Assembly: GCF_048403405.1 (NCBI RefSeq)
Contig: NZ_CP183131.1
Reading direction: 5' to 3' (one strand)
Length of the DNA: 64,000 nucleotides
Source of the DNA: Escherichia coli
Lineage (GTDB): Bacteria > Pseudomonadota > Gammaproteobacteria > Enterobacterales > Enterobacteriaceae
Positions 1 to 64,000 of the stretch are shown one piece after another. The translations under genes and the position numbers were made by a program. Within the stretch, counting starts at the first letter, position 1. The number at the start of each line of letters is the position of its first letter. The notes beneath the pieces were generated by a model. That model searched no databases and was not told the origin of the DNA. It saw nothing but the letters and a program-made list of their open reading frames with translations.

Positions 1-85
1 ATGCGCCTGGTAAGCAGAGTTTTTGAAATGTAAGGCCTTTGAATAAGACAAAAGGCTGCCTCATCGCTAACTTTGCAACAGTGCC
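1..85 (+). mobile_element. IS26: IS26, 3'-terminal 85 bp (partial, continues beyond window start)
   Basis: Bases 1-33 encode the Tnp26 C-terminus (MRLVSRVFEM, stop); terminal IR tttgcaacagtgcc ends at 85; same 52-bp stop-to-end spacing as the complete copies. Confidence 0.93.
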
Positions 86-1845
<1,760 letters not shown>

Positions 1846-1886
1846 AAAAGTGGGCGCTTAGCGCCCGCTTTTCTTCAGGAGTAATC

Positions 1887-2882
1887 ATGACTGATGCAGC
1901 TTTCTATCAACTTGGCCCACTGCGCGAGTATTTAGAAGATCCTACTGTTTTTGAAATTCGCATTAACTGCTTTCAGGAAGTTATCTGTGATACGTTCAGC
2001 GGCCGCAGGGTTGTGCAGAACGCGGCAATTACGGCAGATTTTATTAGGAACCTTGCTAAATCGTTGGTGAGCAGCAACAAGCTGACCATGCAGGCCATTA
2101 ATGACGTGATCCTGCCTGGCGGGATCAGGGGCGTTATCTGTCTGCCCCCTGCGGTGATTGACGGTACAACGGCCGTAGCGTTTCGTAAGGATTTGGCGGC
2201 CGATAAAAATCTGGAGCAGCTGACCAGCGAGGGGATTTTCAGTGACTGCCGGAAGATTACCGGCAGCAAGCAAAGCCTAACGGATGATGATTTTTTCCTT
2301 AAAGAGCTGCACAGCAGCGAAAAATGGCCCGCATTCCTGCAAACCGCCGTTGAGAAGAAACGCACTATCGTGATCTGCGGTGAAACCGGGTCGGGGAAAA
2401 CGGTACTCACGCGCGCGCTGTTAAAATCGCTACATAAAGACGAGCGTGTAATTATTTTAGAGGACGTTCACGAAGTCACGGTCGATCACGTTGTAGAAGC
2501 CGTTTATATGATGTACGGCGATGCAGGAAAGATCGGCCGCGTCAGCGCCACTGATGCCCTGCGAGCCTGTATGCGTCTGACACCGGGCCGTATCATCATG
2601 ACTGAGCTTAGGGATGATGCTGCGTGGGATTATCTTAAAGCACTTAATACCGGCCATCCAGGCGGTGTTATGTCAACGCACGCTAACTCTGCGCGCGATG
2701 CCTTTAACCGTATTGGGCTGCTTATCAAAGCGACCCCTATCGGCCGTATGCTCGATATGAGCGATATTATGCGAATGCTCTACTCCACCATTGACGTTGT
2801 GGTGCATATGGAAAAGCGGAAAATCAAAGAAATTTATTTTGACCCTGAATATAAAATGCAGTGTGTGAACGGGAGCCTGTAA
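1887..2882 (+). CDS. traG: T4SS VirB11-like ATPase (IncN/pKM101-type TraG)
   Basis: 331 aa; Walker A GETGSGKT and conserved VirB11 C-terminal region; sits at the end of the VirB8-11 order. Confidence 0.85.
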   Translation: MTDAAFYQLGPLREYLEDPTVFEIRINCFQEVICDTFSGRRVVQNAAITADFIRNLAKSLVSSNKLTMQAINDVILPGGIRGVICLPPAVIDGTTAVAFRKDLAADKNLEQLTSEGIFSDCRKITGSKQSLTDDDFFLKELHSSEKWPAFLQTAVEKKRTIVICGETGSGKTVLTRALLKSLHKDERVIILEDVHEVTVDHVVEAVYMMYGDAGKIGRVSATDALRACMRLTPGRIIMTELRDDAAWDYLKALNTGHPGGVMSTHANSARDAFNRIGLLIKATPIGRMLDMSDIMRMLYSTIDVVVHMEKRKIKEIYFDPEYKMQCVNGSL

Positions 2883-3415
2883 TGAAAAACTTAGCAACCT
2901 GGCTTCTGGCCGCAGCATTTACGACAGCCGCCCTGCCCGCCTTTGCGGTGGAACCATCCGTTCAGGTTGGCTACTCGCCTGAAGGAAGCGCCCGCGTTCT
3001 CGTCCTGAGCGCCATTGACTCCGCAAAAACCTCGATACGGATGATGGCTTATTCTTTTACCGCCCCGGATATTATGAAGGCACTGGTAGCAGCCAAAAAA
3101 CGGGGAGTTGATGTGAAAATCGTAATTGATGAAAGGGGCAATACGGGGCGCGCCAGCATTGCGGCCATGAACTACATAGCGAACAGCGGCATCCCTTTGC
3201 GTACTGACAGTGATTTCCCTATCCAGCATGACAAGGTGATCATCGTGGATAATGTGACCGTTGAAACTGGCAGCTTTAATTTCACCAAAGCGGCCGAAAC
3301 GAAAAACTCGGAGAATGCGGTGGTGATCTGGAACATGCCTAAGCTCGCTGAATCATTCCTCGAACACTGGCAAGACCGCTGGAATCGGGGGAGAGACTAC
3401 CGTTCCAGCTACTGA
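2882..3415 (+). CDS. nuc: Nuc, periplasmic phospholipase-D-family endonuclease (pKM101 Nuc-like)
   Basis: Signal peptide MKNLATWLLAAAFTTAALPAFA; HxK-type motif region (IQHDKVIIVD); matches pKM101 Nuc from memory; start taken at internal ATG 2882 rather than ORF-track 2861. Confidence 0.85.
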   Translation: MKNLATWLLAAAFTTAALPAFAVEPSVQVGYSPEGSARVLVLSAIDSAKTSIRMMAYSFTAPDIMKALVAAKKRGVDVKIVIDERGNTGRASIAAMNYIANSGIPLRTDSDFPIQHDKVIIVDNVTVETGSFNFTKAAETKNSENAVVIWNMPKLAESFLEHWQDRWNRGRDYRSSY

Positions 3416-3421
3416 ATACTG

Positions 3422-3445
3422 ACCGCCGAAAGGCGGTTTTTTTTG
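3422..3445 (+). terminator. Rho-independent terminator after nuc
   Basis: GC stem ccgccgaaaggcgg followed by a T8 run, immediately after the nuc stop. Confidence 0.6.
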
Positions 3446-3588
3446 TTCAAAGAAACTGATCTCAGTATCGCGCACGGGGCAGCTGGCCAACGTCGCCGGC
3501 ATCGCGCCGGCAAAAATCGAAAAACAGAAATATCAGCAAGATAGCTTAAACAGGTGTCGGGAAATTTCGTTGAGATATTTTGAAGGAA

Positions 3589-3894
3589 TCACAGTGTAAG
3601 CAGGCGGCCTATTTCAAAAAAGGCGGCTGTACGGTAGTCACTGACTCTCTCGCAGATCTTCCCGCTCATGTACCAGTAATACCCGTCAGTGCTGACAATA
3701 TCGAGCAAATACCGCATATCATAAACCGTATCGGGTATTACCTCACCCTCACCGGCCAGAACGCCGCTGGCAATAGAATGGTTCCCTCCTCGTACAAAGC
3801 CTATCCGCCAGGGCAACCACAAAGTAACGCGGTGGTTAATATCCTGTACCCACGGATTGCCCTTAGCGCTGCCTATATGGGGTCTGAGGTCCAA
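3589..3894 (-). CDS. Hypothetical protein (coding strand uncertain; an overlapping plus-strand ORF exists at 3580-3915)
   Basis: ORF only; no family recognised. Confidence 0.2.
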   Translation of the reverse strand: MDLRPHIGSAKGNPWVQDINHRVTLWLPWRIGFVRGGNHSIASGVLAGEGEVIPDTVYDMRYLLDIVSTDGYYWYMSGKICERVSDYRTAAFFEIGRLLTL

Positions 3895-4142
3895 CCATGC
3901 GAAAAACCACGTTAAGAAAGCAACCTTCTGAAAAGGCGACGTTTATCAGTTTTTTTTCCGGCCATAAAGGGGGCGGAAATTATTCCCTGCACGGGTATTC
4001 GCAAGGATTTCGGTAGTGCTCTGGCTCTGCCCCCCATAACCTGGCGGACAGAGCATGATTGGGAAAGCGGTACCCTCACGGCAGAAACGATTGACGCAGG
4101 CTATATTTCTATTATTCTGGAAATATAGATAAAGGAGGTATT

Positions 4143-4323
4143 ATGGATTTAAACACTGCTGCAAACGCACTTCGAGAACTGGGCCACCCGACACGTCTCA
4201 GCATATACCGGGAGCTGGTCAGGGCGGGTCATGAAGGCCTGCCGGTTGGCGAACTGCAGAAGCACCTTGAGATTCCTGCCTCCACGCTCAGCCATCATCT
4301 TTCAGCGCTGATATCCGCTGGAC
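4143..4323 (+). pseudogene. ArsR-family HTH regulator, 3'-truncated by IS26
   Basis: N-terminal winged-helix motif (HPTRLSIYRELV…LPVGEL…STLSHHLSAL); ORF runs into the IS26 left IR at 4324. Confidence 0.7.
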
Positions 4324-5143
4324 GGCACTGTTGCAAATAGTCGGTGGTGATAAACTTATCATCCCCTTTTGCTGATGGAGCTGCACATGAACCCATTCAA
4401 AGGCCGGCATTTTCAGCGTGACATCATTCTGTGGGCCGTACGCTGGTACTGCAAATACGGCATCAGTTACCGTGAGCTGCAGGAGATGCTGGCTGAACGC
4501 GGAGTGAATGTCGATCACTCCACGATTTACCGCTGGGTTCAGCGTTATGCGCCTGAAATGGAAAAACGGCTGCGCTGGTACTGGCGTAACCCTTCCGATC
4601 TTTGCCCGTGGCACATGGATGAAACCTACGTGAAGGTCAATGGCCGCTGGGCGTATCTGTACCGGGCCGTCGACAGCCGGGGCCGCACTGTCGATTTTTA
4701 TCTCTCCTCCCGTCGTAACAGCAAAGCTGCATACCGGTTTCTGGGTAAAATCCTCAACAACGTGAAGAAGTGGCAGATCCCGCGATTCATCAACACGGAT
4801 AAAGCGCCCGCCTATGGTCGCGCGCTTGCTCTGCTCAAACGCGAAGGCCGGTGCCCGTCTGACGTTGAACACCGACAGATTAAGTACCGGAACAACGTGA
4901 TTGAATGCGATCATGGCAAACTGAAACGGATAATCGGCGCCACGCTGGGATTTAAATCCATGAAGACGGCTTACGCCACCATCAAAGGTATTGAGGTGAT
5001 GCGTGCACTACGCAAAGGCCAGGCCTCAGCATTTTATTATGGTGATCCCCTGGGCGAAATGCGCCTGGTAAGCAGAGTTTTTGAAATGTAAGGCCTTTGA
5101 ATAAGACAAAAGGCTGCCTCATCGCTAACTTTGCAACAGTGCC
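4324..5143 (+). mobile_element. IS26: IS26, complete 820 bp (tnp26 4387-5091)
   Basis: 14-bp terminal IRs ggcactgttgcaaa / tttgcaacagtgcc; 234-aa Tnp26 ([18 protein letters not shown]…); different 8-bp flanks, so no TSD. Confidence 0.97.
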
Positions 5144-5377
5144 GTCAAACGCCTCATTGAGCACCGGCAGTAATCCCTCACCTTCATGGGTCAGCACCAG
5201 CCCGCGCGAGACGCGGGTAAACAGCACACAGCCGAGTTGTTCTTCCAGCGCCCTGACCTGCTGGCTGACGGCGGCATGGGTGACATTCAGCTCAATCGCC
5301 GCGCGGGTAAAACTGAGATGACGGGCGGCGGCCTCAAAGGCGCGCAGCGGGTTAAGGGGGAGATAACGTCTGACCAT
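5144..5377 (-). pseudogene. ampR: ampR (LysR-type regulator) 5' remnant, truncated by IS26
   Basis: LysR HTH N-terminus (MVRRYLPLNPLRAFEAAARHLSFTRAA…) fused into IS26 sequence after about 78 codons; downstream of qnrA1 as in ISCR1-qnrA1 modules. Confidence 0.8.
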
Positions 5378-5562
5378 AATCCACCTGTAAGTTTTTCTTT
5401 AGGGCAGTTGAGTCTTCATAATGCCTCCTTTGAAGGGAAGGTATAACGTCGGCTGCGGCAGCAGAGAAACGGCATTCCGGCGGTAATACTCTGCTATAGC
5501 AGAATCTGCCTTGTTGTAGCGCGGAACTCAAGTGATATTTGCCTCTTGTGTTTGCATTCGAG

Positions 5563-6219
5563 CTAATCCGGCAGCACTATTACTCCCAAGGGTTCCAGCA
5601 GTTGCTCCTGTTGCCAGGCACAGATCTTGACTCCTTCGAGGTTGACCCGTCTGGGGTCGAGCCCATCCAGATCGGCAAAGGTCAGGTCACAGCCCCGCAG
5701 ATTGACCTGTTGCCAACAGTCGCGGGAGAAGGTGCCGCGGCTGAGATCTGAGCCCATCAAGGAAGCGCCGCTGAGATTGGCATTGCTCCAGTTGTTTTCA
5801 AACAGCTCGCATTTTTCCAGGCATTGGCCACTCAAGTTGGTATAGGCCAGGTTGCAACCTGAGATATAAGCCGAGCAGAAGTACATCTTATGGCTGACTT
5901 GATTGTAGAAGCGGGCCCGGGAAAAGTTGGCGCCCTTGAGATCGCACTCCCTGAACTCTATGCCAAAGCAGTTGGCACCGCTGAAGTTGGCCAAAGACAG
6001 ACGGCAGGCCTTGAAACTGGCATCGCGCAGATCGGCATAGCTGAAGTGACACCCTTCAACGGCGCCGCTTTCAATGAAACTGCAATCCTCGAAACTGGCA
6101 TCCTGCAGCTGACAGTGGCTGAAGTCACACTGATAAAAGCGGCAGCGGCGAAAACGGCTGTCACTCAAATCCTGGCGTGAGAAATCCTCTTGCTGAAAAA
6201 CTTTATCAATAATATCCAT
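5563..6219 (-). CDS. qnrA1: Quinolone-resistance pentapeptide-repeat protein QnrA1
   Basis: 218 aa, MDIIDKVFQQEDFSRQDLSDSRFRRCRFYQCDFSHCQLQDASF…, pentapeptide repeats throughout; adjacent to ISCR1. Confidence 0.88.
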   Translation of the reverse strand: MDIIDKVFQQEDFSRQDLSDSRFRRCRFYQCDFSHCQLQDASFEDCSFIESGAVEGCHFSYADLRDASFKACRLSLANFSGANCFGIEFRECDLKGANFSRARFYNQVSHKMYFCSAYISGCNLAYTNLSGQCLEKCELFENNWSNANLSGASLMGSDLSRGTFSRDCWQQVNLRGCDLTFADLDGLDPRRVNLEGVKICAWQQEQLLEPLGVIVLPD

Positions 6220-6270
6220 ACGGCTTCCTTTAATCAGGGAGGGTGCTAACGGGTATAGGAAGTATAAACC

Positions 6271-8424
6271 ACCTTTTTGCTCCTCATCCGAAGTATCTTA
6301 CCTGAAATTCCCTCACTCGTTTACCGCTCAAGCCCCAATTTTAACTGCCGGTCCAGCCTAAACCGCTCTAATAAGGTTCGATTTGGCGGTAAAATCTCTA
6401 GCCTGATAGCTCGAGAGATACAAACTGCCCCACCGCCCCGTTTAAAAGTTGGCAGTGTTGAGCAGTGTTGGATTTGGGGTCGTCAGTCAAAGAGACGACT
6501 CTGTGATGGATCGAACAGGCTGGGAGTCAGTGGCGGCGCTCGTTCTGGTGGCAGCTCACGCTGCTTGGCGGCATTCGCCTTGGCTGTTTTCTGTTTCAGA
6601 TGCTTGAGAATCTGCTCAATGACCTTCGGATCTTCGATGCTGGCAATCACTTTGACGTGACCGCCGCAGTGTTCGCAGACTTCAATATCAATATTGAAGA
6701 CTCGCTTGAGGCGTTGCATCCAGGTCATGGCGCGGTGGCGCTCTGCAGGACTCTTGTCACGCCAGTTAGTATCGAGACCTTCCGATTTGTCGGGCTTCTT
6801 GCCCCGCTTGGCGGGTGTTACTTGAACTCGGTGTTTGCTGTTCGGTGCAAAGACGCCGTGGAAGCGTGTGAGGTTGACTCGCGGCTTAGGTACCAACGCA
6901 GCGAGTTTGGCGATGAAGTCCAGCGGCTCGAAGATCACATGGGTGGTGCCATTGCGGTACGGAGTTTTGAGCTCGTAACGCACCTGCCCATTGGCGGTTA
7001 ATGCCAGACGTTTTTCTGAAACCGCTGGCCGACTAATGTAGCGACACAAGCGCTCAAGCTTATCCCGCTGATGCGCTTCGGCCATCACACCGGCGTGTAG
7101 CGAGAAACCAGCATGGTTGGCTACTCGACTGCTTGAGTCGGCTTTATCCTCACGCCCTGGCAAGGTTTGCAGGGTGAAGACTTTGCGCCCTTGCTGGGGG
7201 CCGACGGCAATGCGATACGTAACCGAAGCACCATGTAATTGAGTCAGCGTATCGTCTTCGCCCTCTTCCAGTGTCAACCACGTATTCTCGGCATCACGCT
7301 CCAAAATCCCACGCTTTTCCATGCAGCGAGCGATGCGATGGCTGAGGGTGTGAGCGAGCGTATTCAGCTCATCGTAAGTGGGTGCCTTGACACGATGGAA
7401 GCGTTGCTTGCCATAGTCATCTTCGGCATAGACACCATCGAGAAACAGCATGTGGTAGTGGACATTGAGATTTAGCGCGGAGCCAAAGCGTTGGATAAGA
7501 GTCACTGAGCCAGTTTGTGCAGAGGCTTTGGTGTAACCGGCTTTTTTGATCAGATGAGTTGAGAGTGTACGATAGACGATACTCAAGACCTGGCCCATCA
7601 GCTGGGGATGGCGAGCCAGCAAAAAGCGTAGCTGGAAAGGAAAGCTGAGCACCCACTGGCGAATGGGCTCCTTGGGGAAGACTTCGTCTATCAGCAGCGC
7701 CGCACTCTCGGCCATCCGGCGGGCACCGCAGCTAGGGCAAAAGCCGCGTCGTTTACAGCTGAAGGCGACCAGACGCTCGTGATGACAATCCTCGCAGCGA
7801 ACCCGCATGAAACCATACTCCAGACGGCCACATTGGAGGAGGTCGTTGAATTCTTGTTGGATGTAGCGAGGCAGGTGTTGACCTTGGGCTTCGAGTGAGG
7901 CTTTGAAGGCTGGGTAGTGCTGCTCAACCAGCTGGTAGAGCAGCGTCTGGTCGGGTTGGTGGCGTTCGTAACCGTTTGTTTGAGTGGGCGATTGACTCGC
8001 CGTGGCGTTCCTTGCCAGCGACATGGGTATCCTCCGCTGATACTGTGGTTATGTACAGTATCAGCGGCTTGCGTTCAGACGTCCAGTCTGGCCCTAGACA
8101 TCGCTAAATGCTTAACCCGCAATAGCCCTCACGAGTTGTTATCAGCCACTACCGGTTGAGCGAGAAGGTTTTGGGTTCAGGGTGCTATTGCTCCACCAAT
8201 CACAATACTGAAGCCCCAACTGTTATCAGTTGGGGCTTTTTCTTGTCTGTTTGCGGCGGTTGCGTTTTATCGGTAGTCGTCGAGCTCTGCACCATCCCAC
8301 ATAAGAGCTTAACGGTGCGATCTTCAACGCCATCACACAAAACTTTCTTTTTCACGCACAGTCAACTTATTGGATGTTTTATTAACAACCCAAAAGGAGA
8401 TATTTAGCGGGCGGCCGGAAGGTG
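6271..8424 (-). mobile_element. ISCR1: ISCR1 (boundaries approximate)
   Basis: Contains orf513; located directly after sul1 and before qnrA1 as in complex class 1 integrons; ends not verified at nucleotide level. Confidence 0.65.
6483..8024 (-). CDS. orf513: ISCR1 rolling-circle transposase (Orf513)
   Basis: 513 aa, MSLARNATASQSPTQTNGYERHQPDQTLLYQLVEQHY…; IS91-like HUH transposase features. Confidence 0.9.
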   Translation of the reverse strand: MSLARNATASQSPTQTNGYERHQPDQTLLYQLVEQHYPAFKASLEAQGQHLPRYIQQEFNDLLQCGRLEYGFMRVRCEDCHHERLVAFSCKRRGFCPSCGARRMAESAALLIDEVFPKEPIRQWVLSFPFQLRFLLARHPQLMGQVLSIVYRTLSTHLIKKAGYTKASAQTGSVTLIQRFGSALNLNVHYHMLFLDGVYAEDDYGKQRFHRVKAPTYDELNTLAHTLSHRIARCMEKRGILERDAENTWLTLEEGEDDTLTQLHGASVTYRIAVGPQQGRKVFTLQTLPGREDKADSSSRVANHAGFSLHAGVMAEAHQRDKLERLCRYISRPAVSEKRLALTANGQVRYELKTPYRNGTTHVIFEPLDFIAKLAALVPKPRVNLTRFHGVFAPNSKHRVQVTPAKRGKKPDKSEGLDTNWRDKSPAERHRAMTWMQRLKRVFNIDIEVCEHCGGHVKVIASIEDPKVIEQILKHLKQKTAKANAAKQRELPPERAPPLTPSLFDPSQSRLFD

Positions 8425-8428
8425 AATG

Positions 8429-9268
8429 CTAGGCATGATCTAACCCTCGGTCTCTGGCGTCGCGACTGCGAAATTTCGCGAGGGTTTCCGAGAAGGTGAT
8501 TGCGCTTCGCAGATCTCCAGGCGCGTGGGTGCGGACGTAGTCAGCGCCATTGCCGATCGCGTGAAGTTCCGCCGCAAGGCTCGCTGGACCCAGATCCTTT
8601 ACAGGAAGGCCAACGGTGGCGCCCAAGAAGGATTTCCGCGACACCGAGACCAATAGCGGAAGCCCCAACGCCGACTTCAGCTTTTGAAGGTTCGACAGCA
8701 CGTGCAGCGATGTTTCCGGTGCGGGGCTCAAGAAAAATCCCATCCCCGGATCGAGGATGAGCCGGTCGGCAGCGACCCCGCTCCGTCGCAAGGCGGAAAC
8801 CCGCGCCTCGAAGAACCGCACAATCTCGTCGAGCGCGTCTTCGGGTCGAAGGTGACCGGTGCGGGTGGCGATGCCATCCCGCTGCGCTGAGTGCATAACC
8901 ACCAGCCTGCAGTCCGCCTCAGCAATATCGGGATAGAGCGCAGGGTCAGGAAATCCTTGGATATCGTTCAGGTAGCCCACGCCGCGCTTGAGCGCATAGC
9001 GCTGGGTTTCCGGTTGGAAGCTGTCGATTGAAACACGGTGCATCTGATCGGACAGGGCGTCTAAGAGCGGCGCAATACGTCTGATCTCATCGGCCGGCGA
9101 TACAGGCCTCGCGTCCGGATGGCTGGCGGCCGGTCCGACATCCACGACGTCTGATCCGACTCGCAGCATTTCGATCGCCGCGGTGACAGCGCCGGCGGGG
9201 TCTAGCCGCCGGCTCTCATCGAAGAAGGAGTCCTCGGTGAGATTCAGAATGCCGAACACCGTCACCAT
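8429..9268 (-). CDS. sul1: Sulfonamide-resistant dihydropteroate synthase Sul1
   Basis: 279 aa from [21 protein letters not shown]…; overlaps the qacEdelta1 stop (atggtgac); ORF-track N-terminal extension rejected. Confidence 0.92.
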
Positions 9269-9609
9269 GGCGTCGGCCTCCGCAGCGACTTCCACGATGG
9301 GGATCGGGCGAGCAAAAAGGCAGCAATTATGAGCCCCATACCTACAAAGCCCCACGCATCAAGCTTTTGCCCATGAAGCAACCAGGCAATGGCTGTAATT
9401 ATGACGACGCCGAGTCCCGACCAGACTGCATAAGCAACACCGACAGGGATGGATTTCAGAACCAGAGAAAGAAAATAAAATGCGATGCCATAACCGATTA
9501 TGACAACGGCGGAAGGGGCAAGCTTAGTAAAGCCCTCGCTAGATTTTAATGCGGATGTTGCGATTACTTCGCCAACTATTGCGATAACAAGAAAAAGCCA
9601 GCCTTTCAT
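9262..9609 (-). CDS. qacEdelta1: QacEdelta1, truncated SMR efflux protein of the class 1 integron 3'-CS
   Basis: 115 aa, [27 protein letters not shown]…. Confidence 0.92.
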
Positions 9610-9707
9610 GATATATCTCCCAATTTGTGTAGGGCTTATTATGCACGCTTAAAAATAATAAAAGCAGACTTGACCTGATAGTTTGGCTGTGAGCAATTAT
9701 GTGCTTA

Positions 9708-9772
9708 GTGCATCTAACGCCGGAGTTAAGCCGCCGCGCGTAGCGCGGTCGGCTTGAACGAATTGTTAGACA
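9708..9772 (-). other. attC (59-be) of the aadA2 cassette
   Basis: Imperfect inverted repeat catctaacgccggagttaagccgccgcgcgtagcgcggtcggcttgaacgaattgttagac between aadA2 and qacEdelta1. Confidence 0.6.
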
Positions 9773-10564
9773 TCATTTACCAACTGACTTGATGATCTCG
9801 CCTTTCACAAAGCGAATAAATTCTTCCAAGTGATCTGCGCGTGAGGCCAAGTGATCTTCTTTTTGTCCCAGATAAGCTTGCTTAGCTTCAAGTAAGACGG
9901 GCTGATACTGGGCAGGTAGGCGTTTTATTGCCCAGTCGGCAGCGACATCCTTCGGCGCGATTTTGCCGGTTATTGCGCTGTACCAAATGCGGGACAACGT
10001 AAGCACTACATTTCGCTCATCGCCGGCCCAGTCGGGCTGCGAGTTCCATAGCTTCAAGGTTTCCCTCAGCGCCTCGAATAGATCCTGTTCAGGAACCGGG
10101 TCAAAGAATTCCTCCGCTGCCGGACCTACCAAGGCAACGCTATGTTCTCTTGCTTTTGTAAGCAGGATAGCTAGATCAATGTCGATCATGGCTGGCTCGA
10201 AGATACCCGCAAGAATGTCATTGCGCTGCCATTCTCCAAATTGCAGCTCGCGCTTAGCCGGATAACGCCACGGGATGATGTCGTCATGCACGACAAGGGT
10301 GACTTCTATAGCGCGGAGCGTCTCGCTCTCGCCAGGGAAAGCCGAAGCCTCCATAAGATCATTGAGCAATGCTCGCCGCGTCGTTTCATCAAGCTTTACG
10401 GCCACAGTAACCAACAAATCAATATCGCTGTATGGCTTCAGGCCGCCATCCACTGCGGAGCCGTACAAATGCACGGCCAGCAACGTTGATTCCAGATGGC
10501 GCTCAATGACGCTTAGCACCTCTGATAGTTGGTTCGAAATTTCGATGGTCACCGCTTCCCTCAT
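9773..10564 (-). CDS. aadA2: Aminoglycoside (3'')(9) adenylyltransferase AadA2
   Basis: 263 aa, MREAVTIEISNQLSEVLSVIERHLESTLLAVHLYGSAVDGGLKPYSDIDLL…. Confidence 0.88.
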   Translation of the reverse strand: MREAVTIEISNQLSEVLSVIERHLESTLLAVHLYGSAVDGGLKPYSDIDLLVTVAVKLDETTRRALLNDLMEASAFPGESETLRAIEVTLVVHDDIIPWRYPAKRELQFGEWQRNDILAGIFEPAMIDIDLAILLTKAREHSVALVGPAAEEFFDPVPEQDLFEALRETLKLWNSQPDWAGDERNVVLTLSRIWYSAITGKIAPKDVAADWAIKRLPAQYQPVLLEAKQAYLGQKEDHLASRADHLEEFIRFVKGEIIKSVGK

Positions 10565-10569
10565 GATGT

Positions 10570-10860
10570 CTAACGGGCGAGGTAAGCCGACCGCAGAATG
10601 CGGGTCGGCTTGACCGAAATGTTAGAACCAGAAGCCAAAACGGATAACTTGAATTTGGCGACGGGCGCTAACCGTGAAAAAACGCTGCGCCACCGAGGCG
10701 GCACAGCACTGCAAAAACGATAGCTGCTTGCGCTTGCTACGCAAGGGCTAGAGGCCAAAAAGACTGAAAACCTGCGCAGCCCATGCAGGCGAAGCCCGGA
10801 AAAAAGGCAAAACAGGCACTGAATAACGCCTGAAAAGCTAAATGCCGTTTGAATAAACAT
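10570..10860 (-). CDS. gcuF: Gene cassette of unknown function (gcuF / orfF)
   Basis: 96-aa ORF between dfrA12 and aadA2; the dfrA12-gcuF-aadA2 array is well established; attC-like repeat at 10567-10627. Confidence 0.65.
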   Translation of the reverse strand: MFIQTAFSFSGVIQCLFCLFSGLRLHGLRRFSVFLASSPCVASASSYRFCSAVPPRWRSVFSRLAPVAKFKLSVLASGSNISVKPTRILRSAYLAR

Positions 10861-10971
10861 GAGCTAAATAAAGCTGGGTTTCAGTGGTGCTAACGTTGGA
10901 CGTAACGAGAGCCGGAGCGCAGCGGAGGGAACCAAAATGCGCAGCATTTTGGCGTCCCGTTGACGGAATGG

Positions 10972-11469
10972 TTAGCCGTTTCGACGCGCATAAACGGAGT
11001 GGGTGTACGGAATTACAGCTTGAATGGTTTCGGTTGAGACAAGCTCGAATTCTGTTTCGTTGAGCATTGGGAAGAAGGCGTCACCCTCGAAGGTTTGATG
11101 TACCTCAGATAGAAACACGCCGTGGGCGTGAGGTAGTGCCAGAGTGTATATCTCAGCTCCGCCCGCGACGTAGAGTTCATTGCCGAGTTCGGATGCCAAA
11201 GCGATAGCGTGCGACAGCGTTGAAACAACTACGCAGCCAGTGGCGCGGTAGTTAGCTTGGCGTGAGATTACCAATGTGTGACGGTTCGGTAGAGGCTTGC
11301 CGATAGACTCAAAGGTCTTTCGCCCCATGACAACGACTTTTCCCTCAGTGAGTCTGCGAAAAATCTTCTGCTCACCCGGAATTTTCCAGGGGATATTAGG
11401 ACCATTGCCAATAACCCGATTGGCTCCCATCGCAGCAACGAGATAAATGCGTACTGATTCCGAGTTCAT
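10972..11469 (-). CDS. dfrA12: Trimethoprim-resistant dihydrofolate reductase DfrA12
   Basis: 165 aa, MNSESVRIYLVAAMGANRVIGNGPNIPWKIPGEQKIFRRLTEGKVVVMGRKTFESIG…. Confidence 0.87.
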   Translation of the reverse strand: MNSESVRIYLVAAMGANRVIGNGPNIPWKIPGEQKIFRRLTEGKVVVMGRKTFESIGKPLPNRHTLVISRQANYRATGCVVVSTLSHAIALASELGNELYVAGGAEIYTLALPHAHGVFLSEVHQTFEGDAFFPMLNETEFELVSTETIQAVIPYTHSVYARRNG

Positions 11470-11540
11470 ATGGCTAACTTTGTTTTAGGGCGACTGCCCT
11501 GCTGCGTAACATCGTTGCTGCTCCATAACATCAAACATCG
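11470..11540 (-). other. attI1 integration site
   Basis: Canonical attI1 sequence (reverse complement …gccctaaaacaaagttagcc) abutting the first cassette. Confidence 0.7.
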
Positions 11541-11613
11541 ACCCACGGCGTAACGCGCTTGCTGCTTGGATGCCCGAGGCATAGACTGTACAAAAAAACA
11601 GTCATAACAAGCC

Positions 11614-12627
11614 ATGAAAACCGCCACTGCGCCGTTACCACCGCTGCGTTCGGTCAAGGTTCTGGACCAGTTGCGTGAGCGCATACGCTACTTGCATTAC
11701 AGCTTACCAACCGAACAGGCTTATGTCCACTGGGTTCGTGCCTTCATCCGTTTCCACGGTGTGCGTCACCCGGCAACCTTGGGCAGCAGCGAAGTCGAGG
11801 CATTTCTGTCCTGGCTGGCGAACGAGCGCAAGGTTTCGGTCTCCACGCATCGTCAGGCATTGGCGGCCTTGCTGTTCTTCTACGGCAAGGTGCTGTGCAC
11901 GGATCTGCCCTGGCTTCAGGAGATCGGAAGACCTCGGCCGTCGCGGCGCTTGCCGGTGGTGCTGACCCCGGATGAAGTGGTTCGCATCCTCGGTTTTCTG
12001 GAAGGCGAGCATCGTTTGTTCGCCCAGCTTCTGTATGGAACGGGCATGCGGATCAGTGAGGGTTTGCAACTGCGGGTCAAGGATCTGGATTTCGATCACG
12101 GCACGATCATCGTGCGGGAGGGCAAGGGCTCCAAGGATCGGGCCTTGATGTTACCCGAGAGCTTGGCACCCAGCCTGCGCGAGCAGCTGTCGCGTGCACG
12201 GGCATGGTGGCTGAAGGACCAGGCCGAGGGCCGCAGCGGCGTTGCGCTTCCCGACGCCCTTGAGCGGAAGTATCCGCGCGCCGGGCATTCCTGGCCGTGG
12301 TTCTGGGTTTTTGCGCAGCACACGCATTCGACCGATCCACGGAGCGGTGTCGTGCGTCGCCATCACATGTATGACCAGACCTTTCAGCGCGCCTTCAAAC
12401 GTGCCGTAGAACAAGCAGGCATCACGAAGCCCGCCACACCGCACACCCTCCGCCACTCGTTCGCGACGGCCTTGCTCCGCAGCGGTTACGACATTCGAAC
12501 CGTGCAGGATCTGCTCGGCCATTCCGACGTCTCTACGACGATGATTTACACGCATGTGCTGAAAGTTGGCGGTGCCGGAGTGCGCTCACCGCTTGATGCG
12601 CTGCCGCCCCTCACTAGTGAGAGGTAG
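11614..12627 (+). CDS. intI1: Class 1 integron integrase IntI1
   Basis: 337 aa, [53 protein letters not shown]…; divergent from the cassettes. Confidence 0.95.
11701..11729 (-). promoter_or_regulatory. Cassette promoter Pc, weak variant with extended -10 (PcW TGN-10)
   Basis: Minus strand reads TGGACA-N17-TAAGCT, with TGG immediately upstream of the -10 (gttggtaagct). Confidence 0.75.
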
Positions 12628-12804
12628 GGCAGCGCAAGTCAATCCTGGCGGATTCACTACCCCTGCGCGAAGGCCATCGGTGCCGCATCGAACGGCCGGT
12701 TGCGGAAAGTCCTCCCTGCGTCCGCTGATGGCCGGCAGCAGCCCGTCGTTGCCTGATGGATCCAACCCCTCCGCTGCTATAGTGCAGTCGGCTTCTGACG
12801 TTCA

Positions 12805-12829
12805 GTGCAGCCGTCTTCTGAAAACGACA
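12805..12829. repeat. IRi, 25-bp integrase-end inverted repeat of the class 1 integron
   Basis: gtgcagccgtcttctgaaaacgaca is the reverse complement of the canonical IRi; 20 bp later the sequence is cut by IS26. Confidence 0.75.
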
Positions 12830-12849
12830 ATGGAGGTGGTAGCCGAGGG

Positions 12850-13669
12850 GGCACTGTTGCAAAGTTAGCGATGAGGCAGCCTTTTGTCTTATTCAAAGGC
12901 CTTACATTTCAAAAACTCTGCTTACCAGGCGCATTTCGCCCAGGGGATCACCATAATAAAATGCTGAGGCCTGGCCTTTGCGTAGTGCACGCATCACCTC
13001 AATACCTTTGATGGTGGCGTAAGCCGTCTTCATGGATTTAAATCCCAGCGTGGCGCCGATTATCCGTTTCAGTTTGCCATGATCGCATTCAATCACGTTG
13101 TTCCGGTACTTAATCTGTCGGTGTTCAACGTCAGACGGGCACCGGCCTTCGCGTTTGAGCAGAGCAAGCGCGCGACCATAGGCGGGCGCTTTATCCGTGT
13201 TGATGAATCGCGGGATCTGCCACTTCTTCACGTTGTTGAGGATTTTACCCAGAAACCGGTATGCAGCTTTGCTGTTACGACGGGAGGAGAGATAAAAATC
13301 GACAGTGCGGCCCCGGCTGTCGACGGCCCGGTACAGATACGCCCAGCGGCCATTGACCTTCACGTAGGTTTCATCCATGTGCCACGGGCAAAGATCGGAA
13401 GGGTTACGCCAGTACCAGCGCAGCCGTTTTTCCATTTCAGGCGCATAACGCTGAACCCAGCGGTAAATCGTGGAGTGATCGACATTCACTCCGCGTTCAG
13501 CCAGCATCTCCTGCAGCTCACGGTAACTGATGCCGTATTTGCAGTACCAGCGTACGGCCCACAGAATGATGTCACGCTGAAAATGCCGGCCTTTGAATGG
13601 GTTCATGTGCAGCTCCATCAGCAAAAGGGGATGATAAGTTTATCACCACCGACTATTTGCAACAGTGCC
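12850..13669 (-). mobile_element. IS26: IS26, complete 820 bp (tnp26 12902-13606, minus strand)
   Basis: Terminal IRs at 12850-12863 and 13656-13669; identical Tnp26 ORF; inverted relative to the copy at the window start. Confidence 0.97.
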
Positions 13670-13962
13670 GTATCACTCATGGCCTGTTTCGGCTTCACAA
13701 AAAAATGGTTCATTTTGTGCGCAAACGTCCAGCTTTCAGAATCGCCAAAAGCATGAGTGATATAGGTTTCGTCAGGCGCGACAACAATGTGGGTAGCCAC
13801 ACCGGCGATAGCGTCAATTTTGACCACATTAACAGGGTTATAAACAACGCTTTTAATGCGATAGTCATAAGGATAATTGCGGCCAACCTCAAGCGCCATA
13901 ACGTTAGTGGCCGCGCCTCCCAGGACTGACAAAACGACTGCTGAAAGAAGTAGTTTTTTCAT
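13670..13962 (-). pseudogene. traO: traO (VirB9-like), 5' portion including signal peptide; interrupted by IS26
   Basis: MKKLLLSAVVLSVLGGAATNVMA signal peptide then VirB9 N-domain; ORF reads into the IS26 IR; 8-bp gtatcact at the junction. Confidence 0.8.
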
Positions 13963-13972
13963 GGGGCAGCCC

Positions 13973-14359
13973 TCAGTTAACTTCAGGGTTGACGCGATAA
14001 CTCGTCACGCGGAAACCCAGCGGGTTGACATAACGCTGCTCAGCATTCATCGCCAGCGATTTATATTCATACCCCATAATGGCAATCCAGCGCTGCGGCT
14101 GATCATCAACGGGATTGCTGCGCACGCGGCGAACCGTAGTAAAGCGTATCGTTGCTACGCCGTGCGGTTTATCGAGGATCACAGAGTTAATCTTCACGCG
14201 GGTCGTTTCACTGTCGCCCAGAACCTTATCAAGACCGTTGCGGCCCTTGAACTTGCTCTGGTAAGACTCTGCCACGTTCGGCGTGGACATTAAGCCAACG
14301 GCCGTTATGCTCTCTAGTTGAACGACGGATCTCTTCCGAAACTCCACGCAAAAAACCAA
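13973..14359 (-). pseudogene. traE: traE (VirB8-like), 3' portion only; 5'-truncated at a recombination junction
   Basis: C-terminal VirB8-type domain (…NPLGFRVTSYRVNPEVN); in-frame stop directly upstream of the first codon; no N-terminal TM region. Confidence 0.6.
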
Positions 14360-14732
14360 TTACATTGGCCCGGAATGTACGTCTCTTCTCCTCTATCTCA
14401 AGCAAGTAACTCAAGTAGAAGTAAAACGGTATCGAGACGAACAATGACAAAGGGAACCAGCCTTTTTCGCTGGCAGAAACAAAGAGTCTCGGCTCAAACA
14501 TTTTCATGGCGAGGGTCGCCATTAGCACAGAGACAACTACTGGAGTCACCGCCATCAAAAATCGGGAATGAAGGTACGCCATCCAGACCCCAGCGACTAA
14601 AGCTGTTAGCGAGAGGAACATAGCAACAACCAACGGGCTCGCATCAATGGCGATTAGCCCTATCTGGACGATAATGACGAAGCAAAGAAGCAATATTCTG
14701 TATAAAAATGACCGCATTCCAACCCACCTCAA
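14360..14732 (-). pseudogene. Multi-TM membrane protein, apparently 3'-truncated and frame-fused to traE-derived sequence
   Basis: 167-aa ORF with 3-4 hydrophobic helices; its last ~40 codons overlap the VirB8 fragment in another frame. Confidence 0.4.
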
Positions 14733-15313
14733 TCCAAGATAATCTTGCGCTTATCTTTCTGAATTTCGATAGGCTGCTCCGGTTCACTCAGAACACCCTC
14801 TGACGCTTTCAGATCTTGAATACTTGGAAAGCCCTTCCCTGCTCCTGCTTTTCTTGGTCTCTGCTCTGTTACCTCAATCGCTATTTCATCCCCCTCCCGG
14901 AACTGCGGGTAACAACCAGCGCGGTTGGCATAGCGATTCAACGACATTTTGAGCAGCCGGTATTTCTTTGGGCAGGTTATTTGTACTGACGCATCAGAGC
15001 TGCAAGCTGCGTCAAGCCGCCGGAAAAATTCCTCCGGTATCCCCTTTACAAGGAGATCGCTCAACTCATCCATAGGCCTTGAGCCGGTTGGCATCGGATA
15101 TGGCAACCTCCGGTATTCTCTGTAGATGTACCGCTTGATGACGATATGAAAGACGAATGCGGCAAAGCCCCACAAAGGGCCATTAAGGAGCCCCGCAACG
15201 ATAAGTAGCACCGACGGGAAGGGAACCCCTACGAAACTCGGCAGGACTTTAATCTTTACCATCGGCGTTGACCGACGCACACTCTCACTCATTTGCTGAC
15301 CCTTTACGTGCAA
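14729..15313 (-). CDS. Membrane-anchored hypothetical protein with C-terminal …PIEIQKDKRKIILD tail
   Basis: One TM segment; the C-terminal 14 aa nearly match the tail of the 16069-17253 product. Confidence 0.5.
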   Translation of the reverse strand: MHVKGQQMSESVRRSTPMVKIKVLPSFVGVPFPSVLLIVAGLLNGPLWGFAAFVFHIVIKRYIYREYRRLPYPMPTGSRPMDELSDLLVKGIPEEFFRRLDAACSSDASVQITCPKKYRLLKMSLNRYANRAGCYPQFREGDEIAIEVTEQRPRKAGAGKGFPSIQDLKASEGVLSEPEQPIEIQKDKRKIILD

Positions 15314-15713
15314 CCTTGTACTGCACTTTCAGATCGTAACCATACACTTCCTGATGAAGGACTTTCACGGGGACACCTTCAACGGTCCCCAGGTACACGC
15401 TCAGCTCAACTTCCGGAACATCGTCCCTGAGACCCAGTACATTGCGCCACCCAGTCGATGTCTTCTGGCAGTGAGCGCCCACCCTGTCATGCCGGTAGTA
15501 AATGTCTTTGTTATCTCCTTGGCAGATGAAGAATCCACTAACCTGCCCCGTCCTTAACACCCACTTGCGGTTGTGGAAGGTAGCTTCTTTCTCCACCTCA
15601 GTGGACTTGTCTATAGCCACCGGGCTTACCACCAGCTCTTGTGCGGCCAAATCAGACACAAGGCCTATTACCAACGCGGATAACAGAGCGGCCATAGCCG
15701 CCCGTGTCATCAT
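15285..15713 (-). CDS. Secreted hypothetical protein, paralogous to the periplasmic domain of the 16069-17253 product
   Basis: Signal peptide; shared pattern KW..L.G…G(F/Y)F(I/V)C.G. Confidence 0.5.
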   Translation of the reverse strand: MMTRAAMAALLSALVIGLVSDLAAQELVVSPVAIDKSTEVEKEATFHNRKWVLRTGQVSGFFICQGDNKDIYYRHDRVGAHCQKTSTGWRNVLGLRDDVPEVELSVYLGTVEGVPVKVLHQEVYGYDLKVQYKVARKGSANE

Positions 15714-16069
15714 ACTGCCGCCTCGTGAGTGGCATCGGCAAAGAATTTGCCTTGTTTGTAGATCTCGTCCTTCTCGAACGAGATAGCATCCGCACGACTG
15801 CTGAATGGGCCATAGCTTTTACCGTCGATCAGCACCTTCCACTGGCAACGCCAAACACGAGTCCATGCCGCAATCTTTGACTCGTCTGAACAAAGTCCGC
15901 GAATAACATAGAACGCAATCATTAGAATGCCGCTCGTCGGCACGATGCGCGAAACCCTTGTTTTACTGTATTCCTGCACTTCAAGGCCTTTGAAGGAAAC
16001 CTCATCGGCAAACCCGCAGACCTCACCATTTTTGATTACGATGCGCTTTTTGCTCATAACCGACCCCAC
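15710..16069 (-). CDS. Hypothetical protein
   Basis: 119-aa ORF, start/stop coupled with neighbours in the same operon. Confidence 0.4.
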   Translation of the reverse strand: MGSVMSKKRIVIKNGEVCGFADEVSFKGLEVQEYSKTRVSRIVPTSGILMIAFYVIRGLCSDESKIAAWTRVWRCQWKVLIDGKSYGPFSSRADAISFEKDEIYKQGKFFADATHEAAV

Positions 16070-17253
16070 TAATCCAAAATAATTTTGCGCTTGCCTGGCT
16101 GTACTTCGATTGGCTCTTCCTTTTGCACCTTTGGTGCCGGAGCTGATGAGCTGACAACCACCGGTTCTCTTTCTGTGTTTTGTTGCTGGCGCTCACGGAG
16201 TTCATCCACTGAGGGAGGCTCATTGCTTGGTCGTTCAGCCCTTTCTGCACGTCGGGCTTCTCTTAACAACTCATCAATTTCGGAGTCGCTCCGGTTATTC
16301 ATAAAAGCTCTATAGGCAAAGAAAATCAGCACCGGTACTATTGCCACCAAGAAGAAAGGAAATGAGCTTCCGCTATCTTCCACTGGCTTGGTACTGGCCG
16401 CGCCTGTATCGAATACGGTACGAATAACCGTTGGCGCGGTCATGATCATAATTGCAGGCATTATCCCCATCACAATTCCTGATGGGCTCTGCCTCATAAT
16501 TCCACTAGCAACCCCAAACACCAGCATCAATCCCGCTATGACTTTGACGAAAGAGCTATCCATTAGACCGATCATGGAGTCACTTACCTCCTCGAACGGA
16601 CTTTGAAACGCACTGGTATTGCGGTCAGTGTCTTGTGCAGCATTAATCTGCTTGGGAGGTTCACTCTTTGGTGCAGTCACTATGGATGACGCTGATTGTT
16701 GGCTGGCAGCCTTCTGCGTTTCACCATCCTGCTTGACCACCCCCAGATCCTGAGTTTTGACGTGCGTTTGTGCTGGTGGTGCTAACTGGTATTTGACTGC
16801 CAGGTTGTTGCCGTGGACTTCAATGGTTTGCAGGGAGATGGGTTTACCTTCCAACTTGGTCAGAGCTTCTTGGAGCGGCAGCTCCTGAGCATCAGTCATA
16901 CCGCCCATAAAGCCATTAAACCCGTCATCATGAATACGGCATCGCAGCCTTCCCGAATAGCTACGGTATTCACCTGGGCAAACAAAATAGCCGCCCTGAG
17001 GGCCATCCAGTTTGCGCCATTTATTGCTTTTGAAGGCCTCCACTTTGGTCACAACTGGCTGACCGTCATGGTAATCAATGACCGTTTTGCTCTCCGGGCC
17101 AGTGTCCTCTATCTTCTTGCTGCCTGAGTCATCTGAGAGCATTTGCCCCACCATAACGCCAGTCACAAAGTCACTGGCAAAGGCCGCAGGAGCTGCGACC
17201 ATGAGACCAACCAGCAAAAGAAGGGGGACGCGCCCTGTCCTTCTCATCACCAT
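16069..17253 (-). CDS. Envelope protein: signal peptide, periplasmic domain, TM helices, charged cytoplasmic tail ending …PIEVQPGKRKIILD
   Basis: 394 aa; domain order inferred from hydrophobicity; start overlaps the upstream DUF2997-like gene stop. Confidence 0.55.
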   Translation of the reverse strand: MVMRRTGRVPLLLLVGLMVAAPAAFASDFVTGVMVGQMLSDDSGSKKIEDTGPESKTVIDYHDGQPVVTKVEAFKSNKWRKLDGPQGGYFVCPGEYRSYSGRLRCRIHDDGFNGFMGGMTDAQELPLQEALTKLEGKPISLQTIEVHGNNLAVKYQLAPPAQTHVKTQDLGVVKQDGETQKAASQQSASSIVTAPKSEPPKQINAAQDTDRNTSAFQSPFEEVSDSMIGLMDSSFVKVIAGLMLVFGVASGIMRQSPSGIVMGIMPAIMIMTAPTVIRTVFDTGAASTKPVEDSGSSFPFFLVAIVPVLIFFAYRAFMNNRSDSEIDELLREARRAERAERPSNEPPSVDELRERQQQNTEREPVVVSSSAPAPKVQKEEPIEVQPGKRKIILD

Positions 17254-17441
17254 TCGTTCTGTTCCGTTTCGTGCTGGGTTTGACCAGCATTGAAGTGGTA
17301 CTCGGGTTTCAGCTCTTTTTCTTCGACTTCGAGCTCTTCCGGGCGAATACGCTGTTCCAGCGCTTCACAGGTCTTACCCTGAAACCCCGTGAAATCGGCA
17401 GCAATCTTGCCGCCCTTGATCTTGATGTTTACCTTTTTCAC
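17247..17441 (-). CDS. Small protein resembling the DUF2997 family
   Basis: 64 aa, MKKVNIKIKGGKIAADFTGFQGKTCEALEQ…; family assignment from memory. Confidence 0.45.
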   Translation of the reverse strand: MKKVNIKIKGGKIAADFTGFQGKTCEALEQRIRPEELEVEEKELKPEYHFNAGQTQHETEQNEW

Positions 17442-17489
17442 TTTGTCACCTCGTCGTTAAGTTCAACTAATCTGATTGCCTTGGCGCTA

Positions 17490-17882
17490 TTACCAAACAG
17501 CTTCCTCAGCTTCCAGTTCCAAAGTGCCATCGTGATGCTGCTTCACCGTCACGCTGAAACCTTCCTCTTTCAACTGCTGCTCGTAGTGGAAGGCAATGTA
17601 GCGATCCTGCACCTTGCTGCTTGCCTGCTGCGTCCAGCGGCCATAAGAGCCGTAGTTTTCCTGGTACTGCTCCCAAACACCGTTTTTTTCCTTGTAGCCA
17701 ATCCGGTGCTCCTTGTTGTTCTGGTCGATCAGAACAATCGGGTATTTCTCGAAGGTGTAGCCAGCGCCCACGCGGTACAGCTTTTCGTTTTCAACAACAA
17801 CGCCAACTCCCTCCAGAGCCTTCAACAGCAGCTCTTTGTCTTTGTAGGCGACCTGCACCTTGCCTTTTACGATATGGCTCAT
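17490..17882 (-). CDS. Protein resembling the DUF1257 family
   Basis: 130 aa, N-terminus MSHIVKGKVQVAYKDKELLLKALEGVG; family assignment from memory. Confidence 0.45.
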   Translation of the reverse strand: MSHIVKGKVQVAYKDKELLLKALEGVGVVVENEKLYRVGAGYTFEKYPIVLIDQNNKEHRIGYKEKNGVWEQYQENYGSYGRWTQQASSKVQDRYIAFHYEQQLKEEGFSVTVKQHHDGTLELEAEEAVW

Positions 17883-17886
17883 CTCA

Positions 17887-18225
17887 TCACTCCTGAGTTG
17901 TTTCGGGTGTCATGCCGTGTTCCGACATAACAAAGTTAAGCGCGGCAATGGAATAGTCTTGCCCGAGAGAAACTTCGATCTTTCCTTCTTTCTCCAGCTT
18001 TCGGCCAAGCTCGGTAAGGTTTTCCATCATGGGGATGAGCTTGAACAACGAACTCATGTAGGTGATCGATGTGGAAACGTCTCGGGCGAACTGGTCCAGC
18101 ACCTTACTCTTGTCGATAACCAGAGGCTCTGGTCTATCCACTCCATCTTTTTCTGACTGGAGTTTGCTGCACAGCTTGAGCAGCTCAATCCCCTTCTCAA
18201 TGTCTTGTTTGTACATAACGGTCAA
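17887..18225 (-). CDS. Hypothetical protein
   Basis: 112-aa ORF between the AAA+ gene and the DUF1257-like gene. Confidence 0.4.
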   Translation of the reverse strand: MTVMYKQDIEKGIELLKLCSKLQSEKDGVDRPEPLVIDKSKVLDQFARDVSTSITYMSSLFKLIPMMENLTELGRKLEKEGKIEVSLGQDYSIAALNFVMSEHGMTPETTQE

Positions 18226-18371
18226 TTCTCCTCTCTGCCGTTTTGATGCTCTCTCCTGGCCGCACCAGCTCGCTCCCTAGCCCACTCAGCTAGAGCATTG
18301 ATTAAGTCGCTGACTTCTGAGTGGAATATCAATGACACAGCAAGAGCAGTCCAAAAAATCCACTCCATCGC

Positions 18372-19835
18372 TTAGTCCTCGATGGCAAGTTTGCGTCCAG
18401 AGCCATTCTGCTCTTGAACATCGAAGTTATTGGCCGGATAGAAGCCTTGATCCCGCAAACTGCGAATCTGGTTGATGTCTTCCCGGCGAGTTTCACTGGT
18501 CGGGGTAATGCGAGTGACCGCATCCACCAGCGCTTCATTGTTGAGCTCTTTGTCCTGAGCGTTCGCCAGATACATCGCGTCAATGACGGCCTGTTCAATC
18601 TCTGCCCCGGTGTATCCCTCGGTGGTACGAAGTAGCGTAGGCATATCGAACGCGGCGATGTTGGCCTTCTGCTTGGCGAGGTGGATCTCAAAAATCTTCT
18701 GGCGCTCAGCCACACTTGGCAGATCAATGAAGAATGCTCGGTCCCAGCGGCCAGCTCGCATCAATTCAGGAGGCAGCGACTGAACCCGGTTGGCCGTCGC
18801 CACAATGAAGATCTTCTTCTTGCGCTCTTGAAGCCAGTAGAGGAAAGAGCCCAGCAGGCGCTTGGATACTTCGTGTTCGCCATCGGCATTACCAAAAAAC
18901 TTCTCCATCTCGTCAATCAACACAACAACGGGTGCGATCTGCTCAATGGTCTGCAATGCACGATTGAACTGGCGCTCGGTTTCACCGAGATACTTGCTAT
19001 AGAAACGGCCCATATCCAGGCGAACCAAGGTAGTGCCAAGTACACCGGCAGCGGCTTTTGCCGTCAGCGATTTACCACCACCAGGTACACCGGCCAGAAG
19101 GACACCTTTTACCGGAAGGTCTTTGTCCCAACCGGCTTTACGTATCTGGAGGAACTCCTTGAGGTTTTCGAGACCACCGACATTCCCAATATCAATGGCC
19201 TCAAGCACATCGAGGCCGACATCACGCAAGATGTGAGCTTTTTCTTTTCGGATCTCGCCCAGGTATTCTTCACCCTTGAATTTCAAGTAAGCGGAGTAGG
19301 TGAAGACGTTCTTCATCTGGGTGTGTGACAAGCCCAAGGCGTGGTTTGCGATGACAGCACGTTCGTTGCTCTCGAAGACTCCACCATCTTTCACGTTATC
19401 TTCACAGGTCTGGAGCAGTTTCAGGATTTCCTGATTGCTCATAGCCGGGAGATCGATGTGATAAACGAACTCTTCATTGAAGACGTCTTTGCCAGCGATG
19501 ATGTAGTTGATCCCCTCATTCTCCAGATAGGTCAGTGATGACTTGAGGGCTGGGAGTGTTTCCGGGTTTGCACGTTGGCGGTCGAAAAAGAAAGTGTCGA
19601 ACACGACAACTCCGTTTTTGGAGGACTTCTTGGACTCGTCCACCATTGCCTTCATCGTGCCTGGATCAGGCAGCTTCTTGAATGGCATTACAATAAAGTG
19701 CTTGCCGACTTTCTTTGCAATGTCAGAGAAAACGCTCTCTGCGCGGCCCAGCTCAAAAGTGCTAACGTTGATGACTGGAAAGGACAACTTGATTGGAATC
19801 TCAAGTTTGTCCATTTGCTGTGTAATATCGCTCAT
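18372..19835 (-). CDS. AAA+ ATPase (Ycf46/CbbX-like, C-terminal AAA module)
   Basis: 487 aa; Walker A GVPGGGKS, Walker B VVLIDEMEKF, arginine-finger region; N-terminal ~230 aa of unknown function. Confidence 0.8.
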   Translation of the reverse strand: MSDITQQMDKLEIPIKLSFPVINVSTFELGRAESVFSDIAKKVGKHFIVMPFKKLPDPGTMKAMVDESKKSSKNGVVVFDTFFFDRQRANPETLPALKSSLTYLENEGINYIIAGKDVFNEEFVYHIDLPAMSNQEILKLLQTCEDNVKDGGVFESNERAVIANHALGLSHTQMKNVFTYSAYLKFKGEEYLGEIRKEKAHILRDVGLDVLEAIDIGNVGGLENLKEFLQIRKAGWDKDLPVKGVLLAGVPGGGKSLTAKAAAGVLGTTLVRLDMGRFYSKYLGETERQFNRALQTIEQIAPVVVLIDEMEKFFGNADGEHEVSKRLLGSFLYWLQERKKKIFIVATANRVQSLPPELMRAGRWDRAFFIDLPSVAERQKIFEIHLAKQKANIAAFDMPTLLRTTEGYTGAEIEQAVIDAMYLANAQDKELNNEALVDAVTRITPTSETRREDINQIRSLRDQGFYPANNFDVQEQNGSGRKLAIED

Positions 19836-19877
19836 CGCTTATCCTTTAAATAAATTTCGACTTGTTGATCACCTCAC

Positions 19878-19906
19878 ATCATAAGTTCATTTTATGATGC
19901 TGTAAA
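19878..19906 (-). promoter_or_regulatory. Putative sigma70 promoter TTTACA-N17-TATGAT upstream of the AAA+ ATPase operon
   Basis: Minus strand: -35 at 19901-19906, -10 at 19878-19883, 43 bp before the start codon. Confidence 0.45.
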
Positions 19907-19908
19907 TA

Positions 19909-20841
19909 TCACCTTCCAACTCTGTAGCTGTTCACGGCGGACTCAACGCGCTTGACTGACACGTCTATACCATTTGTCACCAGCAACTCATGCACTTGGC
20001 AACAGGCCTGTTGTTTCAGGCCAAAGAACTCTTCGTTAACACGGGCATACTCTGCTGCCGAATTGGAGGCGGCTCGTCTTAGATCTGGCATCAGAGATTC
20101 AACGCGAGACTCTACTTTGTCCAGAGAGGAACTGGCAGACGACAAGCTGAACAGCGAGAAGACGCTCCCAAAGTCGAAACCATCATTCAAACCGGCAAAG
20201 TCCATACCCAGATCGATAAACTCAGTTGCCATTGAGTGGTGCAGTGAGCCCACAATGTCACGATGATCCCCCAGCGCATTTGCGAAGGCTTTCACAGCTC
20301 TCTTCGCATCGTCTATTTCACTGCTGGCCGAGGAGTTTGACATCGACGACATGACGGAAATGCCCTTGTTGTCAGTCACAAGGTCGAGAACCTCCATTGT
20401 TTGTGCTGATGAAACACTGGAAGAGGCCTCACTGATTTCACGTAAGGCTTTTTGCCCCATGTCCACCAGTCGCTTGTTGCTCTCGTGGAGTCGAGATGCG
20501 GCGTCAAGCCTATCTTGAGCTTGGGTGATTCGTTCCAGAATCTGGCTACCGTCAATCGCTTGCTTCACGGCCCGAGAAACCAATCCCTCTTTGAGCTGGT
20601 CTCTCCCACGGCGCAAATACCGCAAATCGCTGTTATGGCCTTTTAGTGCTGAACGTATAACGGCGATGTCTCGACGAAACTGCCAGAACGTTATAATTTT
20701 TTGCCAGATCCCCAACTGAGCACGCTGTTGGCAAAGAGCTTCGTACTCTGCACCTTTCTCTTCAACCTGGCTGAGAGCTGCGGTAATCCTGTCTTGATAT
20801 TGCCGGTCGTCAGCCAAGTAACTTTGAATTGCTTGTTCCAT
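19909..20841 (-). CDS. Hypothetical protein (Ser-rich middle region)
   Basis: ORF; ATG at 20841 preferred over the TTG at 20853. Confidence 0.45.
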   Translation of the reverse strand: MEQAIQSYLADDRQYQDRITAALSQVEEKGAEYEALCQQRAQLGIWQKIITFWQFRRDIAVIRSALKGHNSDLRYLRRGRDQLKEGLVSRAVKQAIDGSQILERITQAQDRLDAASRLHESNKRLVDMGQKALREISEASSSVSSAQTMEVLDLVTDNKGISVMSSMSNSSASSEIDDAKRAVKAFANALGDHRDIVGSLHHSMATEFIDLGMDFAGLNDGFDFGSVFSLFSLSSASSSLDKVESRVESLMPDLRRAASNSAAEYARVNEEFFGLKQQACCQVHELLVTNGIDVSVKRVESAVNSYRVGR

Positions 20842-20854
20842 CCCGTACCCCAAA

Positions 20855-20874
20855 AACTTTCACATGTGAAAGTT
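20855..20874. promoter_or_regulatory. Palindromic operator-like site AACTTTCACATGTGAAAGTT (copy 1 of 8)
   Basis: Perfect 20-bp palindrome directly upstream of the 19909-20841 gene. Confidence 0.5.
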
Positions 20875-21035
20875 CATTCTTTCTTTGTTCTGCCAGTACA
20901 AAGTATTTTGCCTTAGAACGACCTCACACCCCGCCCCTGCTCACGCCCATTTTGGGCAATTACAGATTCAGCATTTACAGGCTTATAATGTGATGCCGTA
21001 ATAGACAAATAAAAAACGGCATAGCCGTTTTTACC

Positions 21036-21299
21036 TTACTTTGCTTTGCTCCGGCCCCCGCATAGTGCATTACCAATGCGTGATGAAAAATCCTTCCATT
21101 CTGGACTGTTCCGGTAGTCATCCTGTCCAGTTGCTTGTTCCTGGCTGGTCGATGCGAATTGATTGAGAGCATCCGGGCACGAAGAGCAGACCCCGATACC
21201 TTCCACTCTATTCACGCGAAGCCAGTGACACGGTTGACCGTTTTCAACACAAGCGTGATCATCGGTGCATCCGCACCCTATACATTTAGCAGTGAGCAT
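21036..21299 (-). CDS. Cys-rich small protein, possible zinc-binding
   Basis: 87 aa with CxGCGC…HxC…C…CSSC. Confidence 0.4.
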   Translation of the reverse strand: MLTAKCIGCGCTDDHACVENGQPCHWLRVNRVEGIGVCSSCPDALNQFASTSQEQATGQDDYRNSPEWKDFSSRIGNALCGGRSKAK

Positions 21300-21326
21300 A
21301 AGCGCCTCCCCAAGTAAATTAACAAC

Positions 21327-21355
21327 ATCATAGTATCATTATGTGATGCTGTAAA
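21327..21355 (-). promoter_or_regulatory. Putative sigma70 promoter TTTACA-N17-TATGAT
   Basis: Same architecture and near-identical spacer as the 19878-19906 promoter; 28 bp upstream of the 21299 start. Confidence 0.45.
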
Positions 21356-21402
21356 TATTAAAAAGAAAGCGGCCATAGCCGCCCTTCCGAAGTAATTTTC
21401 CT

Positions 21403-21900
21403 TTAGTGGTTGTCTTGGCCCTGTTTCCAAGCGACGAATGCCTGCACTAGCGGTACGCCATCATCACTCAAGGCATTCCCTTCTATCCATCCGCCTCGTA
21501 TGACGACAGACTGCCCTGATTCCAAGCCAAAAGGTTCCCACTCAGAAGCCACCGGGGAACCGTCCACCAGCAGGTCGAGATCTTCAATCCATTTATCCCG
21601 GCCATCCAGAGTTTTCCAAACTGAGTCATCGACCCAAAAGGCCTTGATTTGTTCTGGTGTGGCATTGGTCCAATCGTTGTCTTTCCCGTCAGCAAGTGAA
21701 AGTACAGAGTCAACCGTTTGCTGCCAGTTCGGCCAATCTTCTTCGACAACAACGCAAGTAAGCGAGCTCTTGCCATTTGCTCTGCGGCCATCATCAACCT
21801 TCCGGATCAGCCTTTCCAGTGTCGCCAGCTCCTCATCGCAGAGCACGGCCTGTGCATCGCTTATCTTTGCCACGAAGTAACGTGCTTCAAGCATCGACAT
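21403..21900 (-). CDS. Hypothetical protein
   Basis: 165-aa ORF. Confidence 0.45.
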   Translation of the reverse strand: MSMLEARYFVAKISDAQAVLCDEELATLERLIRKVDDGRRANGKSSLTCVVVEEDWPNWQQTVDSVLSLADGKDNDWTNATPEQIKAFWVDDSVWKTLDGRDKWIEDLDLLVDGSPVASEWEPFGLESGQSVVIRGGWIEGNALSDDGVPLVQAFVAWKQGQDNH

Positions 21901-21902
21901 AA

Positions 21903-22391
21903 TTATTTTCCTCCCCAGGGCACAAGTTTTGTCGAATATCCAAGCATTAGTGGGTGCTTCGGGTCCCCCGAACCAGTCACGCCAAATGCCAATACCGGCT
22001 TCCCAGATGCAACGAGCTGCTCTAAAAGCCTGTCCAAATGAACATGCAAAGACTTAGGCAGCTTAGTTCGGCTCCCCCAGCAGGGCACCAAGACATCAGC
22101 ATCCCGAATAATCCTTTCCAAGTGGATTTCATTTTCAGGCCCGACAGGATCAACCGCCGTAGCCAGCTCTCGAACGTCGGTCGCCCGAAAAGCAAAAGCA
22201 TTACCGACTATGAATCGCCTCCCTCCGTTGACCTTGGTAAACCCTATCCACTTTCTGACCGTGTGATCGTCCTCGGTGGCCGTGGCCGTAGAGCCGTTTA
22301 CACCAAAATAACCGAACACAAGGCCTTCGGGTTGCACATCCCTTTCCAGACGGTATCTGTACATGCCGCACTTGCTGATAATTGCACTCAA
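21903..22391 (-). CDS. Hypothetical protein, possibly DUF1643-like
   Basis: 162-aa ORF; weak resemblance recalled from memory. Confidence 0.4.
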   Translation of the reverse strand: MSAIISKCGMYRYRLERDVQPEGLVFGYFGVNGSTATATEDDHTVRKWIGFTKVNGGRRFIVGNAFAFRATDVRELATAVDPVGPENEIHLERIIRDADVLVPCWGSRTKLPKSLHVHLDRLLEQLVASGKPVLAFGVTGSGDPKHPLMLGYSTKLVPWGGK

Positions 22392-22481
22392 AGTGTCACC
22401 TCTTTTTGAATGAAAAATGCCCTTTCACAGTTGCATTTTTTAATGCTGTGATAGGATAAAAGTGTAAGTTGAAAAGGAGAG

Positions 22482-22823
22482 ATGACCATGAAACATGTAC
22501 TGAATATCGCGCTGATGGCTGTTGTTATTCTTGGCCTGGCTATGCTTGAGGCCACCAACTGGGGTTACGCAGTGCTGGCTATCCCGGCAGTGATTTGGGC
22601 CAAGTCGGTGCTCAACCTTCTGCACAAACTGCCGGTTCTGGCTGCTGCTTTTTGGATTCTGGTTGCTGTTTTCGCGTGGCAAGCGGCACTTGTTGGTATC
22701 CTGTTCTATGGCGTACTTGCGACCCCTAAAGCGCCAGCAAACACCAATGGCAAGAAAAGCCGAAAAGCCAATCTGATGGGCACTTACAGCTACGACTTTA
22801 AAACCGGCGAATGCTTTAGCTAA
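22482..22823 (+). CDS. Small membrane protein (paralog of 44971-45333)
   Basis: Three hydrophobic helices; N-terminus MKHVLNIALMAVVILGLAM… versus MKHVVNILLLGMVLLGIAM… in the paralog. Confidence 0.55.
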   Translation: MTMKHVLNIALMAVVILGLAMLEATNWGYAVLAIPAVIWAKSVLNLLHKLPVLAAAFWILVAVFAWQAALVGILFYGVLATPKAPANTNGKKSRKANLMGTYSYDFKTGECFS

Positions 22824-22837
22824 GACTGGCTCCACGG

Positions 22838-23317
22838 TTATTTCTCCTCAGCCTTCCTGATGGGCGCTCTCAGCGCTCTCAGGACAGCTTCTTCAAGAGC
22901 TGCGGCCCCTGCCCTATCACGTCGCTTTGTTAATGCCCCATATTGCTTCCTGATGGGTAGCATCAGCTCTTCGAGTTCATTGCGCTTCCTATCGTCGGCT
23001 TCAAGTTTCTCGCTTCGCGCCAAGGCTTCGGCTTGCTCGCTTTTTGCTTGCCACTCTATCTTGTCGCCTTGCACTTCCCATGCTTTAACGTAATGAGCAT
23101 CATCCAGACCTTTTGCTCCGTTGTCCGAAAACGAGGCCCCTGAGTAAATGCCACCGACAACCCAGCGCCTTTTGCTTTTTCCCTTTGAGAAATACATCTC
23201 ACGGCCTAAAACACCATCGCGCAAAGTGGCTACCGAGATAAATAGCCCAGCGTCCCCTTTCCTAAAGCCGCAGAACACAAACTCAAGCGGTTCGTATAAA
23301 TCACTCATGCTGATCAC
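22838..23317 (-). CDS. Hypothetical protein
   Basis: 159-aa ORF. Confidence 0.4.
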   Translation of the reverse strand: MISMSDLYEPLEFVFCGFRKGDAGLFISVATLRDGVLGREMYFSKGKSKRRWVVGGIYSGASFSDNGAKGLDDAHYVKAWEVQGDKIEWQAKSEQAEALARSEKLEADDRKRNELEELMLPIRKQYGALTKRRDRAGAAALEEAVLRALRAPIRKAEEK

Positions 23318-23711
23318 TCCGAAGAACAGACAAGACCTTCTCAGCTCGCTCCTGGAGGTCTATGAGTTCGGCAGCATCATTACCGCTCAATGACATGTCC
23401 CCGCCATAGAGGCGATACTCAACGCTGTCCATCGCCTGGCGAAGCAATCCTAGAAGAGCATTCACGTTTGCCGGTGTTGATAGGGCGACGGCTTCACCTT
23501 TCAGCTCACGTCCATTAAATTCCGACCACTCGGCTATGCCTGTCAGTTCGCAACAATTTGAGCAGGACATACTGGCAACATTCTGGGGATCGTCTGGACA
23601 GTGTTCATTGATGACAAAGTTCATCTCGTCACTGCCGCACTTTCCACAAATGATGTGTACTTTTTTGCCCATGCTGCTGCCCTTAGTGGAGAGTCTGCTC
23701 TTCCACAACAA
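23301..23711 (-). CDS. Hypothetical Cys-rich protein
   Basis: 136-aa ORF with CGKCGS…CSNCC. Confidence 0.4.
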   Translation of the reverse strand: MLWKSRLSTKGSSMGKKVHIICGKCGSDEMNFVINEHCPDDPQNVASMSCSNCCELTGIAEWSEFNGRELKGEAVALSTPANVNALLGLLRQAMDSVEYRLYGGDMSLSGNDAAELIDLQERAEKVLSVLRSDQHE

Positions 23712-23877
23712 TCATCCCGTCAACCAAGCTGATTGTGGCGGGACCGCAGTTACCCAGCACCTCAGCTTTGACTCCGTTGTTCAACGCGACATAAAGCCGT
23801 CTCGCCCCGTTGGTGACGCGGATGCCTTTCTGGTCGAGTTGTTCAAGCATTTCTTCGTAGGTAATTTTTTCGTCCAT
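23683..23877 (-). CDS. Hypothetical small protein
   Basis: 64-aa ORF. Confidence 0.3.
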   Translation of the reverse strand: MDEKITYEEMLEQLDQKGIRVTNGARRLYVALNNGVKAEVLGNCGPATISLVDGMIVVEEQTLH

Positions 23878-24128
23878 CAGTTCTCCTCAGCAAGGATCTC
23901 GTCGATGAGGTTCTTTGCTATCAATCTGGCATCCAAAGGGACAGCCAGGCTGTCAATTCTGCCTCTTTCATGGGCAACAATGAGTTGCGCCTTCCAAGCT
24001 ATCCCGGAAAGAGAAGCATCAGGTTCTTTACCTGAGCTTCTCATACATCTTGCGTTTCGGTACGCCGCCAGCCACTCAGGTCTGGTTGAGTTATAACGCC
24101 CAAGGCCAGCTTTTCGTTGGAAGCACAT
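23877..24128 (-). CDS. Hypothetical small protein
   Basis: 83-aa ORF; palindromic site and promoter-like motif upstream. Confidence 0.3.
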   Translation of the reverse strand: MCFQRKAGLGRYNSTRPEWLAAYRNARCMRSSGKEPDASLSGIAWKAQLIVAHERGRIDSLAVPLDARLIAKNLIDEILAEEN

Positions 24129-24140
24129 TCATCGCGCACC

Positions 24141-24169
24141 TTTACAGATTCATTTTATGATACTGTAAA
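24141..24169 (-). promoter_or_regulatory. Promoter-like palindromic element TTTACAG-N15-CTGTAAA
   Basis: Shares the catcattttatgat spacer with the other recurrent promoters. Confidence 0.35.
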
Positions 24170-24191
24170 CAATAAAAAGACACCTTGCAAG

Positions 24192-24210
24192 ACTTTCACA
24201 TGTGAAAGTT
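24192..24210. promoter_or_regulatory. Palindromic operator-like site ACTTTCACATGTGAAAGTT (copy 2 of 8)
   Basis: Between 24218-24766 and 23877-24128. Confidence 0.5.
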
Positions 24211-24217
24211 TTCTGGT

Positions 24218-24766
24218 TTACATCTGCTCGCTTGGATCAAACCCCAAAGCCTTGCACACGTCATCCAGGTCATCGAGCGTGAAGAATCCCAGCGTCAGTT
24301 CCCCGGAGCGCTTCGCGGGGTTATAGCGAACTTTGATAGGCCTACCCGTAGCATCGCTCATCAGGGTCTCCAGGCGCTTAATGTCTGCATCCCTGTCCAC
24401 TTCTTTGCCCTTCGCTATCGCCTCAAATTTATGAACCGGTGTCCTGGTATGCAGGAGATCCCTCAGGAGCTTTTCTCTCTTGCTGAAAGGTAACTTAGCC
24501 ACGGCCCTCACATGCCCCAGGGTGATCTTGCGTGGATTTCTGAGCCAGAGTGTTAGCTCTTCCTCCGATAGCGTACCGGCGCGTTTCAGGTGTGTAACCG
24601 TATAGACCTTCTCAATACCCAGATCCTCTCTGATCTGACTGTTTGAACGCCCCTCTCCGCTTAGGAACGCGACCACATAGGCCTTTTCTGCATCAGTCAT
24701 GCCTGGATGCTGGTGGTAGTAGTCAATGGCTTCTCTTGCATCGAGCAGTAGGGGTAGGTTGTTCAT
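24218..24766 (-). CDS. Putative HTH DNA-binding protein, weakly ParB/KorB-like
   Basis: 182 aa; segment …ITLGHVRAVAKLP… resembles the ParB GHARAL region; low certainty. Confidence 0.4.
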   Translation of the reverse strand: MNNLPLLLDAREAIDYYHQHPGMTDAEKAYVVAFLSGEGRSNSQIREDLGIEKVYTVTHLKRAGTLSEEELTLWLRNPRKITLGHVRAVAKLPFSKREKLLRDLLHTRTPVHKFEAIAKGKEVDRDADIKRLETLMSDATGRPIKVRYNPAKRSGELTLGFFTLDDLDDVCKALGFDPSEQM

Positions 24767-24928
24767 TCAGGACACCTTTTAGTCACATGACTATATCGAG
24801 GCTTATTCTACCCCCTATTTTAGTCACATGACTACTTACTGACATTTCGGCCCCCATCGCCGCCGATTTTTCTTGATTATAGGTTTGAATCTATATAGGA
24901 TTGCACCTATATTAAGTAAGGAGAAATC

Positions 24929-25279
24929 ATGTGGGTCATCGAGACAACCGACACCTTTGATGAGTGGTTCGATGCTCTGGATGATACCGATAGAGCAAAC
25001 GTGCTGGCTTCGATGATGGTGCTGCGAGATAGAGGCCCCATGCTGTCGAGGCCATACGCGGATACTGTTAACGGTTCATCCTACAGCAACATGAAAGAGC
25101 TTCGGGTCCAAAGCAAAGGAGATCCTATCAGAGCGTTCTTTGCGTTCGATCCAAAGCGTAAGGGGATTCTTCTCTGCGCCGGTAACAAGACCGGGGACGA
25201 GAAAAGGTTTTATGAAGTAATGATCCCAATTGCAGACCGTGAGTTTGCGGCGCACTTGGATAAATTGAAGAAGGAGTGA
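24929..25279 (+). CDS. higB: Type II toxin, RelE/HigB-like
   Basis: 116 aa; followed 4 bp later by an XRE-HTH antitoxin gene (toxin-first order typical of HigBA). Confidence 0.65.
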   Translation: MWVIETTDTFDEWFDALDDTDRANVLASMMVLRDRGPMLSRPYADTVNGSSYSNMKELRVQSKGDPIRAFFAFDPKRKGILLCAGNKTGDEKRFYEVMIPIADREFAAHLDKLKKE

Positions 25280-25283
25280 CGTT

Positions 25284-25586
25284 ATGGCAAGAACTCTTGA
25301 CCAAATGCTGGCAACAGAAAAGCCTGAGGTTGTTGCCAAAGCACAGAAAGCGGCCACTGAGATGTTACTGAACATCCACTTGGCAGAGCTTCGTGATCGC
25401 ATGAACCTTACCCAGGGGGAAATTGCTGCATCTCTGGGTGTGAGACAGCCGACAGTCTCCGAGATGGAAAAACCTGGACGAGATCTCAAGCTGTCGTCCA
25501 TTAAGCGGTACGTTGAGGCCTCCGGTGGCAAGCTACGCCTCGATGTTGAACTTCCGGACGGCACCCACTACGGCTTTGCCGTTTAA
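25284..25586 (+). CDS. higA: Type II antitoxin, XRE-family HTH (HigA-like)
   Basis: 100 aa; HTH LTQGEIAASLGVRQPTVSEMEK. Confidence 0.65.
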   Translation: MARTLDQMLATEKPEVVAKAQKAATEMLLNIHLAELRDRMNLTQGEIAASLGVRQPTVSEMEKPGRDLKLSSIKRYVEASGGKLRLDVELPDGTHYGFAV

Positions 25587-25612
25587 CTCGATACGCCCCG
25601 TTATGGGGCGTA

Positions 25613-25906
25613 TTACTTCTCTTGCTCTTCTTCCAGCCGTTTTCGGTATATCTCTCCTGCACGTTCCCTGCCATCGTCGGTCAGCCTAAAGGCCAGCTTT
25701 AGAGAAGCATTCCGGTACTTGTTCAACAGGCCGTTCTCCACCAGCGTGTGGCATGACGTTCGGAAGTTCGTTCCATGAATACCGCTCTGGCGAGCTGAAT
25801 TGATCATCTCCAGTATTTTTACACCTGGTACAGGCTCGGCTTTTCCACCGGCCTCAATTGCGTATAGAATGAACAAAACGTCTTTTTGAGTTGACGACAA
25901 TCTCAT
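25613..25906 (-). CDS. Hypothetical protein
   Basis: 97-aa ORF. Confidence 0.35.
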   Translation of the reverse strand: MRLSSTQKDVLFILYAIEAGGKAEPVPGVKILEMINSARQSGIHGTNFRTSCHTLVENGLLNKYRNASLKLAFRLTDDGRERAGEIYRKRLEEEQEK

Positions 25907-25993
25907 CCCTTCCCCTTATTCATGTCTGATATGAATAAGGCTCCCACGAAGGAGCCTTATGTAAACCTTATTCATGTGTCACATGATTAAGAT

Positions 25994-26266
25994 CTAGTTC
26001 ACGGAGTCTTTCAACCCCTTACCAGCTTTGAACCCAGGAATGTTGGCCGCCGCGATCTGGATGTTCTCTCCAGTCTGGGGATTCCGCCCGGTTCGCGCTG
26101 CGCGTTCCTTAACGTGGAAAGTACCAAACCCAGTGAGCGCTACTGTCCCACCCGCTTTAAGCTCCTCTGTCACTGAGTTGATCAGCGCATTTACCGCAGC
26201 TTCGGCCTTTGCTTTGCTAATGTCAGCGTCTTCGGCCACTTTCATAATCAGTTCACTTTTGTTCAT
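25994..26266 (-). CDS. HU-family nucleoid-associated DNA-binding protein
   Basis: 90 aa, [67 protein letters not shown]…. Confidence 0.85.
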
Positions 26267-26323
26267 CGTTATTCCTGTTTGTTTTCTTGGTTACTGTTTA
26301 CACCTGCATACTCTGGGGTGTGG

Positions 26324-26920
26324 TTAGTGCTTTCTTCGCCACTCCCAAGGGGGAGTTCTCTCCGATTCCGGTAATGCCCAGAGACCTCGCTTATCGGCTT
26401 TGGCTTCGGCCTCCAGCTTGAACAGCTCCGGTGTTTTGGCGTACTGCCGGTACACCCACGCACTCCCAGAACGGACCATTTCGGCATTGACCCATTTGCC
26501 ATCGACATAAAGGTTGGCGACCAGACGGCCATAACGGTCTTTGTCGATTTGCTCGACTTTAATCATTCGACCAAACACCAGATCGGACAACGCCTGTTTC
26601 GCCTTTGAGCCGTAGGGTTGTTTCTTCTCTGGGGTGTCGATTTCCGCCAGCCTTACCCGGTACTGGATTTTGCCGCTCCGGCAATCTTTCCCGGAGTCAC
26701 AGCTTTGTTCAGTCAGGACCTTGACCGTATCACCGTCAGACACCCCCACAACCTTCGCAGTAAAGGTTTCTGCCCATACCTGAGGGGCCACCACCAGCAT
26801 GGCTACCAGGAACGCTGAAACCCCCGTATTTTTCACAAAACCTAACCTCATAATCACTCCATCCAAATTACTTTTTTTTCCCAGCCGGTAGAGCCTTGGC
26901 CCAACAGAGCCTTGTTTCAT
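26324..26920 (-). CDS. Secreted thermonuclease (staphylococcal-nuclease-like)
   Basis: Signal peptide then SNase-like core (VVGVSDGDTVKV…RLAEIDTPE…YGR…); true start probably the internal Met (MRLGFVKN…). Confidence 0.7.
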   Translation of the reverse strand: MKQGSVGPRLYRLGKKSNLDGVIMRLGFVKNTGVSAFLVAMLVVAPQVWAETFTAKVVGVSDGDTVKVLTEQSCDSGKDCRSGKIQYRVRLAEIDTPEKKQPYGSKAKQALSDLVFGRMIKVEQIDKDRYGRLVANLYVDGKWVNAEMVRSGSAWVYRQYAKTPELFKLEAEAKADKRGLWALPESERTPPWEWRRKH

Positions 26921-27081
26921 CCACCTTGCTGTCTACGATTCGACAGGCATCCCAGTTAAGAGATGACCAGTGAGCAATGGCAGAGGCCAACCAGTACCAC
27001 GGTGCCGTAAACACCGGCTGGCCCCCTTCCTTCGTTTTAAATACCTGGTATCGCATGTTGATCCTCCTGTTTGGGTGAGGC

Positions 27082-27984
27082 TTAGGCCTCGTAATAGAAA
27101 TTTTTTGTGTCCGGATAGGGTTTAAAGCAATGAGCCGTGGCTCTCCCCAGGGAAAGCACTGAAGCCTCAGCTTCCGGCGCTTCCTCAGTGTCTTCACGAA
27201 ATTCCCCGCCAAGTTGCTTCACCCATTCGGCAGCGAGCTGCACACCTTCATCAAAGGGAACTTTGTTCTTTTGAAGCACATCCAGATAGGAAAGCAGCAA
27301 GCAGTGAGGCGTAATGACGGCGGTGTTCCAATCGGTTGCGAGCCGTGTTTCGTCCATATCTGCATACCAGGCATCAACCTGATGTTTCAATCCGATCTCG
27401 GCCATCATGCCGTGCTTACCGGCGACCTTTCTGCCTTCCTCTACCACATCAACCGGGGCGTCCCAGTAGAGGACTCCCCCGTCCGCTTCTTGGGTCGCAC
27501 AGGTTGCACCTTGCGGCCAATGCCTCCGTTCCATAACGAGCTCGCAGAGCGTTTGGTTGCCTACAGGAGCCTTGTAGTCCTCATCGAGATTCACCACGAT
27601 GGTTTCCGGCTCCTGTTCAACCGGTGGCAGGTATCTGGCGACCAGAGGCATTGTCAAAATCACAGCCCCATCCATGTGAAAGGATGTTGGAGCCTTCACT
27701 ATTCGGTCCATTACCCAGCACCAAGCATGAAGCAACCGATCCTCTACCTTGTCGTCAGCCTCAATCTCTTGAACGAACTGGTTGAAACGAACCTGACTAT
27801 CCAGAAACAGGCCTGTGCTCTGACACTTATCGCTGATCGTATGAATGAGCTCCGCCTGCTCCAGAAGCATTTCTCGGGTGACTTCCTCCACATCACCAAA
27901 TGCGTCAAACAACTTTGTCATGTAGTCACGAATTTGCATGTTCTTCCCCCTCGGCATCGAATTGCTTTGCAAGCTCAGGATCAC
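27082..27984 (-). CDS. Hypothetical protein
   Basis: 300-aa ORF. Confidence 0.45.
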   Translation of the reverse strand: MILSLQSNSMPRGKNMQIRDYMTKLFDAFGDVEEVTREMLLEQAELIHTISDKCQSTGLFLDSQVRFNQFVQEIEADDKVEDRLLHAWCWVMDRIVKAPTSFHMDGAVILTMPLVARYLPPVEQEPETIVVNLDEDYKAPVGNQTLCELVMERRHWPQGATCATQEADGGVLYWDAPVDVVEEGRKVAGKHGMMAEIGLKHQVDAWYADMDETRLATDWNTAVITPHCLLLSYLDVLQKNKVPFDEGVQLAAEWVKQLGGEFREDTEEAPEAEASVLSLGRATAHCFKPYPDTKNFYYEA

Positions 27985-28156
27985 CGGCCCAGCGAAGGGC
28001 GTCTCCCATATGCGTGAAAGCGCGTTTATTGTTATCCTGCTTATTCACCCTGACCGGCGTCTTTTGGTCACGAGGCTGTAGTAGCCAGTACCCGGCCTCT
28101 TCCCTGATTAGTTCTGCGGCCACCAGAAAGCCGTTCTTCGTTGCAATGATCATCAT
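27926..28156 (-). CDS. Hypothetical small protein
   Basis: 76-aa ORF. Confidence 0.3.
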   Translation of the reverse strand: MMIIATKNGFLVAAELIREEAGYWLLQPRDQKTPVRVNKQDNNKRAFTHMGDALRWAGDPELAKQFDAEGEEHANS

Positions 28157-28701
28157 CAGCTCCCGTGGTTAAGCCAGTAGGCATAGATAGTGATGGCAAG
28201 GCCTCCCGCGAGCACAATGACTGCGGCGGTACGCTGGACCCACTTCGATGCACCAAACCGCGCCAGGTGTCTCCCCAGGAACTGGAAAGGTGCTGTCTTT
28301 CCGATAGCGCGAATCACCCAGGAGATTGCCAACAGAAGGATGGCTGTGGCCGGGTATATACCAACCCCTAAGAGATTCATCTCTCCGACCGCGAGCTGAT
28401 AGATGAATGCCAACAGCATGGCTACCGCAGTCAATACAGCTACAACCTTGGTCCCGTTTCGCCAGTCCCACGCTCGACGTGCGTCACTGGTAAAACTCAC
28501 CATCGAGACAAGGAACGGCATAAATGGCAGGTTCATGCTGGTGGGTTTATCCATGAATGCGTCAAGACCCACAAACATGGCCGTCATCACCACATAGAAC
28601 AACAGGGCGGGGACAAGCATGTCGCGTAAAGACCGAACCTGGTTGGCGTTCGCGTTTTGAGTATTCGTCGTCATTGTGTTTGCCCCTTCAACATTCCCCA
28701 T
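28156..28701 (-). CDS. Integral membrane protein
   Basis: 181 aa with 4-5 hydrophobic helices. Confidence 0.5.
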
Positions 28702-29117
28702 AGCTGACGGTGAAGATCAGCGATTACCTTGTACGTCCCCTTCACTGCTGGTTGCTCAAGGGTCTTGAGCATCCACAAAGCAATAAACAGGCTGGAAAGC
28801 AGTGCCACCACCAACTGGATGTTGTGGCTACTCAAATAGACGGCATAGCCGTTTAGGCAGGCACTCAATAGCAACCAGACCCTGGCCGTCATCAGCCCCC
28901 AGCGGTGATAGGTCACGAGCAGGTAGGCTGTTACGACAGAACAGAGTGTCATGGCACCAGAAGTGGCTAGGTAAACGACCCATGTACTGGCCTCGCCAGT
29001 GACGTAAGTGCCACCAACGGAGAAGGACAAGCCAAAGATCCAAATTGCTGCATTCCGGAGTAGGGCATCAACAATGATGTAACTAGCAGCGAGATTGATA
29101 ATTCCGCGTTTTAGCAT
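28671..29117 (-). CDS. Integral membrane protein
   Basis: 148 aa with 4 hydrophobic helices. Confidence 0.5.
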
Positions 29118-29476
29118 TACCCCCTCCCGTTATTCTGATACCTGCCCAGCTCAGCCCTGAGCCTATTAATTTCTTCCGTGGCTTCGGCCAACTGCTCCCG
29201 ATACTTCTTGAACTGCTGATATGAATGCCAGGACTGTCCTTTCGATACTGACTTCGTGATGGCGGCGACCTCATCCGGCGTCAACCGGGTGAGCTGCTCT
29301 TCCGGATAGATCAGGATGGTGTTGCTGTCCCAGTCAAAGCCTGCGTGAATAGCTTTCACCCCCACTGTAGGGGTTCCACCAATCCCACCTGGCTGGTGGA
29401 TGACAAGCCTCAAAGGCGCTGAGGCCTTGTGTGGATGAAGGCTATCGAGAGCCTCTTTTGCTTCTTGTAACTCCAT
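29117..29476 (-). CDS. Hypothetical protein
   Basis: 119-aa ORF; palindromic site 40 bp upstream. Confidence 0.4.
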
Positions 29477-29515
29477 AGATTCACCTCATAGTGAAATCAG
29501 GCCCCGGAGAGCCTG

Positions 29516-29534
29516 ACTTTCACATGTGAAAGTT
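29516..29534. promoter_or_regulatory. Palindromic operator-like site (copy 3 of 8)
   Basis: actttcacatgtgaaagtt. Confidence 0.5.
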
Positions 29535-29961
29535 AATTTGCCTTCTGCTGTCTGGCAGAAACCCTCAAGGCCAGCGCCTTTTGCATGTCGGGCTGCTGGA
29601 AACGCACCTTGGTCCGATCAGGCCAACTGTCCATTTCATTGCACCGCAGGGTGTCTATGGCCGCATCACGGTAAACCTGATAGAAGTCGGTTCCACCTAT
29701 GGAGTTAATTGCCATCATGGCGGCAAACATCGGGTTACTGTTCATGACGCTTGTAAGAGTCTCGGGGGTCATTGGGGTGTCGCATGACTTGTTGAGGGCA
29801 ACCAGCAGGTCATTACCAACCAGGGCACAGGCAGCGCATACCTGTTTGGTATCATCCAAGGCCTTCGCGTATTCGTTGTTTGGCTGAGGGACGCTTGAGC
29901 AAGCCGACAGGACAAGCAGCCCCGCCAGAAGGCATCCCAATTTAGTTGTAATCTTGATCAT
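29533..29961 (-). CDS. Putative lipoprotein
   Basis: Lipobox LLVLSAC at the end of the signal peptide. Confidence 0.55.
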   Translation of the reverse strand: MIKITTKLGCLLAGLLVLSACSSVPQPNNEYAKALDDTKQVCAACALVGNDLLVALNKSCDTPMTPETLTSVMNSNPMFAAMMAINSIGGTDFYQVYRDAAIDTLRCNEMDSWPDRTKVRFQQPDMQKALALRVSARQQKAN

Positions 29962-29974
29962 CAGTTCTCACTCC

Positions 29975-29994
29975 ACTTTCACATGTGAAAGTTT
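29975..29994. promoter_or_regulatory. Palindromic operator-like site (copy 4 of 8)
   Basis: actttcacatgtgaaagttt, 14 bp upstream of the lipoprotein start. Confidence 0.5.
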
Positions 29995-30855
29995 TTATTG
30001 GTTCGCGGAGTCGTCTTGTTGCGACTCAATCATCATTTTTCGCATCACGGCCATGATGGCTTGCGCCGGTTGAGCGCCGCCGAGAAGCTGGCTCTTGCCG
30101 GTATGGTTGTCCACTACAAAAGTGGCTGGTGTCCCGTTGACGCCATAGCTCTTGGCTTTCTGGATGTCAGCTTCAACCTTGTCTTCGTACTTTCCTGAGC
30201 CGAGGCACTCCCGGAACGCATCCAGATCAGCACCAACACCAGTGACAACAGAGGCCAGGTCAGCAACACCGCCACCATTCCCCTGGGTATGGTGGAAAAT
30301 GTCGTTAACGAAGACCCAGAAGCCACGGTTGCCCTTCTGCTCAGCAATACATTCAGCGGCCAGAGCTTCCTTGTGAGCTGCCGGGTTATGGAAATCGAGA
30401 GGCATGTGCTTCCACTGCCAATTCACATTGCCTTTGCTGGCATCCACAATTTGTTTGGGTGTGTCGTGGAATCGCTTGCAGAATGGGCACTCCATATCGG
30501 AGAACTCCACCAGCGTGAACCGAGCACCAAGGTCCCCGTAGATGTGTTTGCCTTCTTCGACCTTCTCAGGTGCTGCCTCGAACTGGGCATACTTCTGATC
30601 GATGTCGGCTTGTTGTTTCTGCGCGACAAACTTGTTGATGCTTTCGGCCACAGCAGCTTCAAACTCTGCCTTGCTTTTGAAGGTGACGCCTTCGGCATCC
30701 TTCACCTGGTTGACCGTAGACTTCACGTTGGCGATCTCTTGCGCCAGATCCTTCTCTTTCACGAACTGGTAGATCCCGAACCCGGTTCCTACGAGCCCCA
30801 AAAGAATGGCGGCAACAACCCCGAGACGTAGGGATTTGGTACTTTGTTCTGTCAT
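29995..30855 (-). CDS. Thioredoxin-fold thiol:disulfide oxidoreductase (DsbA/DsbC-like)
   Basis: N-terminal TM anchor then CPFC active-site motif. Confidence 0.75.
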   Translation of the reverse strand: MTEQSTKSLRLGVVAAILLGLVGTGFGIYQFVKEKDLAQEIANVKSTVNQVKDAEGVTFKSKAEFEAAVAESINKFVAQKQQADIDQKYAQFEAAPEKVEEGKHIYGDLGARFTLVEFSDMECPFCKRFHDTPKQIVDASKGNVNWQWKHMPLDFHNPAAHKEALAAECIAEQKGNRGFWVFVNDIFHHTQGNGGGVADLASVVTGVGADLDAFRECLGSGKYEDKVEADIQKAKSYGVNGTPATFVVDNHTGKSQLLGGAQPAQAIMAVMRKMMIESQQDDSANQ

Positions 30856-30870
30856 ATCAAACTGCTCCTA

Positions 30871-31848
30871 TCAGTAAACTTTCACAGCGCTGAGTTCTTG
30901 CACGAAGGAACTGGCTTCGAGCTTCGCTCGTTGGGTCAGTCGCCGGATGATGTCTTCGGTTGGTGTGTAGTCCACCAAGTTGCTCTGGTGGATGACGTCT
31001 CGCGCCACGGAGTTCAAACTACCCAGGCCATCAATCAGCCCAATGTCTTTGGCCTGCTCCCCGTTCCAGAGCAATCCAGAAAACACCTCTGGGTCGTCTT
31101 TCAGTCGATCACCCCGCCCAGCCTTCACTCGTTCGATGAACTGCTGGTGGGTTTTCGATAGAACGCCCTCCCAGAATTTCTTCATGTCAGAGGTAAGAGG
31201 GGAGAATGGGTCGAGAAGCGCTTTGTGCTCTCCGGAAGTGATAGCCCGGCGCTCGATGCCGAGCTTGTCCATCAAGCCGGTGAATCCAAACCCCGAGCTG
31301 ATGACGCCGATAGAACCGACAAGGCTGGCGCGGTCAGCATAGATTTCATCCGCAGCAGAGGCGATGTAGTAACCGCCAGAGGCACCGATGTCATCAATGA
31401 TGGCGTAGACCTTTTTCTCCGGATGAAGGGCTCGCTGCGCCTTCACTTCGTCATAAATCCGTCCTGCTTGAACCGGGCTACCGCCAGGGCTGTTTATGCG
31501 AAGCACGATAGCTTGTGAGTTCGGGTTGTCGAATGCAGCTTGGATGGACGGGATAAGGTGATCAGCATCGGCCAGAGTGCCAGCAGCAATTTCACCACGG
31601 ATGTTGATATACGCGGTGTGAGGGGCTCCTGCCTTGGCGCTTTGCCACGGCATCCCACCCGGATTAGATGCCAAAATGATGAAGCCGATCATGAGAAGCA
31701 CGAAACCAGATGCGCGAAGCACACGCAACATGGTCCGCCAGCGCCGGTCTTTCACCTGCTCTTTATGCAGGGTGAACATGTACTTCTCAATGAGTTCTTT
31801 CTCCCAGGGGATCTCTTTGTTTTCTGCCATTAGTTTTTCCTTTTGCAT
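30871..31848 (-). CDS. sppA: Signal peptide peptidase SppA-like (S49 family)
   Basis: 325 aa; TM anchor; conserved S49 region …IGASGGYYIA…. Confidence 0.75.
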   Translation of the reverse strand: MQKEKLMAENKEIPWEKELIEKYMFTLHKEQVKDRRWRTMLRVLRASGFVLLMIGFIILASNPGGMPWQSAKAGAPHTAYINIRGEIAAGTLADADHLIPSIQAAFDNPNSQAIVLRINSPGGSPVQAGRIYDEVKAQRALHPEKKVYAIIDDIGASGGYYIASAADEIYADRASLVGSIGVISSGFGFTGLMDKLGIERRAITSGEHKALLDPFSPLTSDMKKFWEGVLSKTHQQFIERVKAGRGDRLKDDPEVFSGLLWNGEQAKDIGLIDGLGSLNSVARDVIHQSNLVDYTPTEDIIRRLTQRAKLEASSFVQELSAVKVY

Positions 31849-32747
31849 GTTTCGATTATCAGTCCCCAGAACTCTTCATCAGCGCTATCAGCCCGGTCTT
31901 TGACTTTCTGGTAAACAAGGTTGGTGTTGAGCTGATGCTCACGACAGAACTGAGCAATGTTGCTGTAGGTCCTGTCCAGATAGGTGAAGGGTTTCCCTTT
32001 ACCTTTTTTCTTGGCGAGGATGAGCTTCCACTCATCATTGGAGAGTTTGTCTGCGGCCTTCCCGGTGTCCGCAATGCGCCTACGCACCGTTACCGGATCA
32101 AGTCCATGTGCTCTGGCTATGCTGGCAACGCAGTTGAACTTCCGACCGTCAATCATGACAGTAGGCAAATCACCAGCGGCAGCCTCCTTGAATCGGAAAC
32201 CTCTGTAACCTGGTTTGAAGATCCCAGGAGCAAGTTGCTCACGGAACTCGATTGCTTGTTCTGACCTGACAAACTTGCTGTCGATTTTGCCGAGCATGTA
32301 CTTAGCCCGAGCGATTACCTGGTAAAGCGTCTTCTCCAGGAGCATGGCGTCAGCAGCTCGACTCGGAAGACCTATGTCGTCTTCTTGCTCGATACCCAAC
32401 ATTTCTGCATGGCTGGAGCCTTCTGCATGTCGGAAACAGCCGTCGTACTCAAAAAGAAAGGAGGCCAAACCTCCTCTCAGCTTTGCTTTGAACCGGGTGT
32501 TGGCCGCGTTCTCTGGCGCTGGTGCCAGCTCGGACACTTCAAGCCCTAAATTTGCGGCCAACTTCCGCAGGTCTTCCTCTCCAATTCGGCATCCAGGCTG
32601 CATAACCTGCGCCAGAGCAGATTCATCAGCACATCCGCGTTCTTTCAGCTCAGCCAAGAGGTAGGGAACTCGTACTACCCCCATAAGCTCAAGCTCCCTG
32701 AATCGCGTGGACCACCAGCTCACAGAGTTTCCCGTACACAGGAGCAA
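31830..32747 (-). CDS. Hypothetical protein with possible C-terminal DNA-binding repeats
   Basis: 305-aa ORF; assignment weak. Confidence 0.4.
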   Translation of the reverse strand: MLLCTGNSVSWWSTRFRELELMGVVRVPYLLAELKERGCADESALAQVMQPGCRIGEEDLRKLAANLGLEVSELAPAPENAANTRFKAKLRGGLASFLFEYDGCFRHAEGSSHAEMLGIEQEDDIGLPSRAADAMLLEKTLYQVIARAKYMLGKIDSKFVRSEQAIEFREQLAPGIFKPGYRGFRFKEAAAGDLPTVMIDGRKFNCVASIARAHGLDPVTVRRRIADTGKAADKLSNDEWKLILAKKKGKGKPFTYLDRTYSNIAQFCREHQLNTNLVYQKVKDRADSADEEFWGLIIETCKRKN

Positions 32748-33072
32748 GGCAGAGTGAAGCCATCACCATGCCAAAGGCTTTCGATGGAGCCTCTTTGGCG
32801 AACTTGGTCAACCACGGCATCATGCCGCACAGAGCAGCAACCATAGCGCCAGCCACCCCCAGGGAAGGGAATGCCATCACTTGGGCCAGAATGAAGAAAC
32901 ACTGGGCGTATGCCGCATGGGTCATCGCCTTCTTATCTGCTGCCGTGAACTCCACGGCATCTACGCTTTTGACTTTTTCCATCACATTGTCCTCATGCAA
33001 CATCAGGTTTTCCGAAAAATTTCTCATACACTTCGAGGTCGAAGGCCAGCATGGTCTTTGCCGCCTTTTCAC
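32689..33072 (-). CDS. Hypothetical membrane protein
   Basis: 127-aa ORF, hydrophobic. Confidence 0.35.
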   Translation of the reverse strand: MKRRQRPCWPSTSKCMRNFSENLMLHEDNVMEKVKSVDAVEFTAADKKAMTHAAYAQCFFILAQVMAFPSLGVAGAMVAALCGMMPWLTKFAKEAPSKAFGMVMASLCLAPVYGKLCELVVHAIQGA

Positions 33073-33466
33073 TAAGCTGGTGGAGGCTAAGCATCTGAAC
33101 CTTGTCAGTGCCGGTCACTTGCAGATCCACCGCGAACCACGTCCCACCTTTGGTCACGGCCAGAACTTGCACCGCCCAGGGCTTATCCAGTCGTTCGGGC
33201 GGAGTGATCATGTTCGACACTTTGGCGACCGTCGCGGTTGAACCTACCCAGTGCTTGTCGAACGCAATGACGTTCAACGCTTCAAACGCATCCTTCGCAG
33301 CTTTAAACCGGCTCCGGACAGCATCTTGTTGCTTCCAAGCCATGAACTGGAGAAGGGTCATTCCACCAGCCATAAGGGTGAGAAAACTCAAGCCATTGGC
33401 GGCAGCTACGACCGTCGCTACCAAGGACCCCAACATGACGAAGCGGTTATGTTTAAGCTGGGCCAC
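32993..33466 (-). CDS. Hypothetical membrane protein
   Basis: 157-aa ORF with N-terminal hydrophobic helices. Confidence 0.4.
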   Translation of the reverse strand: MAQLKHNRFVMLGSLVATVVAAANGLSFLTLMAGGMTLLQFMAWKQQDAVRSRFKAAKDAFEALNVIAFDKHWVGSTATVAKVSNMITPPERLDKPWAVQVLAVTKGGTWFAVDLQVTGTDKVQMLSLHQLSEKAAKTMLAFDLEVYEKFFGKPDVA

Positions 33467-33557
33467 TATTCACCTCCTATACCAACCAGCGTACAGGACT
33501 TTTCAAAAATGCAACCCCGCCTAGCTGCCCAATTCGGGCAACCCTGATTCAATCCAG

Positions 33558-33574
33558 AACTTTCACATGTGAAA
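33558..33574. promoter_or_regulatory. Palindromic operator-like site (copy 5 of 8, one arm degenerate)
   Basis: aactttcacatgtgaaa then ctttcc. Confidence 0.45.
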
Positions 33575-34084
33575 CTTTCCGCCACAGGAACAGGAGGTTT
33601 TTACCTGACCAGAACGGATGGATTGATAGCGGTGCCACAGCTTGACCACTTCTTTTTCGCTGAGAAGGTTTGTCTTGATGTAACGGACTCTATCCCCGTC
33701 CGCTGTCTCAACAACGGTTCGGACATAGCCGTACTTGGCAACGGGTGCCTTGTACTTGTGTGACAGAATTACCCGGTAAACCGAGAGCTGGATAATGTCC
33801 GACTCATAGATGTGGTTTACCTGGCGCAGCTTGGTGTCCAAGGGAATGAGAACCCCATTCTTGGTTTGGTACACCTGATCAACCCTGCCGTGCATGGGCA
33901 CCGGCTGTGTGGTTGATATGTCCTGTTCGGACAAAAACAGAGTGGCCGAGCGCAGCTCATAAGGCATGTTCTCTGATTTCCACCACGCCCAGGTGTCTCC
34001 AATGCCGCGTTTGCGCCATTGGTCCACTTTCGCAATGACGAAAGGGGCGATGATCAGGACGAATATCCAGAGAACTGGCTTCAT
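33563..34084 (-). CDS. Hypothetical protein with N-terminal TM anchor
   Basis: 173-aa ORF. Confidence 0.4.
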   Translation of the reverse strand: MKPVLWIFVLIIAPFVIAKVDQWRKRGIGDTWAWWKSENMPYELRSATLFLSEQDISTTQPVPMHGRVDQVYQTKNGVLIPLDTKLRQVNHIYESDIIQLSVYRVILSHKYKAPVAKYGYVRTVVETADGDRVRYIKTNLLSEKEVVKLWHRYQSIRSGQVKTSCSCGGKFHM

Positions 34085-34086
34085 GA

Positions 34087-34608
34087 CTACCTCCGGCCCC
34101 TAAACCACTCTGGATGATTGGATACATCCATGCTCTTAACCTGTGATGAGAAGACCAGTAGCTCTTGGGTCGTCAGGACGGTCTCAGGAGCCCGAGCGAT
34201 GAAAGGTCTCAGCAATTCAGAACCCGCATAGATATTGATGACCATATGCAATCGCTCTGTTGCTCCAGAAACTCTCCGCCAGCTCCGGTAGGTTTCTGTT
34301 GATTTGGCATAGCCAACCAAGGCAGGAGCCAGCGTGTCGGACTCCTTCGTATTCAACTTCCCTTTTGCTGCCTTCGATACGAACTCAGCGATCACCGAAG
34401 CCAGCATGTCGGAGGTAAGGTGAAGCGGCAGCTTTATCGTGTCGAAGTCAGCCTGCTTGATGGTGAACAGGCGGATGTGATCGTTGCGGTAGTCACGCAC
34501 ATAGATGACATGACTCTCAAATGGGTTGGAGTGGTTAAAGGCATCCATACCCCAGCCTGCGGCCTCAAGATGTGCGTTTGATACTGACTTGTCGTAATCA
34601 AATTCCAC
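34087..34608 (-). CDS. Hypothetical protein
   Basis: 173-aa ORF. Confidence 0.4.
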   Translation of the reverse strand: MEFDYDKSVSNAHLEAAGWGMDAFNHSNPFESHVIYVRDYRNDHIRLFTIKQADFDTIKLPLHLTSDMLASVIAEFVSKAAKGKLNTKESDTLAPALVGYAKSTETYRSWRRVSGATERLHMVINIYAGSELLRPFIARAPETVLTTQELLVFSSQVKSMDVSNHPEWFRGRR

Positions 34609-34612
34609 GCTA

Positions 34613-35221
34613 TTACTCTCCGTCTTGTCGTTCAGGAACTTTCACATGTGAAAGTTTTCCGTCGGTCATGATGTCCAGGACGGCTTTGCCCAGTCTCATC
34701 CCTTTATGGTTTTGAACCGGGTCTCCCTTGTAGAAAAGTCCTGGCTCGTTATCGGGATGGAATACCCCGTGAGGAATGTTGTCGTGATCGCCCAGCCACA
34801 TGCGTAGCCTCAGATCCACCAGCCACCCATCATCCAGGACAACCCAGAAATGCGGTGTCACGATGTCCTTGGTCTGTTCGTTTCGCACAAAGCCATACAT
34901 GCAGTCATGAGGTACACCCGCTTCATTGAGTAGGTGGCTTACTGCCCATGTCATACCGTCACATTCCATCTGGCAGTCATCCAAGGTCATAAGGACGGCT
35001 TCCAGTTCCCGGTGCCACTCCGTCATTTGCTTGGCCGCAGGTTTTACCACCAGCTCGTTTTTGTTTTCTGCCAAGATGATGTCTTCCTCGTCAATATTGC
35101 ATTCGTCTATCGCTTCCGAACGGATGGATACCGCTTCATCCCAGTCATCGCTCGATCCGAAAATGCTCCAACCCTCAAGACCGTAATTCACCCATACGAT
35201 GAACCGCTTTATCGTTTTCAT
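34613..35221 (-). CDS. Hypothetical protein
   Basis: 202-aa ORF. Confidence 0.4.
   Translation of the reverse strand: MKTIKRFIVWVNYGLEGWSIFGSSDDWDEAVSIRSEAIDECNIDEEDIILAENKNELVVKPAAKQMTEWHRELEAVLMTLDDCQMECDGMTWAVSHLLNEAGVPHDCMYGFVRNEQTKDIVTPHFWVVLDDGWLVDLRLRMWLGDHDNIPHGVFHPDNEPGLFYKGDPVQNHKGMRLGKAVLDIMTDGKLSHVKVPERQDGE
34637..34656. promoter_or_regulatory. Palindromic operator-like site (copy 6 of 8)
   Basis: aactttcacatgtgaaagtt, 29 bp upstream of the 34608 start. Confidence 0.5.
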
Positions 35222-35416
35222 GTGCGGCCCCCTTTAACCGTGCAACGTTCCCACATACTCACCCCTTCAAACCGTAACCCCACCAAAAAGCCACTTCTTG
35301 ATGATTTCCAATCAGCAGCGGCAGGTTGCCCCTGAACTAACCTCACCGAAAAACCACCTTTAGATTGCTTTCTGGTGCTTATCAAGTTCTCCTGAGTGAT
35401 TAGTCGTTCTGAAAAC

Positions 35417-35444
35417 TTTACTTTTCACAGTATCATTTTATAAT
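35417..35444 (+). promoter_or_regulatory. Putative sigma70 promoter TTTACT-N16-TATAAT upstream of the PAPS-reductase-like gene
   Basis: Contains the recurrent tatcattttataatactgtaaat motif. Confidence 0.4.
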
Positions 35445-35489
35445 ACTGTAAATCATAAAAACAACCCAGTAAAGAAAAAAGAGCGACTT

Positions 35490-36605
35490 ATGTTGAGACG
35501 AGAAAACCAAGGAGATTTGTTCGATGACCAGGTGGTGTTGCCATCACTGGAGTCGGTTCTTACCGGCATATCTTCCAGTCAGCGTTGTGACGATAGAACA
35601 ACGTACTTCTCCGCTCCGGATGTGGACCTGAGTTTGTACGATCACATCATTGTTTGCCTGTCTGGAGGCAAAGACTCGATTGCTGCGTACTTGCGGCTGG
35701 TGGACATGGGTGTTGATAAGTCAAAGGTGGAGTTCTGGCACCATGATGTTGATGGTCAGGAAGGCAGTTCGTTGATGGATTGGGCCTTCATGCGTGATTA
35801 CTGTCGTCAGCTCGGGGAAGAACTGGGTATCCCAATGTACTTCTCGTGGCTTGAGGGCGGCTTTGAGGGCAAAATGCTCAAAGACAATGCCTATAGCCAC
35901 CCCCATCGTGTAGAGACGCCTGAGGGGCTTCTGGTGCTGCCTAGAGACCATAAGCGCTCTAAGCCTGGTACGCGCCTTCGTTTCCCTCAGCAATCGCCAT
36001 CACTCCAAACAAGGTGGTGCTCATCAGCCTTGAAGATCGATGTTGGCCGCAGAGCTCTTAATAACCAGGAGCGCTTCAAGGGGAAGAAGATCCTTTTCAT
36101 CACTGGTGAGCGCCGGGAGGAAAGTGCAAACAGATCCAAGTACAACCAGCTTGAGGCTCATGCCTGTGACAGAAGATATGGGAAGACTGCACGGTTAGTT
36201 GATGCCTGGAGGCCCGTTCTTCATTGGACTGAGGAGGAGGTATGGGAAGTAATCGAGCGTCACCGCATCCTGGCCCCAGTCCCTTATCGCCTTGGCTGGA
36301 GCCGGTCGTCGTGTATGACCTGCATCTACAACTCACAGCGTATCTGGTCCACGATCCGTCACTACTGGCCTGAACGAGCTGGGAAAATTGCTCAGTATGA
36401 ACAAACCTTTGGTGTGACGGTATCAAGAAAAAAAATCGACGTAATAGATTTAGGTTCTGCTGTTGCGCCGATACAGATTAGTGATGTTGAGGCATTGGAG
36501 CAGGTATCCAGAGAAGATTACACGCTCCCGATTTTTGTGCCGGAGGGGCAGAAGTGGGTTCTCCCTGGTGGCGCATTTGGCCGAGAGGCCTGTGGTTCTG
36601 ATTGA
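35490..36605 (+). CDS. PAPS-reductase-family (PP-loop ATP pyrophosphatase-like) protein
   Basis: 371 aa; PP-loop motif CLSGGKDS; C-terminal Cys cluster. Confidence 0.7.
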   Translation: MLRRENQGDLFDDQVVLPSLESVLTGISSSQRCDDRTTYFSAPDVDLSLYDHIIVCLSGGKDSIAAYLRLVDMGVDKSKVEFWHHDVDGQEGSSLMDWAFMRDYCRQLGEELGIPMYFSWLEGGFEGKMLKDNAYSHPHRVETPEGLLVLPRDHKRSKPGTRLRFPQQSPSLQTRWCSSALKIDVGRRALNNQERFKGKKILFITGERREESANRSKYNQLEAHACDRRYGKTARLVDAWRPVLHWTEEEVWEVIERHRILAPVPYRLGWSRSSCMTCIYNSQRIWSTIRHYWPERAGKIAQYEQTFGVTVSRKKIDVIDLGSAVAPIQISDVEALEQVSREDYTLPIFVPEGQKWVLPGGAFGREACGSD

Positions 36606-37057
36606 TTTGTGCAGAGGTGGCAATGTTGGATTTTGTTTTTTTGGTGTTTTTGGGGTTGGGCATATCTACGGTGCTGGTGCGTCGGTCTTCCCGTAAGGGG
36701 ATGGATCTTGAGCTGACATGGCTCCAGTCGTTGAAGGTCGTGCTGGTTCGTGGAGCTGTTGCATTGGGCCTGGGTTTTGGCATTGGCAGGCTTGTATTGA
36801 TGGGGATGCAGTATGGTTTCCTGAGTGAGTCTGTCCTGAGGGAACATGCACTTGTCTCCGTAGCGGTGGTTCTGATCTGTGGGCTTGGTTCGTTCGTTGC
36901 GTTTCAGTGGATCATCGGGAGGATCTCTGGAAGATCGATCAGCGTCGTTTCTGTGATCAAAGCTGTGATGTACGAGTCTGGTTACTTTGTGCTGTCGATG
37001 CTTATCTTGTTGGTGATACTCGTCCTGTTCGGCCTTGCATACGAGACTTTTTTCTAA
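36602..37057 (+). CDS. Integral membrane protein
   Basis: 151 aa, 4 hydrophobic helices; stop/start-coupled to the PAPS-reductase-like gene. Confidence 0.45.
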   Translation: MICAEVAMLDFVFLVFLGLGISTVLVRRSSRKGMDLELTWLQSLKVVLVRGAVALGLGFGIGRLVLMGMQYGFLSESVLREHALVSVAVVLICGLGSFVAFQWIIGRISGRSISVVSVIKAVMYESGYFVLSMLILLVILVLFGLAYETFF

Positions 37058-37214
37058 AAAAACAGTGTTGATTATTTTTTGTTCAGTGATCAAAAGGATA
37101 AATATAAAGATCTTTAGATCTTTGTATAAAGGATTAAAAACGGTTAAAGACAGGTTAGGCGTTCTAAATCACCACTCAACACATTGATATTACTGGTGTT
37201 TTCATATTTATTCC

Positions 37215-37952
37215 GTGCAACAAACCCATAGGTTGCCGTGCAGCGTTCCCATAGGTTGCCGTGCAACGTCCCCACATACCCTTGGATCTTATCCACTGTT
37301 ATCCACACGGAACCCCTCTTTTTTCCACAAAATCCTTACAAAACAGAGCTTTCGTGCAGCGTTCCCACATATCAGATCTGGTGTTCGTGCAGTATTCCCA
37401 CATGTCTAAGGTCATACGTGCAGTCGCCCCATATACAATTTTCTGAACGTGCAACGTACCCACATGTCAATTTTGGTCGTTTTTTGCACCGTGCAGCGTA
37501 CCCACATATGATCGTGCAGCGTTCCCATATACCAAAACCCCGTTTATGCACAGGAAATGTGGATAACTTTTGGCCTCTTTTTGTGTGCGCGTGATCACTT
37601 TATGGACTATTAGAGTCATTTTGACTGCTTTTTTAGGTTTGTCCTGATCTGTCAATCTTTGTTCTGCTTCGTCAATCGTGCAGAGTTCCCATATATCGAG
37701 AGGTTCAGGACCTGCTTTCGTGCAACGTACCCACATATCAAATCTCATAACGTGCAGGTCCCCCACATCCTCACCCTTTAACTATCAATACCTTACGGGA
37801 ACCACTCTACGGGAACCACTGGAGCAGCATGGCACTTATCCTTCGTCGTGGCTTACGCTTGCACGATACTGAGACTCAGCTTGCGACTACCGTGCAGCGA
37901 TCCCATATATAGAGCCCCAGCCCACGCTGCATCTGGGGTCACGTTCGCTCTA
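37215..37952. repeat. Replication-origin iterons: about 14 direct copies of a ~19-bp repeat CGTGCA(G/A)CGTNCCCA(C/T)AT(A/G)
   Basis: Copies start at about 37215, 37237, 37259, 37352, 37385, 37417, 37447, 37490, 37512, 37667, 37699, 37729, 37870, 37934; one more at 40332. Confidence 0.75.
37289..37307 (+). promoter_or_regulatory. Tandem DnaA boxes (TTATCCACT, TTATCCACA) within the iteron region
   Basis: Perfect DnaA-box consensus at 37299-37307; AT-rich stretch with GATC sites at 37060-37200 nearby. Confidence 0.5.
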
Positions 37953-38093
37953 TCCGTGCAGCTCCCCCATATGCGGAGGCATTCCGTTTCCGGTCCTGCC
38001 TGGTGGGCGTACCTTGTGCGCTTTCTTCTGGCATAAAAAAAGGCGCTGACGCGCCTATCTTTCTTTTCCCTGGGGGGTGGGAGATTCTGGTGG

Positions 38094-39194
38094 CTATCTC
38101 CCCTTACGTTGGGGTTCATCAATGATGTCGTGGTCGATCATGCCGTGCTTGATGGCCCGTAGCTCTGTCTGCTGCTTACGCTTGTTGGACGCCATCACCT
38201 GCTTCACGAAGTTCTCATGAGGCCTTATGACGTACCGCACGTCGATGACTCTGCGGCCATCCTTGATCTGGTTCGCGTCGTAGTCGCTTATGACCTCTTG
38301 TTTGATGAGGGCCTCCAGAGCGAGCTTCATGGCTCTGACGTTCTCCGGCATCCGTGGGCTCAATTCACGAGGGCTCTGGGTCAGGAAGCTGATAAGCGAT
38401 GGCGTGTACGGCGAATCTGGTGATGCTTGAGTCCAGTAGTGGCTCATTCGCTTGTAGATGTACCGTGCAAGAGGGGAGCGGATTTGCATTCCGATTTTGT
38501 AGTTGTACTGACGAAACGACAGATTCATGATCGATTCGTTTACCAGCGGGTTGAACTGCACATAGCACCTGGCGTTCCCGCCTTTCTTGCGAAACTCACC
38601 TCTGGTGGTCAGTCCCACCATCGGGAAGAAGCTGGAGCTGATGAAGGCTTCACCGTCATCACTGATACATTCGAGTGTTGCGCCACGACAAACCTGGATT
38701 GCTTCCTTGATTTCGTTCAGGTTGTACCCGTGACCCATCTTCGAGAGCTCTTTCTGGAGTTCGTACAGAGTGAACATGACTCCAGCCTTGCCCTCGATGA
38801 TATGGCCTTTCCCGTTCACTGCGAGCTTGCGTAGAGCATCCTCAAGGATTTCCTCTCGCTGTCCCGCGTAGATCAGCACGGTTCTTCCGTCATCCTTCTC
38901 GATGATGGCTGGCTTCACCTTCACCGTGAAATGCTGGCCTCTGATGGTGCATTGTCGTGTCACTACAGCGTTGGATAAATCTTCATGCTCACGCTTTTGG
39001 TCCCAAATGTACTTCGGCAGCGCATCGTAGATCTCGATGGTGTTGGAGTAGTCGTCTTTCTTGGCCGGAGATTCAATGATCTCAAACAGGCTCATTTGCG
39101 GTGAGTCTTTGATTACGTCGAGTTTCTCCAGGTCTTTGTCTTTGGTTCTCTTGCTCATGATTGTTCCGTCGATACTTTCTAGCTGGTGGTCCAT
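38094..39194 (-). CDS. repA: Iteron-type plasmid replication initiator RepA
   Basis: 366-aa ORF immediately upstream of the iteron array; true start may be the internal Met at 39158. Confidence 0.7.
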   Translation of the reverse strand: MDHQLESIDGTIMSKRTKDKDLEKLDVIKDSPQMSLFEIIESPAKKDDYSNTIEIYDALPKYIWDQKREHEDLSNAVVTRQCTIRGQHFTVKVKPAIIEKDDGRTVLIYAGQREEILEDALRKLAVNGKGHIIEGKAGVMFTLYELQKELSKMGHGYNLNEIKEAIQVCRGATLECISDDGEAFISSSFFPMVGLTTRGEFRKKGGNARCYVQFNPLVNESIMNLSFRQYNYKIGMQIRSPLARYIYKRMSHYWTQASPDSPYTPSLISFLTQSPRELSPRMPENVRAMKLALEALIKQEVISDYDANQIKDGRRVIDVRYVIRPHENFVKQVMASNKRKQQTELRAIKHGMIDHDIIDEPQRKGR

Positions 39195-39466
39195 GCCGCC
39201 AGCATTGTCAATGCTCCCGCTGCTACCGTCGCTGAAAACACTAGCTGGTAGATGCGACGCTTAGCCCCCGCAGTGCCGCTCATAAAACGCAGGGCTGCCG
39301 CTTCATATCGGAAATGAGCGAACTCACCCCGAAGGGTGCTATCTGTCCCCTGTGGCGATTGTGGGCGCTTTGACAGGGCAGGGCGAGGATGGCTGGCGAC
39401 TTTCTTGATCATCGCTTCACATTTCCCCAGTTTCGCCAATTCAGTGGCCGCTACAGATGCTGTCAT
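39179..39466 (-). CDS. Hypothetical small protein
   Basis: 95-aa ORF overlapping the repA 5' end. Confidence 0.3.
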   Translation of the reverse strand: MTASVAATELAKLGKCEAMIKKVASHPRPALSKRPQSPQGTDSTLRGEFAHFRYEAAALRFMSGTAGAKRRIYQLVFSATVAAGALTMLAAWTTS

Positions 39467-39470
39467 GTTG

Positions 39471-40037
39471 TCACACCTCGTCGCTATGTGTCTTGTTTAG
39501 CTGGCGCTCGTACTCGTTTAGCGCCCGGCGAATTTTTGCTAAGGCAGTGGCGCGTTGTCTTAACACGGCATACCTGGTTTCAACTTGCTGGATCAACTCT
39601 TGTGCCCAGACAGGCTCTTTCTTGAAGTGCGACATGCTGTAGGCATGACCGCGACCCTTCTTGATATGTGTCGATAGAACCCTTTTCTTTTGTCCGGGAA
39701 CTTGTTCGACAAATCTGTTGCGATACCACTCTGCAACGAGTGATACGCCTAGAATGCGAACCCGTGTACCGACACGCCCTTGTTCGTCCTCTGACGCTTC
39801 TTCACGCGCTGATTTGTGCGCGTTCCAGTACATGTCCGCTTCCTGCTGCGCCTCGACAGCAAGAACCGCTAAGGCGTGATCCAGTTTGCTCCGTACCTCT
39901 GCAACAAACTCTCGTCCCTCTGCCTCTAGCAGATCCTCTGTTATCTCGGATCGTTCTTCTTCGAGCTTCGGATCTAGCAGATCTAGCCATCGCTCTGTTG
40001 GTAGACTCACCTCAATACCCTCCCAATTCCTATCCAA
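39471..40037 (-). CDS. Hypothetical protein
   Basis: 188-aa ORF, charged/coiled. Confidence 0.4.
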   Translation of the reverse strand: MDRNWEGIEVSLPTERWLDLLDPKLEEERSEITEDLLEAEGREFVAEVRSKLDHALAVLAVEAQQEADMYWNAHKSAREEASEDEQGRVGTRVRILGVSLVAEWYRNRFVEQVPGQKKRVLSTHIKKGRGHAYSMSHFKKEPVWAQELIQQVETRYAVLRQRATALAKIRRALNEYERQLNKTHSDEV

Positions 40038-40260
40038 TTCCTATCCACATAACTATCTATCTGGAATTTAAAGCTGATTATTCCAATACTGGAATCTAGT
40101 TCTGTCACTAGGCTAACCCATCTTTGGAATTTGTCAAATTTCCCTCTATCTATCTGGAATCTTGATGCTCTTATTCTTTCACAGCCTCTTTACATATGAA
40201 TCTATATTTAAAGATTCCAGATATATTGGATATGGCATCAAAGATTCCAAATGCCTCTTT
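40020..40260. repeat. Centromere-like repeat region (parC-like) upstream of parM
   Basis: Multiple copies of (t)ctggaat / attccag in both orientations. Confidence 0.45.
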
Positions 40261-40508
40261 ACCACCGTCTCTCGATGCTGGAGGGCAAGCGGTTCTCGAT
40301 GCGAGGGTAAGGTCTGTTTATCTGAGCCTATCCGTGCAGCGTTCCCATAGGTTCCCTTACTCAACGATCAAAAAGCCACCGAAAAGCAACCTATATGCCC
40401 CTTTTGGGCAATTACACAGGCCATCTGTCCCCGCTTTTAGCCTTATTCTCTATCCAACACGCGGCAAGCAATCGAAAAGCAATCTAAAAGCAATCTTTGG
40501 AGGATTTC

Positions 40509-41492
40509 ATGAGTCAATTTGTTCTGGGTTTGGATATTGGTTACTCCAACCTGAAAATGGCAATGGGGTATAAAGGTGAGGAAGCTCGCACAGTCGTCAT
40601 GCCGGTGGGGGCAGGTCCATTGGAACTGATGCCACAACAGTTAACTGGCGGTGCAGGGACCTGCATTCAGGTTGTGATTGATGGAGAGAAATGGGTTGCA
40701 GGCGTCGAGCCTGACCGATTGCAAGGATGGGAGCGTGAGCTTCACGGCGACTATCCTTCGACCAATCCATACAAGGCTCTTTTCTACGCTGCACTCCTGA
40801 TGTCCGAGCAGAAGGAGATCGATGTGCTGGTGACTGGCCTGCCTGTTAGTCAGTACATGGACGTAGAGCGCAGAGAGGCGTTGAAATCTCGGCTTGAGGG
40901 TGAACACCAGATCACGCCAAAACGATCGGTAGCGGTTAAGTCTGTCGTGGTTGTACCTCAACCTGCCGGTGCTTACATGGATGTTGTAAGTTCAACCAAA
41001 GATGAAGACCTCCTGGAGATTATCCAGGGAGGAAAAACCGTTGTAATTGACCCTGGGTTCTTTTCTGTAGACTGGGTAGCTCTTGAAGAGGGAGAGGTCC
41101 GCTATCACTCATCTGGCACCAGCCTCAAGGCGATGTCGGTGTTGCTACAGGAAACGGACCGGCTAATTCAGGAAGACCACGGCGGTGCCCCTGGCATCGA
41201 AAAGATCGAGAAAGCTATTCGTGCCGGTAAGGCCGAAATCTTCCTCTACGGTGAAAAGGTATCGATCAAAGACTACTTCAAGAAAGCCTCAACCAAAGTC
41301 GCTCAAAACGCCTTGATCCCTATGCGGAAGTCAATGCGTGAGGACGGGATGGATGCTGACGTAGTTCTGCTGGCTGGCGGCGGTGCCGAGGCTTACCAAG
41401 ATGCGGCCAAGGAGCTTTTCCCTAAGAGCAGGATCGTACTGCCCAACGAATCCGTGGCATCCAATGCCAGGGGCTTCTGGTTCTGCGGCTGA
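40509..41492 (+). CDS. parM: Actin-like plasmid segregation ATPase (ParM/StbA family)
   Basis: N-terminal phosphate-1 motif LGLDIGYSNLK; GGAGG near 41190; start at ATG 40509 with ggagg RBS. Confidence 0.75.
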   Translation: MSQFVLGLDIGYSNLKMAMGYKGEEARTVVMPVGAGPLELMPQQLTGGAGTCIQVVIDGEKWVAGVEPDRLQGWERELHGDYPSTNPYKALFYAALLMSEQKEIDVLVTGLPVSQYMDVERREALKSRLEGEHQITPKRSVAVKSVVVVPQPAGAYMDVVSSTKDEDLLEIIQGGKTVVIDPGFFSVDWVALEEGEVRYHSSGTSLKAMSVLLQETDRLIQEDHGGAPGIEKIEKAIRAGKAEIFLYGEKVSIKDYFKKASTKVAQNALIPMRKSMREDGMDADVVLLAGGGAEAYQDAAKELFPKSRIVLPNESVASNARGFWFCG

Positions 41493-41508
41493 TAGATAGG
41501 AGGTCGTT

Positions 41509-41802
41509 GTGGCTGGTAGCAAATGGGATGGAAAAATATCTAATCTGAACATATCGGAGCAAGCCTTTCCGGAGCTCTATCGTGAACTGTCCCAGATGCA
41601 GCATAAGGCGCGTAGTGATCGGCTCCGCGCCCTTGCTCTATTGGGTCTTTATTCTCTTCGATTTTCTGGCAACATTGGGTCTTTTGAGCAACAGAGTTCA
41701 GAGAGTCAACCTGCACAGCATCAAAATTCGCCAGTGCAGACTGACGCAAAACTGAACTCTCAACGTGATTCACTTAAAGGAAAACTGATGGGCTCCGTAT
41801 GA
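41509..41802 (+). CDS. Putative ParR/StbB-like partition adaptor
   Basis: 97-aa ORF immediately downstream of parM; assignment by position only. Confidence 0.35.
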   Translation: MAGSKWDGKISNLNISEQAFPELYRELSQMQHKARSDRLRALALLGLYSLRFSGNIGSFEQQSSESQPAQHQNSPVQTDAKLNSQRDSLKGKLMGSV

Positions 41803-41803
41803 C

Positions 41804-42223
41804 ATGAAAGACCACGAGGAGTTCTCTACGCTATCAGCGGCTGAACGTAGAGAGTTAATAATCGCAGAGTTAAAGCGTAAAAGCCGCATTCGCACCCTGT
41901 TGCGAGGACTCCCGTTAGATGAAGTTCGGGAGATCATTGACAGAATGAAGGGCGTTCTCAATGAACTGGAGGAAGAGTACAAAAAGCGAGAAGAAGAAGA
42001 AAAAGAAAAGCGAGCTCAGGCTGAGCGAATAATGAGCGACATGGAATCCTGCGGTGTGGACATCGGCTTGCTCAACGAAATGTTCACGAGCAGATCAGAA
42101 CCTGATAATGCTAAATATTCAAAAGACGGAGTTTCGTGGAGTGGGCAAGGACGTCGCCCGGATGCTTTCAAGGGGTTGGGAGCTGTCGAGCTGGAGCGCT
42201 ACCGTATCCCACAGAAGAAGTAA
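41804..42223 (+). CDS. H-NS-family nucleoid-associated protein (Acr2-like)
   Basis: Coiled-coil N-terminus and C-terminal motif VSWSGQGRRP. Confidence 0.75.
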   Translation: MKDHEEFSTLSAAERRELIIAELKRKSRIRTLLRGLPLDEVREIIDRMKGVLNELEEEYKKREEEEKEKRAQAERIMSDMESCGVDIGLLNEMFTSRSEPDNAKYSKDGVSWSGQGRRPDAFKGLGAVELERYRIPQKK

Positions 42224-42282
42224 AAAAATGAGCGCCGCAAAGTTTGGGCGCTCATCTTCTGGTCCGAAATGTCATAGTCTAC

Positions 42283-42840
42283 TCAAGCACACTCTTTCTC
42301 CCCACCACCATGCCTTCCTTGTTCTTTGCAGAACGGACATTCAACGCAGGTTCTTTGATTAACAGAGGTGAAGTACGTACACTTGCAGTTGTCGCACACC
42401 TCCAGCATTGCGTCCCCACTTCTCAGCTCCGAAGCAAGACACCAGGCATCAGTAATATCAAACGGAGCCCACCGAGCACCTTTCATTCCGGGCACTTCTT
42501 TGCGGATTGCGTGATACATTCTAAATGCCTTGTTCAAGGCTTTGATGTTCACAGACCGCAACACGGCTTCTCCACCAATGTTGAAGTAGAGCTGCATTAG
42601 AAGAGAGGCCTGTATCTTGGATGTGTGACTATGAATCAGTGTCGCACCACCCCGGAAAGTTCTGGATTTTCGTTCCAGAGTATATCCGTCCCTCTCCAGA
42701 TCCTGGTAAAGCCGTCTGACCTGTTTGTAGGTCAGACCAGTCTCGATCATGATGATTTTTGTGATGTACCCAGCAAGGGCCATGTGTCGAGCTGTAACCC
42801 AGCGACCCAATGTACCAGAGTTGCCAATGTTCATCTCCAC
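42283..42840 (-). CDS. FlhC-like transcriptional activator subunit (SetC/AcaC-like)
   Basis: 185 aa; C-terminal zinc cluster CDNCKC…CVECPFC. Confidence 0.75.
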   Translation of the reverse strand: MEMNIGNSGTLGRWVTARHMALAGYITKIIMIETGLTYKQVRRLYQDLERDGYTLERKSRTFRGGATLIHSHTSKIQASLLMQLYFNIGGEAVLRSVNIKALNKAFRMYHAIRKEVPGMKGARWAPFDITDAWCLASELRSGDAMLEVCDNCKCTYFTSVNQRTCVECPFCKEQGRHGGGEKECA

Positions 42841-43439
42841 CTCCCACGTCCCTGTAGAGACTGTTGCAGTTTTTTCAATACCGGGTGTGTTAACTCTTCC
42901 CGGCTGTCATCGAGAATTTCTTCAATGATGCTCGGAGCAAAACGAAGCGTAAAATGCGTAACCGTTGTTCCAGACATGTGGCGCAACTGGCTGTCTGTTG
43001 CCTTAGCCACCAGCTCCGCAAGCTCTCTCGAAACCCCGAAAACTTCCTTTGCCATCTCCGGGTCTCTCGATGCGACGCGGTTAAATAGCAACCAGTAGGC
43101 AGCATCAAATTCATCAACACTATGGTTGATAAAAACTACAGGGTCGTAGTCGCCAGAGAGTCGCGTGATGATGTTCTGCTCTGCTGTTTCGAGTTTGAAA
43201 GAGATCAACACGCCAGAGGCCAGAGCTTCCAATTGGGAAGGTGTTGCCAGTGACAGCTTTTGAACGGTGTCCATGCCCAAAGAAAATTGTGAGGCCGCAT
43301 CATCTGGACGTTCTTTTGCCAGAGTGGATAGCAGGTTCCACAATGTCAGATCGAACTCGTAGACGTTTCTATCAGCTTCTTCTTGATCGAGGTTGACGGC
43401 TCTTGCATCCCACGCACCAATAATATCCAGTTCCAACAT
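42831..43439 (-). CDS. FlhD-like activator subunit (SetD/AcaD-like)
   Basis: Start taken at Met 43439 with gaggggg RBS; FlhD-like helical region; overlaps the FlhC-like gene start. Confidence 0.55.
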   Translation of the reverse strand: MLELDIIGAWDARAVNLDQEEADRNVYEFDLTLWNLLSTLAKERPDDAASQFSLGMDTVQKLSLATPSQLEALASGVLISFKLETAEQNIITRLSGDYDPVVFINHSVDEFDAAYWLLFNRVASRDPEMAKEVFGVSRELAELVAKATDSQLRHMSGTTVTHFTLRFAPSIIEEILDDSREELTHPVLKKLQQSLQGRGRWR

Positions 43440-43449
43440 TCCGCCCCCC

Positions 43450-43983
43450 TCACAAATCACGAAGGTTGCGATAGATAGCCAAGACTCGGCTACCATAGTT
43501 TCTGGCTCGGATTTCGTCTTCCCAGGCGTGATAGCGGCCAACGCCAAGCTCCAAGTCATTTGGAGATGACTGAATGGCTTCTGATAGCACCTCTGCCCCA
43601 ACCATGACGTTGGTCTCTGGGTCGAGAAGATCTGCTGGAGAAGAAACTCTATGACCATTCCACCGGATGCTCACTTGCATAAACCCGACATCAATGGCAC
43701 GACCGTACTGCTGCTGAAACTCAGCGAGCTTAGCCTTTGCCTGATCTTCCGACTTAGCATAGAAAGGAAGCCCAGGAACGCGAAGCGTCCAAGGCCAAGG
43801 ACTTATAGAGCCATTACCTCTCCCTGATGCAGATTCGGCCAATGCGACCGAATACACTAGAAGAGGGTCGAGGTTATATGCTTTCGCTGCTTTGTCGAAG
43901 ATGGTTCCGCTCAGGTCAATAGCATTCGCTGTTGATGAAAGGAGAGCCGCAGACAGAACTAGCGCCTTGGCTTTGTTCTTCAT
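43450..43983 (-). CDS. Lytic transglycosylase (SLT domain) with signal peptide
   Basis: 177 aa; conserved ES and AYN region of family 1 lytic transglycosylases. Confidence 0.7.
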   Translation of the reverse strand: MKNKAKALVLSAALLSSTANAIDLSGTIFDKAAKAYNLDPLLVYSVALAESASGRGNGSISPWPWTLRVPGLPFYAKSEDQAKAKLAEFQQQYGRAIDVGFMQVSIRWNGHRVSSPADLLDPETNVMVGAEVLSEAIQSSPNDLELGVGRYHAWEDEIRARNYGSRVLAIYRNLRDL

Positions 43984-44255
43984 CAGCTTGCCTCCTTATG
44001 TCTGAGGGGTATTTCGTGTTCTTCGTCGTACCGCTCCGGCCAAATCTCAGACGGCTTCACACCCAAAGCTGTAGCTATCTCATGTTCCCAGCGTGGACTG
44101 GGCTTATAGAGTGCCGTAGACACCACCTGCCGAGATGTTTTGTGTTTTCTGCCCAATGCGGCCAGAGAAAGCCCCTGGATCTTGAGTTTGTACTTGATCC
44201 ACTCACGTTTCTTCTCTGGGTCGCTTGGGATGTCTATCAATTGGCATTTATCCAT
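43983..44255 (-). CDS. Ner/Nlp-like small DNA-binding protein (Acr1-like)
   Basis: 90 aa with HTH LSLAALGRKHKTSRQVVSTAL. Confidence 0.7.
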   Translation of the reverse strand: MDKCQLIDIPSDPEKKREWIKYKLKIQGLSLAALGRKHKTSRQVVSTALYKPSPRWEHEIATALGVKPSEIWPERYDEEHEIPLRHKEAS

Positions 44256-44826
44256 TGTTTGCCACCCTTTAAACTGCGTTGTTAGCCATACAAAAAGTGC
44301 GTTATTCGATGAACGCTTTTAGAGTTCTTCTATTGTCACAAACTGACACATTTTGCGCCTTTACAAGCCCAAATAATGATGCTGTCAACAATAAAAAACC
44401 TTTAAAAACATACACTTAACTTTGTACCGACGGAACAAAGTTACAATACTTTTAGTAATCAATGGGATACGGATATTTTTGCGATAGTAATGGAAAGTGC
44501 GCCAAAAGAATGGCGGAAATAGCGCACGGGGAGTGCGGTATTTTGTGATATTAAATAGCGTTTAGGTATAAGTGATTTTAGGGATACAGCGAGGGCTGAA
44601 ATTGCGAATACAGCAGGAGCTGAGGAGGGCAGGGAAGGCAAAGGCGCATCCCGACCACACAAGGATGATGGTGTTTACAGAAAGAGATATTTGAGAAAGA
44701 GAACTCTGCGGTGTTGCAGATGGGGACCAAAGCGTTAGCAATGGCCTATTCCATAGTGTATGCGATTTGTTTGACATGTTCAACTATGTAATGCTTTGTC
44801 AATAAACGCCTTGTTCCGTAAGGGCA

Positions 44827-44846
44827 AACTTTCACATGTGAAAGTT
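44827..44846. promoter_or_regulatory. Palindromic operator-like site (copy 7 of 8)
   Basis: aactttcacatgtgaaagtt in the 715-bp gap between the Ner-like gene and 44971. Confidence 0.5.
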
Positions 44847-44970
44847 TGAGGGCAAATTCTAATCGAAGAAGTTGCCAATGGAATGGTTGTTTAGCAAAAA
44901 ATAGTCAAACTTTCACAGTTGCATTTTTTGATGCCGTGGTAAACTGGAGGTAAAGAGTAAGGGGGTTGAT

Positions 44971-45333
44971 ATGAAACATGTGGTCAATATTCTTCTGCTG
45001 GGAATGGTGCTTCTGGGAATAGCCATGATGGCTGACACACCTTGGGGACTTGGTGTGGCGCTGGCTCCCTTCGGCGTTTGGGGTGCTCGTTTCCTATTTC
45101 TGGTTCACAAAAGCCTTTGGGCTGCTGTTATCTTTTGGGGAGGGATCGCTTACTTCCAGTGGCAAGTTGCTTTGGTTGTCGGGGCTCTGTTTGGACTAAC
45201 GTGCTTTATCCGCGTTGCGCGGTCAGCATATAAAGAGGCACCACCTACCCGGCGCAGAAAAAAACAAACTGGTGGGTTTCAAGATTCCTATGATTTTGAC
45301 CAGCGCTTCCATATTGGAGCTGGAGACGAATAA
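44971..45333 (+). CDS. Small membrane protein (paralog of 22482-22823)
   Basis: 120 aa; same upstream motif tttcacagttgcatttttt as the paralog. Confidence 0.5.
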   Translation: MKHVVNILLLGMVLLGIAMMADTPWGLGVALAPFGVWGARFLFLVHKSLWAAVIFWGGIAYFQWQVALVVGALFGLTCFIRVARSAYKEAPPTRRRKKQTGGFQDSYDFDQRFHIGAGDE

Positions 45334-45370
45334 GGGGGCCTGCTGGCCCCCTTATTATTTGGTTGGTCTT

Positions 45371-48300
45371 TTAGAACCTTTGATTTGCTATGTTGTACCC
45401 CCTGACGGCAGTCAAATAGCTACCTGAACGGTCTCCAGCTTCCGTCGAGTTCTGCAATACGTTTACCAGCTTGTCCGTAAACTCTTCGTTTTGCTGAGAA
45501 AGAACAGGCTGACCTCCTTGCATCATCGGTGAGCCATCCGGGTTACGTTCTGCATACTCCATTTTCAGATTCTGAACAGCCTGGTTCATGCGACCTTCGT
45601 TTGTGTCAAACGATTCGGCATAAACAGCGGCTTGGGATTCAGTCAGCCCATAACGGCTTTGAGCGATAGACTGCATCGTTTCTTTGAACTCATCACCGTA
45701 CTGGTTCATAAACTGCTGCGCGGCTCCACCACCAGCTTCTGCGGCAGAGGATAGCGCTGCTGCATAGAACGCGCCGCGTTCCTCAATGCTCATCCCTTTA
45801 GCGGCTTCCGATAGATCAGATTTACCAGTTAACCACTCCTTCGCTGCATCATAGCCGCTTGCAGCAGCTCCCATGACGTTGCGGCCAAGTTTAGCCATAC
45901 CGACCATCGCATCACCGGCCCAGCCAAACTCCTCTTGCACGGCCTGGTCGCCGCGTTGAGTGGCCGCGATGAATTGGTCGCGTTGTTCAGGTGTCATCGT
46001 TCTCATTTGATCCATCGCTCTTGAGAACGCATCAGCGCCAGCTTGACCACCAGCAATGAGAGCTCCACCTGCTTGTTCAGCTCTGCGGCCCATCCAATCA
46101 CTGGAGTTGTCCCACGCTCCCCACGCCGAAGCGCTCCAAGACATTTCCGGAAGCGAGTTCATAAGGTTATCTTGGGCTTTTTTCAGTTCAGGAGCAGATA
46201 CATTTCGCTCTGTTTGCTGTGCTTGGTTATGAAGAGCTGACGTACCGGCTGCATGTTCATTTTGAACAAGGGGGCTATTCGTTGGTAACTGCCCAGCTTC
46301 TGATGCCGGATTAGTTCCAGCCATCCCAGCCACATTCTCCCGGAATCCGGTTGGGATGTTAGGTCCACTGCCTACAGCCCCTTGAACCTGACCTGGTAGG
46401 CCTTGAACATTCGGGCCTTCAATGCCGTTATTTCCGTAAGCATCACCACTAAATGCTCCGTTGCGACCGGACGCGGTATTGATCGCCTGTAGTGCGGCTT
46501 GATACCCGCCAAGCTCCTTACCCTGTTCGTAATTTTTGGAGTTGGTCATTGCTGTCATTCGCGCTGCTGCCTGGGCCACTTGAGGAGACATTCCGTAGGC
46601 TTGGTATCTTTGCTGTAGTGAAGCCGCCTCGTCTTTAACCGATTGCGGCGCGGCATTTCGGAAATAGTCATTCAGTTGGTTCATGGCCGCAGGGGTTTGT
46701 GCTACTGCACCACCGAGAGTTTTAAAGTCGGTATTAGTCATGGAGCCCATTTGGTTTTGGAGCTGACTCATTGTTGTGAAGGTGTCCGATGCAGACACCA
46801 GTTCAGAAGCGGACTTGGATAGGTTCTGGGATAAGCTATCGCCCCAGGTTTGCTTGAATGACTCGCTTCCAGAACGGCTGAAACCCTGCGCTAATTGATT
46901 TGTCAACGCCTGGCTATCGGTTTGCGAATAGCTCACACCCTTCATGAACTGGGACACATCACTCGCTGACCAGCTTGAAGAGTCTTGAGTTGATGACTCT
47001 GTTGCTCCCTTCGCTTGCGCTTTGATGTCCAGGACATCACTGCCGCCGCCTGATTCGCCATTACCACCAGCAGGAACTAGGGCTGTACTGTTTGATTTCA
47101 CACCAGCAGCGGCCTTCATTGCTGCCCTGGCCTTGCCAACCATAGGCATAAGCATGGACGCAGCTTCGTCAACATCGAGTGTGCCCATAGCCTGCATGGC
47201 AAAAGCACCTTTGACAGCATCAGAGTGGCTATCATCCACCTGGAACTTATCCATGAAGTTCTTGGCTTGCTGGTTGATCAATTGGCTTTGAGCTGTGTTT
47301 TGCGACGAAACGTTGCGCCCGACATTGGAGAGTCTTGAATAGGCTTGATCCTGACTTACTCCATCAGAAAAACCTCGACCAAGAGTGCTTTGGAAAGCCT
47401 CCGATTTCTGACTTTGTAATGCCTGTGCGGAGCTCACGCCTGATGCCAAGGTGGAGCCAAGCGAGAAGGTACTGATCATGCTTTCTGCGCCGTTTGCAAT
47501 CGCACCACTGAACTGGTTGTGATTGTACGCTGGCTGACTTTGCATAACCGGACCTTGCTTGAGTAGATCTGGCGTTTGCATCTTTTCGTCAACGTGGTCA
47601 GAACCACTTATTCTCGATGCCAAGCTGGTGAAGGCGTAGGTGCTACCTGTGACGATAAACAGGGAAATCACCGGAGTGGCCGCAGCCAACATGCCGCCGG
47701 TTGCAATCCAGTGTTGCAGAACATCTCCAGTTGAGGAAAGAGCGTACATGGAGTTGAGACCACCAGCACTGAGGCTAGACATCTCATTTGACGCGGCGGT
47801 ATGAACAAACAGGTTTATAATTGAGAGGACTGGCATCCATAGCTGAATCCAGAGGATGGTTTGTACATATTTCCCGGCTAACTGGAGGCCGAAGCTGCCC
47901 ATCACGATAATAAAAGCAATGATCGGGGTTATAGCATAAATAAAGCCTTCAAAGAACGTCAGCATTGGTCGGACGACGGTCATGAACATCGACTGCTCTG
48001 CGGCCCACTGTGTGTTCCGTTGCTGAATAGCCTGGTTGACCATCAATGCAGAGCCATAATCCTGGAGGTCCTGATAACGTCCTGCTGCGGCTTCATAATA
48101 GAGGGGCTCCAGAACGGCGGCTTTCAGATAGTCGATTGATGACGTAGTTGTGGCACCCATCGCTTGAAGCGAATCGGTCAGCTTCGTTAGAGCGTTGTCT
48201 CCAGTTGACGTGTCAATACCCAGTAGGCTGTTAAGAGCATCAACAACAACCGGGCTGCTTAGGTTGGCGGTTGCAGTGCTAATAGCCACCCATCCGTCAG

Positions 48301-48985
48301 TACATGTGTAGTCAGCGCCGTCAGGGTTTGCTGTAGACAAATACAACCTAGTTCCGTAGAGCTGTGAGTTGAATCGCAAAGCTGAGTCAGTTGAACGGTT
48401 CATCAACTCATCAAGGGACATTAGGTTGAGATCGACTTTGGTTAACGTGCATTCCCGAATGTAATTGTTCCAGGAACGCCTCACGTCAACATAGCCGCCT
48501 CCATTTGCTGAGTTAAGCGCAGTAAAAACTCCTGTGTCATAGGCTCGCCGTCTGACGTCATTCAACAGTTTCAGTGTTTCGGAAAAGTGGCTTTCCGTGA
48601 CATTGGGTACGATTACCCCATATCCAGTTTCAAACAAATTGGTGATGGTGTATCCCACGTTGGATATGACACCTCCAGCAAAGCCTACCCCAATAGGGAC
48701 ATTGGCGACGACTCGAACCTGCCCTGTATAAGCGTCCTCGATAGTCACAGTTGTGGTTGGGCCGAAGAAACAGGCATATAGAATCCAACCTACCAGCACT
48801 TGCTGGAGGTTGATTTGCTTTGCGCCCTGAAAGACGGACTGAATACAGATCATCAAGACCCCAAGAAGCAGGCCAATACTGACCATCTTCTCGAAATCCC
48901 CGGTGCCGGTGATCATTGATACTGCAATCAGGATTTGCTCCAGAAAAGCAGAGTCACCGATAGAGTGGATTGAAAAAGATCCCAT
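45371..48985 (-). CDS. traG: F-type T4SS mating-pair stabilisation protein TraG
   Basis: 1204 aa; N-terminal polytopic membrane domain and long Gln/Ala/Ser-rich periplasmic region. Confidence 0.85.
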   Translation of the reverse strand: MGSFSIHSIGDSAFLEQILIAVSMITGTGDFEKMVSIGLLLGVLMICIQSVFQGAKQINLQQVLVGWILYACFFGPTTTVTIEDAYTGQVRVVANVPIGVGFAGGVISNVGYTITNLFETGYGVIVPNVTESHFSETLKLLNDVRRRAYDTGVFTALNSANGGGYVDVRRSWNNYIRECTLTKVDLNLMSLDELMNRSTDSALRFNSQLYGTRLYLSTANPDGADYTCTDGWVAISTATANLSSPVVVDALNSLLGIDTSTGDNALTKLTDSLQAMGATTTSSIDYLKAAVLEPLYYEAAAGRYQDLQDYGSALMVNQAIQQRNTQWAAEQSMFMTVVRPMLTFFEGFIYAITPIIAFIIVMGSFGLQLAGKYVQTILWIQLWMPVLSIINLFVHTAASNEMSSLSAGGLNSMYALSSTGDVLQHWIATGGMLAAATPVISLFIVTGSTYAFTSLASRISGSDHVDEKMQTPDLLKQGPVMQSQPAYNHNQFSGAIANGAESMISTFSLGSTLASGVSSAQALQSQKSEAFQSTLGRGFSDGVSQDQAYSRLSNVGRNVSSQNTAQSQLINQQAKNFMDKFQVDDSHSDAVKGAFAMQAMGTLDVDEAASMLMPMVGKARAAMKAAAGVKSNSTALVPAGGNGESGGGSDVLDIKAQAKGATESSTQDSSSWSASDVSQFMKGVSYSQTDSQALTNQLAQGFSRSGSESFKQTWGDSLSQNLSKSASELVSASDTFTTMSQLQNQMGSMTNTDFKTLGGAVAQTPAAMNQLNDYFRNAAPQSVKDEAASLQQRYQAYGMSPQVAQAAARMTAMTNSKNYEQGKELGGYQAALQAINTASGRNGAFSGDAYGNNGIEGPNVQGLPGQVQGAVGSGPNIPTGFRENVAGMAGTNPASEAGQLPTNSPLVQNEHAAGTSALHNQAQQTERNVSAPELKKAQDNLMNSLPEMSWSASAWGAWDNSSDWMGRRAEQAGGALIAGGQAGADAFSRAMDQMRTMTPEQRDQFIAATQRGDQAVQEEFGWAGDAMVGMAKLGRNVMGAAASGYDAAKEWLTGKSDLSEAAKGMSIEERGAFYAAALSSAAEAGGGAAQQFMNQYGDEFKETMQSIAQSRYGLTESQAAVYAESFDTNEGRMNQAVQNLKMEYAERNPDGSPMMQGGQPVLSQQNEEFTDKLVNVLQNSTEAGDRSGSYLTAVRGYNIANQRF

Positions 48986-48997
48986 TCCAATAGCTCC

Positions 48998-50431
48998 TTA
49001 GTTCGTGCTAGGAGGATTGGACAAAGTTGCCAGCATGTATTTTTGCTTGCGGATGTTGTCCAGTAGGTTGTTGTATTTCTCAATTTGGCTTGCCAGATCG
49101 CCGTATTGAGAGGACAGGATTGTGTATTCAGCACGGATTTGCTGTTGCGATTGCGCGAGAAGCTCTAGTGCCTCTTTCTTGTAGGGTGATTTGCTGTTAG
49201 CCATCGCAATGCGAGCTGCGCGGAAGAACTCTTCCGAGAAGCTATACATCATGGTCAGGGCTATCGCTCCTGATGACTCTGTTGCGAACAGGTTAGCGCC
49301 GTCCTGTGAAAGGACAGACAAGTTACGAACAATGGTGCCAATCCCTCCGGGGAGGTTAGAAACAAAGGCCTTTTCTGGGTCGGTTAAGGTTCCAGAGTTC
49401 GTTGCGTATTTGTAGATCACACCAGGTGTAGAGCTTGTTCCTAACAGCATATCGGTGATCTGGTTCTTGATACCTTTGAGCACGACAGTTTTATTGCTGG
49501 AGCCAGCACTCAGGCAGTTGGTCGTATCAGAATCACAGGAATAGATCTCAACAGAACCGCCTGAAATCAGGTCTGACAAGGTGATCTTGTTACCTGGTAG
49601 GGTCGTCAGAGGGGTTGTTTTCGCACCAGTGCCGGTTGAGTTCGGGTCGTTTACCAGATCACCAATGATGACTGTGCCGGTTAAAGACATGATCGCTTCA
49701 AGAAGGGTGTTATCCCCGTACTGGAACCAGGTGTTGGCGTTGTTGCTCTTGAGTTGCTTCCAGACGATGTTGCCAATCATCTTGTTGTATTCGTCAGGTT
49801 TGTTGGCTTTCAGTTCTTCCAGAGGACTCTTGCCGCTGGTTTCCTGCTTGGACCCGAAGAAGTCTTCATACAGGCCGGAAGTTGTCGCGGTTATAGAAGC
49901 ATCAGTTTTGTGTTTAAGGTCCATGCCGCTGGTTAGGTCGTTCACGAAACCTTGAGCGAGCTGGCAGGAGTTGCCCAGATGTTGGTTGAGCGCTTGCACT
50001 TTCTTCTGGAAGTTCTCTATCCACTTCGCTCCGTCCGGGAAAACGTTATCGAGCGCAAGCTGGAAGGCATAGCCCTTGGCGTTGGCTGCTACAGCCCGAA
50101 GGAGTTGGACAATTTGATCCGCGTTAATGAAGGAAAGCGAACCGCCGAACAGATCTACACCACCGCAACCAGCTTTCCATGATGGAGGGGCAAAGCTCAC
50201 CAGGTTCTCGTCGAAGATTCGTGTCTTTGCAGTGAACCGGCCACCAGCTAAAACGCCACGTCGTTGGCTTTCATAAACCCCAGGTGGTGTTGTGTTGCTC
50301 ATTTCATTGAAGAGTTTGTCCATCTGTGATTGGAGGCCGTTAGCGGCTATCGCCCCTGTCGGTGCCATGACGAGACTGGCCGCCACACTCAGGGCAAGCA
50401 GGCTCCTTTTTAATGTCTTGTGCGTGACCAT
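48998..50431 (-). CDS. traH: F-type T4SS pilus assembly protein TraH
   Basis: 477 aa with signal peptide; gene order traF-traH-traG. Confidence 0.85.
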   Translation of the reverse strand: MVTHKTLKRSLLALSVAASLVMAPTGAIAANGLQSQMDKLFNEMSNTTPPGVYESQRRGVLAGGRFTAKTRIFDENLVSFAPPSWKAGCGGVDLFGGSLSFINADQIVQLLRAVAANAKGYAFQLALDNVFPDGAKWIENFQKKVQALNQHLGNSCQLAQGFVNDLTSGMDLKHKTDASITATTSGLYEDFFGSKQETSGKSPLEELKANKPDEYNKMIGNIVWKQLKSNNANTWFQYGDNTLLEAIMSLTGTVIIGDLVNDPNSTGTGAKTTPLTTLPGNKITLSDLISGGSVEIYSCDSDTTNCLSAGSSNKTVVLKGIKNQITDMLLGTSSTPGVIYKYATNSGTLTDPEKAFVSNLPGGIGTIVRNLSVLSQDGANLFATESSGAIALTMMYSFSEEFFRAARIAMANSKSPYKKEALELLAQSQQQIRAEYTILSSQYGDLASQIEKYNNLLDNIRKQKYMLATLSNPPSTN

Positions 50432-50432
50432 C

Positions 50433-51473
50433 TTAGTTCTCCTGTAATTTGTCCCGGATGTACTTCATGAGTTGTTCCGGTGGCACAAAGTTGTCTTTAT
50501 CACCGCTCGCTTGAGATAGCTGTTTGAGGTCAGAGCCCAGCTCTGGTGAGGCCAAGCGTTCGGCTATGTTGTTTTCCAGGTTGAGTACCGGACGTGTACG
50601 GTTAAACTCTTCGTCTGTGACCCAACCATTGCGTTTTGCTGCGACCAAAATCCTGTGATTCAGCTCAGGAAGAGACATTGGCCCTTGTCCTATAGGAGCG
50701 AACTGACCGTCTGGAGATGCGAGGTAAACAGCAGGGAAAGTTACGATACCAAGTTGTTTGGCATGGCCTTCATCGGTTTTGTAATGGGGGAAAAGCCCAC
50801 TGGGGAGTGGTTTGCCGTCCATAGATACAGGAATGATCGAGAATCCTTCTCCTTGTTCCAACATCTTGATGAGCGGTGCTTGCAAGTCACTGTAGTCATC
50901 GTCGGACTTGTAGAAGAAGAATATCCCTACGCGTTCGGCTACGCTTTTGAGTAGCATGTTTTTGGCGTTACCAGCGTCACGATCAACTTGTTGTGAGGCA
51001 AACGTGGCAGCAGGACGTCGAGTAATTTCATCCAAGAAAGGATCACCTACGACCGCCAGCTCTGTAGCATCGGAAAATTGTTCAGAGCGATCTATCGCAA
51101 ATCGTTGCAAGTAGAGAAACGTCCTGACGTTTTCAACGGTAGGATTGTTCCAAGCAAGGTCTTTGTACTTGGGTAAGTTTTCCCGGAACCATTCCGCTGA
51201 GAACATTTCTGGGCCGCTCGGAAGCGGAGCAGCAGGCTTAGGCTGTGTAGGCTTCGCTTCTGCCACAGGCTTTGGTTTGGGCTTTTCGGGTTTTTTCTCT
51301 GGTTCTTTGGGCTCTTCCTTGTACCAGAACCAACCCTCTTCCTTTCGCTCATAAAAACCAGGTCTTGTGCCATCTTGAGCCCAAGCCTGGTGTGATGCCC
51401 CCAGCGTGAGCGCTGCAAGGAGCAGTAAATTCAAAGGTGATTTTTTCATAGTCTCACGCACGTATTTTCCCAT
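50433..51473 (-). CDS. traF: F-type T4SS TraF (thioredoxin-like pilus assembly protein)
   Basis: 346 aa, signal peptide, Pro/Lys-rich linker; N-terminal …GFYERKEEGWFWYKE… motif. Confidence 0.8.
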   Translation of the reverse strand: MGKYVRETMKKSPLNLLLLAALTLGASHQAWAQDGTRPGFYERKEEGWFWYKEEPKEPEKKPEKPKPKPVAEAKPTQPKPAAPLPSGPEMFSAEWFRENLPKYKDLAWNNPTVENVRTFLYLQRFAIDRSEQFSDATELAVVGDPFLDEITRRPAATFASQQVDRDAGNAKNMLLKSVAERVGIFFFYKSDDDYSDLQAPLIKMLEQGEGFSIIPVSMDGKPLPSGLFPHYKTDEGHAKQLGIVTFPAVYLASPDGQFAPIGQGPMSLPELNHRILVAAKRNGWVTDEEFNRTRPVLNLENNIAERLASPELGSDLKQLSQASGDKDNFVPPEQLMKYIRDKLQEN

Positions 51474-51554
51474 GCTCGATATGGTAGAGGTGGGAGGCGT
51501 GAAATTAGGCAGGTGTAAGCGCCCATTTAGGGCGCTTAGAGCGTTTTATTTGTC

Positions 51555-51572
51555 AACTTTCACATGTGAAAG
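51555..51572. promoter_or_regulatory. Palindromic operator-like site (copy 8 of 8)
   Basis: aactttcacatgtgaaag between the helicase stop and the traF start. Confidence 0.5.
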
Positions 51573-51583
51573 AATTGACCAAA

Positions 51584-53116
51584 CTATTTGGTCGTGTCCT
51601 CTTCAACTTCTGTCGCTTCTGCGGCCATCTTCATCTGCTTCTCGACCATGCGTTTTTGGGTGATGTAGCGGATAACCATCTCGACAGCGCTGTTCAACGC
51701 AAGGATTCGCATCGCTCTGGTGGATGCAACGTAGAGCAGGTTTATTTCATCGTCACGGGCCATTGGGTCGAGCTCTGGGTCCAGGACATCCGGAAAGTCG
51801 TCATAGAGCTGAACAAAGTCCCACTCCAACCCTTTGCACCGATGAGCTGTTGAGACCGTAATGTCAGCCCCAAACTCTTCTTTGACTGTATTGCGTCGTA
51901 GAGTGGTGAGTCGTTCAGGGATTTCATCGTAGCTGTTGATGATCTTGACAGCCCTCATCATCTCAGGGTCTTTGGTCGCCTTCGCTACTTCTTGATACTC
52001 GAAGTAGTCTTCATACTCATCAAGCAGTTTCTTATTCTTTACCCGGTCTGGCTCTGCCATCGAAAACCAGTACAAATCCTGGAGCTCATTGATCTGGTAA
52101 GCGTCGATTCCACCGACCCAGAATACCTGCGCTCCGGATTCGGTCGCAGAGAGCGCCGTCTCTATAACCCCCATGACGGTTCGGTGAAGTATTGCGCGGT
52201 GGCCCACGTCACCTGGTAAAAACATGAGTACCTGATCTGCTGGTCCCCGGCCAACAACAGGTCGTGTTTCACCTTTGAGTTCAAGAAGGGCGTTTGCCAC
52301 CAGCGAAACGTTGGGGCCAAAGCGGAAGCTATGAGTGAGATAGAGTTGGTCGGCGTTCATGAGCTCTTTGCTATCAAGGGCGTTGTTTGCGCCTCTGAAC
52401 CTATAGATCTGCTGGTGGCGATCTCCAACCAGGATTACCTTGCAGTTCTGCTGTAGGACGATGCTACTTGTTACGGGGTTAGCGTCTTGTGCTTCATCAA
52501 AAAGAATGGTGGTGTACCGGCGAGACAGATTCGGCATCCCGAGCTGATACTGTTTGAGGTAGCAATCGTGTACGGTCGGGAACGGATCTTGAACGTTTGT
52601 CATCCGTTTCCATATGAGCTCAGCACCTTCGACCACCTGGATTTGGTATCTCTCCTGTTTGGACGTAAGCACTTTACCCGTATCGGCGCGAGCAAAATGC
52701 GTATAAAGAATCCGCATGTCTGCACTACACATAAAGGCGTTGAGCGTATCGAGAATATCTTTGGCAAACGTCCAGTTCTTGGTATTCACCGCTTGGGCAA
52801 TATCGGTGAGCCTTAGGTTGCCGGAGAGTTTGTGCTGGTAGCCCCTTCCTATAGTGGCGTAGGCAAGCTGGTGGGACGTTTTGCAGTCTACGTTTGCAGG
52901 AAACTTTTCTCTTGCCTCGTCGCGGATAGCCCTGTTGTATGCCAAGTAGAGGATACGTGAATCGAGGTTGTTGTGGGCGTACTTCACCAGTGTCGTGGTT
53001 TTACCCGTTCCAGCGTAGGCCTTAACGACAAGGCGAGGCCCTTTGTACTGAGTGATCAGTGATTGTTCTGGTGTGTCAGGAGGAAGTTGTTTCATGAGGC
53101 CCCCTACGACAAACAC
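51584..53116 (-). CDS. Superfamily 1 (UvrD/Rep-like) DNA helicase
   Basis: 510 aa; Walker A AGTGKTT, motif II FDEAQD, C-terminal motifs (VSTAHRCKGLEWDFV, LLYVASTRA). Confidence 0.8.
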   Translation of the reverse strand: MFVVGGLMKQLPPDTPEQSLITQYKGPRLVVKAYAGTGKTTTLVKYAHNNLDSRILYLAYNRAIRDEAREKFPANVDCKTSHQLAYATIGRGYQHKLSGNLRLTDIAQAVNTKNWTFAKDILDTLNAFMCSADMRILYTHFARADTGKVLTSKQERYQIQVVEGAELIWKRMTNVQDPFPTVHDCYLKQYQLGMPNLSRRYTTILFDEAQDANPVTSSIVLQQNCKVILVGDRHQQIYRFRGANNALDSKELMNADQLYLTHSFRFGPNVSLVANALLELKGETRPVVGRGPADQVLMFLPGDVGHRAILHRTVMGVIETALSATESGAQVFWVGGIDAYQINELQDLYWFSMAEPDRVKNKKLLDEYEDYFEYQEVAKATKDPEMMRAVKIINSYDEIPERLTTLRRNTVKEEFGADITVSTAHRCKGLEWDFVQLYDDFPDVLDPELDPMARDDEINLLYVASTRAMRILALNSAVEMVIRYITQKRMVEKQMKMAAEATEVEEDTTK

Positions 53117-53382
53117 ATCTGGAGAGTGATGCGCTTCTTTTGTGTCGAGAGGAACGTACTGATCCGCTTTTCTTCTCGGGGGAGGGATACTTCACAATCC
53201 AGATCTGTCCACCAGTCTGGGGCTTTACCTTGAGCCACCTCCGTAACCCAACTATGGAGACGGTGTAACCAGCGATAGTCGCCAATAGATGAGGTGGCTA
53301 GTGTCATAGCCTCCTCAATCTTGGTTTGAAGAGCCGCAGCTCTGTGTCGCCACTCTTCTGAATATTTAGCCTTTCGCGCCAT
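53104..53382 (-). CDS. Hypothetical small protein
   Basis: 92-aa ORF coupled between the KfrA-like gene and the helicase. Confidence 0.4.
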   Translation of the reverse strand: MARKAKYSEEWRHRAAALQTKIEEAMTLATSSIGDYRWLHRLHSWVTEVAQGKAPDWWTDLDCEVSLPREEKRISTFLSTQKKRITLQMCLS

Positions 53383-54422
53383 CAGTTTTCCTCTTTCTTT
53401 TTCCCTCCCTTACCAGCTTTAGCGAGCTCTTGCTCCAACCCAGAAATTTTGGTCAGTGCATCATTGAGTCTTTGTTCGAGGCTCTTGGCCTGCTGGTCTT
53501 TTTCCTGCAACTGACCAGCCATCATGCCTTTGTCTTGAACAAGAGCGCGAGCTTCTGCTTCGGCGCTGGATAATTTGGCGTCCAGCTTTTCTACCTCTCC
53601 AGATAGGCGCTGGCACTCTCGTTCAGCGGATTCGCCATGAGCTTTGGCTGTGGCAAGGGAGTCCTGTGATTGGGCCAGTTTGGCCTGTACATTTTCGAGC
53701 TGCTCTTTCAACGATGTTTTTTGTTCCTGAGCGGCCCGGAGCTTTTCTGTCTGCTCTATACTCTTGCCTTTTTGCTCCTCCAACTCACCCTCTGTAGTTG
53801 CCAATTTTTGGCTCAAAGAGCGATTTTCGCTTTTAGCTTGCTCCAGGTGATCCTGTGCTCGGGTCAGATCTGCGGCTTTCGCCTCCAGCTTGCCCTCCAA
53901 CTCAACGATCCGCTTTTCCAGCTTATCAATGTCAGCCAGTGAGCGTTCTAGCTCCGCAGACTTGAGGGATAGCGAGTTTTCTGCCTTACCAAGGGCCGCA
54001 TCGAGCTCTGATTTTTTGTTGGTGAGAGCTTCAAGTTGTTCCTCCAGTAGCTCAGCCCGTTCGGTGGCATCATTTGCCATGTCCACGGCTTGCTGCATAT
54101 CTTCCTGGTACTCAATTTCTTTCTGTCGTAGCAGTTCACGCTCGCGCTCAAGCTGTTCATCGGCGCTTGCTTTGGCTACCGTATAGATCTTCTGTAGGAA
54201 GAGCTCAGCATCGCTCATAACCGATTCTGGAAGGACTACCTCTACCAGCTCTTCATCGAGGGAGTGTTCCTCTGACCACTGTTTGAGATACGTTGAAATG
54301 GTGGTAAAGCTCCCCTTGCCAATGATGTCTCTGATAGCGATGACCGTTGGGCGTTTACCGGCGTCCTTGAGCTTTTGGGCCGCAGCCGCTACATCGTCAA
54401 ACTCAACCAATTTTCTTGCCAT
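53382..54422 (-). CDS. KfrA-like protein (N-terminal DNA-binding domain plus long coiled coil)
   Basis: 346 aa; N-terminus MARKLVEFDDVAAAAQKLKDAGKRPTVIAIRDIIGKGS…; remainder is heptad-rich E/K/A/L/Q. Confidence 0.65.
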   Translation of the reverse strand: MARKLVEFDDVAAAAQKLKDAGKRPTVIAIRDIIGKGSFTTISTYLKQWSEEHSLDEELVEVVLPESVMSDAELFLQKIYTVAKASADEQLERERELLRQKEIEYQEDMQQAVDMANDATERAELLEEQLEALTNKKSELDAALGKAENSLSLKSAELERSLADIDKLEKRIVELEGKLEAKAADLTRAQDHLEQAKSENRSLSQKLATTEGELEEQKGKSIEQTEKLRAAQEQKTSLKEQLENVQAKLAQSQDSLATAKAHGESAERECQRLSGEVEKLDAKLSSAEAEARALVQDKGMMAGQLQEKDQQAKSLEQRLNDALTKISGLEQELAKAGKGGKKKEEN

Positions 54423-54450
54423 GAGAACGTTCCTTTTAATTTGTAATGTT

Positions 54451-54495
54451 TACGATAATTACGATAATTACGATAATTACGATAATTACGATAAT
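54451..54495. repeat. Tandem 9-bp repeat (tacgataat) x5 plus degenerate copies
   Basis: Five perfect head-to-tail copies 29 bp upstream of the KfrA-like start. Confidence 0.9.
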
Positions 54496-54608
54496 ACGGT
54501 AATTATCATAATTATATATCATGCTGCTGTCGATTGGAATTGTTTGTGTGGGACAAAGCCCTTCCGGCTGCGGAAAAGCCTTGTTACGCGGTCACGCTGA
54601 TTCATCCA

Positions 54609-54646
54609 GGGGGAGCCCGCAGAATTCGGAAAAAATCGTACGCTAA
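54609..54646. repeat. 38-bp terminal inverted repeat of a Tn1721-type (Tn21 subgroup) transposon
   Basis: ggggagcccgcagaattcggaaaaaatcgtacgctaag; the tnpA stop lies inside it. Confidence 0.8.
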
Positions 54647-56159
54647 GGTTTTCCGGGCATCCGTAAGGGCCGAAACTTCCCGTCTTCCAGTCTGCGGCTC
54701 TGCCGCCAGACGTAATCGCCGGTTAGGTTGATGTGCTCCCAGCCCAGCGGCGACAGGAATTGCAGCAGCTCGCCGTCCACCGGCTTGCCGGCCTCGACCA
54801 ACCCCTGGGTGGCGCGTTCCAGGTACACCGTGTTCCACAGCACGATAGCCGCCGTCACCAGGTTGAGGCCGCTGGCCCGGTAGCGCTGCTGCTCGAAGCT
54901 CCGATCCCTGATTTCCCCAAGGCGGTTGAAGAACACCGCCCTGGCCAGCGAGTTGCGCGCCTCACCTTTGTTCAGGCCGGCATGCACGCGGCGGCGCAGT
55001 TCAACACTTTGCAGCCAGTCCAGGATGAACAGCGTGCGCTCGATCCGGCCCAGCTCGCGCAGGGCCACGGCCAGTCCGTTCTGGCGCGGGTAGCTGCCGA
55101 GCTTGCGCAGCATCAGCGAGGCGGTGACGGTGCCCTGCTTGATCGAGCTGGCCAGGCGCAGGATGTCGTCCCAGTGGGCACGCACGTGCTTGATGTTCAG
55201 GGTGCCGCCGATCAGCGGGCGCAACGTCGGGTAGGCTTGCACGCCCTGCGGCACGTACAGCTTGGTTTCGCCGAGGTCGCGGATGCGCGGCGCGAAGCGG
55301 AAGCCTAGCAGGTGCATCAGGGCAAAGACGTGATCGGTGAAGCCGGCCGTGTCGGTGTAGTGCTCCTCGATCCGCAGGTCGGACTCGTGGTACAGCAGGC
55401 CGTCGAGCACATAGGTGGAATCGCGGACGCCGACATTCACCACGCGGGTGCTGAACGGCGCGTACTGGTCGGAGATATGGGTATAGAACAGCCGTCCCGG
55501 CTCGCTACCGTACTTCGGGTTGACGTGCCCGGTGCTCTCGCCCCGGCCACCCGCGCGGAAGCGCTGGCCATCGGAGGATGAGGTCGTGCCGTCGCCCCAG
55601 TGGGCGGCAAAGGCGTGGCGATACTGGTGGTTGACCAGCTCGGCCAAGGCCGCCGAATAGGTTTCGTCGCGGATGTGCCAGGCTTGCAGCCAGGACAGCT
55701 TGGCGTAGGTCAGGCCGGGGCTCGACTCGGCCATCTTGGTCAGCCCGAGGTTGATCGCATCACCGAGGATTGCGGACAGCAGCAACGTCCTGTCTTTGGC
55801 CTCGGCCCCGTCCTTCAAGTGGGTGAAGTGGCGGCTGAAGCCCGTCCAGTCGTCCACGTCCATCAGCAGTTCGGTGATCTTGATGCGCGGCAGTAACTGG
55901 CTGGTTTGGTCGATCAGCGCCTGCGCCCGATCCGGCACCGCCGCATCCAGCGGGGTGATTTTCAGCCCTGACTCGGTGAGGATGGCATCGGGCAGCTCGT
56001 TGTCCTTGGCCAGGCGGGTGACGGTGGCCAACTGCTCGTCCAGCAGCTGCAAACGCTCTTCCAGGTACTGGTCGCTGTTCGGGTTGATCGCCAGGGGCAG
56101 GGCCTGCTCGCGCTTGAGTGCGGCGAACTTCTCGGCCGGCAGCAGGTAGTCGTCGAAGT
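54643..56159 (-). pseudogene. tnpA: Tn3-family transposase tnpA, 3' portion (Tn1721-like), 5' end removed by IS26
   Basis: 505 codons of TnpA C-terminus ending in the IR; ORF reads into the IS26 IR at 56160. Confidence 0.85.
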
Positions 56160-56979
56160 GGCACTGTTGCAAATAGTCGGTGGTGATAAACTTATCATCC
56201 CCTTTTGCTGATGGAGCTGCACATGAACCCATTCAAAGGCCGGCATTTTCAGCGTGACATCATTCTGTGGGCCGTACGCTGGTACTGCAAATACGGCATC
56301 AGTTACCGTGAGCTGCAGGAGATGCTTGCTGAACGCGGAGTGAATGTCGATCACTCCACGATTTACCGCTGGGTTCAGCGTTATGCGCCTGAAATGGAAA
56401 AACGGCTGCGCTGGTACTGGCGTAACCCTTCCGATCTTTGCCCGTGGCACATGGATGAAACCTACGTGAAGGTCAATGGCCGCTGGGCGTATCTGTACCG
56501 GGCCGTCGACAGCCGGGGCCGCACTGTCGATTTTTATCTCTCCTCCCGTCGTAACAGCAAAGCTGCATACCGGTTTCTGGGTAAAATCCTCAACAACGTG
56601 AAGAAGTGGCAGATCCCGCGATTCATCAACACGGATAAAGCGCCCGCCTATGGTCGCGCGCTTGCTCTGCTCAAACGCGAAGGCCGGTGCCCGTCTGACG
56701 TTGAACACCGACAGATTAAGTACCGGAACAACGTGATTGAATGCGATCATAGCAAACTGAAACGGATAATCGGCGCCACGCTGGGATTTAAATCCATGAA
56801 GACGGCTTACGCCACCATCAAAGGTATTGAGGTGATGCGTGCACTACGCAAAGGCCAGGCCTCAGCATTTTATTATGGTGATCCCCTGGGCGAAATGCGC
56901 CTGGTAAGCAGAGTTTTTGAAATGTAAGGCCTTTGAATAAGACAAAAGGCTGCCTCATCGCTAACTTTGCAACAGTGCC
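56160..56979 (+). mobile_element. IS26: IS26 variant copy, 820 bp (tnp26 56223-56927)
   Basis: Terminal IRs intact; carries Tnp26 Gly177Ser (…ECDHSKLK…) and a synonymous ctg>ctt change shared with the copy at 59588-60407. Confidence 0.96.
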
Positions 56980-57025
56980 TTTAAGCGTGCATAATAAGCC
57001 CTACACAAATTGGGAGTTAGACATC

Positions 57026-57625
57026 ATGAGCAACGCAAAAACAAAGTTAGGCATCACAAAGTACAGCATCGTGACCAACAGCAACGATTCCGTCACACTG
57101 CGCCTCATGACTGAGCATGACCTTGCGATGCTCTATGAGTGGCTAAATCGATCTCATATCGTCGAGTGGTGGGGCGGAGAAGAAGCACGCCCGACACTTG
57201 CTGACGTACAGGAACAGTACTTGCCAAGCGTTTTAGCGCAAGAGTCCGTCACTCCATACATTGCAATGCTGAATGGAGAGCCGATTGGGTATGCCCAGTC
57301 GTACGTTGCTCTTGGAAGCGGGGACGGACGGTGGGAAGAAGAAACCGATCCAGGAGTACGCGGAATAGACCAGTTACTGGCGAATGCATCACAACTGGGC
57401 AAAGGCTTGGGAACCAAGCTGGTTCGAGCTCTGGTTGAGTTGCTGTTCAATGATCCCGAGGTCACCAAGATCCAAACGGACCCGTCGCCGAGCAACTTGC
57501 GAGCGATCCGATGCTACGAGAAAGCGGGGTTTGAGAGGCAAGGTACCGTAACCACCCCATATGGTCCAGCCGTGTACATGGTTCAAACACGCCAGGCATT
57601 CGAGCGAACACGCAGTGATGCCTAA
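57026..57625 (+). CDS. aac(6')-Ib-cr: Aminoglycoside/fluoroquinolone acetyltransferase AAC(6')-Ib-cr
   Basis: 199 aa; both signature substitutions present: Trp102Arg ([10 protein letters not shown]) and Asp179Tyr (TTPYGPAVY); ORF-track N-terminal extension into IS26 rejected. Confidence 0.9.
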
Positions 57626-57691
57626 CCCTTCCATCGAGGGGGACGTCCAAGGGCTGGCGCCCTTGGCCGCCCCTCATGTCAAACGTTGGGC
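57620..57691 (+). other. attC of the aac(6')-Ib cassette
   Basis: Inverse core gcctaac at 57620, core gttgggc at 57685; imperfect inverted repeat. Confidence 0.55.
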
Positions 57692-57755
57692 GAACCCGGA
57701 GCCTCATTAATTGTTAGCCGTTAAAATTAAGCCCTTTACCAAACCAATACTTATT

Positions 57756-58586
57756 ATGAAAAACACAATACATATCAACTTCGCTATTTTTTTAATAATT
57801 GCAAATATTATCTACAGCAGCGCCAGTGCATCAACAGATATCTCTACTGTTGCATCTCCATTATTTGAAGGAACTGAAGGTTGTTTTTTACTTTACGATG
57901 CATCCACAAACGCTGAAATTGCTCAATTCAATAAAGCAAAGTGTGCAACGCAAATGGCACCAGATTCAACTTTCAAGATCGCATTATCACTTATGGCATT
58001 TGATGCGGAAATAATAGATCAGAAAACCATATTCAAATGGGATAAAACCCCCAAAGGAATGGAGATCTGGAACAGCAATCATACACCAAAGACGTGGATG
58101 CAATTTTCTGTTGTTTGGGTTTCGCAAGAAATAACCCAAAAAATTGGATTAAATAAAATCAAGAATTATCTCAAAGATTTTGATTATGGAAATCAAGACT
58201 TCTCTGGAGATAAAGAAAGAAACAACGGATTAACAGAAGCATGGCTCGAAAGTAGCTTAAAAATTTCACCAGAAGAACAAATTCAATTCCTGCGTAAAAT
58301 TATTAATCACAATCTCCCAGTTAAAAACTCAGCCATAGAAAACACCATAGAGAACATGTATCTACAAGATCTGGATAATAGTACAAAACTGTATGGGAAA
58401 ACTGGTGCAGGATTCACAGCAAATAGAACCTTACAAAACGGATGGTTTGAAGGGTTTATTATAAGCAAATCAGGACATAAATATGTTTTTGTGTCCGCAC
58501 TTACAGGAAACTTGGGGTCGAATTTAACATCAAGCATAAAAGCCAAGAAAAATGCGATCACCATTCTAAACACACTAAATTTATAA
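57756..58586 (+). CDS. blaOXA-1: Class D beta-lactamase OXA-1
   Basis: 276 aa from MKNTIHINFAIFLIIANIIYSSASASTDISTVASPLFEGTEGCFLLYD…; STFK active site. Confidence 0.93.
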   Translation: MKNTIHINFAIFLIIANIIYSSASASTDISTVASPLFEGTEGCFLLYDASTNAEIAQFNKAKCATQMAPDSTFKIALSLMAFDAEIIDQKTIFKWDKTPKGMEIWNSNHTPKTWMQFSVVWVSQEITQKIGLNKIKNYLKDFDYGNQDFSGDKERNNGLTEAWLESSLKISPEEQIQFLRKIINHNLPVKNSAIENTIENMYLQDLDNSTKLYGKTGAGFTANRTLQNGWFEGFIISKSGHKYVFVSALTGNLGSNLTSSIKAKKNAITILNTLNL

Positions 58587-58602
58587 AAAATCTAATGGCA
58601 AA

Positions 58603-58695
58603 ATCGCCCAACCCTTCAATCAAGTCGGGACGGCCAAAAGCAAGCTTTTGGCTCCCCTCGCTGGCGCTCGGCGCCCCTTATTTCAAACGTTAGAC
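58603..58695 (+). other. attC of the blaOXA-1 cassette (approximate)
   Basis: Inverted-repeat region ending in core gttagac. Confidence 0.5.
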
Positions 58696-58723
58696 GGCAA
58701 AGTCACAGACCGCGGGATCTCTT

Positions 58724-59356
58724 ATGACCAACTACTTTGATAGCCCCTTCAAAGGCAAGCTGCTTTCTGAGCAAGTGAAGAACCCCAATATCAAAGTTGG
58801 GCGGTACAGCTATTACTCTGGCTACTATCATGGGCACTCATTCGATGACTGCGCACGGTATCTGTTTCCGGACCGTGATGACGTTGATAAGTTGATCATC
58901 GGTAGTTTCTGCTCTATCGGGAGTGGGGCTTCCTTTATCATGGCTGGCAATCAGGGGCATCGGTACGACTGGGCATCATCTTTCCCGTTCTTTTATATGC
59001 AGGAAGAACCTGCATTCTCAAGCGCACTCGATGCCTTCCAAAAAGCAGGTAATACTGTCATTGGCAATGACGTTTGGATCGGCTCTGAGGCAATGGTCAT
59101 GCCCGGAATCAAGATCGGGCACGGTGCGGTGATAGGCAGCCGCTCGTTGGTGACAAAAGATGTGGAGCCTTACGCTATCGTTGGCGGCAATCCCGCTAAG
59201 AAGATTAAGAAACGCTTCACCGATGAGGAAATTTCATTGCTTCTGGAGATGGAGTGGTGGAATTGGTCACTGGAGAAGATCAAAGCGGCAATGCCCATGC
59301 TGTGCTCGTCTAATATTGTTGGCCTGCACAAGTATTGGCTCGAGTTTGCCGTCTAA
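58724..59356 (+). CDS. catB3: Chloramphenicol acetyltransferase CatB3 (full length)
   Basis: 210 aa, hexapeptide-repeat acetyltransferase, [33 protein letters not shown]…. Confidence 0.88.
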
Positions 59357-59410
59357 CAATTCAATCAAGCCGATGCCGCTTCGCGGCACGGCTTATTTCA
59401 GGCGTTATGC
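59351..59410 (+). other. attC of the catB3 cassette (approximate)
   Basis: gtctaac … gttatgc inverted-repeat structure. Confidence 0.5.
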
Positions 59411-59440
59411 AGCCAAATCCCAACAATTAAGGGTCTTAAA

Positions 59441-59587
59441 ATGGTAAAAGATTGGATTCCCATCTCTCATGATAATTACAAGCAGGTGCAAGGACCGTTC
59501 TATCATGGAACCAAAGCCAATTTGGCGATTGGTGACTTGCTAACCACAGGGTTCATCTCTCATTTCGAGGACGGTCGTATTCTTAAG
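59441..59587 (+). pseudogene. arr-3: arr-3 (rifampin ADP-ribosyltransferase), 3'-truncated by IS26 after about 49 codons
   Basis: MVKDWIPISHDNYKQVQGPFYHGTKANLAIGDLLTTGFISHFEDGRIL then IS26 IR. Confidence 0.85.
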
Positions 59588-60407
59588 GGCACTGTTGCAA
59601 AGTTAGCGATGAGGCAGCCTTTTGTCTTATTCAAAGGCCTTACATTTCAAAAACTCTGCTTACCAGGCGCATTTCGCCCAGGGGATCACCATAATAAAAT
59701 GCTGAGGCCTGGCCTTTGCGTAGTGCACGCATCACCTCAATACCTTTGATGGTGGCGTAAGCCGTCTTCATGGATTTAAATCCCAGCGTGGCGCCGATTA
59801 TCCGTTTCAGTTTGCCATGATCGCATTCAATCACGTTGTTCCGGTACTTAATCTGTCGGTGTTCAACGTCAGACGGGCACCGGCCTTCGCGTTTGAGCAG
59901 AGCAAGCGCGCGACCATAGGCGGGCGCTTTATCCGTGTTGATGAATCGCGGGATCTGCCACTTCTTCACGTTGTTGAGGATTTTACCCAGAAACCGGTAT
60001 GCAGCTTTGCTGTTACGACGGGAGGAGAGATAAAAATCGACAGTGCGGCCCCGGCTGTCGACGGCCCGGTACAGATACGCCCAGCGGCCATTGACCTTCA
60101 CGTAGGTTTCATCCATGTGCCACGGGCAAAGATCGGAAGGGTTACGCCAGTACCAGCGCAGCCGTTTTTCCATTTCAGGCGCATAACGCTGAACCCAGCG
60201 GTAAATCGTGGAGTGATCGACATTCACTCCGCGTTCAGCAAGCATCTCCTGCAGCTCACGGTAACTGATGCCGTATTTGCAGTACCAGCGTACGGCCCAC
60301 AGAATGATGTCACGCTGAAAATGCCGGCCTTTGAATGGGTTCATGTGCAGCTCCATCAGCAAAAGGGGATGATAAGTTTATCACCACCGACTATTTGCAA
60401 CAGTGCC
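59588..60407 (-). mobile_element. IS26: IS26, 820 bp (tnp26 59640-60344, minus strand)
   Basis: Terminal IRs intact; shares the synonymous SNP with the copy at 56160. Confidence 0.97.
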
Positions 60408-60729
60408 GTAATTATTTAGGATATAGCTCTGTGATTTAGTCTTTTTAGGGCGTTTATTTATGTCTTTATGCTGTAATGTCGGTGCTGATTTGGTCTTCAA
60501 TAAGGCGATTTTTAGCCCGCTTTTTCCGGGGGGATGAAATGTTATTGGATTGCTAAATGATTTCAAAAAAGGGGTAACATAGAGCGGGGATTAGTGTGGC
60601 GAGGCGCAGGTTTCCGATGGCAGGCTAAACGCAAAAAATGCGCTTTTTAGCCGGTGATGAGGTGAGGCCGGGAGGGGATGCGTCGCCGATCACAGTTTAC
60701 AACAGGGTTTGATAACGGGAGGAAAAGTC

Positions 60730-61146
60730 ATGCTGCAGGGATTGAATCATCTGACGCTGGCGGTCAGCGATCTGGCGTCAAGCCTGGCATTTTATCAGCA
60801 GTTACCTGGAATGCGCCTGCACGCCAGCTGGGATAGCGGAGCCTATCTCTCCTGTGGGGCGCTGTGGCTGTGCTTGTCGCTGGATGAGCAGCGGCGTAAA
60901 ACGCCCCCTCAGGAAAGCGACTATACCCACTACGCCTTCAGCGTGGCGGAAGAAGAGTTTGCCGGGGTGGTGGCTCTGCTGGCGCAGGCGGGGGCTGAGG
61001 TATGGAAAGATAACCGCAGTGAAGGGGCGTCTTACTATTTTCTCGACCCTGACGGCCATAAGCTGGAGCTGCATGTGGGGAATCTGGCGCAGCGGCTGGC
61101 CGCCTGTCGCGAACGCCCCTACAAGGGGATGGTCTTTTTTGATTGA
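60730..61146 (+). CDS. fosA3: Fosfomycin-inactivating glutathione transferase FosA3
   Basis: 138 aa from [43 protein letters not shown]…; classic IS26-fosA3-orf1-orf2-orf3delta-IS26 context. Confidence 0.85.
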
Positions 61147-61150
61147 CGGG

Positions 61151-61669
61151 TTAGTTCAGCTTACTGCCGGATTTCAACGTGCAGATCCACAGCGGTGAAT
61201 TGATAGAGCTGAGCAAGATAGCCTTTTCGTTGAGCTTCTGAGCGTTGAGAAACAGCCCGTCGTGGCTGTCGGACATCTCGCGCATAAAGTAGTCGAAAAT
61301 CACGTTCGGCGATTCATCAATCGAGGAGGCGCTCGATTCCCACTGATTGATGCGGTAATGACGCTCGGTGGCCGAGATGCGTTTGCTGCTGTAGGTAAAC
61401 TTCACGTAGCGTTGCAGGTAGAGCCAGCCGGCGGCGGAGTCGGTGTAACCTTCGACCACCATCGAGCCCTTACCCTGCGCGCCAAAATTGAAGTGAATAT
61501 TGCCGTTAACGTTCTCTTTGTCCATGTTCTCAAAGCGCATGATGCCCTTAGTGGAACAGCTCATGACACCCGCGTTGTCGGCAGGCAGCAGCCGCCAGGC
61601 GCTAAACGCGGCGGCGGCAATAAATACCAGAACGCAGAGGGCAAAGAACGGACGCGGCGCGAGTCTCAT
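61151..61669 (-). CDS. Hypothetical exported protein (orf1 of the fosA3 module)
   Basis: 172-aa ORF with N-terminal hydrophobic segment. Confidence 0.5.
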   Translation of the reverse strand: MRLAPRPFFALCVLVFIAAAAFSAWRLLPADNAGVMSCSTKGIMRFENMDKENVNGNIHFNFGAQGKGSMVVEGYTDSAAGWLYLQRYVKFTYSSKRISATERHYRINQWESSASSIDESPNVIFDYFMREMSDSHDGLFLNAQKLNEKAILLSSINSPLWICTLKSGSKLN

Positions 61670-62457
61670 TACGGCTTCCAGGAGTAGTAAAAGTAGTTAT
61701 CGCAATAGCTGAACGGGTTATCTTCATGCATGGCGCAGTGGGCAAGGAACACGCGCCCCAGCCCGTTGGTTTCGAGCCGATCGCCGTAGAAGAAAAGAAA
61801 ACGTTCACCGGGTTTACAGGCAATATTCAGCCGCTGGCGTACCTCATCGAAGTTTTTGCCGTAGGACTCTTCACTGACCGAACGTCGCATTTCATCGCTG
61901 GCCAGCAGTTCGCACTGGCTATGGCTGAGGCGGGTCAGCGCGATAGGCTGGGATTCACTGATGCCGACCAGACTGAAGGCAACCAGAAGCAGGGCAATGG
62001 TGAGCAAGCAGGCTCCGGCCATGTACCAGCACATCCCGCGAGCATGTGCGGAGCGCGGTGCGTCTGGCGTTGTCGTAACGGGCGGCGGTTCGGCAGGCGT
62101 CTGTTGTGGTGAAACCGGCGGCGCGTCGTCCAGCGCTTCGATAATGACCTCGGGATTAAGCTGCAAATAGCCGCGCGAGACGGTGACGATGATGTTATCG
62201 ACGCCGTAATGGCGAAAGGTCTTCCGCAGCATGCTGAGATACTGATTCAGATTGCTGTTGGATGAGGTTAATCCATTGTCATCCCAGACTTTTTTCAGAA
62301 CATCTTCCCGGCTGACAATCTCGGTATGGCGCAGAAAATAGTTAAACAGGGCGCTGGCGGTGAGGGATAGCTGGCTGTCCGGTTCATCGCTTTGCGGCAG
62401 CGTCAGGGTTCCGTCGGTGGCGTCGTAGATAAAACGGGCATTGATGTTGTAGCGCAT
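61669..62457 (-). CDS. CadC/ToxR-like membrane-bound transcriptional regulator (orf2 of the fosA3 module)
   Basis: N-terminal winged-helix region, Pro-rich linker, single TM segment. Confidence 0.55.
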   Translation of the reverse strand: MRYNINARFIYDATDGTLTLPQSDEPDSQLSLTASALFNYFLRHTEIVSREDVLKKVWDDNGLTSSNSNLNQYLSMLRKTFRHYGVDNIIVTVSRGYLQLNPEVIIEALDDAPPVSPQQTPAEPPPVTTTPDAPRSAHARGMCWYMAGACLLTIALLLVAFSLVGISESQPIALTRLSHSQCELLASDEMRRSVSEESYGKNFDEVRQRLNIACKPGERFLFFYGDRLETNGLGRVFLAHCAMHEDNPFSYCDNYFYYSWKP

Positions 62458-62476
62458 CGCGGCCTCAGTCTGTGCT

Positions 62477-62904
62477 TCACGCGGGAAGCGTCATTTTATT
62501 CAGGGAGTCAACCAGCGCGCGACGGTGGTCGGCGCTCATGGTGATCCCTTCCGTCAACTCCGAAAGCCAGATGCCGTCAGCGGCGTAGCGCACCAGCGTG
62601 CCGGTTGGGCTGTTATCCAGCTCATCGCCCTGCGCCAGTTTCTCCAGCATCCAGTCGCGCCAGCATTTGCGCAGCACCGGTTCATCGGGCATTGCCAGCG
62701 ACAAAACCATAAGCTGGCGGCTTTCATGGGTGTCCGTGAGATCCGCCAGATAGTTCAGATAGGCGCGGGTAAACCGGCCATAGCTCACGCCATCCTGTTG
62801 CATCAGCGCGGTAATCGCTTCTTCCATGATTGCCAGCAGACGCGCGAACAGGGCGAATATTAGCGCCTGCTTGTTCGGGAAATGGTGGATAAGGCCGCCT
62901 TTAC
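62477..62904 (-). pseudogene. TetR-family regulator, 5'-truncated by IS26 (orf3delta of the fosA3 module)
   Basis: C-terminal ligand-binding region only; ORF start lies inside the IS26 IR. Confidence 0.6.
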
Positions 62905-63724
62905 GGCACTGTTGCAAAGTTAGCGATGAGGCAGCCTTTTGTCTTATTCAAAGGCCTTACATTTCAAAAACTCTGCTTACCAGGCGCATTTCGCCCAGGG
63001 GATCACCATAATAAAATGCTGAGGCCTGGCCTTTGCGTAGTGCACGCATCACCTCAATACCTTTGATGGTGGCGTAAGCCGTCTTCATGGATTTAAATCC
63101 CAGCGTGGCGCCGATTATCCGTTTCAGTTTGCCATGATCGCATTCAATCACGTTGTTCCGGTACTTAATCTGTCGGTGTTCAACGTCAGACGGGCACCGG
63201 CCTTCGCGTTTGAGCAGAGCAAGCGCGCGACCATAGGCGGGCGCTTTATCCGTGTTGATGAATCGCGGGATCTGCCACTTCTTCACGTTGTTGAGGATTT
63301 TACCCAGAAACCGGTATGCAGCTTTGCTGTTACGACGGGAGGAGAGATAAAAATCGACAGTGCGGCCCCGGCTGTCGACGGCCCGGTACAGATACGCCCA
63401 GCGGCCATTGACCTTCACGTAGGTTTCATCCATGTGCCACGGGCAAAGATCGGAAGGGTTACGCCAGTACCAGCGCAGCCGTTTTTCCATTTCAGGCGCA
63501 TAACGCTGAACCCAGCGGTAAATCGTGGAGTGATCGACATTCACTCCGCGTTCAGCCAGCATCTCCTGCAGCTCACGGTAACTGATGCCGTATTTGCAGT
63601 ACCAGCGTACGGCCCACAGAATGATGTCACGCTGAAAATGCCGGCCTTTGAATGGGTTCATGTGCAGCTCCATCAGCAAAAGGGGATGATAAGTTTATCA
63701 CCACCGACTATTTGCAACAGTGCC
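62905..63724 (-). mobile_element. IS26: IS26, 820 bp (tnp26 62957-63661, minus strand)
   Basis: Terminal IRs intact; standard Tnp26 sequence. Confidence 0.97.
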
Positions 63725-64000
63725 AAATGCTCCTTAAGGAACTCGATGCGTACGCCGCGCTGGGTGAGGCCCTGCACCAGGCGGCGCAGGTCGTCGAGGT
63801 TGCGCGCCAGACGATCCATGCTGTGCACCACGACCGTGTCGCCTTCGCGCACGAAGGCGAGCAGCCGTTCCAGTTCGGGCCGCCGTGTGTCCTTGCCCGA
63901 CGCCTTGTCGGTGAACACTTTATCCACCTGGATCTGTTCGAGCTGCCGTTCTGGGTTCTGGTCGAAGCTGCTGACGCGGACGTAACCGATGCGCTGACCG
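63725..64000 (-). pseudogene. tnpR: Tn21-subgroup resolvase tnpR, 5' portion (continues beyond window), 3'-truncated by IS26
   Basis: Minus-strand translation …GQRIGYVRVSSFDQNPERQLEQIQVDKVFTDKASGKDTRRPELERLL…VHSMDRLARNLDDLRRLVQGLTQRGV… then IS26 IR. Confidence 0.8.

Follow-up and report, generated by a model that had tools for sequence, protein, structure and literature searches.

AAA+ ATPases of the p97/Cdc48 group extract membrane proteins, and their terminal tails serve cofactor docking: the C-terminus of p97 docks PUB/PUL cofactors, and the HbYX tails of VAT and PAN dock the 20S proteasome. In the Vps4/CdvC system, C-terminal peptides (the MIM) of several paralogous proteins recruit a single AAA+ ATPase, and the ssrA tag (…LAA) directs its bearers to ClpX, ClpA and FtsH. 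Two further systems come close to the locus described here, namely the TraA pilins of IncC and SXT-type F-like type IV secretion systems (T4SSs), which are two-helix hairpin proteins of ~100-130 aa lacking a cytoplasmic domain, and the DUF1257 (Ycf35) and DUF2997 proteins of cyanobacteria and plastids, whose gene pair is known as "cluster g" in Synechocystis (PMC4284462).

The 64-kb stretch of DNA analysed here (the window) is IncC plasmid backbone and carries an operon that can be compared with these systems. Its membrane proteins end in one conserved peptide, for which a role in docking to the co-encoded AAA+ ATPase module appears somewhat probable.

Operon Organization and Plasmid Setting

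The operon and its surroundings comprise the following features, with the basis of each assignment in brackets:

21012-21032: terminator-like hairpin just upstream of the AcaCD-like box
20944-20958, minus strand: AcaCD-box-like sequence TGCCCAAAATGGGCG, ~90 nt 5' of the first operon gene (consensus match)
19909-20853, minus strand: 314-aa first operon gene, IncC-specific and outside the conserved core module (ORF)
18372-19835, minus strand: 487-aa AAA+ ATPase with a predicted degenerate D1-like domain and active D2, p97/Cdc48/VAT-like (sequence matches, AlphaFold, Foldseek)
17887-18225, minus strand: 112-aa ORF, IncC-specific (no database matches; missing from other modules)
17490-17882, minus strand: 130-aa DUF1257/Ycf35-like protein, starting MSHIV… and ending …EEAVW (homologues, literature)
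17247-17441, minus strand: 64-aa DUF2997 protein (Pfam PF11211, RefSeq name)
16069-17253, minus strand: 394-aa membrane protein (ORF, hydropathy, NCBIfam, homologues)
15710-16069, minus strand: 119-aa (annotated 115-aa) soluble protein of a conserved ~110-aa family (locus comparison)
15285-15713, minus strand: 142-aa secreted paralogue of the 394-aa periplasmic domain (BLASTP, signal-like segment)
14729-15313, minus strand: 194-aa (annotated 187-aa) membrane protein (ORF, hydropathy, tail match)
14306-14732, minus strand: remnant of a third tail gene, first ~143 codons (alignment to locus L016, DNA homology break)
14229-14732, minus strand: 167-aa ORF, the truncated third tail gene as it stands in the window
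13618-14303, minus strand: foreign VirB8' fragment and 5' part of VirB9, cut by IS26, outside the module (RefSeq, comparison)

The order AAA+ ATPase, 130-aa protein, DUF2997 protein, tail-bearing protein(s) and ~110-aa protein recurs in every locus that extends far enough, and the module is found on Aeromonas, Pseudomonas, Oleiphilus and metagenome backbones besides IncC. Among 72,556 plasmid records searched, 588 contained the operon. The ATPase gene lies upstream of the tail-bearing genes on the same strand, with no above-background terminator-like site in between, in agreement with the first-pass annotation, which had placed these genes in one operon with an AAA+ ATPase. The 314-aa protein had no match in the family databases, and its gene is missing from the Aeromonas, Pseudomonas and metagenome modules.

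By comparison with a consensus derived here from published AcaCD sites, TGCCCAAAATGGGCG contains one mismatch. A box of this kind occupies the same place in all IncC-type loci, and the pattern likewise finds, in pYR1, the equivalent of the vcrx036 site validated by ChIP-exo. This predicted activator site makes membership of the operon in the AcaCD conjugation regulon probable. The module is apparently absent from pVCR94, a highly transmissible IncC plasmid (as inferred from gene numbering), and therefore seems dispensable for conjugation or maintenance in the laboratory.

Conserved Small Proteins of the Module

The 130-aa protein is encoded by the best-conserved gene of the module (45-87% identity across all modules), and all 22 members of its family start with MSHIV…, an MSH start being typical of Ycf35 (PMC13060386). 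When compared with Pfam DUF1257 (PF06868), 8 of the 22 members gave sub-threshold matches at E<=0.1 (best 0.021), none reached <=0.001, and the window protein was unmatched; UniRef gives the name DUF1257 to a homologue 60% identical to it. The DUF2997 gene lies directly 3' of the 130-aa gene in every locus. Its 64-aa product, called DUF2997 in the RefSeq annotation, matches PF11211 weakly (E 6.5e-4, 20.0 bits; residues 10-49 on positions 8-47 of the 47-position model). The module has an adjacent pair of small genes like that of cyanobacteria and plastids, but couples them to an AAA+ ATPase and tailed membrane proteins on plasmids.

The ~110-aa family is recognized by the signature KKRIVIKNG…WTRxWxCxW…FEK, and its gene always adjoins tail-bearing genes. 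Of 28 loci long enough to reach beyond the first tail-bearing gene, 27 contain this gene outright, and alignment reveals it in the last one, L013. The AlphaFold model of the ~110-aa protein is confident (pLDDT 80-89), and the 119-aa member in the window had no match in Pfam.

The 394-aa Membrane Protein and Its Paralogues

As the first-pass annotation had described it, the 394-aa protein consists of a signal peptide, a periplasmic domain, transmembrane (TM) helices and a cytoplasmic tail. Hydropathy agrees with this layout, with a signal-like segment at residues 6-27, hydrophobic segments at ~232-254, 256-277 and 294-319, and then a 75-residue hydrophilic tail rich in both basic and acidic residues. 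The full domain order is a signal peptide, a Cys-containing periplasmic domain, a TraA-pilin-like hairpin, a third TM segment and the cytoplasmic tail, the hairpin being located as follows:

16411-16605, minus strand: TraA-like two-helix hairpin, residues 217-281 of the 394-aa protein (NCBIfam NF041281)

This region matches the TraA_gammapb model NF041281 (E 4.5e-12; 45.9 bits, below the curated cut-off of 50 bits) and is 29% identical to the IncC plasmid's own TraA (E 7e-9). Family profiles of the 394-aa protein recover bona fide TraA pilins: they pick up many proteins of 95-135 aa, and all eight TraA controls sampled from that search scored 76-120 bits on NF041281. These matches identify the hairpin as a paralogue of the plasmid's TraA pilin. 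The 394-aa protein itself was rejected as a pilin on three counts. Its score falls below the family cut-off; a periplasmic region of ~190 residues precedes the hairpin, and a third hydrophobic segment and the 75-residue tail follow it, unlike in a small TraA prepilin; and its gene sits in the ATPase operon, ~37 kb from traL-E-K-B-V-A, within which the genuine IncC traA is found (13892-14284 of locus L040). In addition, many relatives in other modules carry the tail and lack the pilin-like hairpin.

The downstream genes had been read as a split paralogue of the 394-aa protein, a reading that holds only for single domains. The 142-aa protein, with a signal-like N-terminal segment by hydropathy, is indeed a paralogue of the periplasmic domain (30% identity over 96 aa to residues 68-158, E 4e-12). 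By contrast, BLASTP detected no similarity between the 194-aa protein and the membrane half of the 394-aa protein. The 194-aa protein has a hydrophobic hairpin at residues 23-59, a distinct cytoplasmic domain and the KRKIILD tail, and had no match in Pfam, NCBIfam or PHROG. Neither the PSVDELRERQ nor the EPVVVSSS cytoplasmic block occurs in it, and its hydrophobic segment is basic on both flanks, so that a simple fission product fits poorly. It was also considered as a VirB3/TraL subunit and rejected, given that no family model matched, the operon has no VirB4 and the adjacent VirB genes are foreign.

For its C-terminal half, the 394-aa protein has a true paralogue in the third tail gene. In intact IncC backbones (pYR1 and loci L016, L017 and L018), this gene encodes 194 aa with SIDELQ, EPEVISSTS and KRDKRKIILD blocks. 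Over 145 aa the remnant in the window shares 97% identity with its intact 194-aa counterpart in L016 (ending …KRDKRKIILD), and foreign DNA replaces its tail-coding 3' end, with homology to the uninterrupted backbone stopping at ~14306. Some variants of the window's 194-aa protein bear the C-terminal ~35 residues of the third protein, which shows that the two genes have recombined.

A Conserved C-Terminal Tail

Three ends encoded in the window carry the peptide or a weaker copy of it:

16072-16119, minus strand: tail of the 394-aa protein, EEPIEVQPGKRKIILD-COOH, core KRKIILD (BLASTP, homologue alignments)
14732-14779, minus strand: tail of the 194-aa protein, EQPIEIQKDKRKIILD-COOH (BLASTP, homologue alignment)
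18375-18398, minus strand: C-terminal GRKLAIED of the ATPase, a weaker tail copy after a variable acidic linker (orthologue alignment)

The first-pass annotation had pointed to a near-identical tail on two envelope proteins, and pairwise alignment of the 394-, 194- and 142-aa proteins confirmed it. Only the extreme C-termini of the 394-aa and 194-aa proteins align in BLASTP (EEPIEVQPGKRKIILD versus EQPIEIQKDKRKIILD), with 12 of the last 16 residues matching and the final seven, KRKIILD, identical; the 142-aa protein matches the periplasmic domain. In a six-frame scan of the whole window, the pattern [KR][KR][KR][IVLM]3[DE]-stop was confined to the ends of these two genes. The PIE(I/V)Q stretch preceding the core is IncC-specific. 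Similar Shine-Dalgarno-like sequences (GGTGGG/GTGGGG) lie just 3' of the stop codon in both genes.

The likeness of the two tails does not stem from a recent DNA duplication, since their coding DNA is ~77% identical, differs at synonymous sites (CCA/CCT, AAA/AAG, ATT/ATC) and ends in unlike stop codons. Purifying selection acts on the tail peptide and not on its DNA. Among homologues of the 394-aa protein, the peptide is invariant down to ~40% identity, and among those of the 194-aa protein (63-98% identity) KRK(I/V)ILD is invariant, although the linkers before it vary freely in the former and carry indels in the latter. The tail was present in every homologue examined, so that neither of the two findings named in the first-pass annotation as refuting it was obtained. 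Still more divergent relatives also end in R-[KR]-Φ-x-L-D, and a profile search of 1.84 billion representative proteins yielded remote relatives ending in …KNQRKIVLD, …KRRRKILLD, …AVRKIVLD, …GRRLYLD and …GRRRIVLD.

A set of 51 distinct C-terminal 12-mers was selected with the core pattern [KR][KR]Φx[ILVMK][DE]. Within the residues that this pattern allows, the choice hardly varies: R occurs at -6 in 51/51 (K allowed), D at -1 in 50/51 (E allowed) and L at -2 in 44/51; at positions that it leaves unconstrained, G is found at -8 in 22/51 and P at -9 in 17/51. Judged by hydropathy and charge, the tail lies in the cytoplasm; it is a short linear motif at the C-terminus, with the consensus (P)-G-[KR]-R-[KR]-Φ-x-L-D-COOH.

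Across ~30 loci from plasmids and metagenomes, each locus encodes one to five tail-bearing membrane proteins, the five of locus L028 being consecutive. Their membrane parts are mutually unrelated, with anchors that are TraA-pilin-like hairpins, single-pass, hairpin or multi-pass, and some carry a common disulfide-type periplasmic domain; each continues into a variable, low-complexity cytoplasmic linker and then the tag. Several Pseudomonas-type proteins and P0059 have 6-10 residues past the motif (…GRRLFLDDVTDK, …GYRKIILDTGDSGGRNE). In a six-frame scan of the complete 158-kb IncC plasmid pYR1, the core motif ends ORFs only in the three adjacent membrane-protein genes of the operon, a looser motif adds only the ATPase, and no Tra protein or other non-module ORF carries it.

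The AAA+ ATPase

The ATPase matches PAN, CDC48, FtsH and VAT among NCBIfam, PHROG and PDB sequences (E 1e-29 to 6e-45 for NCBIfam and PDB), and Pfam AAA is matched by its orthologues. Its sequence contains Walker A (GVPGGGKS), Walker B (VVLIDEME) and the second region of homology (ATANR…GRWDR). The AlphaFold monomer (pLDDT 86) aligns in Foldseek with the D1D2 region of p97/Cdc48 over ~520-550 columns (TMq 0.6-0.7), and the protein is accordingly classed as a tandem D1-D2 AAA+ ATPase among the unfoldases or segregases of the classic clade. D1 has no Walker A motif and is thus predicted to be a pseudo-ATPase domain. The likeness to p97, Cdc48 and VAT extends from the tandem fold and classic-clade motifs to a flexible C-terminal extension that ends in a conserved short motif; by analogy with ERAD, the ATPase may act on membrane proteins. 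The module enzyme differs from p97 in its degenerate D1 and in lacking a p97-type N domain. Compared with the PADLOC models of known anti-phage defence systems, it showed only generic AAA similarity, to IetA and TRIP13 (E 6e-21 and weaker), and nine other module proteins had no match.

The C-terminal segment is disordered in the AlphaFold monomer. The pattern R[KRQA][ILV]x[ILV] falls within the last 10 residues in 28 of 30 ATPase orthologues, against 12 of ~1400 other ORFs (~1%). The ends vary by lineage: GRKLAIED in IncC; GRQLNVD, RQLTVD and GRALELG in Pseudomonas-type modules, whose membrane tails read GRR/KL(F/Y)(L/I)D; and VRKIIQ in L028. This correlation between ATPase and membrane tails, resting on two or three independent lineages, could reflect shared drift. 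Phage homologues end in …TRKVLV and …SNRILGGK. The ATPase motif, G-R-K-Φ-x-Φ-D/E, has no relation to either HbYX or the DDLYG end of p97, and an HbYX-type docking motif is absent from the ends GRKLAIED, GRQLNVD and VRKIIQ; no locus examined contains a gene for a 20S-like proteasome. Unlike p97, VAT and PAN, the module encodes no proteasome-like or PUB/PUL partner, and its presumed client membrane proteins end in the same kind of motif as the enzyme.

Possible Functions of the Tail

The first-pass annotation had suggested, as speculation, that the tail is a docking or recognition tag. A conserved peptide strictly linked to an AAA+ operon is what such a tag predicts, and we regard it as somewhat probable that the tail is a docking or recognition motif for the co-encoded ATPase module, with the tailed proteins as its partners or clients. 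An AlphaFold fusion of the ~110-aa, DUF1257-like and DUF2997 proteins with the tail gave no docking (tail pLDDT <50); the DUF2997 part was itself unfolded in that model, which left it little power to reveal binding. The tail would mark plasmid inner-membrane proteins for one cytoplasmic machine, comprising the p97/Cdc48-like tandem ATPase and the DUF1257/Ycf35-like, DUF2997 and ~110-aa proteins. The ATPase and the membrane proteins would bind through their tails to a single shared receptor site, located either on the ATPase ring or on a small conserved protein; such docking would keep the ATPase at the membrane beside the tailed proteins, where ATP hydrolysis would remodel, extract or assemble them. 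In this scheme, the binding of the tails, the choice of receptor, the remodelling powered by ATP and the control by AcaCD are all putative.

The logic resembles that of Vps4/CdvC, in which several proteins also recruit one AAA+ ATPase through C-terminal peptides, and the ATPase has a weaker match to CdvC (NCBIfam, 2.7e-19), but the likeness ends there: no MIT domain was detected, the motif, basic and hydrophobic, is strand-like where the MIM is a helix, and the tailed proteins, unlike ESCRT-III/CdvB, are integral membrane proteins.

A degron-like role, with the ATPase pore pulling the membrane protein out for turnover or hand-over, seems unlikely overall, even though the ATPase is a member of the classic clade, whose enzymes thread their substrates (PAN, FtsH, Cdc48, VAT), the tags stand at free termini after flexible linkers, and the reading of C-terminal tags by AAA+ unfoldases is established. 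ssrA is the obvious parallel, being likewise a short C-terminal peptide on a flexible linker that is presented to a substrate-threading AAA+ enzyme. The module tag, however, is genetically encoded on specific proteins and ends in Asp instead of non-polar residues. The extra 6-10 residues past the motif in some proteins imply that a free carboxylate at the motif is not required, the module encodes no protease, and the related tail on the ATPase itself fits a docking code better than self-degradation.

It is quite improbable that the tail binds a partner outside the module (the T4SS or its coupling protein TraD, a host factor or acidic lipids), with the link to the ATPase being indirect. The AcaCD-like box, as on tra operons, the TraA paralogue within the 394-aa protein and the basic C-terminal signals known for T4SS substrates would fit such a partner. 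Nevertheless, the motif is confined to the module in the complete IncC plasmid, accompanies the genes for the ATPase and the 130-aa, DUF2997 and ~110-aa proteins on backbones as different as those from Aeromonas, Pseudomonas, Oleiphilus and metagenomes, and is carried by the soluble ATPase too; integral membrane proteins are also implausible as T4SS substrates.

That the tailed proteins are VirB2-/VirB3-like subunits of a second T4SS, with the tail docking to its ATPase, is very doubtful: besides the pilin-like hairpin, RefSeq places VirB8-like, VirB9, VirB10, VirB11-like ATPase and PLD-family genes immediately downstream of the module on window-identical plasmids, but comparative data contradict this reading, as the VirB segment is foreign, truncates the third tail gene at ~14306 and is missing from pYR1, L016-L018 and every non-IncC module, and neither a VirB4 nor a VirB3/TraL match for the 194-aa protein was found. 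Scarcely credible, too, is a functionless peptide left by recent duplication, gene conversion or DNA-level constraint such as translational coupling, for which the IncC-specific PIE(I/V)Q, the Shine-Dalgarno-like sequences past both stops and the recombination with the third tail gene could be cited, since the tails differ in synonymous sites and stop codons and the peptide is kept with other codons, neighbours and gene orders at 25-45% identity, with linkers varying freely.

Implications

Building on the docking reading, we tentatively raise the possibility that conjugative plasmids and phage-like elements encode a new kind of Cdc48-like machine, tethered to the membrane and assembled by a "tail code". 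In such a code the same peptide, borne by the ATPase and by as many as five pilin-like or bitopic proteins, would be presented to one receptor, and the ATPase would power insertion, extraction or turnover of pilin-like inner-membrane proteins under the control of the conjugation master activator. Such a machine would be an accessory envelope-remodelling device that modulates conjugation, exclusion, or phage/pilus interactions.

IncC plasmids rank among the main vehicles of carbapenemase and other resistance genes, and most of their backbone genes are functionally uncharacterised; the present operon seems to be integrated into the conjugation regulon and holds a conjugative-pilin paralogue. The tail, only 7-9 residues long, provides an experimental handle, as the peptide should pull down its receptor, and through it the clients of a bacterial p97-like ATPase, itself uncharacterised, can be delimited. 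A motif common to an ATPase and its presumed clients is unusual among AAA+ systems. To our knowledge, no role is known for the pair formed by DUF1257/Ycf35 and DUF2997, whose conservation extends from cyanobacteria and plastids to phages, and the tail could give a first functional foothold on it.

A conserved C-terminal peptide on two membrane proteins

Two membrane proteins of 394 and 194 aa, encoded on the minus strand of this IncC (IncA/C2) plasmid DNA, end in a common tail peptide (…KRKIILD), as the first-pass annotation had proposed. BLASTP aligns the two proteins at their extreme C-termini only (EEPIEVQPGKRKIILD in the 394-aa protein and EQPIEIQKDKRKIILD in the 194-aa protein), with 12 of 16 residues and the last seven identical. 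Their genes belong to one co-oriented block, listed below with gene annotation taken from the identical IncC plasmid pT212; many IncC plasmids from Klebsiella, Escherichia, Proteus and other hosts, pT212 among them, match positions 14000-20900 at 100% identity.

Genes of the co-oriented block
19909-20853, minus strand: 314-aa ORF, IncC-specific, outside the core module
18372-19835, minus strand: 487-aa AAA+ ATPase, C-terminal peptide …GSGRKLAIED
between the ATPase and the 130-aa ORF, minus strand: 112-aa ORF, IncC-specific, outside the core module
17490-17882, minus strand: 130-aa ORF, putatively DUF1257/Ycf35-like
17247-17441, minus strand: 64-aa DUF2997 protein
16069-17253, minus strand: 394-aa tail-bearing membrane protein
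15710-16069, minus strand: 119-aa ORF (member of a ~110-aa family)
15285-15713, minus strand: 142-aa protein
14729-15313, minus strand: 194-aa tail-bearing protein
14229-14732, minus strand: 167-aa membrane ORF, a shortened third tail gene

In a six-frame scan of the 64 kb, the motif terminates an ORF only at the ends of the 394-aa and 194-aa genes. The two tail-coding stretches are ~77% identical in DNA, with synonymous differences within conserved residues (CCA/CCT, AAA/AAG, ATT/ATC) and different stop codons, and no longer direct repeat connects the two genes. This divergence, together with retention of the tail in relatives of both proteins, rules out recent duplication or gene conversion as the source of the likeness, and disposes of the two objections raised by the first-pass annotation, namely a duplication of DNA only and absence of the tail from homologues. 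In homologues of the 194-aa protein at 63-98% identity, KRK(I/V)ILD never changes, the 20-30 residues before it are variable and carry indels, and there is no conservation of the PIEIQ stretch. An invariant or nearly invariant K-R-K-(I/V)-(I/V)-(L/I)-D end is likewise kept by homologues of the 394-aa protein, Aeromonas plasmid proteins with 40-45% identity among them.

A profile search of 1.84 billion representative proteins yielded 139 relatives, and those reaching the profile C-terminus end alike (…KNQRKIVLD, …KNKRKVILD, …KRRRKILLD, …AVRKIVLD, …KGHRKIVLD, …GRRLYLD, …GRRRIVLD, …GKRKLILD). C-anchored alignment of 51 distinct terminal 12-mers, which were chosen by the core pattern [KR][KR]Φx[ILVMK][DE] so that conservation at patterned positions is partly circular, gave nearly fixed residues within the allowed sets: R in 51/51 at -6 (K allowed), K in 41/51 at -5, L in 44/51 at -2 and D in 50/51 at -1 (E allowed). 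At unconstrained positions, G occurs in 22/51 at -8 and P in 17/51 at -9. A few proteins continue for 6-10 residues after the motif (…GRRLFLDDVTDK, …GYRKIILDTGDSGGRNE). Some variants of the 194-aa protein (P0004, P0007, P0009 and metagenome ORF L035:2297-2872) end in ~35 residues that match the C-terminus of the third tail protein (…SSTSDQKEQGTPKRDKRKIILD), apparently as gene-2/gene-3 fusions from recombination between tail-coding ends.

Architecture of the tail-bearing proteins

Hydropathy supports the layout first suggested for the 394-aa protein: a signal-like segment and a long hydrophilic N-terminal region are followed by hydrophobic segments at about 232-254, 256-277 and 294-319 and by a hydrophilic C-terminal region of 75 residues, basic at its start. 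No match was found in Pfam for the 394-aa, 194-aa, 130-aa or 119-aa proteins, and searching PDB sequences with profiles of the 394-aa and 130-aa families returned nothing useful. The NCBIfam TraA conjugative-pilin model matches residues 217-281 of the 394-aa protein (E 4.5e-12; 45.9 bits against a cut-off of 50), TraA of the IncC plasmid itself aligns to residues 218-280 (29% identity, E 7e-9), and the 394-aa family profile picks up numerous 95-135-aa proteins whose alignment is confined to the pilin-like segment; all eight of those sampled were bona fide TraA (76-120 bits). These matches identify the first two hydrophobic helices as a paralogue of the conjugative pilin hairpin. The protein as a whole does not count as a pilin of that family: its order is a Cys-containing periplasmic domain (…YF(I/V)CPGEYR…RCR…GFNGF…), the pilin-like hairpin, the last of the three TM segments and a cytoplasmic tail, in which PS(V/I)DELRxRQ, EPVVVSS and the terminal motif form three conserved blocks. 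The 194-aa protein, which has no family match in Pfam, NCBIfam or PHROG, contains a single 37-residue hydrophobic stretch with basic residues on both flanks, which fits a hairpin, and a separate cytoplasmic domain.

The third tail gene and the VirB insertion

In pYR1, a complete 158-kb IncC plasmid, and in three metagenome loci (L016-L018), the gene for the 194-aa protein is directly followed by an intact third tail gene, whose 194-aa product has 3-4 TM segments, ends in …SIDELQRGEAKEPEVISSTSDQKEQGTPKRDKRKIILD and holds all three cytoplasmic blocks of the 394-aa protein. It is the true paralogue of the 394-aa C-terminal half. The earlier idea of a split paralogue downstream of the 394-aa gene therefore survives in part: the 142-aa protein does resemble the periplasmic domain (residues 68-158, 30% identity, E 4e-12), but the counterpart of the C-terminal half is the third tail gene.

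In the window this gene is represented by the 167-aa ORF, which is 97% identical to the first ~143 residues of the third protein until homology breaks off abruptly at ~14306. Past the break (13618-14306, minus strand) lie a VirB8 C-terminal fragment and a VirB9 gene, the segment being in turn cut by IS26 (tnp 12902-13624); plasmids identical to the window continue with VirB10, a VirB11-like ATPase and a PLD-family gene. Neither pYR1 nor L016-L018 nor any non-IncC module has the VirB block, which is therefore a foreign insertion unconnected with the tail. It might conceivably derive from an IncN/pKM101-like tra-nuc block. Left of ~13.6 kb, a resistance region with IS26 holds the integrase gene of a class 1 integron (intI1, 11614-12627, plus strand), beside IS26, and an adjoining dfrA-type dihydrofolate reductase cassette (10972-11469, minus strand), both identities being read from translation; the whole span, 10972-12627, is ordinary resistance-island context.

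A module shared across unrelated backbones

Approximately 30 related loci were gathered, comprising Aeromonas plasmids (L002, L003), other assemblies (L004, L005, L007-L009), Pseudomonas- and Oleiphilus-type elements found via the highly conserved 130-aa protein (L011-L013, L015) and 21 metagenome loci (L016-L036). All share a core of a ~490-aa AAA+ ATPase, a 130-aa protein (MSHIV…), a DUF2997 protein of ~63 aa and at least one tail-bearing membrane protein, and a ~110-aa soluble protein (KKRIVIKNG…WTRxWxCxW…FEK) adjoins the tail-bearing genes. Scans with the 130-aa family gave no relatives in viral contigs and only 2 loci in genome contigs; a match on a P. aeruginosa megaplasmid (H65) was set aside for its unrelated gene context.

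The number and type of tail carriers vary. Aeromonas plasmids encode two, the second (176 aa) having ~76 residues at its C-terminus in common with the first (E 7e-11); L007 also has two, and L009 has three in succession, one with a type-IV-pilin-like GFTLLE N-terminus. The product of L009:770-1284 (GFTLLEIAV…) has a weak Pfam N_methyl match and a second TM segment, and ends in …RRKVIEK in frame versus …KGYRKIVLD after a +1 shift, which may reflect a frameshift or sequencing error. The largest set, in metagenome locus L028 (6635-9750), consists of five consecutive membrane proteins of 71-282 aa ending in …PGTRKVMLD, …PGHRKVILE, …PGHRKITLD, …PGLRRIIKD and …PGLRKIIKD, a pattern of PG-x-R-[KR]-[IV]-x-[LK]-[DE]. 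Pseudomonas-type modules have two tail proteins with the motif GRR/KL(F/Y)(L/I)D, the larger consisting of a signal peptide, a periplasmic domain, one TM segment and the tail, with no pilin-like hairpin. As judged from these sequences, the tail is a module-wide signature on membrane anchors of unrelated sequence.

The 64-aa protein gives a weak match to Pfam DUF2997 (E 6.5e-4). Three indications suggest that the 130-aa protein is DUF1257/Ycf35-like: it begins with MSH, a start reported to be typical of Ycf35 (PMC13060386); its gene adjoins that for DUF2997, an adjacency also found in cyanobacterial 'cluster g' (PMC4284462); and Pfam DUF1257 gives sub-threshold matches in 8/22 family members. 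In most modules the 130-aa and DUF2997 proteins end in acidic residues followed by a C-terminal Trp (…EAEEAVW, …ETEQNEW), which may be a second C-terminal motif. The DUF2997 and ~110-aa proteins have in common a basic/hydrophobic N-terminal KK(R)IxIKxG strand akin to the tail core KRKIILD (MSKKRIVIKNGEV… at 16045-16069 for the ~110-aa protein and KKVNIKIKGGKI… at 17415-17441 for DUF2997, both minus strand), a likeness that may point to strand mimicry or β-augmentation.

The ATPase and its own tail

The ATPase contains canonical Walker A, Walker B and second-region-of-homology motifs, and among solved structures VAT and p97/Cdc48 match its sequence best. Modelled with AlphaFold from 25 orthologues (pLDDT 86), it aligns in Foldseek over nearly the whole chain to p97/Cdc48 D1-D2 (TMq 0.6-0.7), the N-terminal half being a D1-like domain that lacks a Walker A motif. 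Its C-terminus runs from the lid domain through a conserved GFYPAN and a variable acidic linker to GRKLAIED (18375-18398, minus strand), a tail that is disordered in the monomer model. Orthologues end in GRKLAIAE, GRKLAV, GRKINV, GRKVSIG or VRKIIQ; Pseudomonas-type ATPases end in GRQLNVD, (V/G)RQLTVD or GRALELG, beside partner membrane tails of GRR/KL(F/Y)(L/I)D. The motif type follows module lineage, with RKΦxΦ in IncC/Aeromonas types and RQLxVD or RALELG in Pseudomonas types; this correlated variation of ATPase and membrane tails, drawn from few independent lineages, is suggestive. A loose pattern, R[KRQA][ILV]x[ILV] within the last ten residues, occurs in 28 of 30 ATPase ORFs and in 12 of ~1400 other ORFs of at least 80 aa from the same loci, and in the complete pYR1 it is confined to the three tail genes and the ATPase.

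Phage and satellite ATPase homologues (~30% identity) end in …KTRKVLV and …SNRILGGK. Considered with the orthologue ends, they suggest that the basic and hydrophobic C-terminal motif is ancestral to the ATPase family, the membrane proteins showing a stronger version. Rhizobium phage L338C (L038:4771-6008) and Pseudomonas phage SM1 (L037:5429-6018) both encode such homologues at ~30% identity, with MSH…-type/DUF1257-like and DUF2997-like genes a few genes 3'; L338C also encodes a 122-aa protein with a similar N-terminal strand. The examined stretch of these phages has no tail-bearing membrane protein.

Possible function of the tail

C-terminal motifs that recruit AAA+ ATPases or are read by them are already known, including MIM-MIT, HbYX, the p97 tail with PUB/PUL, and ssrA. 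A terminal cytoplasmic peptide behind a varying linker, borne by one to five otherwise unrelated carriers, found only alongside a single set of ATPase and small proteins and echoed on the ATPase's own flexible C-terminus, points to a short linear docking motif that would be read by a common receptor inside the module. By way of the tail, the membrane proteins would be tethered to the complex of the p97-like ATPase, either directly or with the 130-aa, DUF2997 or ~110-aa protein as intermediary, and the tethered ATPase would act on them at the membrane; we give this reading somewhat better than an even chance. An AlphaFold fusion of the ~110-aa, 130-aa and DUF2997 proteins with the tail, a linker-fused and underpowered model with 18 paired orthologue rows, folded the two larger proteins (pLDDT 80-93) and left the tail below pLDDT 50 and DUF2997 unfolded; Foldseek with this model was uninformative.

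The main rival to docking, that the tail is a threading or degron tag, is unlikely, given that the ATPase carries the motif too, that the module includes no protease, and that the motif is not strictly terminal in some proteins. Binding to a partner outside the module (the T4SS, a host factor or lipids) seems quite improbable: no other ORF of an IncC plasmid has the motif, and the linkage of tail and ATPase module holds across unrelated backbones. A second T4SS with VirB2/VirB3-like subunits, an idea that rested on the TraA match, an apparent resemblance of the 194-aa N-terminus to VirB3, and the downstream VirB8-11 genes, was rejected, since the VirB block is foreign, truncates a module gene and is missing elsewhere, and the 194-aa protein has no VirB3/TraL match; tail docking to such a system falls away with it. 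A known defence system was likewise dismissed, PADLOC returning only generic AAA matches for the module proteins.

Predicted regulation, possible dispensability and outlook

An AcaCD-box match (TGCCCAAAATGGGCG) lies at 20944-20958 (minus strand), ~90 nt upstream of the 314-aa gene and immediately following a terminator-like hairpin. All IncC-type loci conserve it, and the same box pattern also recovers, in pYR1, the equivalent of the ChIP-exo-validated vcrx036 site. AcaCD, the master activator of IncC conjugation, is predicted to control the operon. Three box-like sequences with at most one mismatch occur in the window (20944-20958, 33526-33540 and 40396-40410), all on the minus strand, which is the gene strand. 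Equating the operon with the AcaCD-regulated vcrx035/036 of the IncC plasmid pVCR94 (Carraro 2014) was rejected on mismatching gene sizes. In the published pVCR94 numbering, HU is 025, the toxin-antitoxin pair 027/028 and sul2 029, followed by genes of the parAB region, with 036 at 378 bp; comparison with pYR1 places vcrx036-044 beyond parAB. By this numbering, pVCR94 probably lacks the whole segment holding the module, in which case the module would be dispensable in the laboratory, both for efficient conjugation and for maintenance.

Literature on DUF1257/DUF2997, on Ycf35/Ycf46 and on IncC with VirB yielded no functional study of the module genes. As far as the literature found extends, the motif, its sharing between ATPase and membrane proteins, the pilin-derived anchor and the module as a whole are undescribed. 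The interest of the finding lies in the clinical importance of the plasmids that carry the module and in the direct experimental handle that the tail provides.

What the first reader, a model, noticed from the sequence alone, without database searches (positions are those of the whole stretch)
19878..35444. Recurrent promoter architecture with a conserved spacer (…TTTACAGCATCA(T/C)A(A/T)AATGA…TATGAT)
Near-identical -35/spacer/-10 elements occur upstream of at least four backbone transcription units (19878-19906, 21327-21355, 24141-24169, 35417-35444), and a related motif (tttcacagttgcatttttt) precedes both paralogous membrane-protein genes (near 22420 and 44905). A conserved spacer implies more than generic sigma70 recognition, for example a shared activator or repressor site.
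Basis: seen in the sequence. Interest (0 to 1): 0.45.

Follow-up and report, generated by a model that had tools for sequence, protein, structure and literature searches.

The report
Shared repressor operator on IncC plasmid promoters
A 29-base mirror-symmetric DNA element sits on the core promoters of at least eleven backbone operons of the multidrug-resistance IncC plasmid; it looks like the binding site of one plasmid-encoded repressor, probably Acr1, and I found no description of it in the literature I could search.

Summary
The window is an IncC (IncA/C2) plasmid backbone. The 20-mer TCATTTTATGATRCTGTAAA occurs 4 times (0.02 expected), and a symmetric skeleton finds 7 copies (0.23 expected). 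With a weaker eighth copy, all lie between genes.

The element is a dyad, TTTACAG-yATCAT-TTT-ATGATr-CTGTAAA. It overlaps sigma-70-like promoters in at least three different registers, so it is an operator, not a promoter type.

Three more copies lie outside the window on IncC: the partition promoter PparA and two in the vcrx035/036 region. One window copy is in Pacr1, the promoter of the transfer master switch. Another is in the entry-exclusion promoter PeexC.

The cores are conserved in IncA and in the distant relatives pAhD4-1 and pVPS62, while the flanks diverge. The element is not the AcaCD box, not parS and not a LexA box, and no E. coli chromosomal regulon shares it.

Best reading: the operator of a plasmid-encoded global repressor, most likely the Ner-like Acr1 (about 45%). 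This would also explain the unidentified extra repressor of PparA inferred in 2024. Binding is untested. No searchable paper prints the motif. It is a new member of a known kind: a KorA/KorB-style plasmid regulon.

The parts
19878..19906 (-). Operator copy S1, coincident with promoter TTTACA-17-TATGAT. It lies upstream of the 487-aa AAA ATPase operon (18372..19835 -). Predicted transcription start about 19871.
20974..21002 (.). Weaker operator copy S7 (TTTACAGGCTTATAATGTGATGCCGTAAT). It sits just after a bidirectional terminator (21012-21032) and upstream of an AcaCD-like box (20945-20960), a parS site (20858-20871) and the 310-aa gene 19909..20841(-).
   Evidence: same layout in pRA1
21327..21355 (-). 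Operator copy S2, coincident with promoter TTTACA-17-TATGAT. It lies just downstream of terminator 21366-21385 and upstream of an unannotated 87-aa Cys-rich ORF (21036..21299 -).
22424..22452 (.). Operator copy S5 (TTCACAG TTGCAT TTTTT AATG CTGTGAT), in the 96-bp divergent region between the DUF1643 gene (21903..22391 -) and the 113-aa EexC paralogue (22482..22823 +).
24141..24169 (-). Operator copy S3, the best dyad (TTTACAGATTCATTTTATGATACTGTAAA). It lies upstream of the 64-aa/123-aa/156-aa operon (23877 to 22838, -) and 25 bp from the parS site at 24194-24207.
   Evidence: pRA1 orthologue
35424..35452 (.). Operator copy S4 (TTCACAGTATCATTTTATAATACTGTAAA), in the divergent region between vcrx009-like (34613..35221 -) and the PAPS-reductase-family gene (35490..36605 +). 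The + strand promoter TTTACT-16-TATAAT (35417-35444) uses the centre of the dyad as its -10.
44360..44388 (-). Operator copy S8 in Pacr1. The sense strand reads TTGACAGCATCATTATTTGGGCTTGTAAA: the half proximal to -35 is intact and the other half is degenerate.
   Evidence: Pacr1 is repressed by Acr1 (PMC4207636)
43983..44255 (-). acr1, a 90-aa Ner-family HTH_35 repressor and the first gene of the acr1-slt-acaD-acaC operon. It is the leading candidate for the protein that binds the element.
   Evidence: PMC4207636
44912..44940 (+). Operator copy S6 in the promoter of the entry-exclusion gene eexC (44971..45333 +). A parS site lies 68 bp upstream, at 44830-44843.
24190..24211 (.). A parS site (AAGACTTTCACATGTGAAAGTTTT), the known ParB (KorB-domain) site, adjacent to S3. 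It is one of 8 parS cores in the window and is listed as the possible co-operator.
   Evidence: PMC10954446

Best explanation
The element is the operator of one plasmid-encoded transcriptional repressor, and I take that repressor to be Acr1, the 90-aa Ner-family protein encoded at 43983..44255(-). Each copy is a 29-bp dyad with outer half-sites TTTACAG/CTGTAAA and inner half-sites yATCAT/ATGATr around a T-run. It lies across the -35, spacer and -10 of a sigma-70 promoter, so bound protein would exclude RNA polymerase. The regulon links several functions: the acr1-acaDC master-switch promoter, where repression would be autogenous; the partition operon parAB053; the entry-exclusion gene eexC and its paralogue; vcrx034/035; the divergent vcrx007 / vcrx008-011 pair; and four operons of unknown function between 18.3 and 24.1 kb. 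Several copies sit next to ParB (KorB-domain) parS sites, so the two proteins may co-repress as KorA and KorB do on IncP-1 plasmids. Shown: the motif, its statistics, its positions, its dyad symmetry and its conservation. Taken from the literature: Acr1 represses Pacr1, and an unidentified backbone factor represses PparA. Inferred: that Acr1 is the protein that binds the element, that it represses, and that it cooperates with ParB.
For: Motif enrichment and strictly intergenic location. Dyad symmetry of 8.0 of 15 positions against a null of 4.4 +/- 0.5. Overlap with promoters in three registers (and reading). Three extra copies on a complete IncC plasmid, two in vcrx035/036 and one in PparA. 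Conservation: five copies in IncA pRA1; five in 48 kb of pAhD4-1, whose S4 core is identical over 25 nt inside unalignable flanks; PeexC and Pacr1 blocks conserved in six lineages; copies in pVPS62. The 32-bp block is 29/32 identical upstream of two paralogues that are only 36% identical. Promoters carrying the element are AcaCD-independent, or silent in the whole plasmid despite near-consensus hexamers. For Acr1 specifically: Acr1 alone represses a Pacr1 fusion (PMC4207636), and Pacr1 carries the element in every lineage. It is a Ner/EnrR homologue, and EnrR binds an AT-rich palindrome as paired monomers (PMC9023278). A 173-bp PparA fragment needs a backbone factor encoded outside rep+parAB053 for 8-11-fold repression (PMC10954446), and besides parS the element is the only conserved feature there. 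The Acr1 recognition helix SRQVVSTALY is invariant wherever ACAG/CTGT half-sites are kept. It changes to SRQVLSNTLY in pVPS62, where several outer half-sites read ATAG/AAAG and CTAT. No E. coli chromosomal site matches the consensus.
Against: No binding data exist for any protein. The IncC Pacr1 copy is the weakest family member (PWM score 16, against 44-47 for the six sites the PWM was built from). The known Ner, D108 Ner and EnrR sites have different sequences. The helix/operator co-variation is a single contrast, and the pVPS62 PeexC copy keeps CTGTG. In pVPS62 and L012-L014 the changed outer bases also improve the -10 (TATAAA), so part of the 'outer half-site' may simply be promoter hexamers. 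The extra PparA repressor could equally be Acr2 (H-NS-like), which also represses Pacr1. Key papers could not be read (Hancock 2017 and 2020; Lang 2012 and 2016).
Confidence: 0.45

Rival explanations
1. It is the same operator and the same repression mechanism, but the binding protein is another plasmid product: 053 (wHTH, the third gene of the par operon), an uncharacterised small backbone protein, or an Acr2-nucleated complex. Acr1 would then have a different site within Pacr1.
For: 053 is an HTH_43 protein. Its helix IPESTIKRQ is invariant in IncC, pAhD4-1 and pVPS62, and its own promoter carries the element. Acr2 also represses Pacr1. Pacr1 holds other repeats, such as CTTTGT-N9-ACAAAG and GTGTCA/GTGACA.
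Against: The rep+parAB053 replicon supplies 053 yet gives only about 1.5-1.7-fold repression of PparA. The 182-aa ParB_C regulator is absent from pRA1, which keeps the sites. H-NS-type proteins do not explain the conserved G/C positions or the dyad register.
Confidence: 0.3
2. No dedicated regulator exists. The copies are a family of strong sigma-70 promoters related by duplication or conversion, or convergent on a favourable -35/spacer, and the palindrome arises because TTTACA and TGTAAA are complementary.
For: The best-conserved half always includes a -35-like hexamer in the sense orientation. In relatives the outer right half drifts towards better -10 hexamers. S1 and S2 are 10/12 consensus promoters.
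Against: The G after the -35 hexamer, the C before TGTAAA and the inner ATCAT/ATGAT are conserved, yet sigma-70 does not need them. The registers differ: in S4(+) the centre is the -10, and in S5/S6 the inner half is the -35. A 25-nt core is identical between IncC and pAhD4-1 inside unalignable flanks. Near-consensus copies are transcriptionally silent in the plasmid.
Confidence: 0.1
3. It is the binding site of a host factor common to Gammaproteobacteria, for example a CytR-, Fur- or Fis-like protein, that plugs plasmid maintenance genes into host physiology.
For: S5 and S6 contain GTTGCATT, which from memory is the CytR octamer. The plasmids live in Vibrio, Aeromonas and enterobacteria.
Against: The 35-nt consensus matches only IncC DNA in E. 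coli: 135 of 5426 genomes, with 510 of 522 places on plasmids. The arrangement fits neither LexA (CTGT-N8-ACAG), nor TyrR (TGTAAA-N6-TTTACA), nor CRP (and reading of the sequence). PparA repression requires the plasmid.
Confidence: 0.08
4. It is an activator site, as the first reader proposed as one option: a plasmid factor bound over the spacer stimulates weak promoters such as TTTACA-17-TGTAAA.
For: S3, S4(-) and Pacr1 have poor -10 hexamers. Pacr1 is known to need AcaB (PMC8373056).
Against: All spacers are 17 bp, not the 19-20 bp of MerR-type promoters. There is no AcaCD ChIP signal at the sites. The element spans the polymerase contact surface. The plasmid represses PparA rather than activating it.
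Confidence: 0.07

Closest known systems
KorA (OA) and KorB (OB) operator network of IncP-1 plasmids (RK2/RP4)
   Same: A short palindromic operator is repeated at the core promoters of many backbone operons (replication/partition, transfer control, unknown genes). It is often near binding sites of the ParB-type protein, which in IncC carries a KorB domain. The repressor gene is itself in the regulon.
   Different: The sequence is unrelated. The element is a 29-bp bipartite dyad, whereas from memory the OA operator is a 12-bp palindrome. The candidate protein is Ner-family, not KorA-family. No binding or cooperativity has been shown here.
Ner-family repressors and their operators (phage Mu/D108 Ner; EnrR of Edwardsiella)
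   Same: Acr1 matches HTH_35 (E 1.8e-15), EnrR 7F9H (E 2.9e-8) and Mu Ner 1NEQ (E 1.5e-6). EnrR binds an AT-rich palindrome as two closely packed monomers. From memory, Mu and D108 Ner sites are inverted repeats of about 30 bp in total with an AT-rich centre, similar in scale to this element.
   Different: The half-site sequences differ: AATAAATNATTTATT for EnrR against yATCAT-TTT-ATGATr flanked by ACAG/CTGT here. Ner acts at one phage locus and EnrR counter-silences H-NS, whereas this would be a multi-operator plasmid regulon.
IncC parS sites (ParB binding, Kiss laboratory, NAR 2024)
   Same: Same plasmid, multi-copy, intergenic and palindromic. Five regions hold both elements.
   Different: The core (TTTCACATGTGAAA) and length are different and ParB binding is proven. 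The present element is not mentioned in that paper, which instead infers an unidentified extra repressor of PparA.
AcaCD (FlhDC-like) boxes of IncA/C plasmids
   Same: They are the other repeated promoter element of the same backbone.
   Different: AcaCD boxes sit upstream of -35 at 18 activator-dependent promoters. The copies described here have no AcaCD ChIP-exo peak, and their genes are AcaCD-independent.

Membership tests
Sigma-70 promoter | -35 and -10 hexamers with a 16-18 bp spacer | tested here: met
   S1, S2 and S4(+) score 10/12. S3, S5, S6 and Pacr1 were not called by the strict scan.
Sigma-70 promoter | Transcription start mapped about 7 nt downstream of the -10 | not testable with these tools
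   No TSS data were available: pVCR94deltaX lacks the S1-S3/S5 segment and the Cappable-seq supplement is not held.
Repressor operator (global plasmid regulon, KorA-like) | Repeated, dyad-symmetric element overlapping core promoter elements of several operons | tested here: met
   11 copies on IncC; symmetry 8.0/15 against 4.4; overlap in three registers.
Repressor operator (global plasmid regulon, KorA-like) | Conserved beyond its flanks in diverged relatives | tested here: met
Repressor operator (global plasmid regulon, KorA-like) | Specific binding by the cognate protein and derepression in its absence | not testable with these tools
   Only indirect literature support: Acr1 represses Pacr1, and a backbone factor represses PparA.
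Ner-family operator (Acr1 site) | The candidate protein belongs to the Ner/HTH_35 family | tested here: met
Ner-family operator (Acr1 site) | The operator is present in the repressor's own promoter in all lineages | tested here: met
   it is a half-operator in IncC-like plasmids and a full dyad in pVPS62.
Ner-family operator (Acr1 site) | Recognition helix and operator co-vary | tested here: inconclusive
   There is only one contrast (pVPS62), and its PeexC copy does not follow it.
AcaCD (FlhDC-like) box | AcaCD ChIP-exo peak and AcaCD-dependent expression | tested here: not met
   The published peak list has none at the S4, PparA, PeexC or Pacr1 positions, and expression is AcaCD-independent.
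IncC parS | 14-bp core TTTCACATGTGAAA | tested here: not met
   The 8 parS cores in the window are at other coordinates.
LexA SOS box | CTGT-N8-ACAG | tested here: not met
   The copies read ACAG-N15-CTGT. The window's CTGT-N8-ACAG matches are elsewhere.
MerR-type spacer operator | Dyad within an over-long 19-20 bp spacer | tested here: not met
   The spacers are 16-17 bp.

The most novel reading that the evidence does not exclude
Acr1 is not just the brake on acaDC. It is a KorA-like global repressor that, together with the KorB-domain ParB bound at adjacent parS sites, silences an 'establishment' regulon covering partition, entry exclusion, vcrx034/035, vcrx006-011 and four operons of unknown function. 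It would also be the unidentified PparA co-repressor that the SGI1 protein Sci neutralises. SGI1 would then destabilise its helper plasmid and switch on transfer with a single anti-repressor.
Probability: 0.25. Interest if true: 0.75.

Novelty: new member of a known kind. Interest (0 to 1): 0.55.

Why it matters
IncC/IncA plasmids are major carriers of carbapenemase and other resistance genes. Their known regulation consists of AcaCD, AcaB, Acr1, Acr2 and ParB/parS, and no operator has been reported for Acr1. Part of the backbone is silent for unexplained reasons. A single operator shared by the master-switch promoter, the partition operon, entry exclusion and several unknown operons would tie transfer, maintenance and exclusion into one circuit. 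It would give a concrete candidate for the 'additional regulator' of PparA inferred in 2024. It would also make the mode of action of the SGI1 destabilising protein Sci directly testable. The 11 sites and the predicted transcription starts can be checked with one ChIP-seq and one RNA-seq experiment.

Tried and rejected
- LexA box: rejected, the arrangement is wrong.
- TyrR, CRP, CytR, Fur, ArgR and IHF consensus sequences recalled from memory: the half-sites are reversed or the spacing is wrong. Only GTTGCATT in S5/S6 resembles a CytR octamer.
- AcaCD: rejected.
- parS/ParB: a distinct element.
- The 182-aa ParB_C regulator (24218..24766): absent from pRA1, which keeps the sites.
- 053: conserved and autoregulation is plausible, but it is insufficient in published assays. 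There is no similarity between Acr1 and 053.
- Small ORFs just downstream of copies (87 aa, 83 aa, 64 aa): no Pfam domain. The 83-aa ORF is not conserved in pRA1.
- Host regulon search in 5426 E. coli genomes: only IncC DNA was found.
- Full-text search for six 12-mers of the motif: only irrelevant hits.
- Searches for Acr1 operator or regulon papers: none.
- Lang 2012 and 2016 and Hancock 2017 and 2020 are not held, so prior description in those papers cannot be excluded.
- Loci L003-L008 never appeared in the Python sandbox, so whole-plasmid PWM scans were replaced by pattern searches per locus.
- Same-strand orientation of the central T-run (10 of 11 copies): judged to follow gene direction and not pursued.
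- Single-strand hairpin promoter (Frpo-like): considered and dropped, because the element is only 29 bp.

Full report
**What the window is.** The 19-25 kb segment is 100% identical to many IncC (IncA/C2) conjugative plasmids. In an annotated copy, repA lies at window 38094..39194(-), and the finding spans the backbone between repA and a resistance island. The acr1-slt-acaD-acaC operon, eexC and traG lie at 42.3-49 kb.

**Checking the observation.**
- All four quoted sites and both 'related' sites are present as described.
- The 20-mer TCATTTTATGATRCTGTAAA with up to 3 mismatches occurs 4 times, against 0.02 expected.
- A position weight matrix built from six sites finds two weaker copies, at 20974-21002 and 44360-44388.
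- A symmetric 14-position skeleton (ACAG N3 CAT N3 ATG N3 CTGT) at 12 or more of 14 positions gives 7 hits. All are these intergenic sites, and shuffles give 0.23.
- The promoter scan independently calls S1 and S2 as TTTACA-17-TATGAT (10/12). They are the best two promoter-like sites in 4.7 kb.
That fourth promoter is in a different register: the centre of the element supplies its -10.
- Terminator-like hairpins lie immediately upstream of S2 and of the 20974 copy. This fits the idea that these copies mark the starts of transcription units.

**Anatomy.**
- I aligned 11 IncC copies: 8 from the window and 3 outside it. The consensus is ttTcAcAg-ta-TCAT-ttT-aTGAT-g-CTGTAAaa.
- This is a 29-bp dyad with outer half-sites TTTACAG/CTGTAAA and inner half-sites yATCAT/ATGATr.
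- On average 8.0 of 15 arm positions are self-complementary, against 4.4 +/- 0.5 in shuffles (maximum 6.1 in 5000).
- The better-conserved half always contains a -35-like hexamer (TTTACA, TTGACA or TTGCAG), followed by G and yATCAT, on the sense strand of the downstream gene.
- The other half is either the mirror image (S3, S4) or has been partly replaced by a good -10 (TATGAT in S1, S2 and one 035/036 copy; TACAAT in PparA).
- In S5 and S6 the inner half-site TTGCAT is the likely -35. In S4(+) the centre TATAAT is the -10.
- A single element that overlaps polymerase contacts in three registers is what an operator looks like. It is not what a special promoter class looks like.

**Copies outside the window.** On a complete IncC plasmid (pT212) there are three more copies.
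- Two flank the AcaCD boxes and a parS site in the vcrx035/036 divergent region.
- One fills the spacer of the partition promoter: TTGCAGTATCATTTTATGATCGCTACAAT, followed at once by parS.

**Conservation.**
- IncA pRA1 has five strict matches, with substitutions inside them.
- pAhD4-1, whose Acr1 is 64% identical, has five strict matches in 48 kb (0.01 expected).
- In pAhD4-1 the copy upstream of the PAPS-reductase-family gene shares an identical 25-nt core with IncC, while the flanks are unalignable.
- The PeexC block and the -35-proximal half in Pacr1 are the only conserved stretches across IncC, IncA, a Photorhabdus contig, a compost contig, pAhD4-1 and pVPS62.
- Within IncC, the 32-bp block upstream of eexC and of its 36%-identical paralogue is 29/32 identical, with unalignable flanks.

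**What it is not.**
- It is not the IncC parS site. The palindrome ACTTTCACATGTGAAAGT that I noticed next to S3 and upstream of eexC is the ParB site described in 2024 (PMC10954446).
- It is not an AcaCD box. The published ChIP-exo peaks avoid these positions, and eexC, acr1 and parAB053 are AcaCD-independent.
- It is not a LexA box.
- It is not a host regulon. The consensus matches only IncC DNA among 5426 E. coli genomes.

**How it most likely works.** Covering -35 to -10 implies repression by occlusion of RNA polymerase. Published RNA-seq of pVCR94 fits this. vcrx034/035 lie downstream of a TTTACA-17-TATGAT copy, and vcrx008-011 lie beside S4. Both groups are essentially silent in every condition. 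pVCR94deltaX lacks the S1-S3/S5 segment, which may explain why the element was not noticed in that model plasmid.

**Which protein binds.** I favour Acr1, for these reasons.
- It is a Ner-family HTH protein.
- When expressed alone it shuts off a Pacr1 fusion, and Pacr1 carries the element in every lineage examined.
- A Ner relative, EnrR, binds an AT-rich palindrome as paired monomers.
- The Acr1 recognition helix is invariant wherever ACAG/CTGT half-sites are kept. It differs in pVPS62, where several outer half-sites change.
- The 2024 study showed that a 173-bp PparA fragment is repressed 8-11-fold by whole IncC plasmids, but only about 1.5-1.7-fold by rep+parAB053.
- That study inferred an unidentified backbone repressor that the SGI1 protein Sci counteracts. 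Apart from parS, the element is the only conserved feature of that fragment.

**Caveats.**
- There are no binding data for any protein.
- The IncC Pacr1 copy is the weakest in the family.
- The co-variation rests on a single contrast and is not followed at the pVPS62 PeexC copy.
- Some 'outer half-site' changes also improve the -10 hexamer.
- Acr2 could be the extra PparA factor.
- 053 remains a candidate, with a conserved helix, although it was present in the insufficient mini-replicon.
- I put Acr1 at about 0.45, another plasmid protein at 0.30, no dedicated factor at 0.10, a host factor at 0.08 and an activator at 0.07.

**Comparison with known systems.** Functionally this resembles the KorA/KorB network of IncP-1 plasmids. 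A short operator is repeated on backbone promoters, frequently beside sites of a KorB-domain ParB: five IncC regions hold both elements. Membership of the KorA family is not claimed. The candidate protein is Ner-like, and the operator sequence differs from those of Mu Ner, D108 Ner and EnrR.

**Novelty and literature.** Full-text searches for the motif strings and for an Acr1 operator or regulon found nothing. A 2026 preprint still lists only acaB, acaDC, acr1 and acr2 as regulation genes. Four subscription papers could not be read, so prior mention cannot be excluded. I rate this as a new member of a known kind, of moderate to good interest. It is a concrete, testable regulon on a clinically important plasmid, and it would answer an explicitly open question.

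Noticed in passing
window 54447-54496: Five tandem 9-bp units (TTACGATAA) lie directly upstream of the 346-aa 'DNA-binding protein' gene (53382..54422 -; vcrx139-like, constitutively expressed in published RNA-seq). The array looks like an iteron or an autoregulatory operator.
   Followed up: no
window 22482-22823 (+) and 44971-45333 (+): A 113-aa membrane protein is a 36%-identical paralogue of the entry-exclusion protein EexC (E 7e-20) and carries the same operator block. It lies in a backbone segment missing from the model plasmid pVCR94deltaX, so a second exclusion-like gene may have gone unstudied.
   Followed up: partly
window 20858, 24194, 29518, 29977, 33561, 34640, 44830, 51558: There are eight exact copies of TTTCACATGTGAAA, the IncC ParB-binding parS core described in 2024. 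Three lie 25-115 bp from a copy of the operator. Outside the window, PparA and the vcrx035/036 region also combine both elements.
   Followed up: partly
window 20945-20960: An AcaCD-like box (CGCCCATTTTGGGCAA) lies between operator copy 20974-21002 and parS 20858, upstream of the 310-aa gene 19909..20841(-). IncA pRA1 has the same three-element layout, which suggests a promoter under triple control.
   Followed up: partly
window 24218-24766 (-): A 182-aa protein with a ParB dimerisation domain (PF23552), called 'parB-like regulator' R55_24 in the literature, sits beside a parS site and operator S3. Together with the HigBA-like toxin-antitoxin pair it is absent from IncA pRA1.
   Followed up: partly
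window 21036-21299 (-): An unannotated 87-aa cysteine-rich ORF forms a tiny transcription unit between promoter/operator S2 and a bidirectional terminator (21012-21032). It has no Pfam match, and the region is conserved in pRA1.
   Followed up: no
all operator copies (window and L001/L006): Ten of 11 IncC copies carry the T-run of the dyad centre on the same plasmid strand; PparA is the exception. This probably reflects the shared gene direction, but it was not tested.
   Followed up: no

Follow-up and report, generated by a model that had tools for sequence, protein, structure and literature searches.

Eight dispersed palindromes in an IncC plasmid backbone match the published parS sites of this plasmid family

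The analysed window, a stretch of 64,000 nucleotides from Escherichia coli contig NZ_CP183131.1, is the backbone of an IncC (A/C2) plasmid and shares at least 99% identity with hundreds of IncC plasmids. It is collinear with the near-identical whole plasmid NZ_CP129693.1 (typed IncC/MOBH), which was used for the complete-plasmid scans and to which the record positions below refer. An array of oriV iterons (37213–37917, no strand assigned) built of 21-nt CCGTGCAGCGTTCCCACATAT-type repeats adjoins repA (38094–39194), and eight copies of a short palindrome are found within ±17 kb of these iterons. Searching for the 18-mer ACTTTCACATGTGAAAGT with up to three mismatches returned exactly eight matches in the window, six of them perfect (20856, 24192, 29516, 29975, 34638, and 44828) and two, at 33559 and 51556, with a single mismatch in the outermost base pair. 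The chance expectation was approximately 0.02 copies (mean of 100 dinucleotide shuffles), and eight copies were never reached in the shuffles; the palindromes listed in the earlier note are therefore real, and its coordinates are off by no more than 1 bp, according to whether a flanking A is included. All eight copies have a perfect 14-bp core, TTTCACATGTGAAA, and no further core with up to two mismatches occurs in the window. The likeness among the copies ends at approximately 22 bp (flanks nnAC and GTnn), with the AC flank present in every copy and the GT flank in six (33557 has CT and 51554 has GA). Since the sequences beyond these 22 bp are unrelated, the motif does not belong to a longer repeat element, an origin that the earlier note had named as fatal to its own reading. 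The TTTCAC/GTGAAA half-sites always stand apart by a 2-bp spacer (AT) and are never abutted in the window as they are in the canonical 16-bp parS TGTTNCACGTGAAACA, so that the “2-bp central insertion” relative to the canonical site, as described in that note, is literally correct.

Six of the eight copies were counted as strictly intergenic. In coordinate order, the first copy (20854–20875; this and the other palindromes carry no strand), which reads GAAC-TTTCACATGTGAAA-GTTT on the minus strand, is separated by 12 nt from the downstream ATG at 20841 and probably falls within a 5′ UTR, because it is downstream of an AcaCD-type box (core TGCCCAAAATGGGCG, 20944–20958, minus strand) located 68 nt upstream of it. 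The pVCR94 names vcrx035/036 have two candidate placements, either this box or a copy near record position 130740. The second copy (24190–24211) begins 6 nt past the stop codon of a gene for a ParB-like regulator and is followed, 20 nt downstream, by a dyad-symmetric, promoter-like repeat (24136–24178). The third (29514–29535) includes the TAA stop codon of an ORF (29533–29961) and has an ATG (29476) 37 nt downstream, and the fourth (29973–29994) directly follows a dsbA-like stop codon (29995–29997), the next ATG (29961) being 11 nt away. The fifth (33557–33578), with one outer mismatch, holds the TGA stop codon of an ORF (33563–34084), with the AcaCD box of a vcrx012-type promoter (core TTGCCCGAATTGGGCAG, 33525–33541, minus strand) following 15 nt downstream, and the sixth (34636–34657) is within the 3′ end of another ORF (34613–35221), 27 nt upstream of a GTG (34608). 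The seventh (44826–44847), in the acr1-eexC intergenic region, is a perfect 22-bp consensus, AAACTTTCACATGTGAAAGTTT. The eighth (51554–51575), again with an outer mismatch, begins 8 nt past the stop codon of a UvrD-helicase gene; the traF promoter has its AcaCD box (core GCGCCCTAAATGGGCGC, 51519–51535, minus strand) 18 nt downstream of this copy, and the traF ATG (51473) is 80 nt away. The distances between the 22-mers and the next minus-strand start codon are thus 12, 61, 37, 11, 90, 27, and 80 bases, a series from which the seventh copy is excluded since it faces eexC, on the plus strand, 123 nt downstream. The earlier claim that every copy is intergenic and precedes a minus-strand gene consequently holds for the most part, with six intergenic copies and seven in front of minus-strand starts, but not for the copies at 33557 and 34636, which touch ORFs, nor for that at 44826.

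In five of the eight copies the palindrome overlaps the upstream gene's stop codon or begins 0–8 nt past it, and each copy can fold into a hairpin of 7–10 bp, as would be the case if the palindromes acted in RNA by forming hairpins or terminators where genes end, or were small mobile repeats of the REP/MITE type. However, the hairpins are weak, with AU-rich stems (−5.7 to −9.5 kcal/mol), only two of the eight stand out from shuffled controls, and a terminator scan of the copies called none terminator-like; a hairpin or terminator role was rejected on these grounds. Moreover, it is the primary sequence, not mere pairing, that is invariant across the copies and across plasmids whose ParB proteins are only 51–65% identical, and no compensatory, structure-preserving substitutions were seen among the copies in the sequence data. 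Neither a flanking repeat nor a target duplication adjoins the 22 bp at which the similarity stops. An RNA element or a mobile repeat is, on balance, extremely improbable.

The palindrome coincides with an element that has been described in IncC plasmids. Muranyi, Szabo, Acsai, and Kiss (NAR, 2024; PMC10954446) defined the IncC parS as a 22-bp inverted repeat, AAAC-TTTCACATGTGAAA-GTTT, and counted 14 copies per IncC plasmid in R55, some of which they named by neighbors that are also found here (the parB-like regulator, the DNA helicase/traF, and eexC). In their electrophoretic mobility shift assays (EMSA), which included competition controls, the 22-bp site was bound by purified ParB, the product of the second gene of the parA-parB-053 operon; the 14-bp core alone was not bound, and a central 4-bp insertion abolished binding (Muranyi et al., 2024; PMC10954446). 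A mini-replicon carrying parS was stabilized only when ParA and ParB were both supplied, and incompatibility was demonstrated as well (Muranyi et al., 2024; PMC10954446). The window copies and the IncC/IncA parS (R55; DR1/DR2 of SGI1) are the same element, with an identical 22-bp repeat and 14-bp core (Muranyi et al., 2024), and the matching whole plasmid agrees with R55 in copy number (14, of which eight are in the window) and in neighbors, including the parA promoter, in line with the 7–14 dispersed copies, one at the parA promoter, that define this system on IncA/IncC backbones. There is no difference in kind between the two sets; the parAB-053 operon and six of the copies simply fall outside the window. 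Thus, the eight palindromes are very probably eight of the 14 centromere-like parS sites of an IncC conjugative multidrug-resistance plasmid, and none of the evidence speaks against this identity. The parS-like designation proposed from the sequence was sound, as the motif is the published, ParB-bound IncC parS; the sites and their biology were already on record in 2024, so that the finding contributes nothing biologically new. Full-text searching retrieved no other paper containing TTTCACATGTGAAA, and no later work on the IncC ParB regulon was found in the literature.

Only three probes were used in the published EMSA, one of which (Muranyi et al., 2024; PMC10954446), “parS R55_174/eexC,” is identical to the copy at 44826–44847. 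By their sequence, the other seven window copies are presumably bound by ParB as well. The outer “GT” positions are considered important for ParB binding (Muranyi et al., 2024; PMC10954446), and since the copies at 33557 (C for G) and 51554 (GA for GT) both deviate there, these two are putative ParB sites that may be occupied.

The parB gene is located approximately 13.7 kb outside the window, the par genes occupying record positions 132135–134105 of NZ_CP129693.1. A parS at record position 134155 overlaps the predicted −10 box, or lies between that box and the start codon of parA. ParA is a 261-aa ATPase of the ParA family, and 053, encoded third in the operon, belongs to the winged-helix HTH_43 proteins. 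IncC ParB comprises ParB_N, HTH_ParB, and KorB domains (KorB, Pfam PF08535, E 4e-38), matches the NCBIfam model parB_part above its cutoff, and has as its best relative of solved structure the KorB protein of RK2 (8qa8, E 9e-21), a comparison that covers the N-terminal and DNA-binding region only. It also carries the motif GERRWRA, which we take as the equivalent of the motif through which ParB proteins bind CTP.

A motif scan of whole and related plasmids, as the earlier note had recommended, recovered 14 perfect cores on NZ_CP129693.1, together with one degenerate copy, and likewise 14 on pTUMSAT-OK2 of Vibrio penaeicida, whose ParB is 56% identical. The cores of pTUMSAT-OK2 include copies at the parA promoter and beside eexC homologs; the copy at traF is absent. 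In pTHAF12_a of Halomonas, whose ParB is 42% identical, a doubly symmetric variant, TTTCGCATGCGAAA, is found upstream of parA. Hence the sequence of the site follows the divergence of ParB and not that of other regulators, the core being unchanged at 56% identity and replaced by the symmetric variant at 42%. An alignment of IncC, IncA, and Edwardsiella plasmids keeps the 14-bp core in register upstream of eexC; a V. penaeicida copy is in the same eexC intergenic region and was left out of register by the aligner. Other genomes contain exact matches to the 18-mer in at least 120 stretches, compared with roughly 4–9 expected by our own estimate, and most of those among the matches listed are multi-copy and belong to marine Gammaproteobacteria; three adjoin ParB homologs of 51–84% identity. 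Six further exact matches in Heimdallarchaeota MAGs were set aside as coincidental, their flanks looking like one tRNA-like gene.

The identity of the binder bears on whether the palindromes could instead be operators of another regulator encoded in the window, for which the earlier note had nominated a ParB-like HTH protein (24218–24766), the Ner-like Acr1, the H-NS-like Acr2, and the FlhDC-like AcaCD. One parS does lie 6 nt downstream of the gene for the ParB-like protein and another in the acr1-eexC intergenic region, and an extra regulator of PparA, encoded outside the par operon, was inferred by Muranyi et al. (2024; PMC10954446). Against this, the sites are specifically bound by purified ParB of parAB-053, which is encoded outside the window and which overturns all of the nominations, and in Halomonas the palindrome has changed along with the divergence of ParB. 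The ParB-like protein has a ParB_C dimerization match and a marginal HTH match but no ParB_N domain, and shows no significant similarity to the true ParB (E 1.3). No homologs of this protein, H-NS, HU, or Xre were detected in pTUMSAT-OK2, which nevertheless retains its 14 perfect sites, an observation that speaks against the H-NS-like candidate as well. AcaCD recognizes a different box, TGCCCAAAWWGGGCA, was mapped by ChIP-exo to coordinates other than those of parS, and has boxes that flank parS without overlapping it. Operators of one of these window-encoded proteins are accordingly highly unlikely.

Compared with the canonical chromosomal parS of Spo0J/ParB, the IncC site shares the TTTCAC/GTGAAA half-site, perfect dyad symmetry, and an arrangement in multiple copies near the replication origin (eight of the 14 lie within ±17 kb of the iterons), and the GERRxR motif of ParB_N is common to Spo0J/ParB and IncC ParB. 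It differs in the additional central AT and in an outer flank of AC/GT rather than TG/CA; furthermore, the IncC system resides on a plasmid instead of a chromosome, and the DNA-binding domain of its ParB is of the KorB type, not the Spo0J type. By its sequence, dimers of IncC ParB would load at each dispersed parS as CTP-dependent clamps and then spread, and ParB together with the small Walker-type ParA would segregate the plasmid copies.

The resemblance to IncP-1 plasmids is closer, and the analogy with KorB operators, drawn in the earlier note and by Muranyi et al. (2024; PMC10954446), who described a global role as under investigation, is apt in view of the KorB domain and the best solved relative of the binder. 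RK2/RP4 (IncP-1) carries 12 copies of OB, TTTAGCSGCTAAA, and its KorB is both the ParB protein and a global repressor that works with KorA. As in RK2, a KorB-domain ParB is accompanied by a small ParA partner, one site autoregulates the par operon, and about a dozen palindromic sites are spread over the backbone, at promoters, at a distance from them, or within genes; a second palindromic promoter motif stands beside several IncC parS sites, which calls to mind the OA/OB pairs. On the other hand, OB is 13 bp and the IncC site 18–22 bp, and their sequences differ. No KorA homolog was found for the IncC system, the assignment of 053 to this role being unsupported, as it is an HTH_43 protein and no KorA match was obtained in Pfam or the PDB. 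Finally, global repression has been demonstrated for RK2 KorB, whereas for IncC ParB repression has been published for PparA only.

These likenesses raise the question of whether parS is mainly an operator regulon, by which ParB represses or co-regulates adjacent backbone operons as KorB does at OB on RK2, partition being secondary. By our own count from a listing of contexts, eight of the 14 plasmid copies are within approximately 100 bp of a recognizable promoter element, namely the parA −10 box, the AcaCD boxes of the vcrx012, traF, vcrx068-type, and vcrx036-type promoters, the promoter-like repeat at 24136, the eexC promoter, and the 5′ UTR at 20854, and the pairing of parS with promoters recurs in the relative whose ParB is 56% identical. 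The parA promoter, the −10 box of which overlaps parS, is repressed by the par proteins, an effect that the authors credit to ParB, and 8–11-fold by whole IncC plasmids, and knocking out the parS beside the AcaCD box of SGI1 PS004 alters SGI1 copy number (Muranyi et al., 2024; PMC10954446). On RK2, KorB acts as a sliding clamp and silences promoters at distances of up to 1.5 kb. By analogy with KorB, ParB bound at or sliding from parS may therefore modulate neighboring promoters, among them the AcaCD-dependent traF and vcrx012 promoters and that of eexC. However, six of the 14 copies, several window copies inside operons among them, have no promoter signal nearby, three being within ORFs (34636, and those in xerC and at 91753 outside the window) and the rest at gene junctions within operons; the traF copy is missing from the Vibrio relative; and the expression evidence is limited to PparA, whereas the centromere functions of stabilization and incompatibility have been shown directly. 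A primarily regulatory function is thus a serious contender that falls somewhat short of an even chance, and it would add a role to the parS identity rather than replace it. A plasmid-wide regulatory role of parS may be hypothesized alongside the parA autorepression that has been shown and the SGI1 promoter effect that has been shown or inferred.

A second dispersed family of dyad-symmetric promoters (43 nt) was observed beside several parS copies, comprising PparA, the vcrx036-type, eexC, and acr1 promoters, and the one upstream of a small ORF (23877–24128; RefSeq start 24044); no description of this motif was found by full-text literature searching. The small ORF downstream of the promoter at 24136 was considered as an Acr1 paralog and showed no similarity. 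The SGI1 protein Sci has been proposed to target an “additional regulator.” It is tempting to speculate, as a doubtful but conceivable extension of the parS identification, that IncC ParB, once loaded at parS, serves not only partition but also global regulation of the KorB kind, cooperating with AcaCD (at traF and vcrx012) and with a second, putative repressor of the 43-nt dyad family, and that the latter is the regulator targeted by Sci. If this were true, plasmid segregation, entry exclusion, and the control of conjugation would be coupled.

Among the major vehicles of carbapenemase and ESBL genes are the IncC plasmids, which are low in copy number and owe their persistence in a lineage to the parS/ParB system. 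Salmonella genomic island 1 mimics the parS sites, by which it stabilizes itself and evicts its helper plasmid. Given this mimicry and the role of parS/ParB in maintenance, the locations of the sites matter for plasmid-curing and incompatibility strategies.

The eight near-perfect palindromes that the earlier note had recognized in the window are real. A search with the 18-mer ACTTTCACATGTGAAAGT, allowing up to three mismatches, gave exactly eight matches, against a mean of 0.02 expected in shuffled sequence. Six of these are perfect (20856, 24192, 29516, 29975, 34638 and 44828), and two (33559 and 51556) deviate at a single base of the outermost pair. All eight copies have an intact 14-bp core TTTCACATGTGAAA, and no extra copy of it was found in the window at up to two mismatches. 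The description of the arms as canonical parS half-sites (TTTCAC/GTGAAA) with a 2-bp central insertion is literally correct, as a 2-bp spacer is the only one found between such half-sites in the window. Similarity among the copies spans only about 22 bp (flanks nnAC and GTnn), and the flanks farther out are unrelated; therefore, the palindrome is not part of a longer repeat, a possibility that the earlier note had held against its own reading. The same 22-bp extent excludes a mobile repeat.

A full-text search with the 14-bp core matched one paper, which reports 14 copies of the repeat on IncC plasmid R55, one of them in the parA promoter (Muranyi et al., 2024; PMC10954446). The neighbors named for R55, which include a parB-like regulator, a DNA helicase upstream of traF, and eexC (PMC10954446), are also those seen in the window. 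Purified ParB, encoded by the second gene of the parAB-053 operon, shifted three probes specifically; the probe “parS R55_174 (eexC)” is the perfect consensus AAACTTTCACATGTGAAAGTTT (PMC10954446), and the window copy at 44826-44847 is identical to this ParB-bound probe, which bears out the parS-like reading. Binding was lost with a 4-bp central insertion, the 14-bp core alone was unbound, and a mini-replicon bearing parS was stabilized only by ParA plus ParB (PMC10954446). The island SGI1 carries two mimic sites, which are used for self-stabilization and plasmid displacement (PMC10954446). The palindromes of the window are thus the already known IncC parS; literature searches found no later work on an IncC ParB regulon.

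The binder is likewise already known and is encoded outside the window. The parA-parB-053 operon lies about 13.7 kb past the left end on the matching Klebsiella pneumoniae plasmid NZ_CP129693.1, with which the window is collinear and whose coordinates are given here as record positions. Its ParB is a 393-aa protein with ParB_N, HTH_ParB and KorB domains (PF08535, E 4e-38) that scores above the NCBIfam parB_part cutoff. Its best solved relative is RK2 KorB (8qa8), and the comparison with KorB operators made from the sequence was in this respect perceptive. The protein contains the arginine motif GERRWRA, which we take to be the CTP-binding motif, and its partner ParA is a 261-aa ParA-family ATPase. 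The binders proposed earlier from within the window (the ParB-like protein, the Ner-like and H-NS-like proteins and the FlhDC-like AcaCD) were wrong, since it is the purified ParB of parAB-053 that binds parS (PMC10954446). The 182-aa ParB-like protein (24218-24766) matches only the ParB_C dimerization domain (1e-7) and, marginally, HTH_ParB; a domain search detected no ParB_N, no NCBIfam family was assigned, and its similarity to the true ParB is not significant. It is also more narrowly distributed (994 plasmid records vs. 1344 for ParB). It was rejected because it lacks ParB_N, is unlike ParB and has no homolog in the Vibrio penaeicida plasmid pTUMSAT-OK2, which retains the site. AcaCD was rejected because it has its own box, of the TGCCCAAAWWGGGCA type mapped by ChIP-exo, which adjoins parS without overlap.

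The window backbone shares at least 99% identity with over 700 IncC/MOBH-typed plasmids from Klebsiella, Salmonella, Escherichia and others. The palindrome region begins with backbone genes of mostly unknown function, a HigB/Xre-like toxin-antitoxin pair, HU, dsbA and sppA, followed by the oriV iterons, repA, mobI, stbA, acr2, acaDC, acr1, eexC and traGHF. The oriV array of about ten 21-nt iterons (CCGTGCAGCGTTCCCACATAT type; 37213-37917) adjoins repA (38094-39194); isolated iteron-like copies occur at 35238, near the 35221/35490 divergent promoter, and at 40332, near the stbA promoter. Resistance islands occupy both ends of the window, at 1-14000 (ISCR1, qnrA1, sul1, qacEdelta1, aadA2, dfrA12, intI1 and IS26) and about 54500-64000 (IS26, aac(6')-Ib-cr, blaOXA-1, catB3 and fosA3). 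A scan of the window with the 14-bp core found no parS copy in either island, a distribution that fits a feature of the plasmid backbone. Between the HU gene (25994-26266) and a 97-aa gene annotated “ParM” (25613-25906) are two imperfect 26-bp palindromes of the CCTTATTCATGTCTGATATGAATAAG type, 52 bp apart (25914-25939 and 25966-25991), which look like a paired operator. A 561-bp gap without an annotated gene contains what looks like a strong promoter (TTTACA-17-TATGAT on the minus strand, 21355-21327), followed some 300 nt farther downstream by a hairpin that resembles a bidirectional terminator (21012-21032). These bracket an unannotated 87-aa ORF (21036-21299, minus strand), for which no family match was found; the stretch 21012-21355 could represent either a small gene or an sRNA.

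The intergenic placement claimed for all parS copies holds for six of the eight, but the copy at 33557-33578 includes the TGA stop codon of the ORF at 33563-34084, and that at 34636-34657 lies within the 3′ end of the ORF at 34613-35221. The distance from the 22-mer to the next downstream minus-strand start codon is 11 to 90 nt; the copy at 44826-44847 precedes the plus-strand eexC by 123 nt. On IncC plasmids, parS adjoins an AcaCD box at four AcaCD-regulated promoters, including those of traF and vcrx012 (PMC10954446). In the window, such boxes stand beside three parS copies without overlap; the box of the vcrx012-type promoter is downstream of parS by 15 nt, and that of PtraF by 18 nt. The copy at 20854 is located 12 nt before an ATG and, given an AcaCD-type box 68 nt upstream, is probably in a 5′ UTR. 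It is unlikely that the palindromes act at the RNA level, as hairpins or terminators: their hairpins are weak (-5.7 to -9.5 kcal/mol) and mostly in the range of shuffled controls, none is called terminator-like, and what is invariant is the primary sequence, beyond mere pairing.

Extending the motif scan to a near-identical whole plasmid and to relatives, in line with the proposal of the earlier note, gave 14 perfect cores both on NZ_CP129693.1 and on pTUMSAT-OK2. The former has in addition one degenerate copy, a half-variant (TTTCGCATGTGAAA) in a xerC-like gene (record 52425). Upstream of parA, its parS at record 134155 directly follows a promoter (TTGCAG-N17-TACAAT), the -10 box of which it overlaps. 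The ParB of the pAQU-like pTUMSAT-OK2 is only 56% identical, yet perfect cores occur there at the parA promoter, between eexC and acr1, and upstream of the traL region, among other places; no homologs of the ParB-like regulator, H-NS (Acr2), HU or Xre were detectable on this plasmid. The Halomonas sp. THAF12 plasmid pTHAF12_a encodes a ParB of 42% identity in the same parA-parB-HTH operon and carries a variant palindrome, TTTCGCATGCGAAA, upstream of parA and once elsewhere (19000-19013 and 6767-6780). The change affects both half-sites symmetrically, which would be expected of a site co-evolving with a binder that acts as a dimer. When the eexC upstream regions of IncC, IncA and an Edwardsiella plasmid are aligned, the parS core proves conserved and falls in place; V. 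penaeicida has a copy in the same region that the aligner left out of register. In Edwardsiella anguillarum plasmid 1, the flanks of this copy are G...C (GTTTCACATGTGAAAC), so that its half-sites equal the canonical chromosomal GTTTCAC with the central AT retained. Exact matches to the 18-mer were present in at least 120 stretches of genomes from other species, where by our own estimate chance would account for about 4-9. Most of these matches are multi-copy and belong to Vibrio, Shewanella, Marinobacter, Idiomarina and Photorhabdus; three adjoin a ParB homolog (51-84% identity), and some fall in loci that contain an FlhC-like gene and could be SGI1-like islands. Its presence in six Heimdallarchaeota MAG contigs, always in the same conserved sequence with flanks resembling a tRNA gene (GGGATTTGAACCCGGG... 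T-arm) with a hairpin or intron, was set aside as coincidental and unrelated to plasmids.

The largest backbone repeat family returned by a repeat finder is not parS but a 43-nt dyad-symmetric repeat (families D1 and D6; consensus roughly TTTACAG-yATCATAAAATGATAC-TGTRAA). Copies lie at 19873-19915, 20969-21011, 21322-21364, 22419-22461, 24136-24178, 35419-35461, 44355-44397 (acr1 promoter) and 44910-44941 (eexC promoter) and, on NZ_CP129693.1, in the parA promoter spacer and twice around the parS near record 130740. All are in promoter-bearing intergenic regions, several of them 20-100 bp from parS, and two are the region's best sigma-70 matches (TTTACA-17-TATGAT). A position weight matrix from nine copies found about 12 plasmid sites vs. 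0.5 in shuffles, a partly circular test; it recovered Pacr1 and gave independent strong matches at records 91284 and 168784. The arrangement of parS followed by a 43-nt-type promoter recurs in pTUMSAT-OK2, and a full-text search with variants of the core string retrieved nothing relevant. The parA promoter, PparA, is repressed 8-11-fold by whole IncC plasmids and less by parAB-053 alone, which therefore implies an additional backbone regulator (PMC10954446). The 43-nt repeat is a candidate for its operator, and Acr1, which represses Pacr1 and is conserved in pTUMSAT-OK2, and 053, a winged-helix HTH_43 protein, are candidate binders.

By experiment, the par proteins repress PparA, an effect credited by the authors to ParB, whose possible global regulatory role is under investigation (PMC10954446); the present analysis contributes domain content, copy number, placement and co-variation. 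Eight of the 14 parS sites are within about 100 bp of a recognizable promoter element by our own count, and the other six are inside ORFs or at within-operon junctions. The sites may thus also serve as operators, with ParB as a global regulator that works together with a second operator. The promoter-near sites recall the classes of KorB operators in RK2, where KorB silences promoters at a distance by sliding until it is captured by KorA. ParB probably enters the DNA at the many scattered parS sites as a clamp that depends on CTP and spreads from there, and the spread protein would form a partition complex moved by ParA. A span of ±17 kb around the oriV iterons takes in eight of the 14 sites (post hoc binomial test, P about 0.008), a distribution that resembles the origin-proximal clustering of canonical chromosomal parS; by our reading, about half of the pTUMSAT-OK2 sites would similarly lie near mobI/stbA, where the IncC replication region sits. 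The central AT may insulate the plasmid system from the chromosomal ParB/parS of hosts such as Vibrio and Shewanella.
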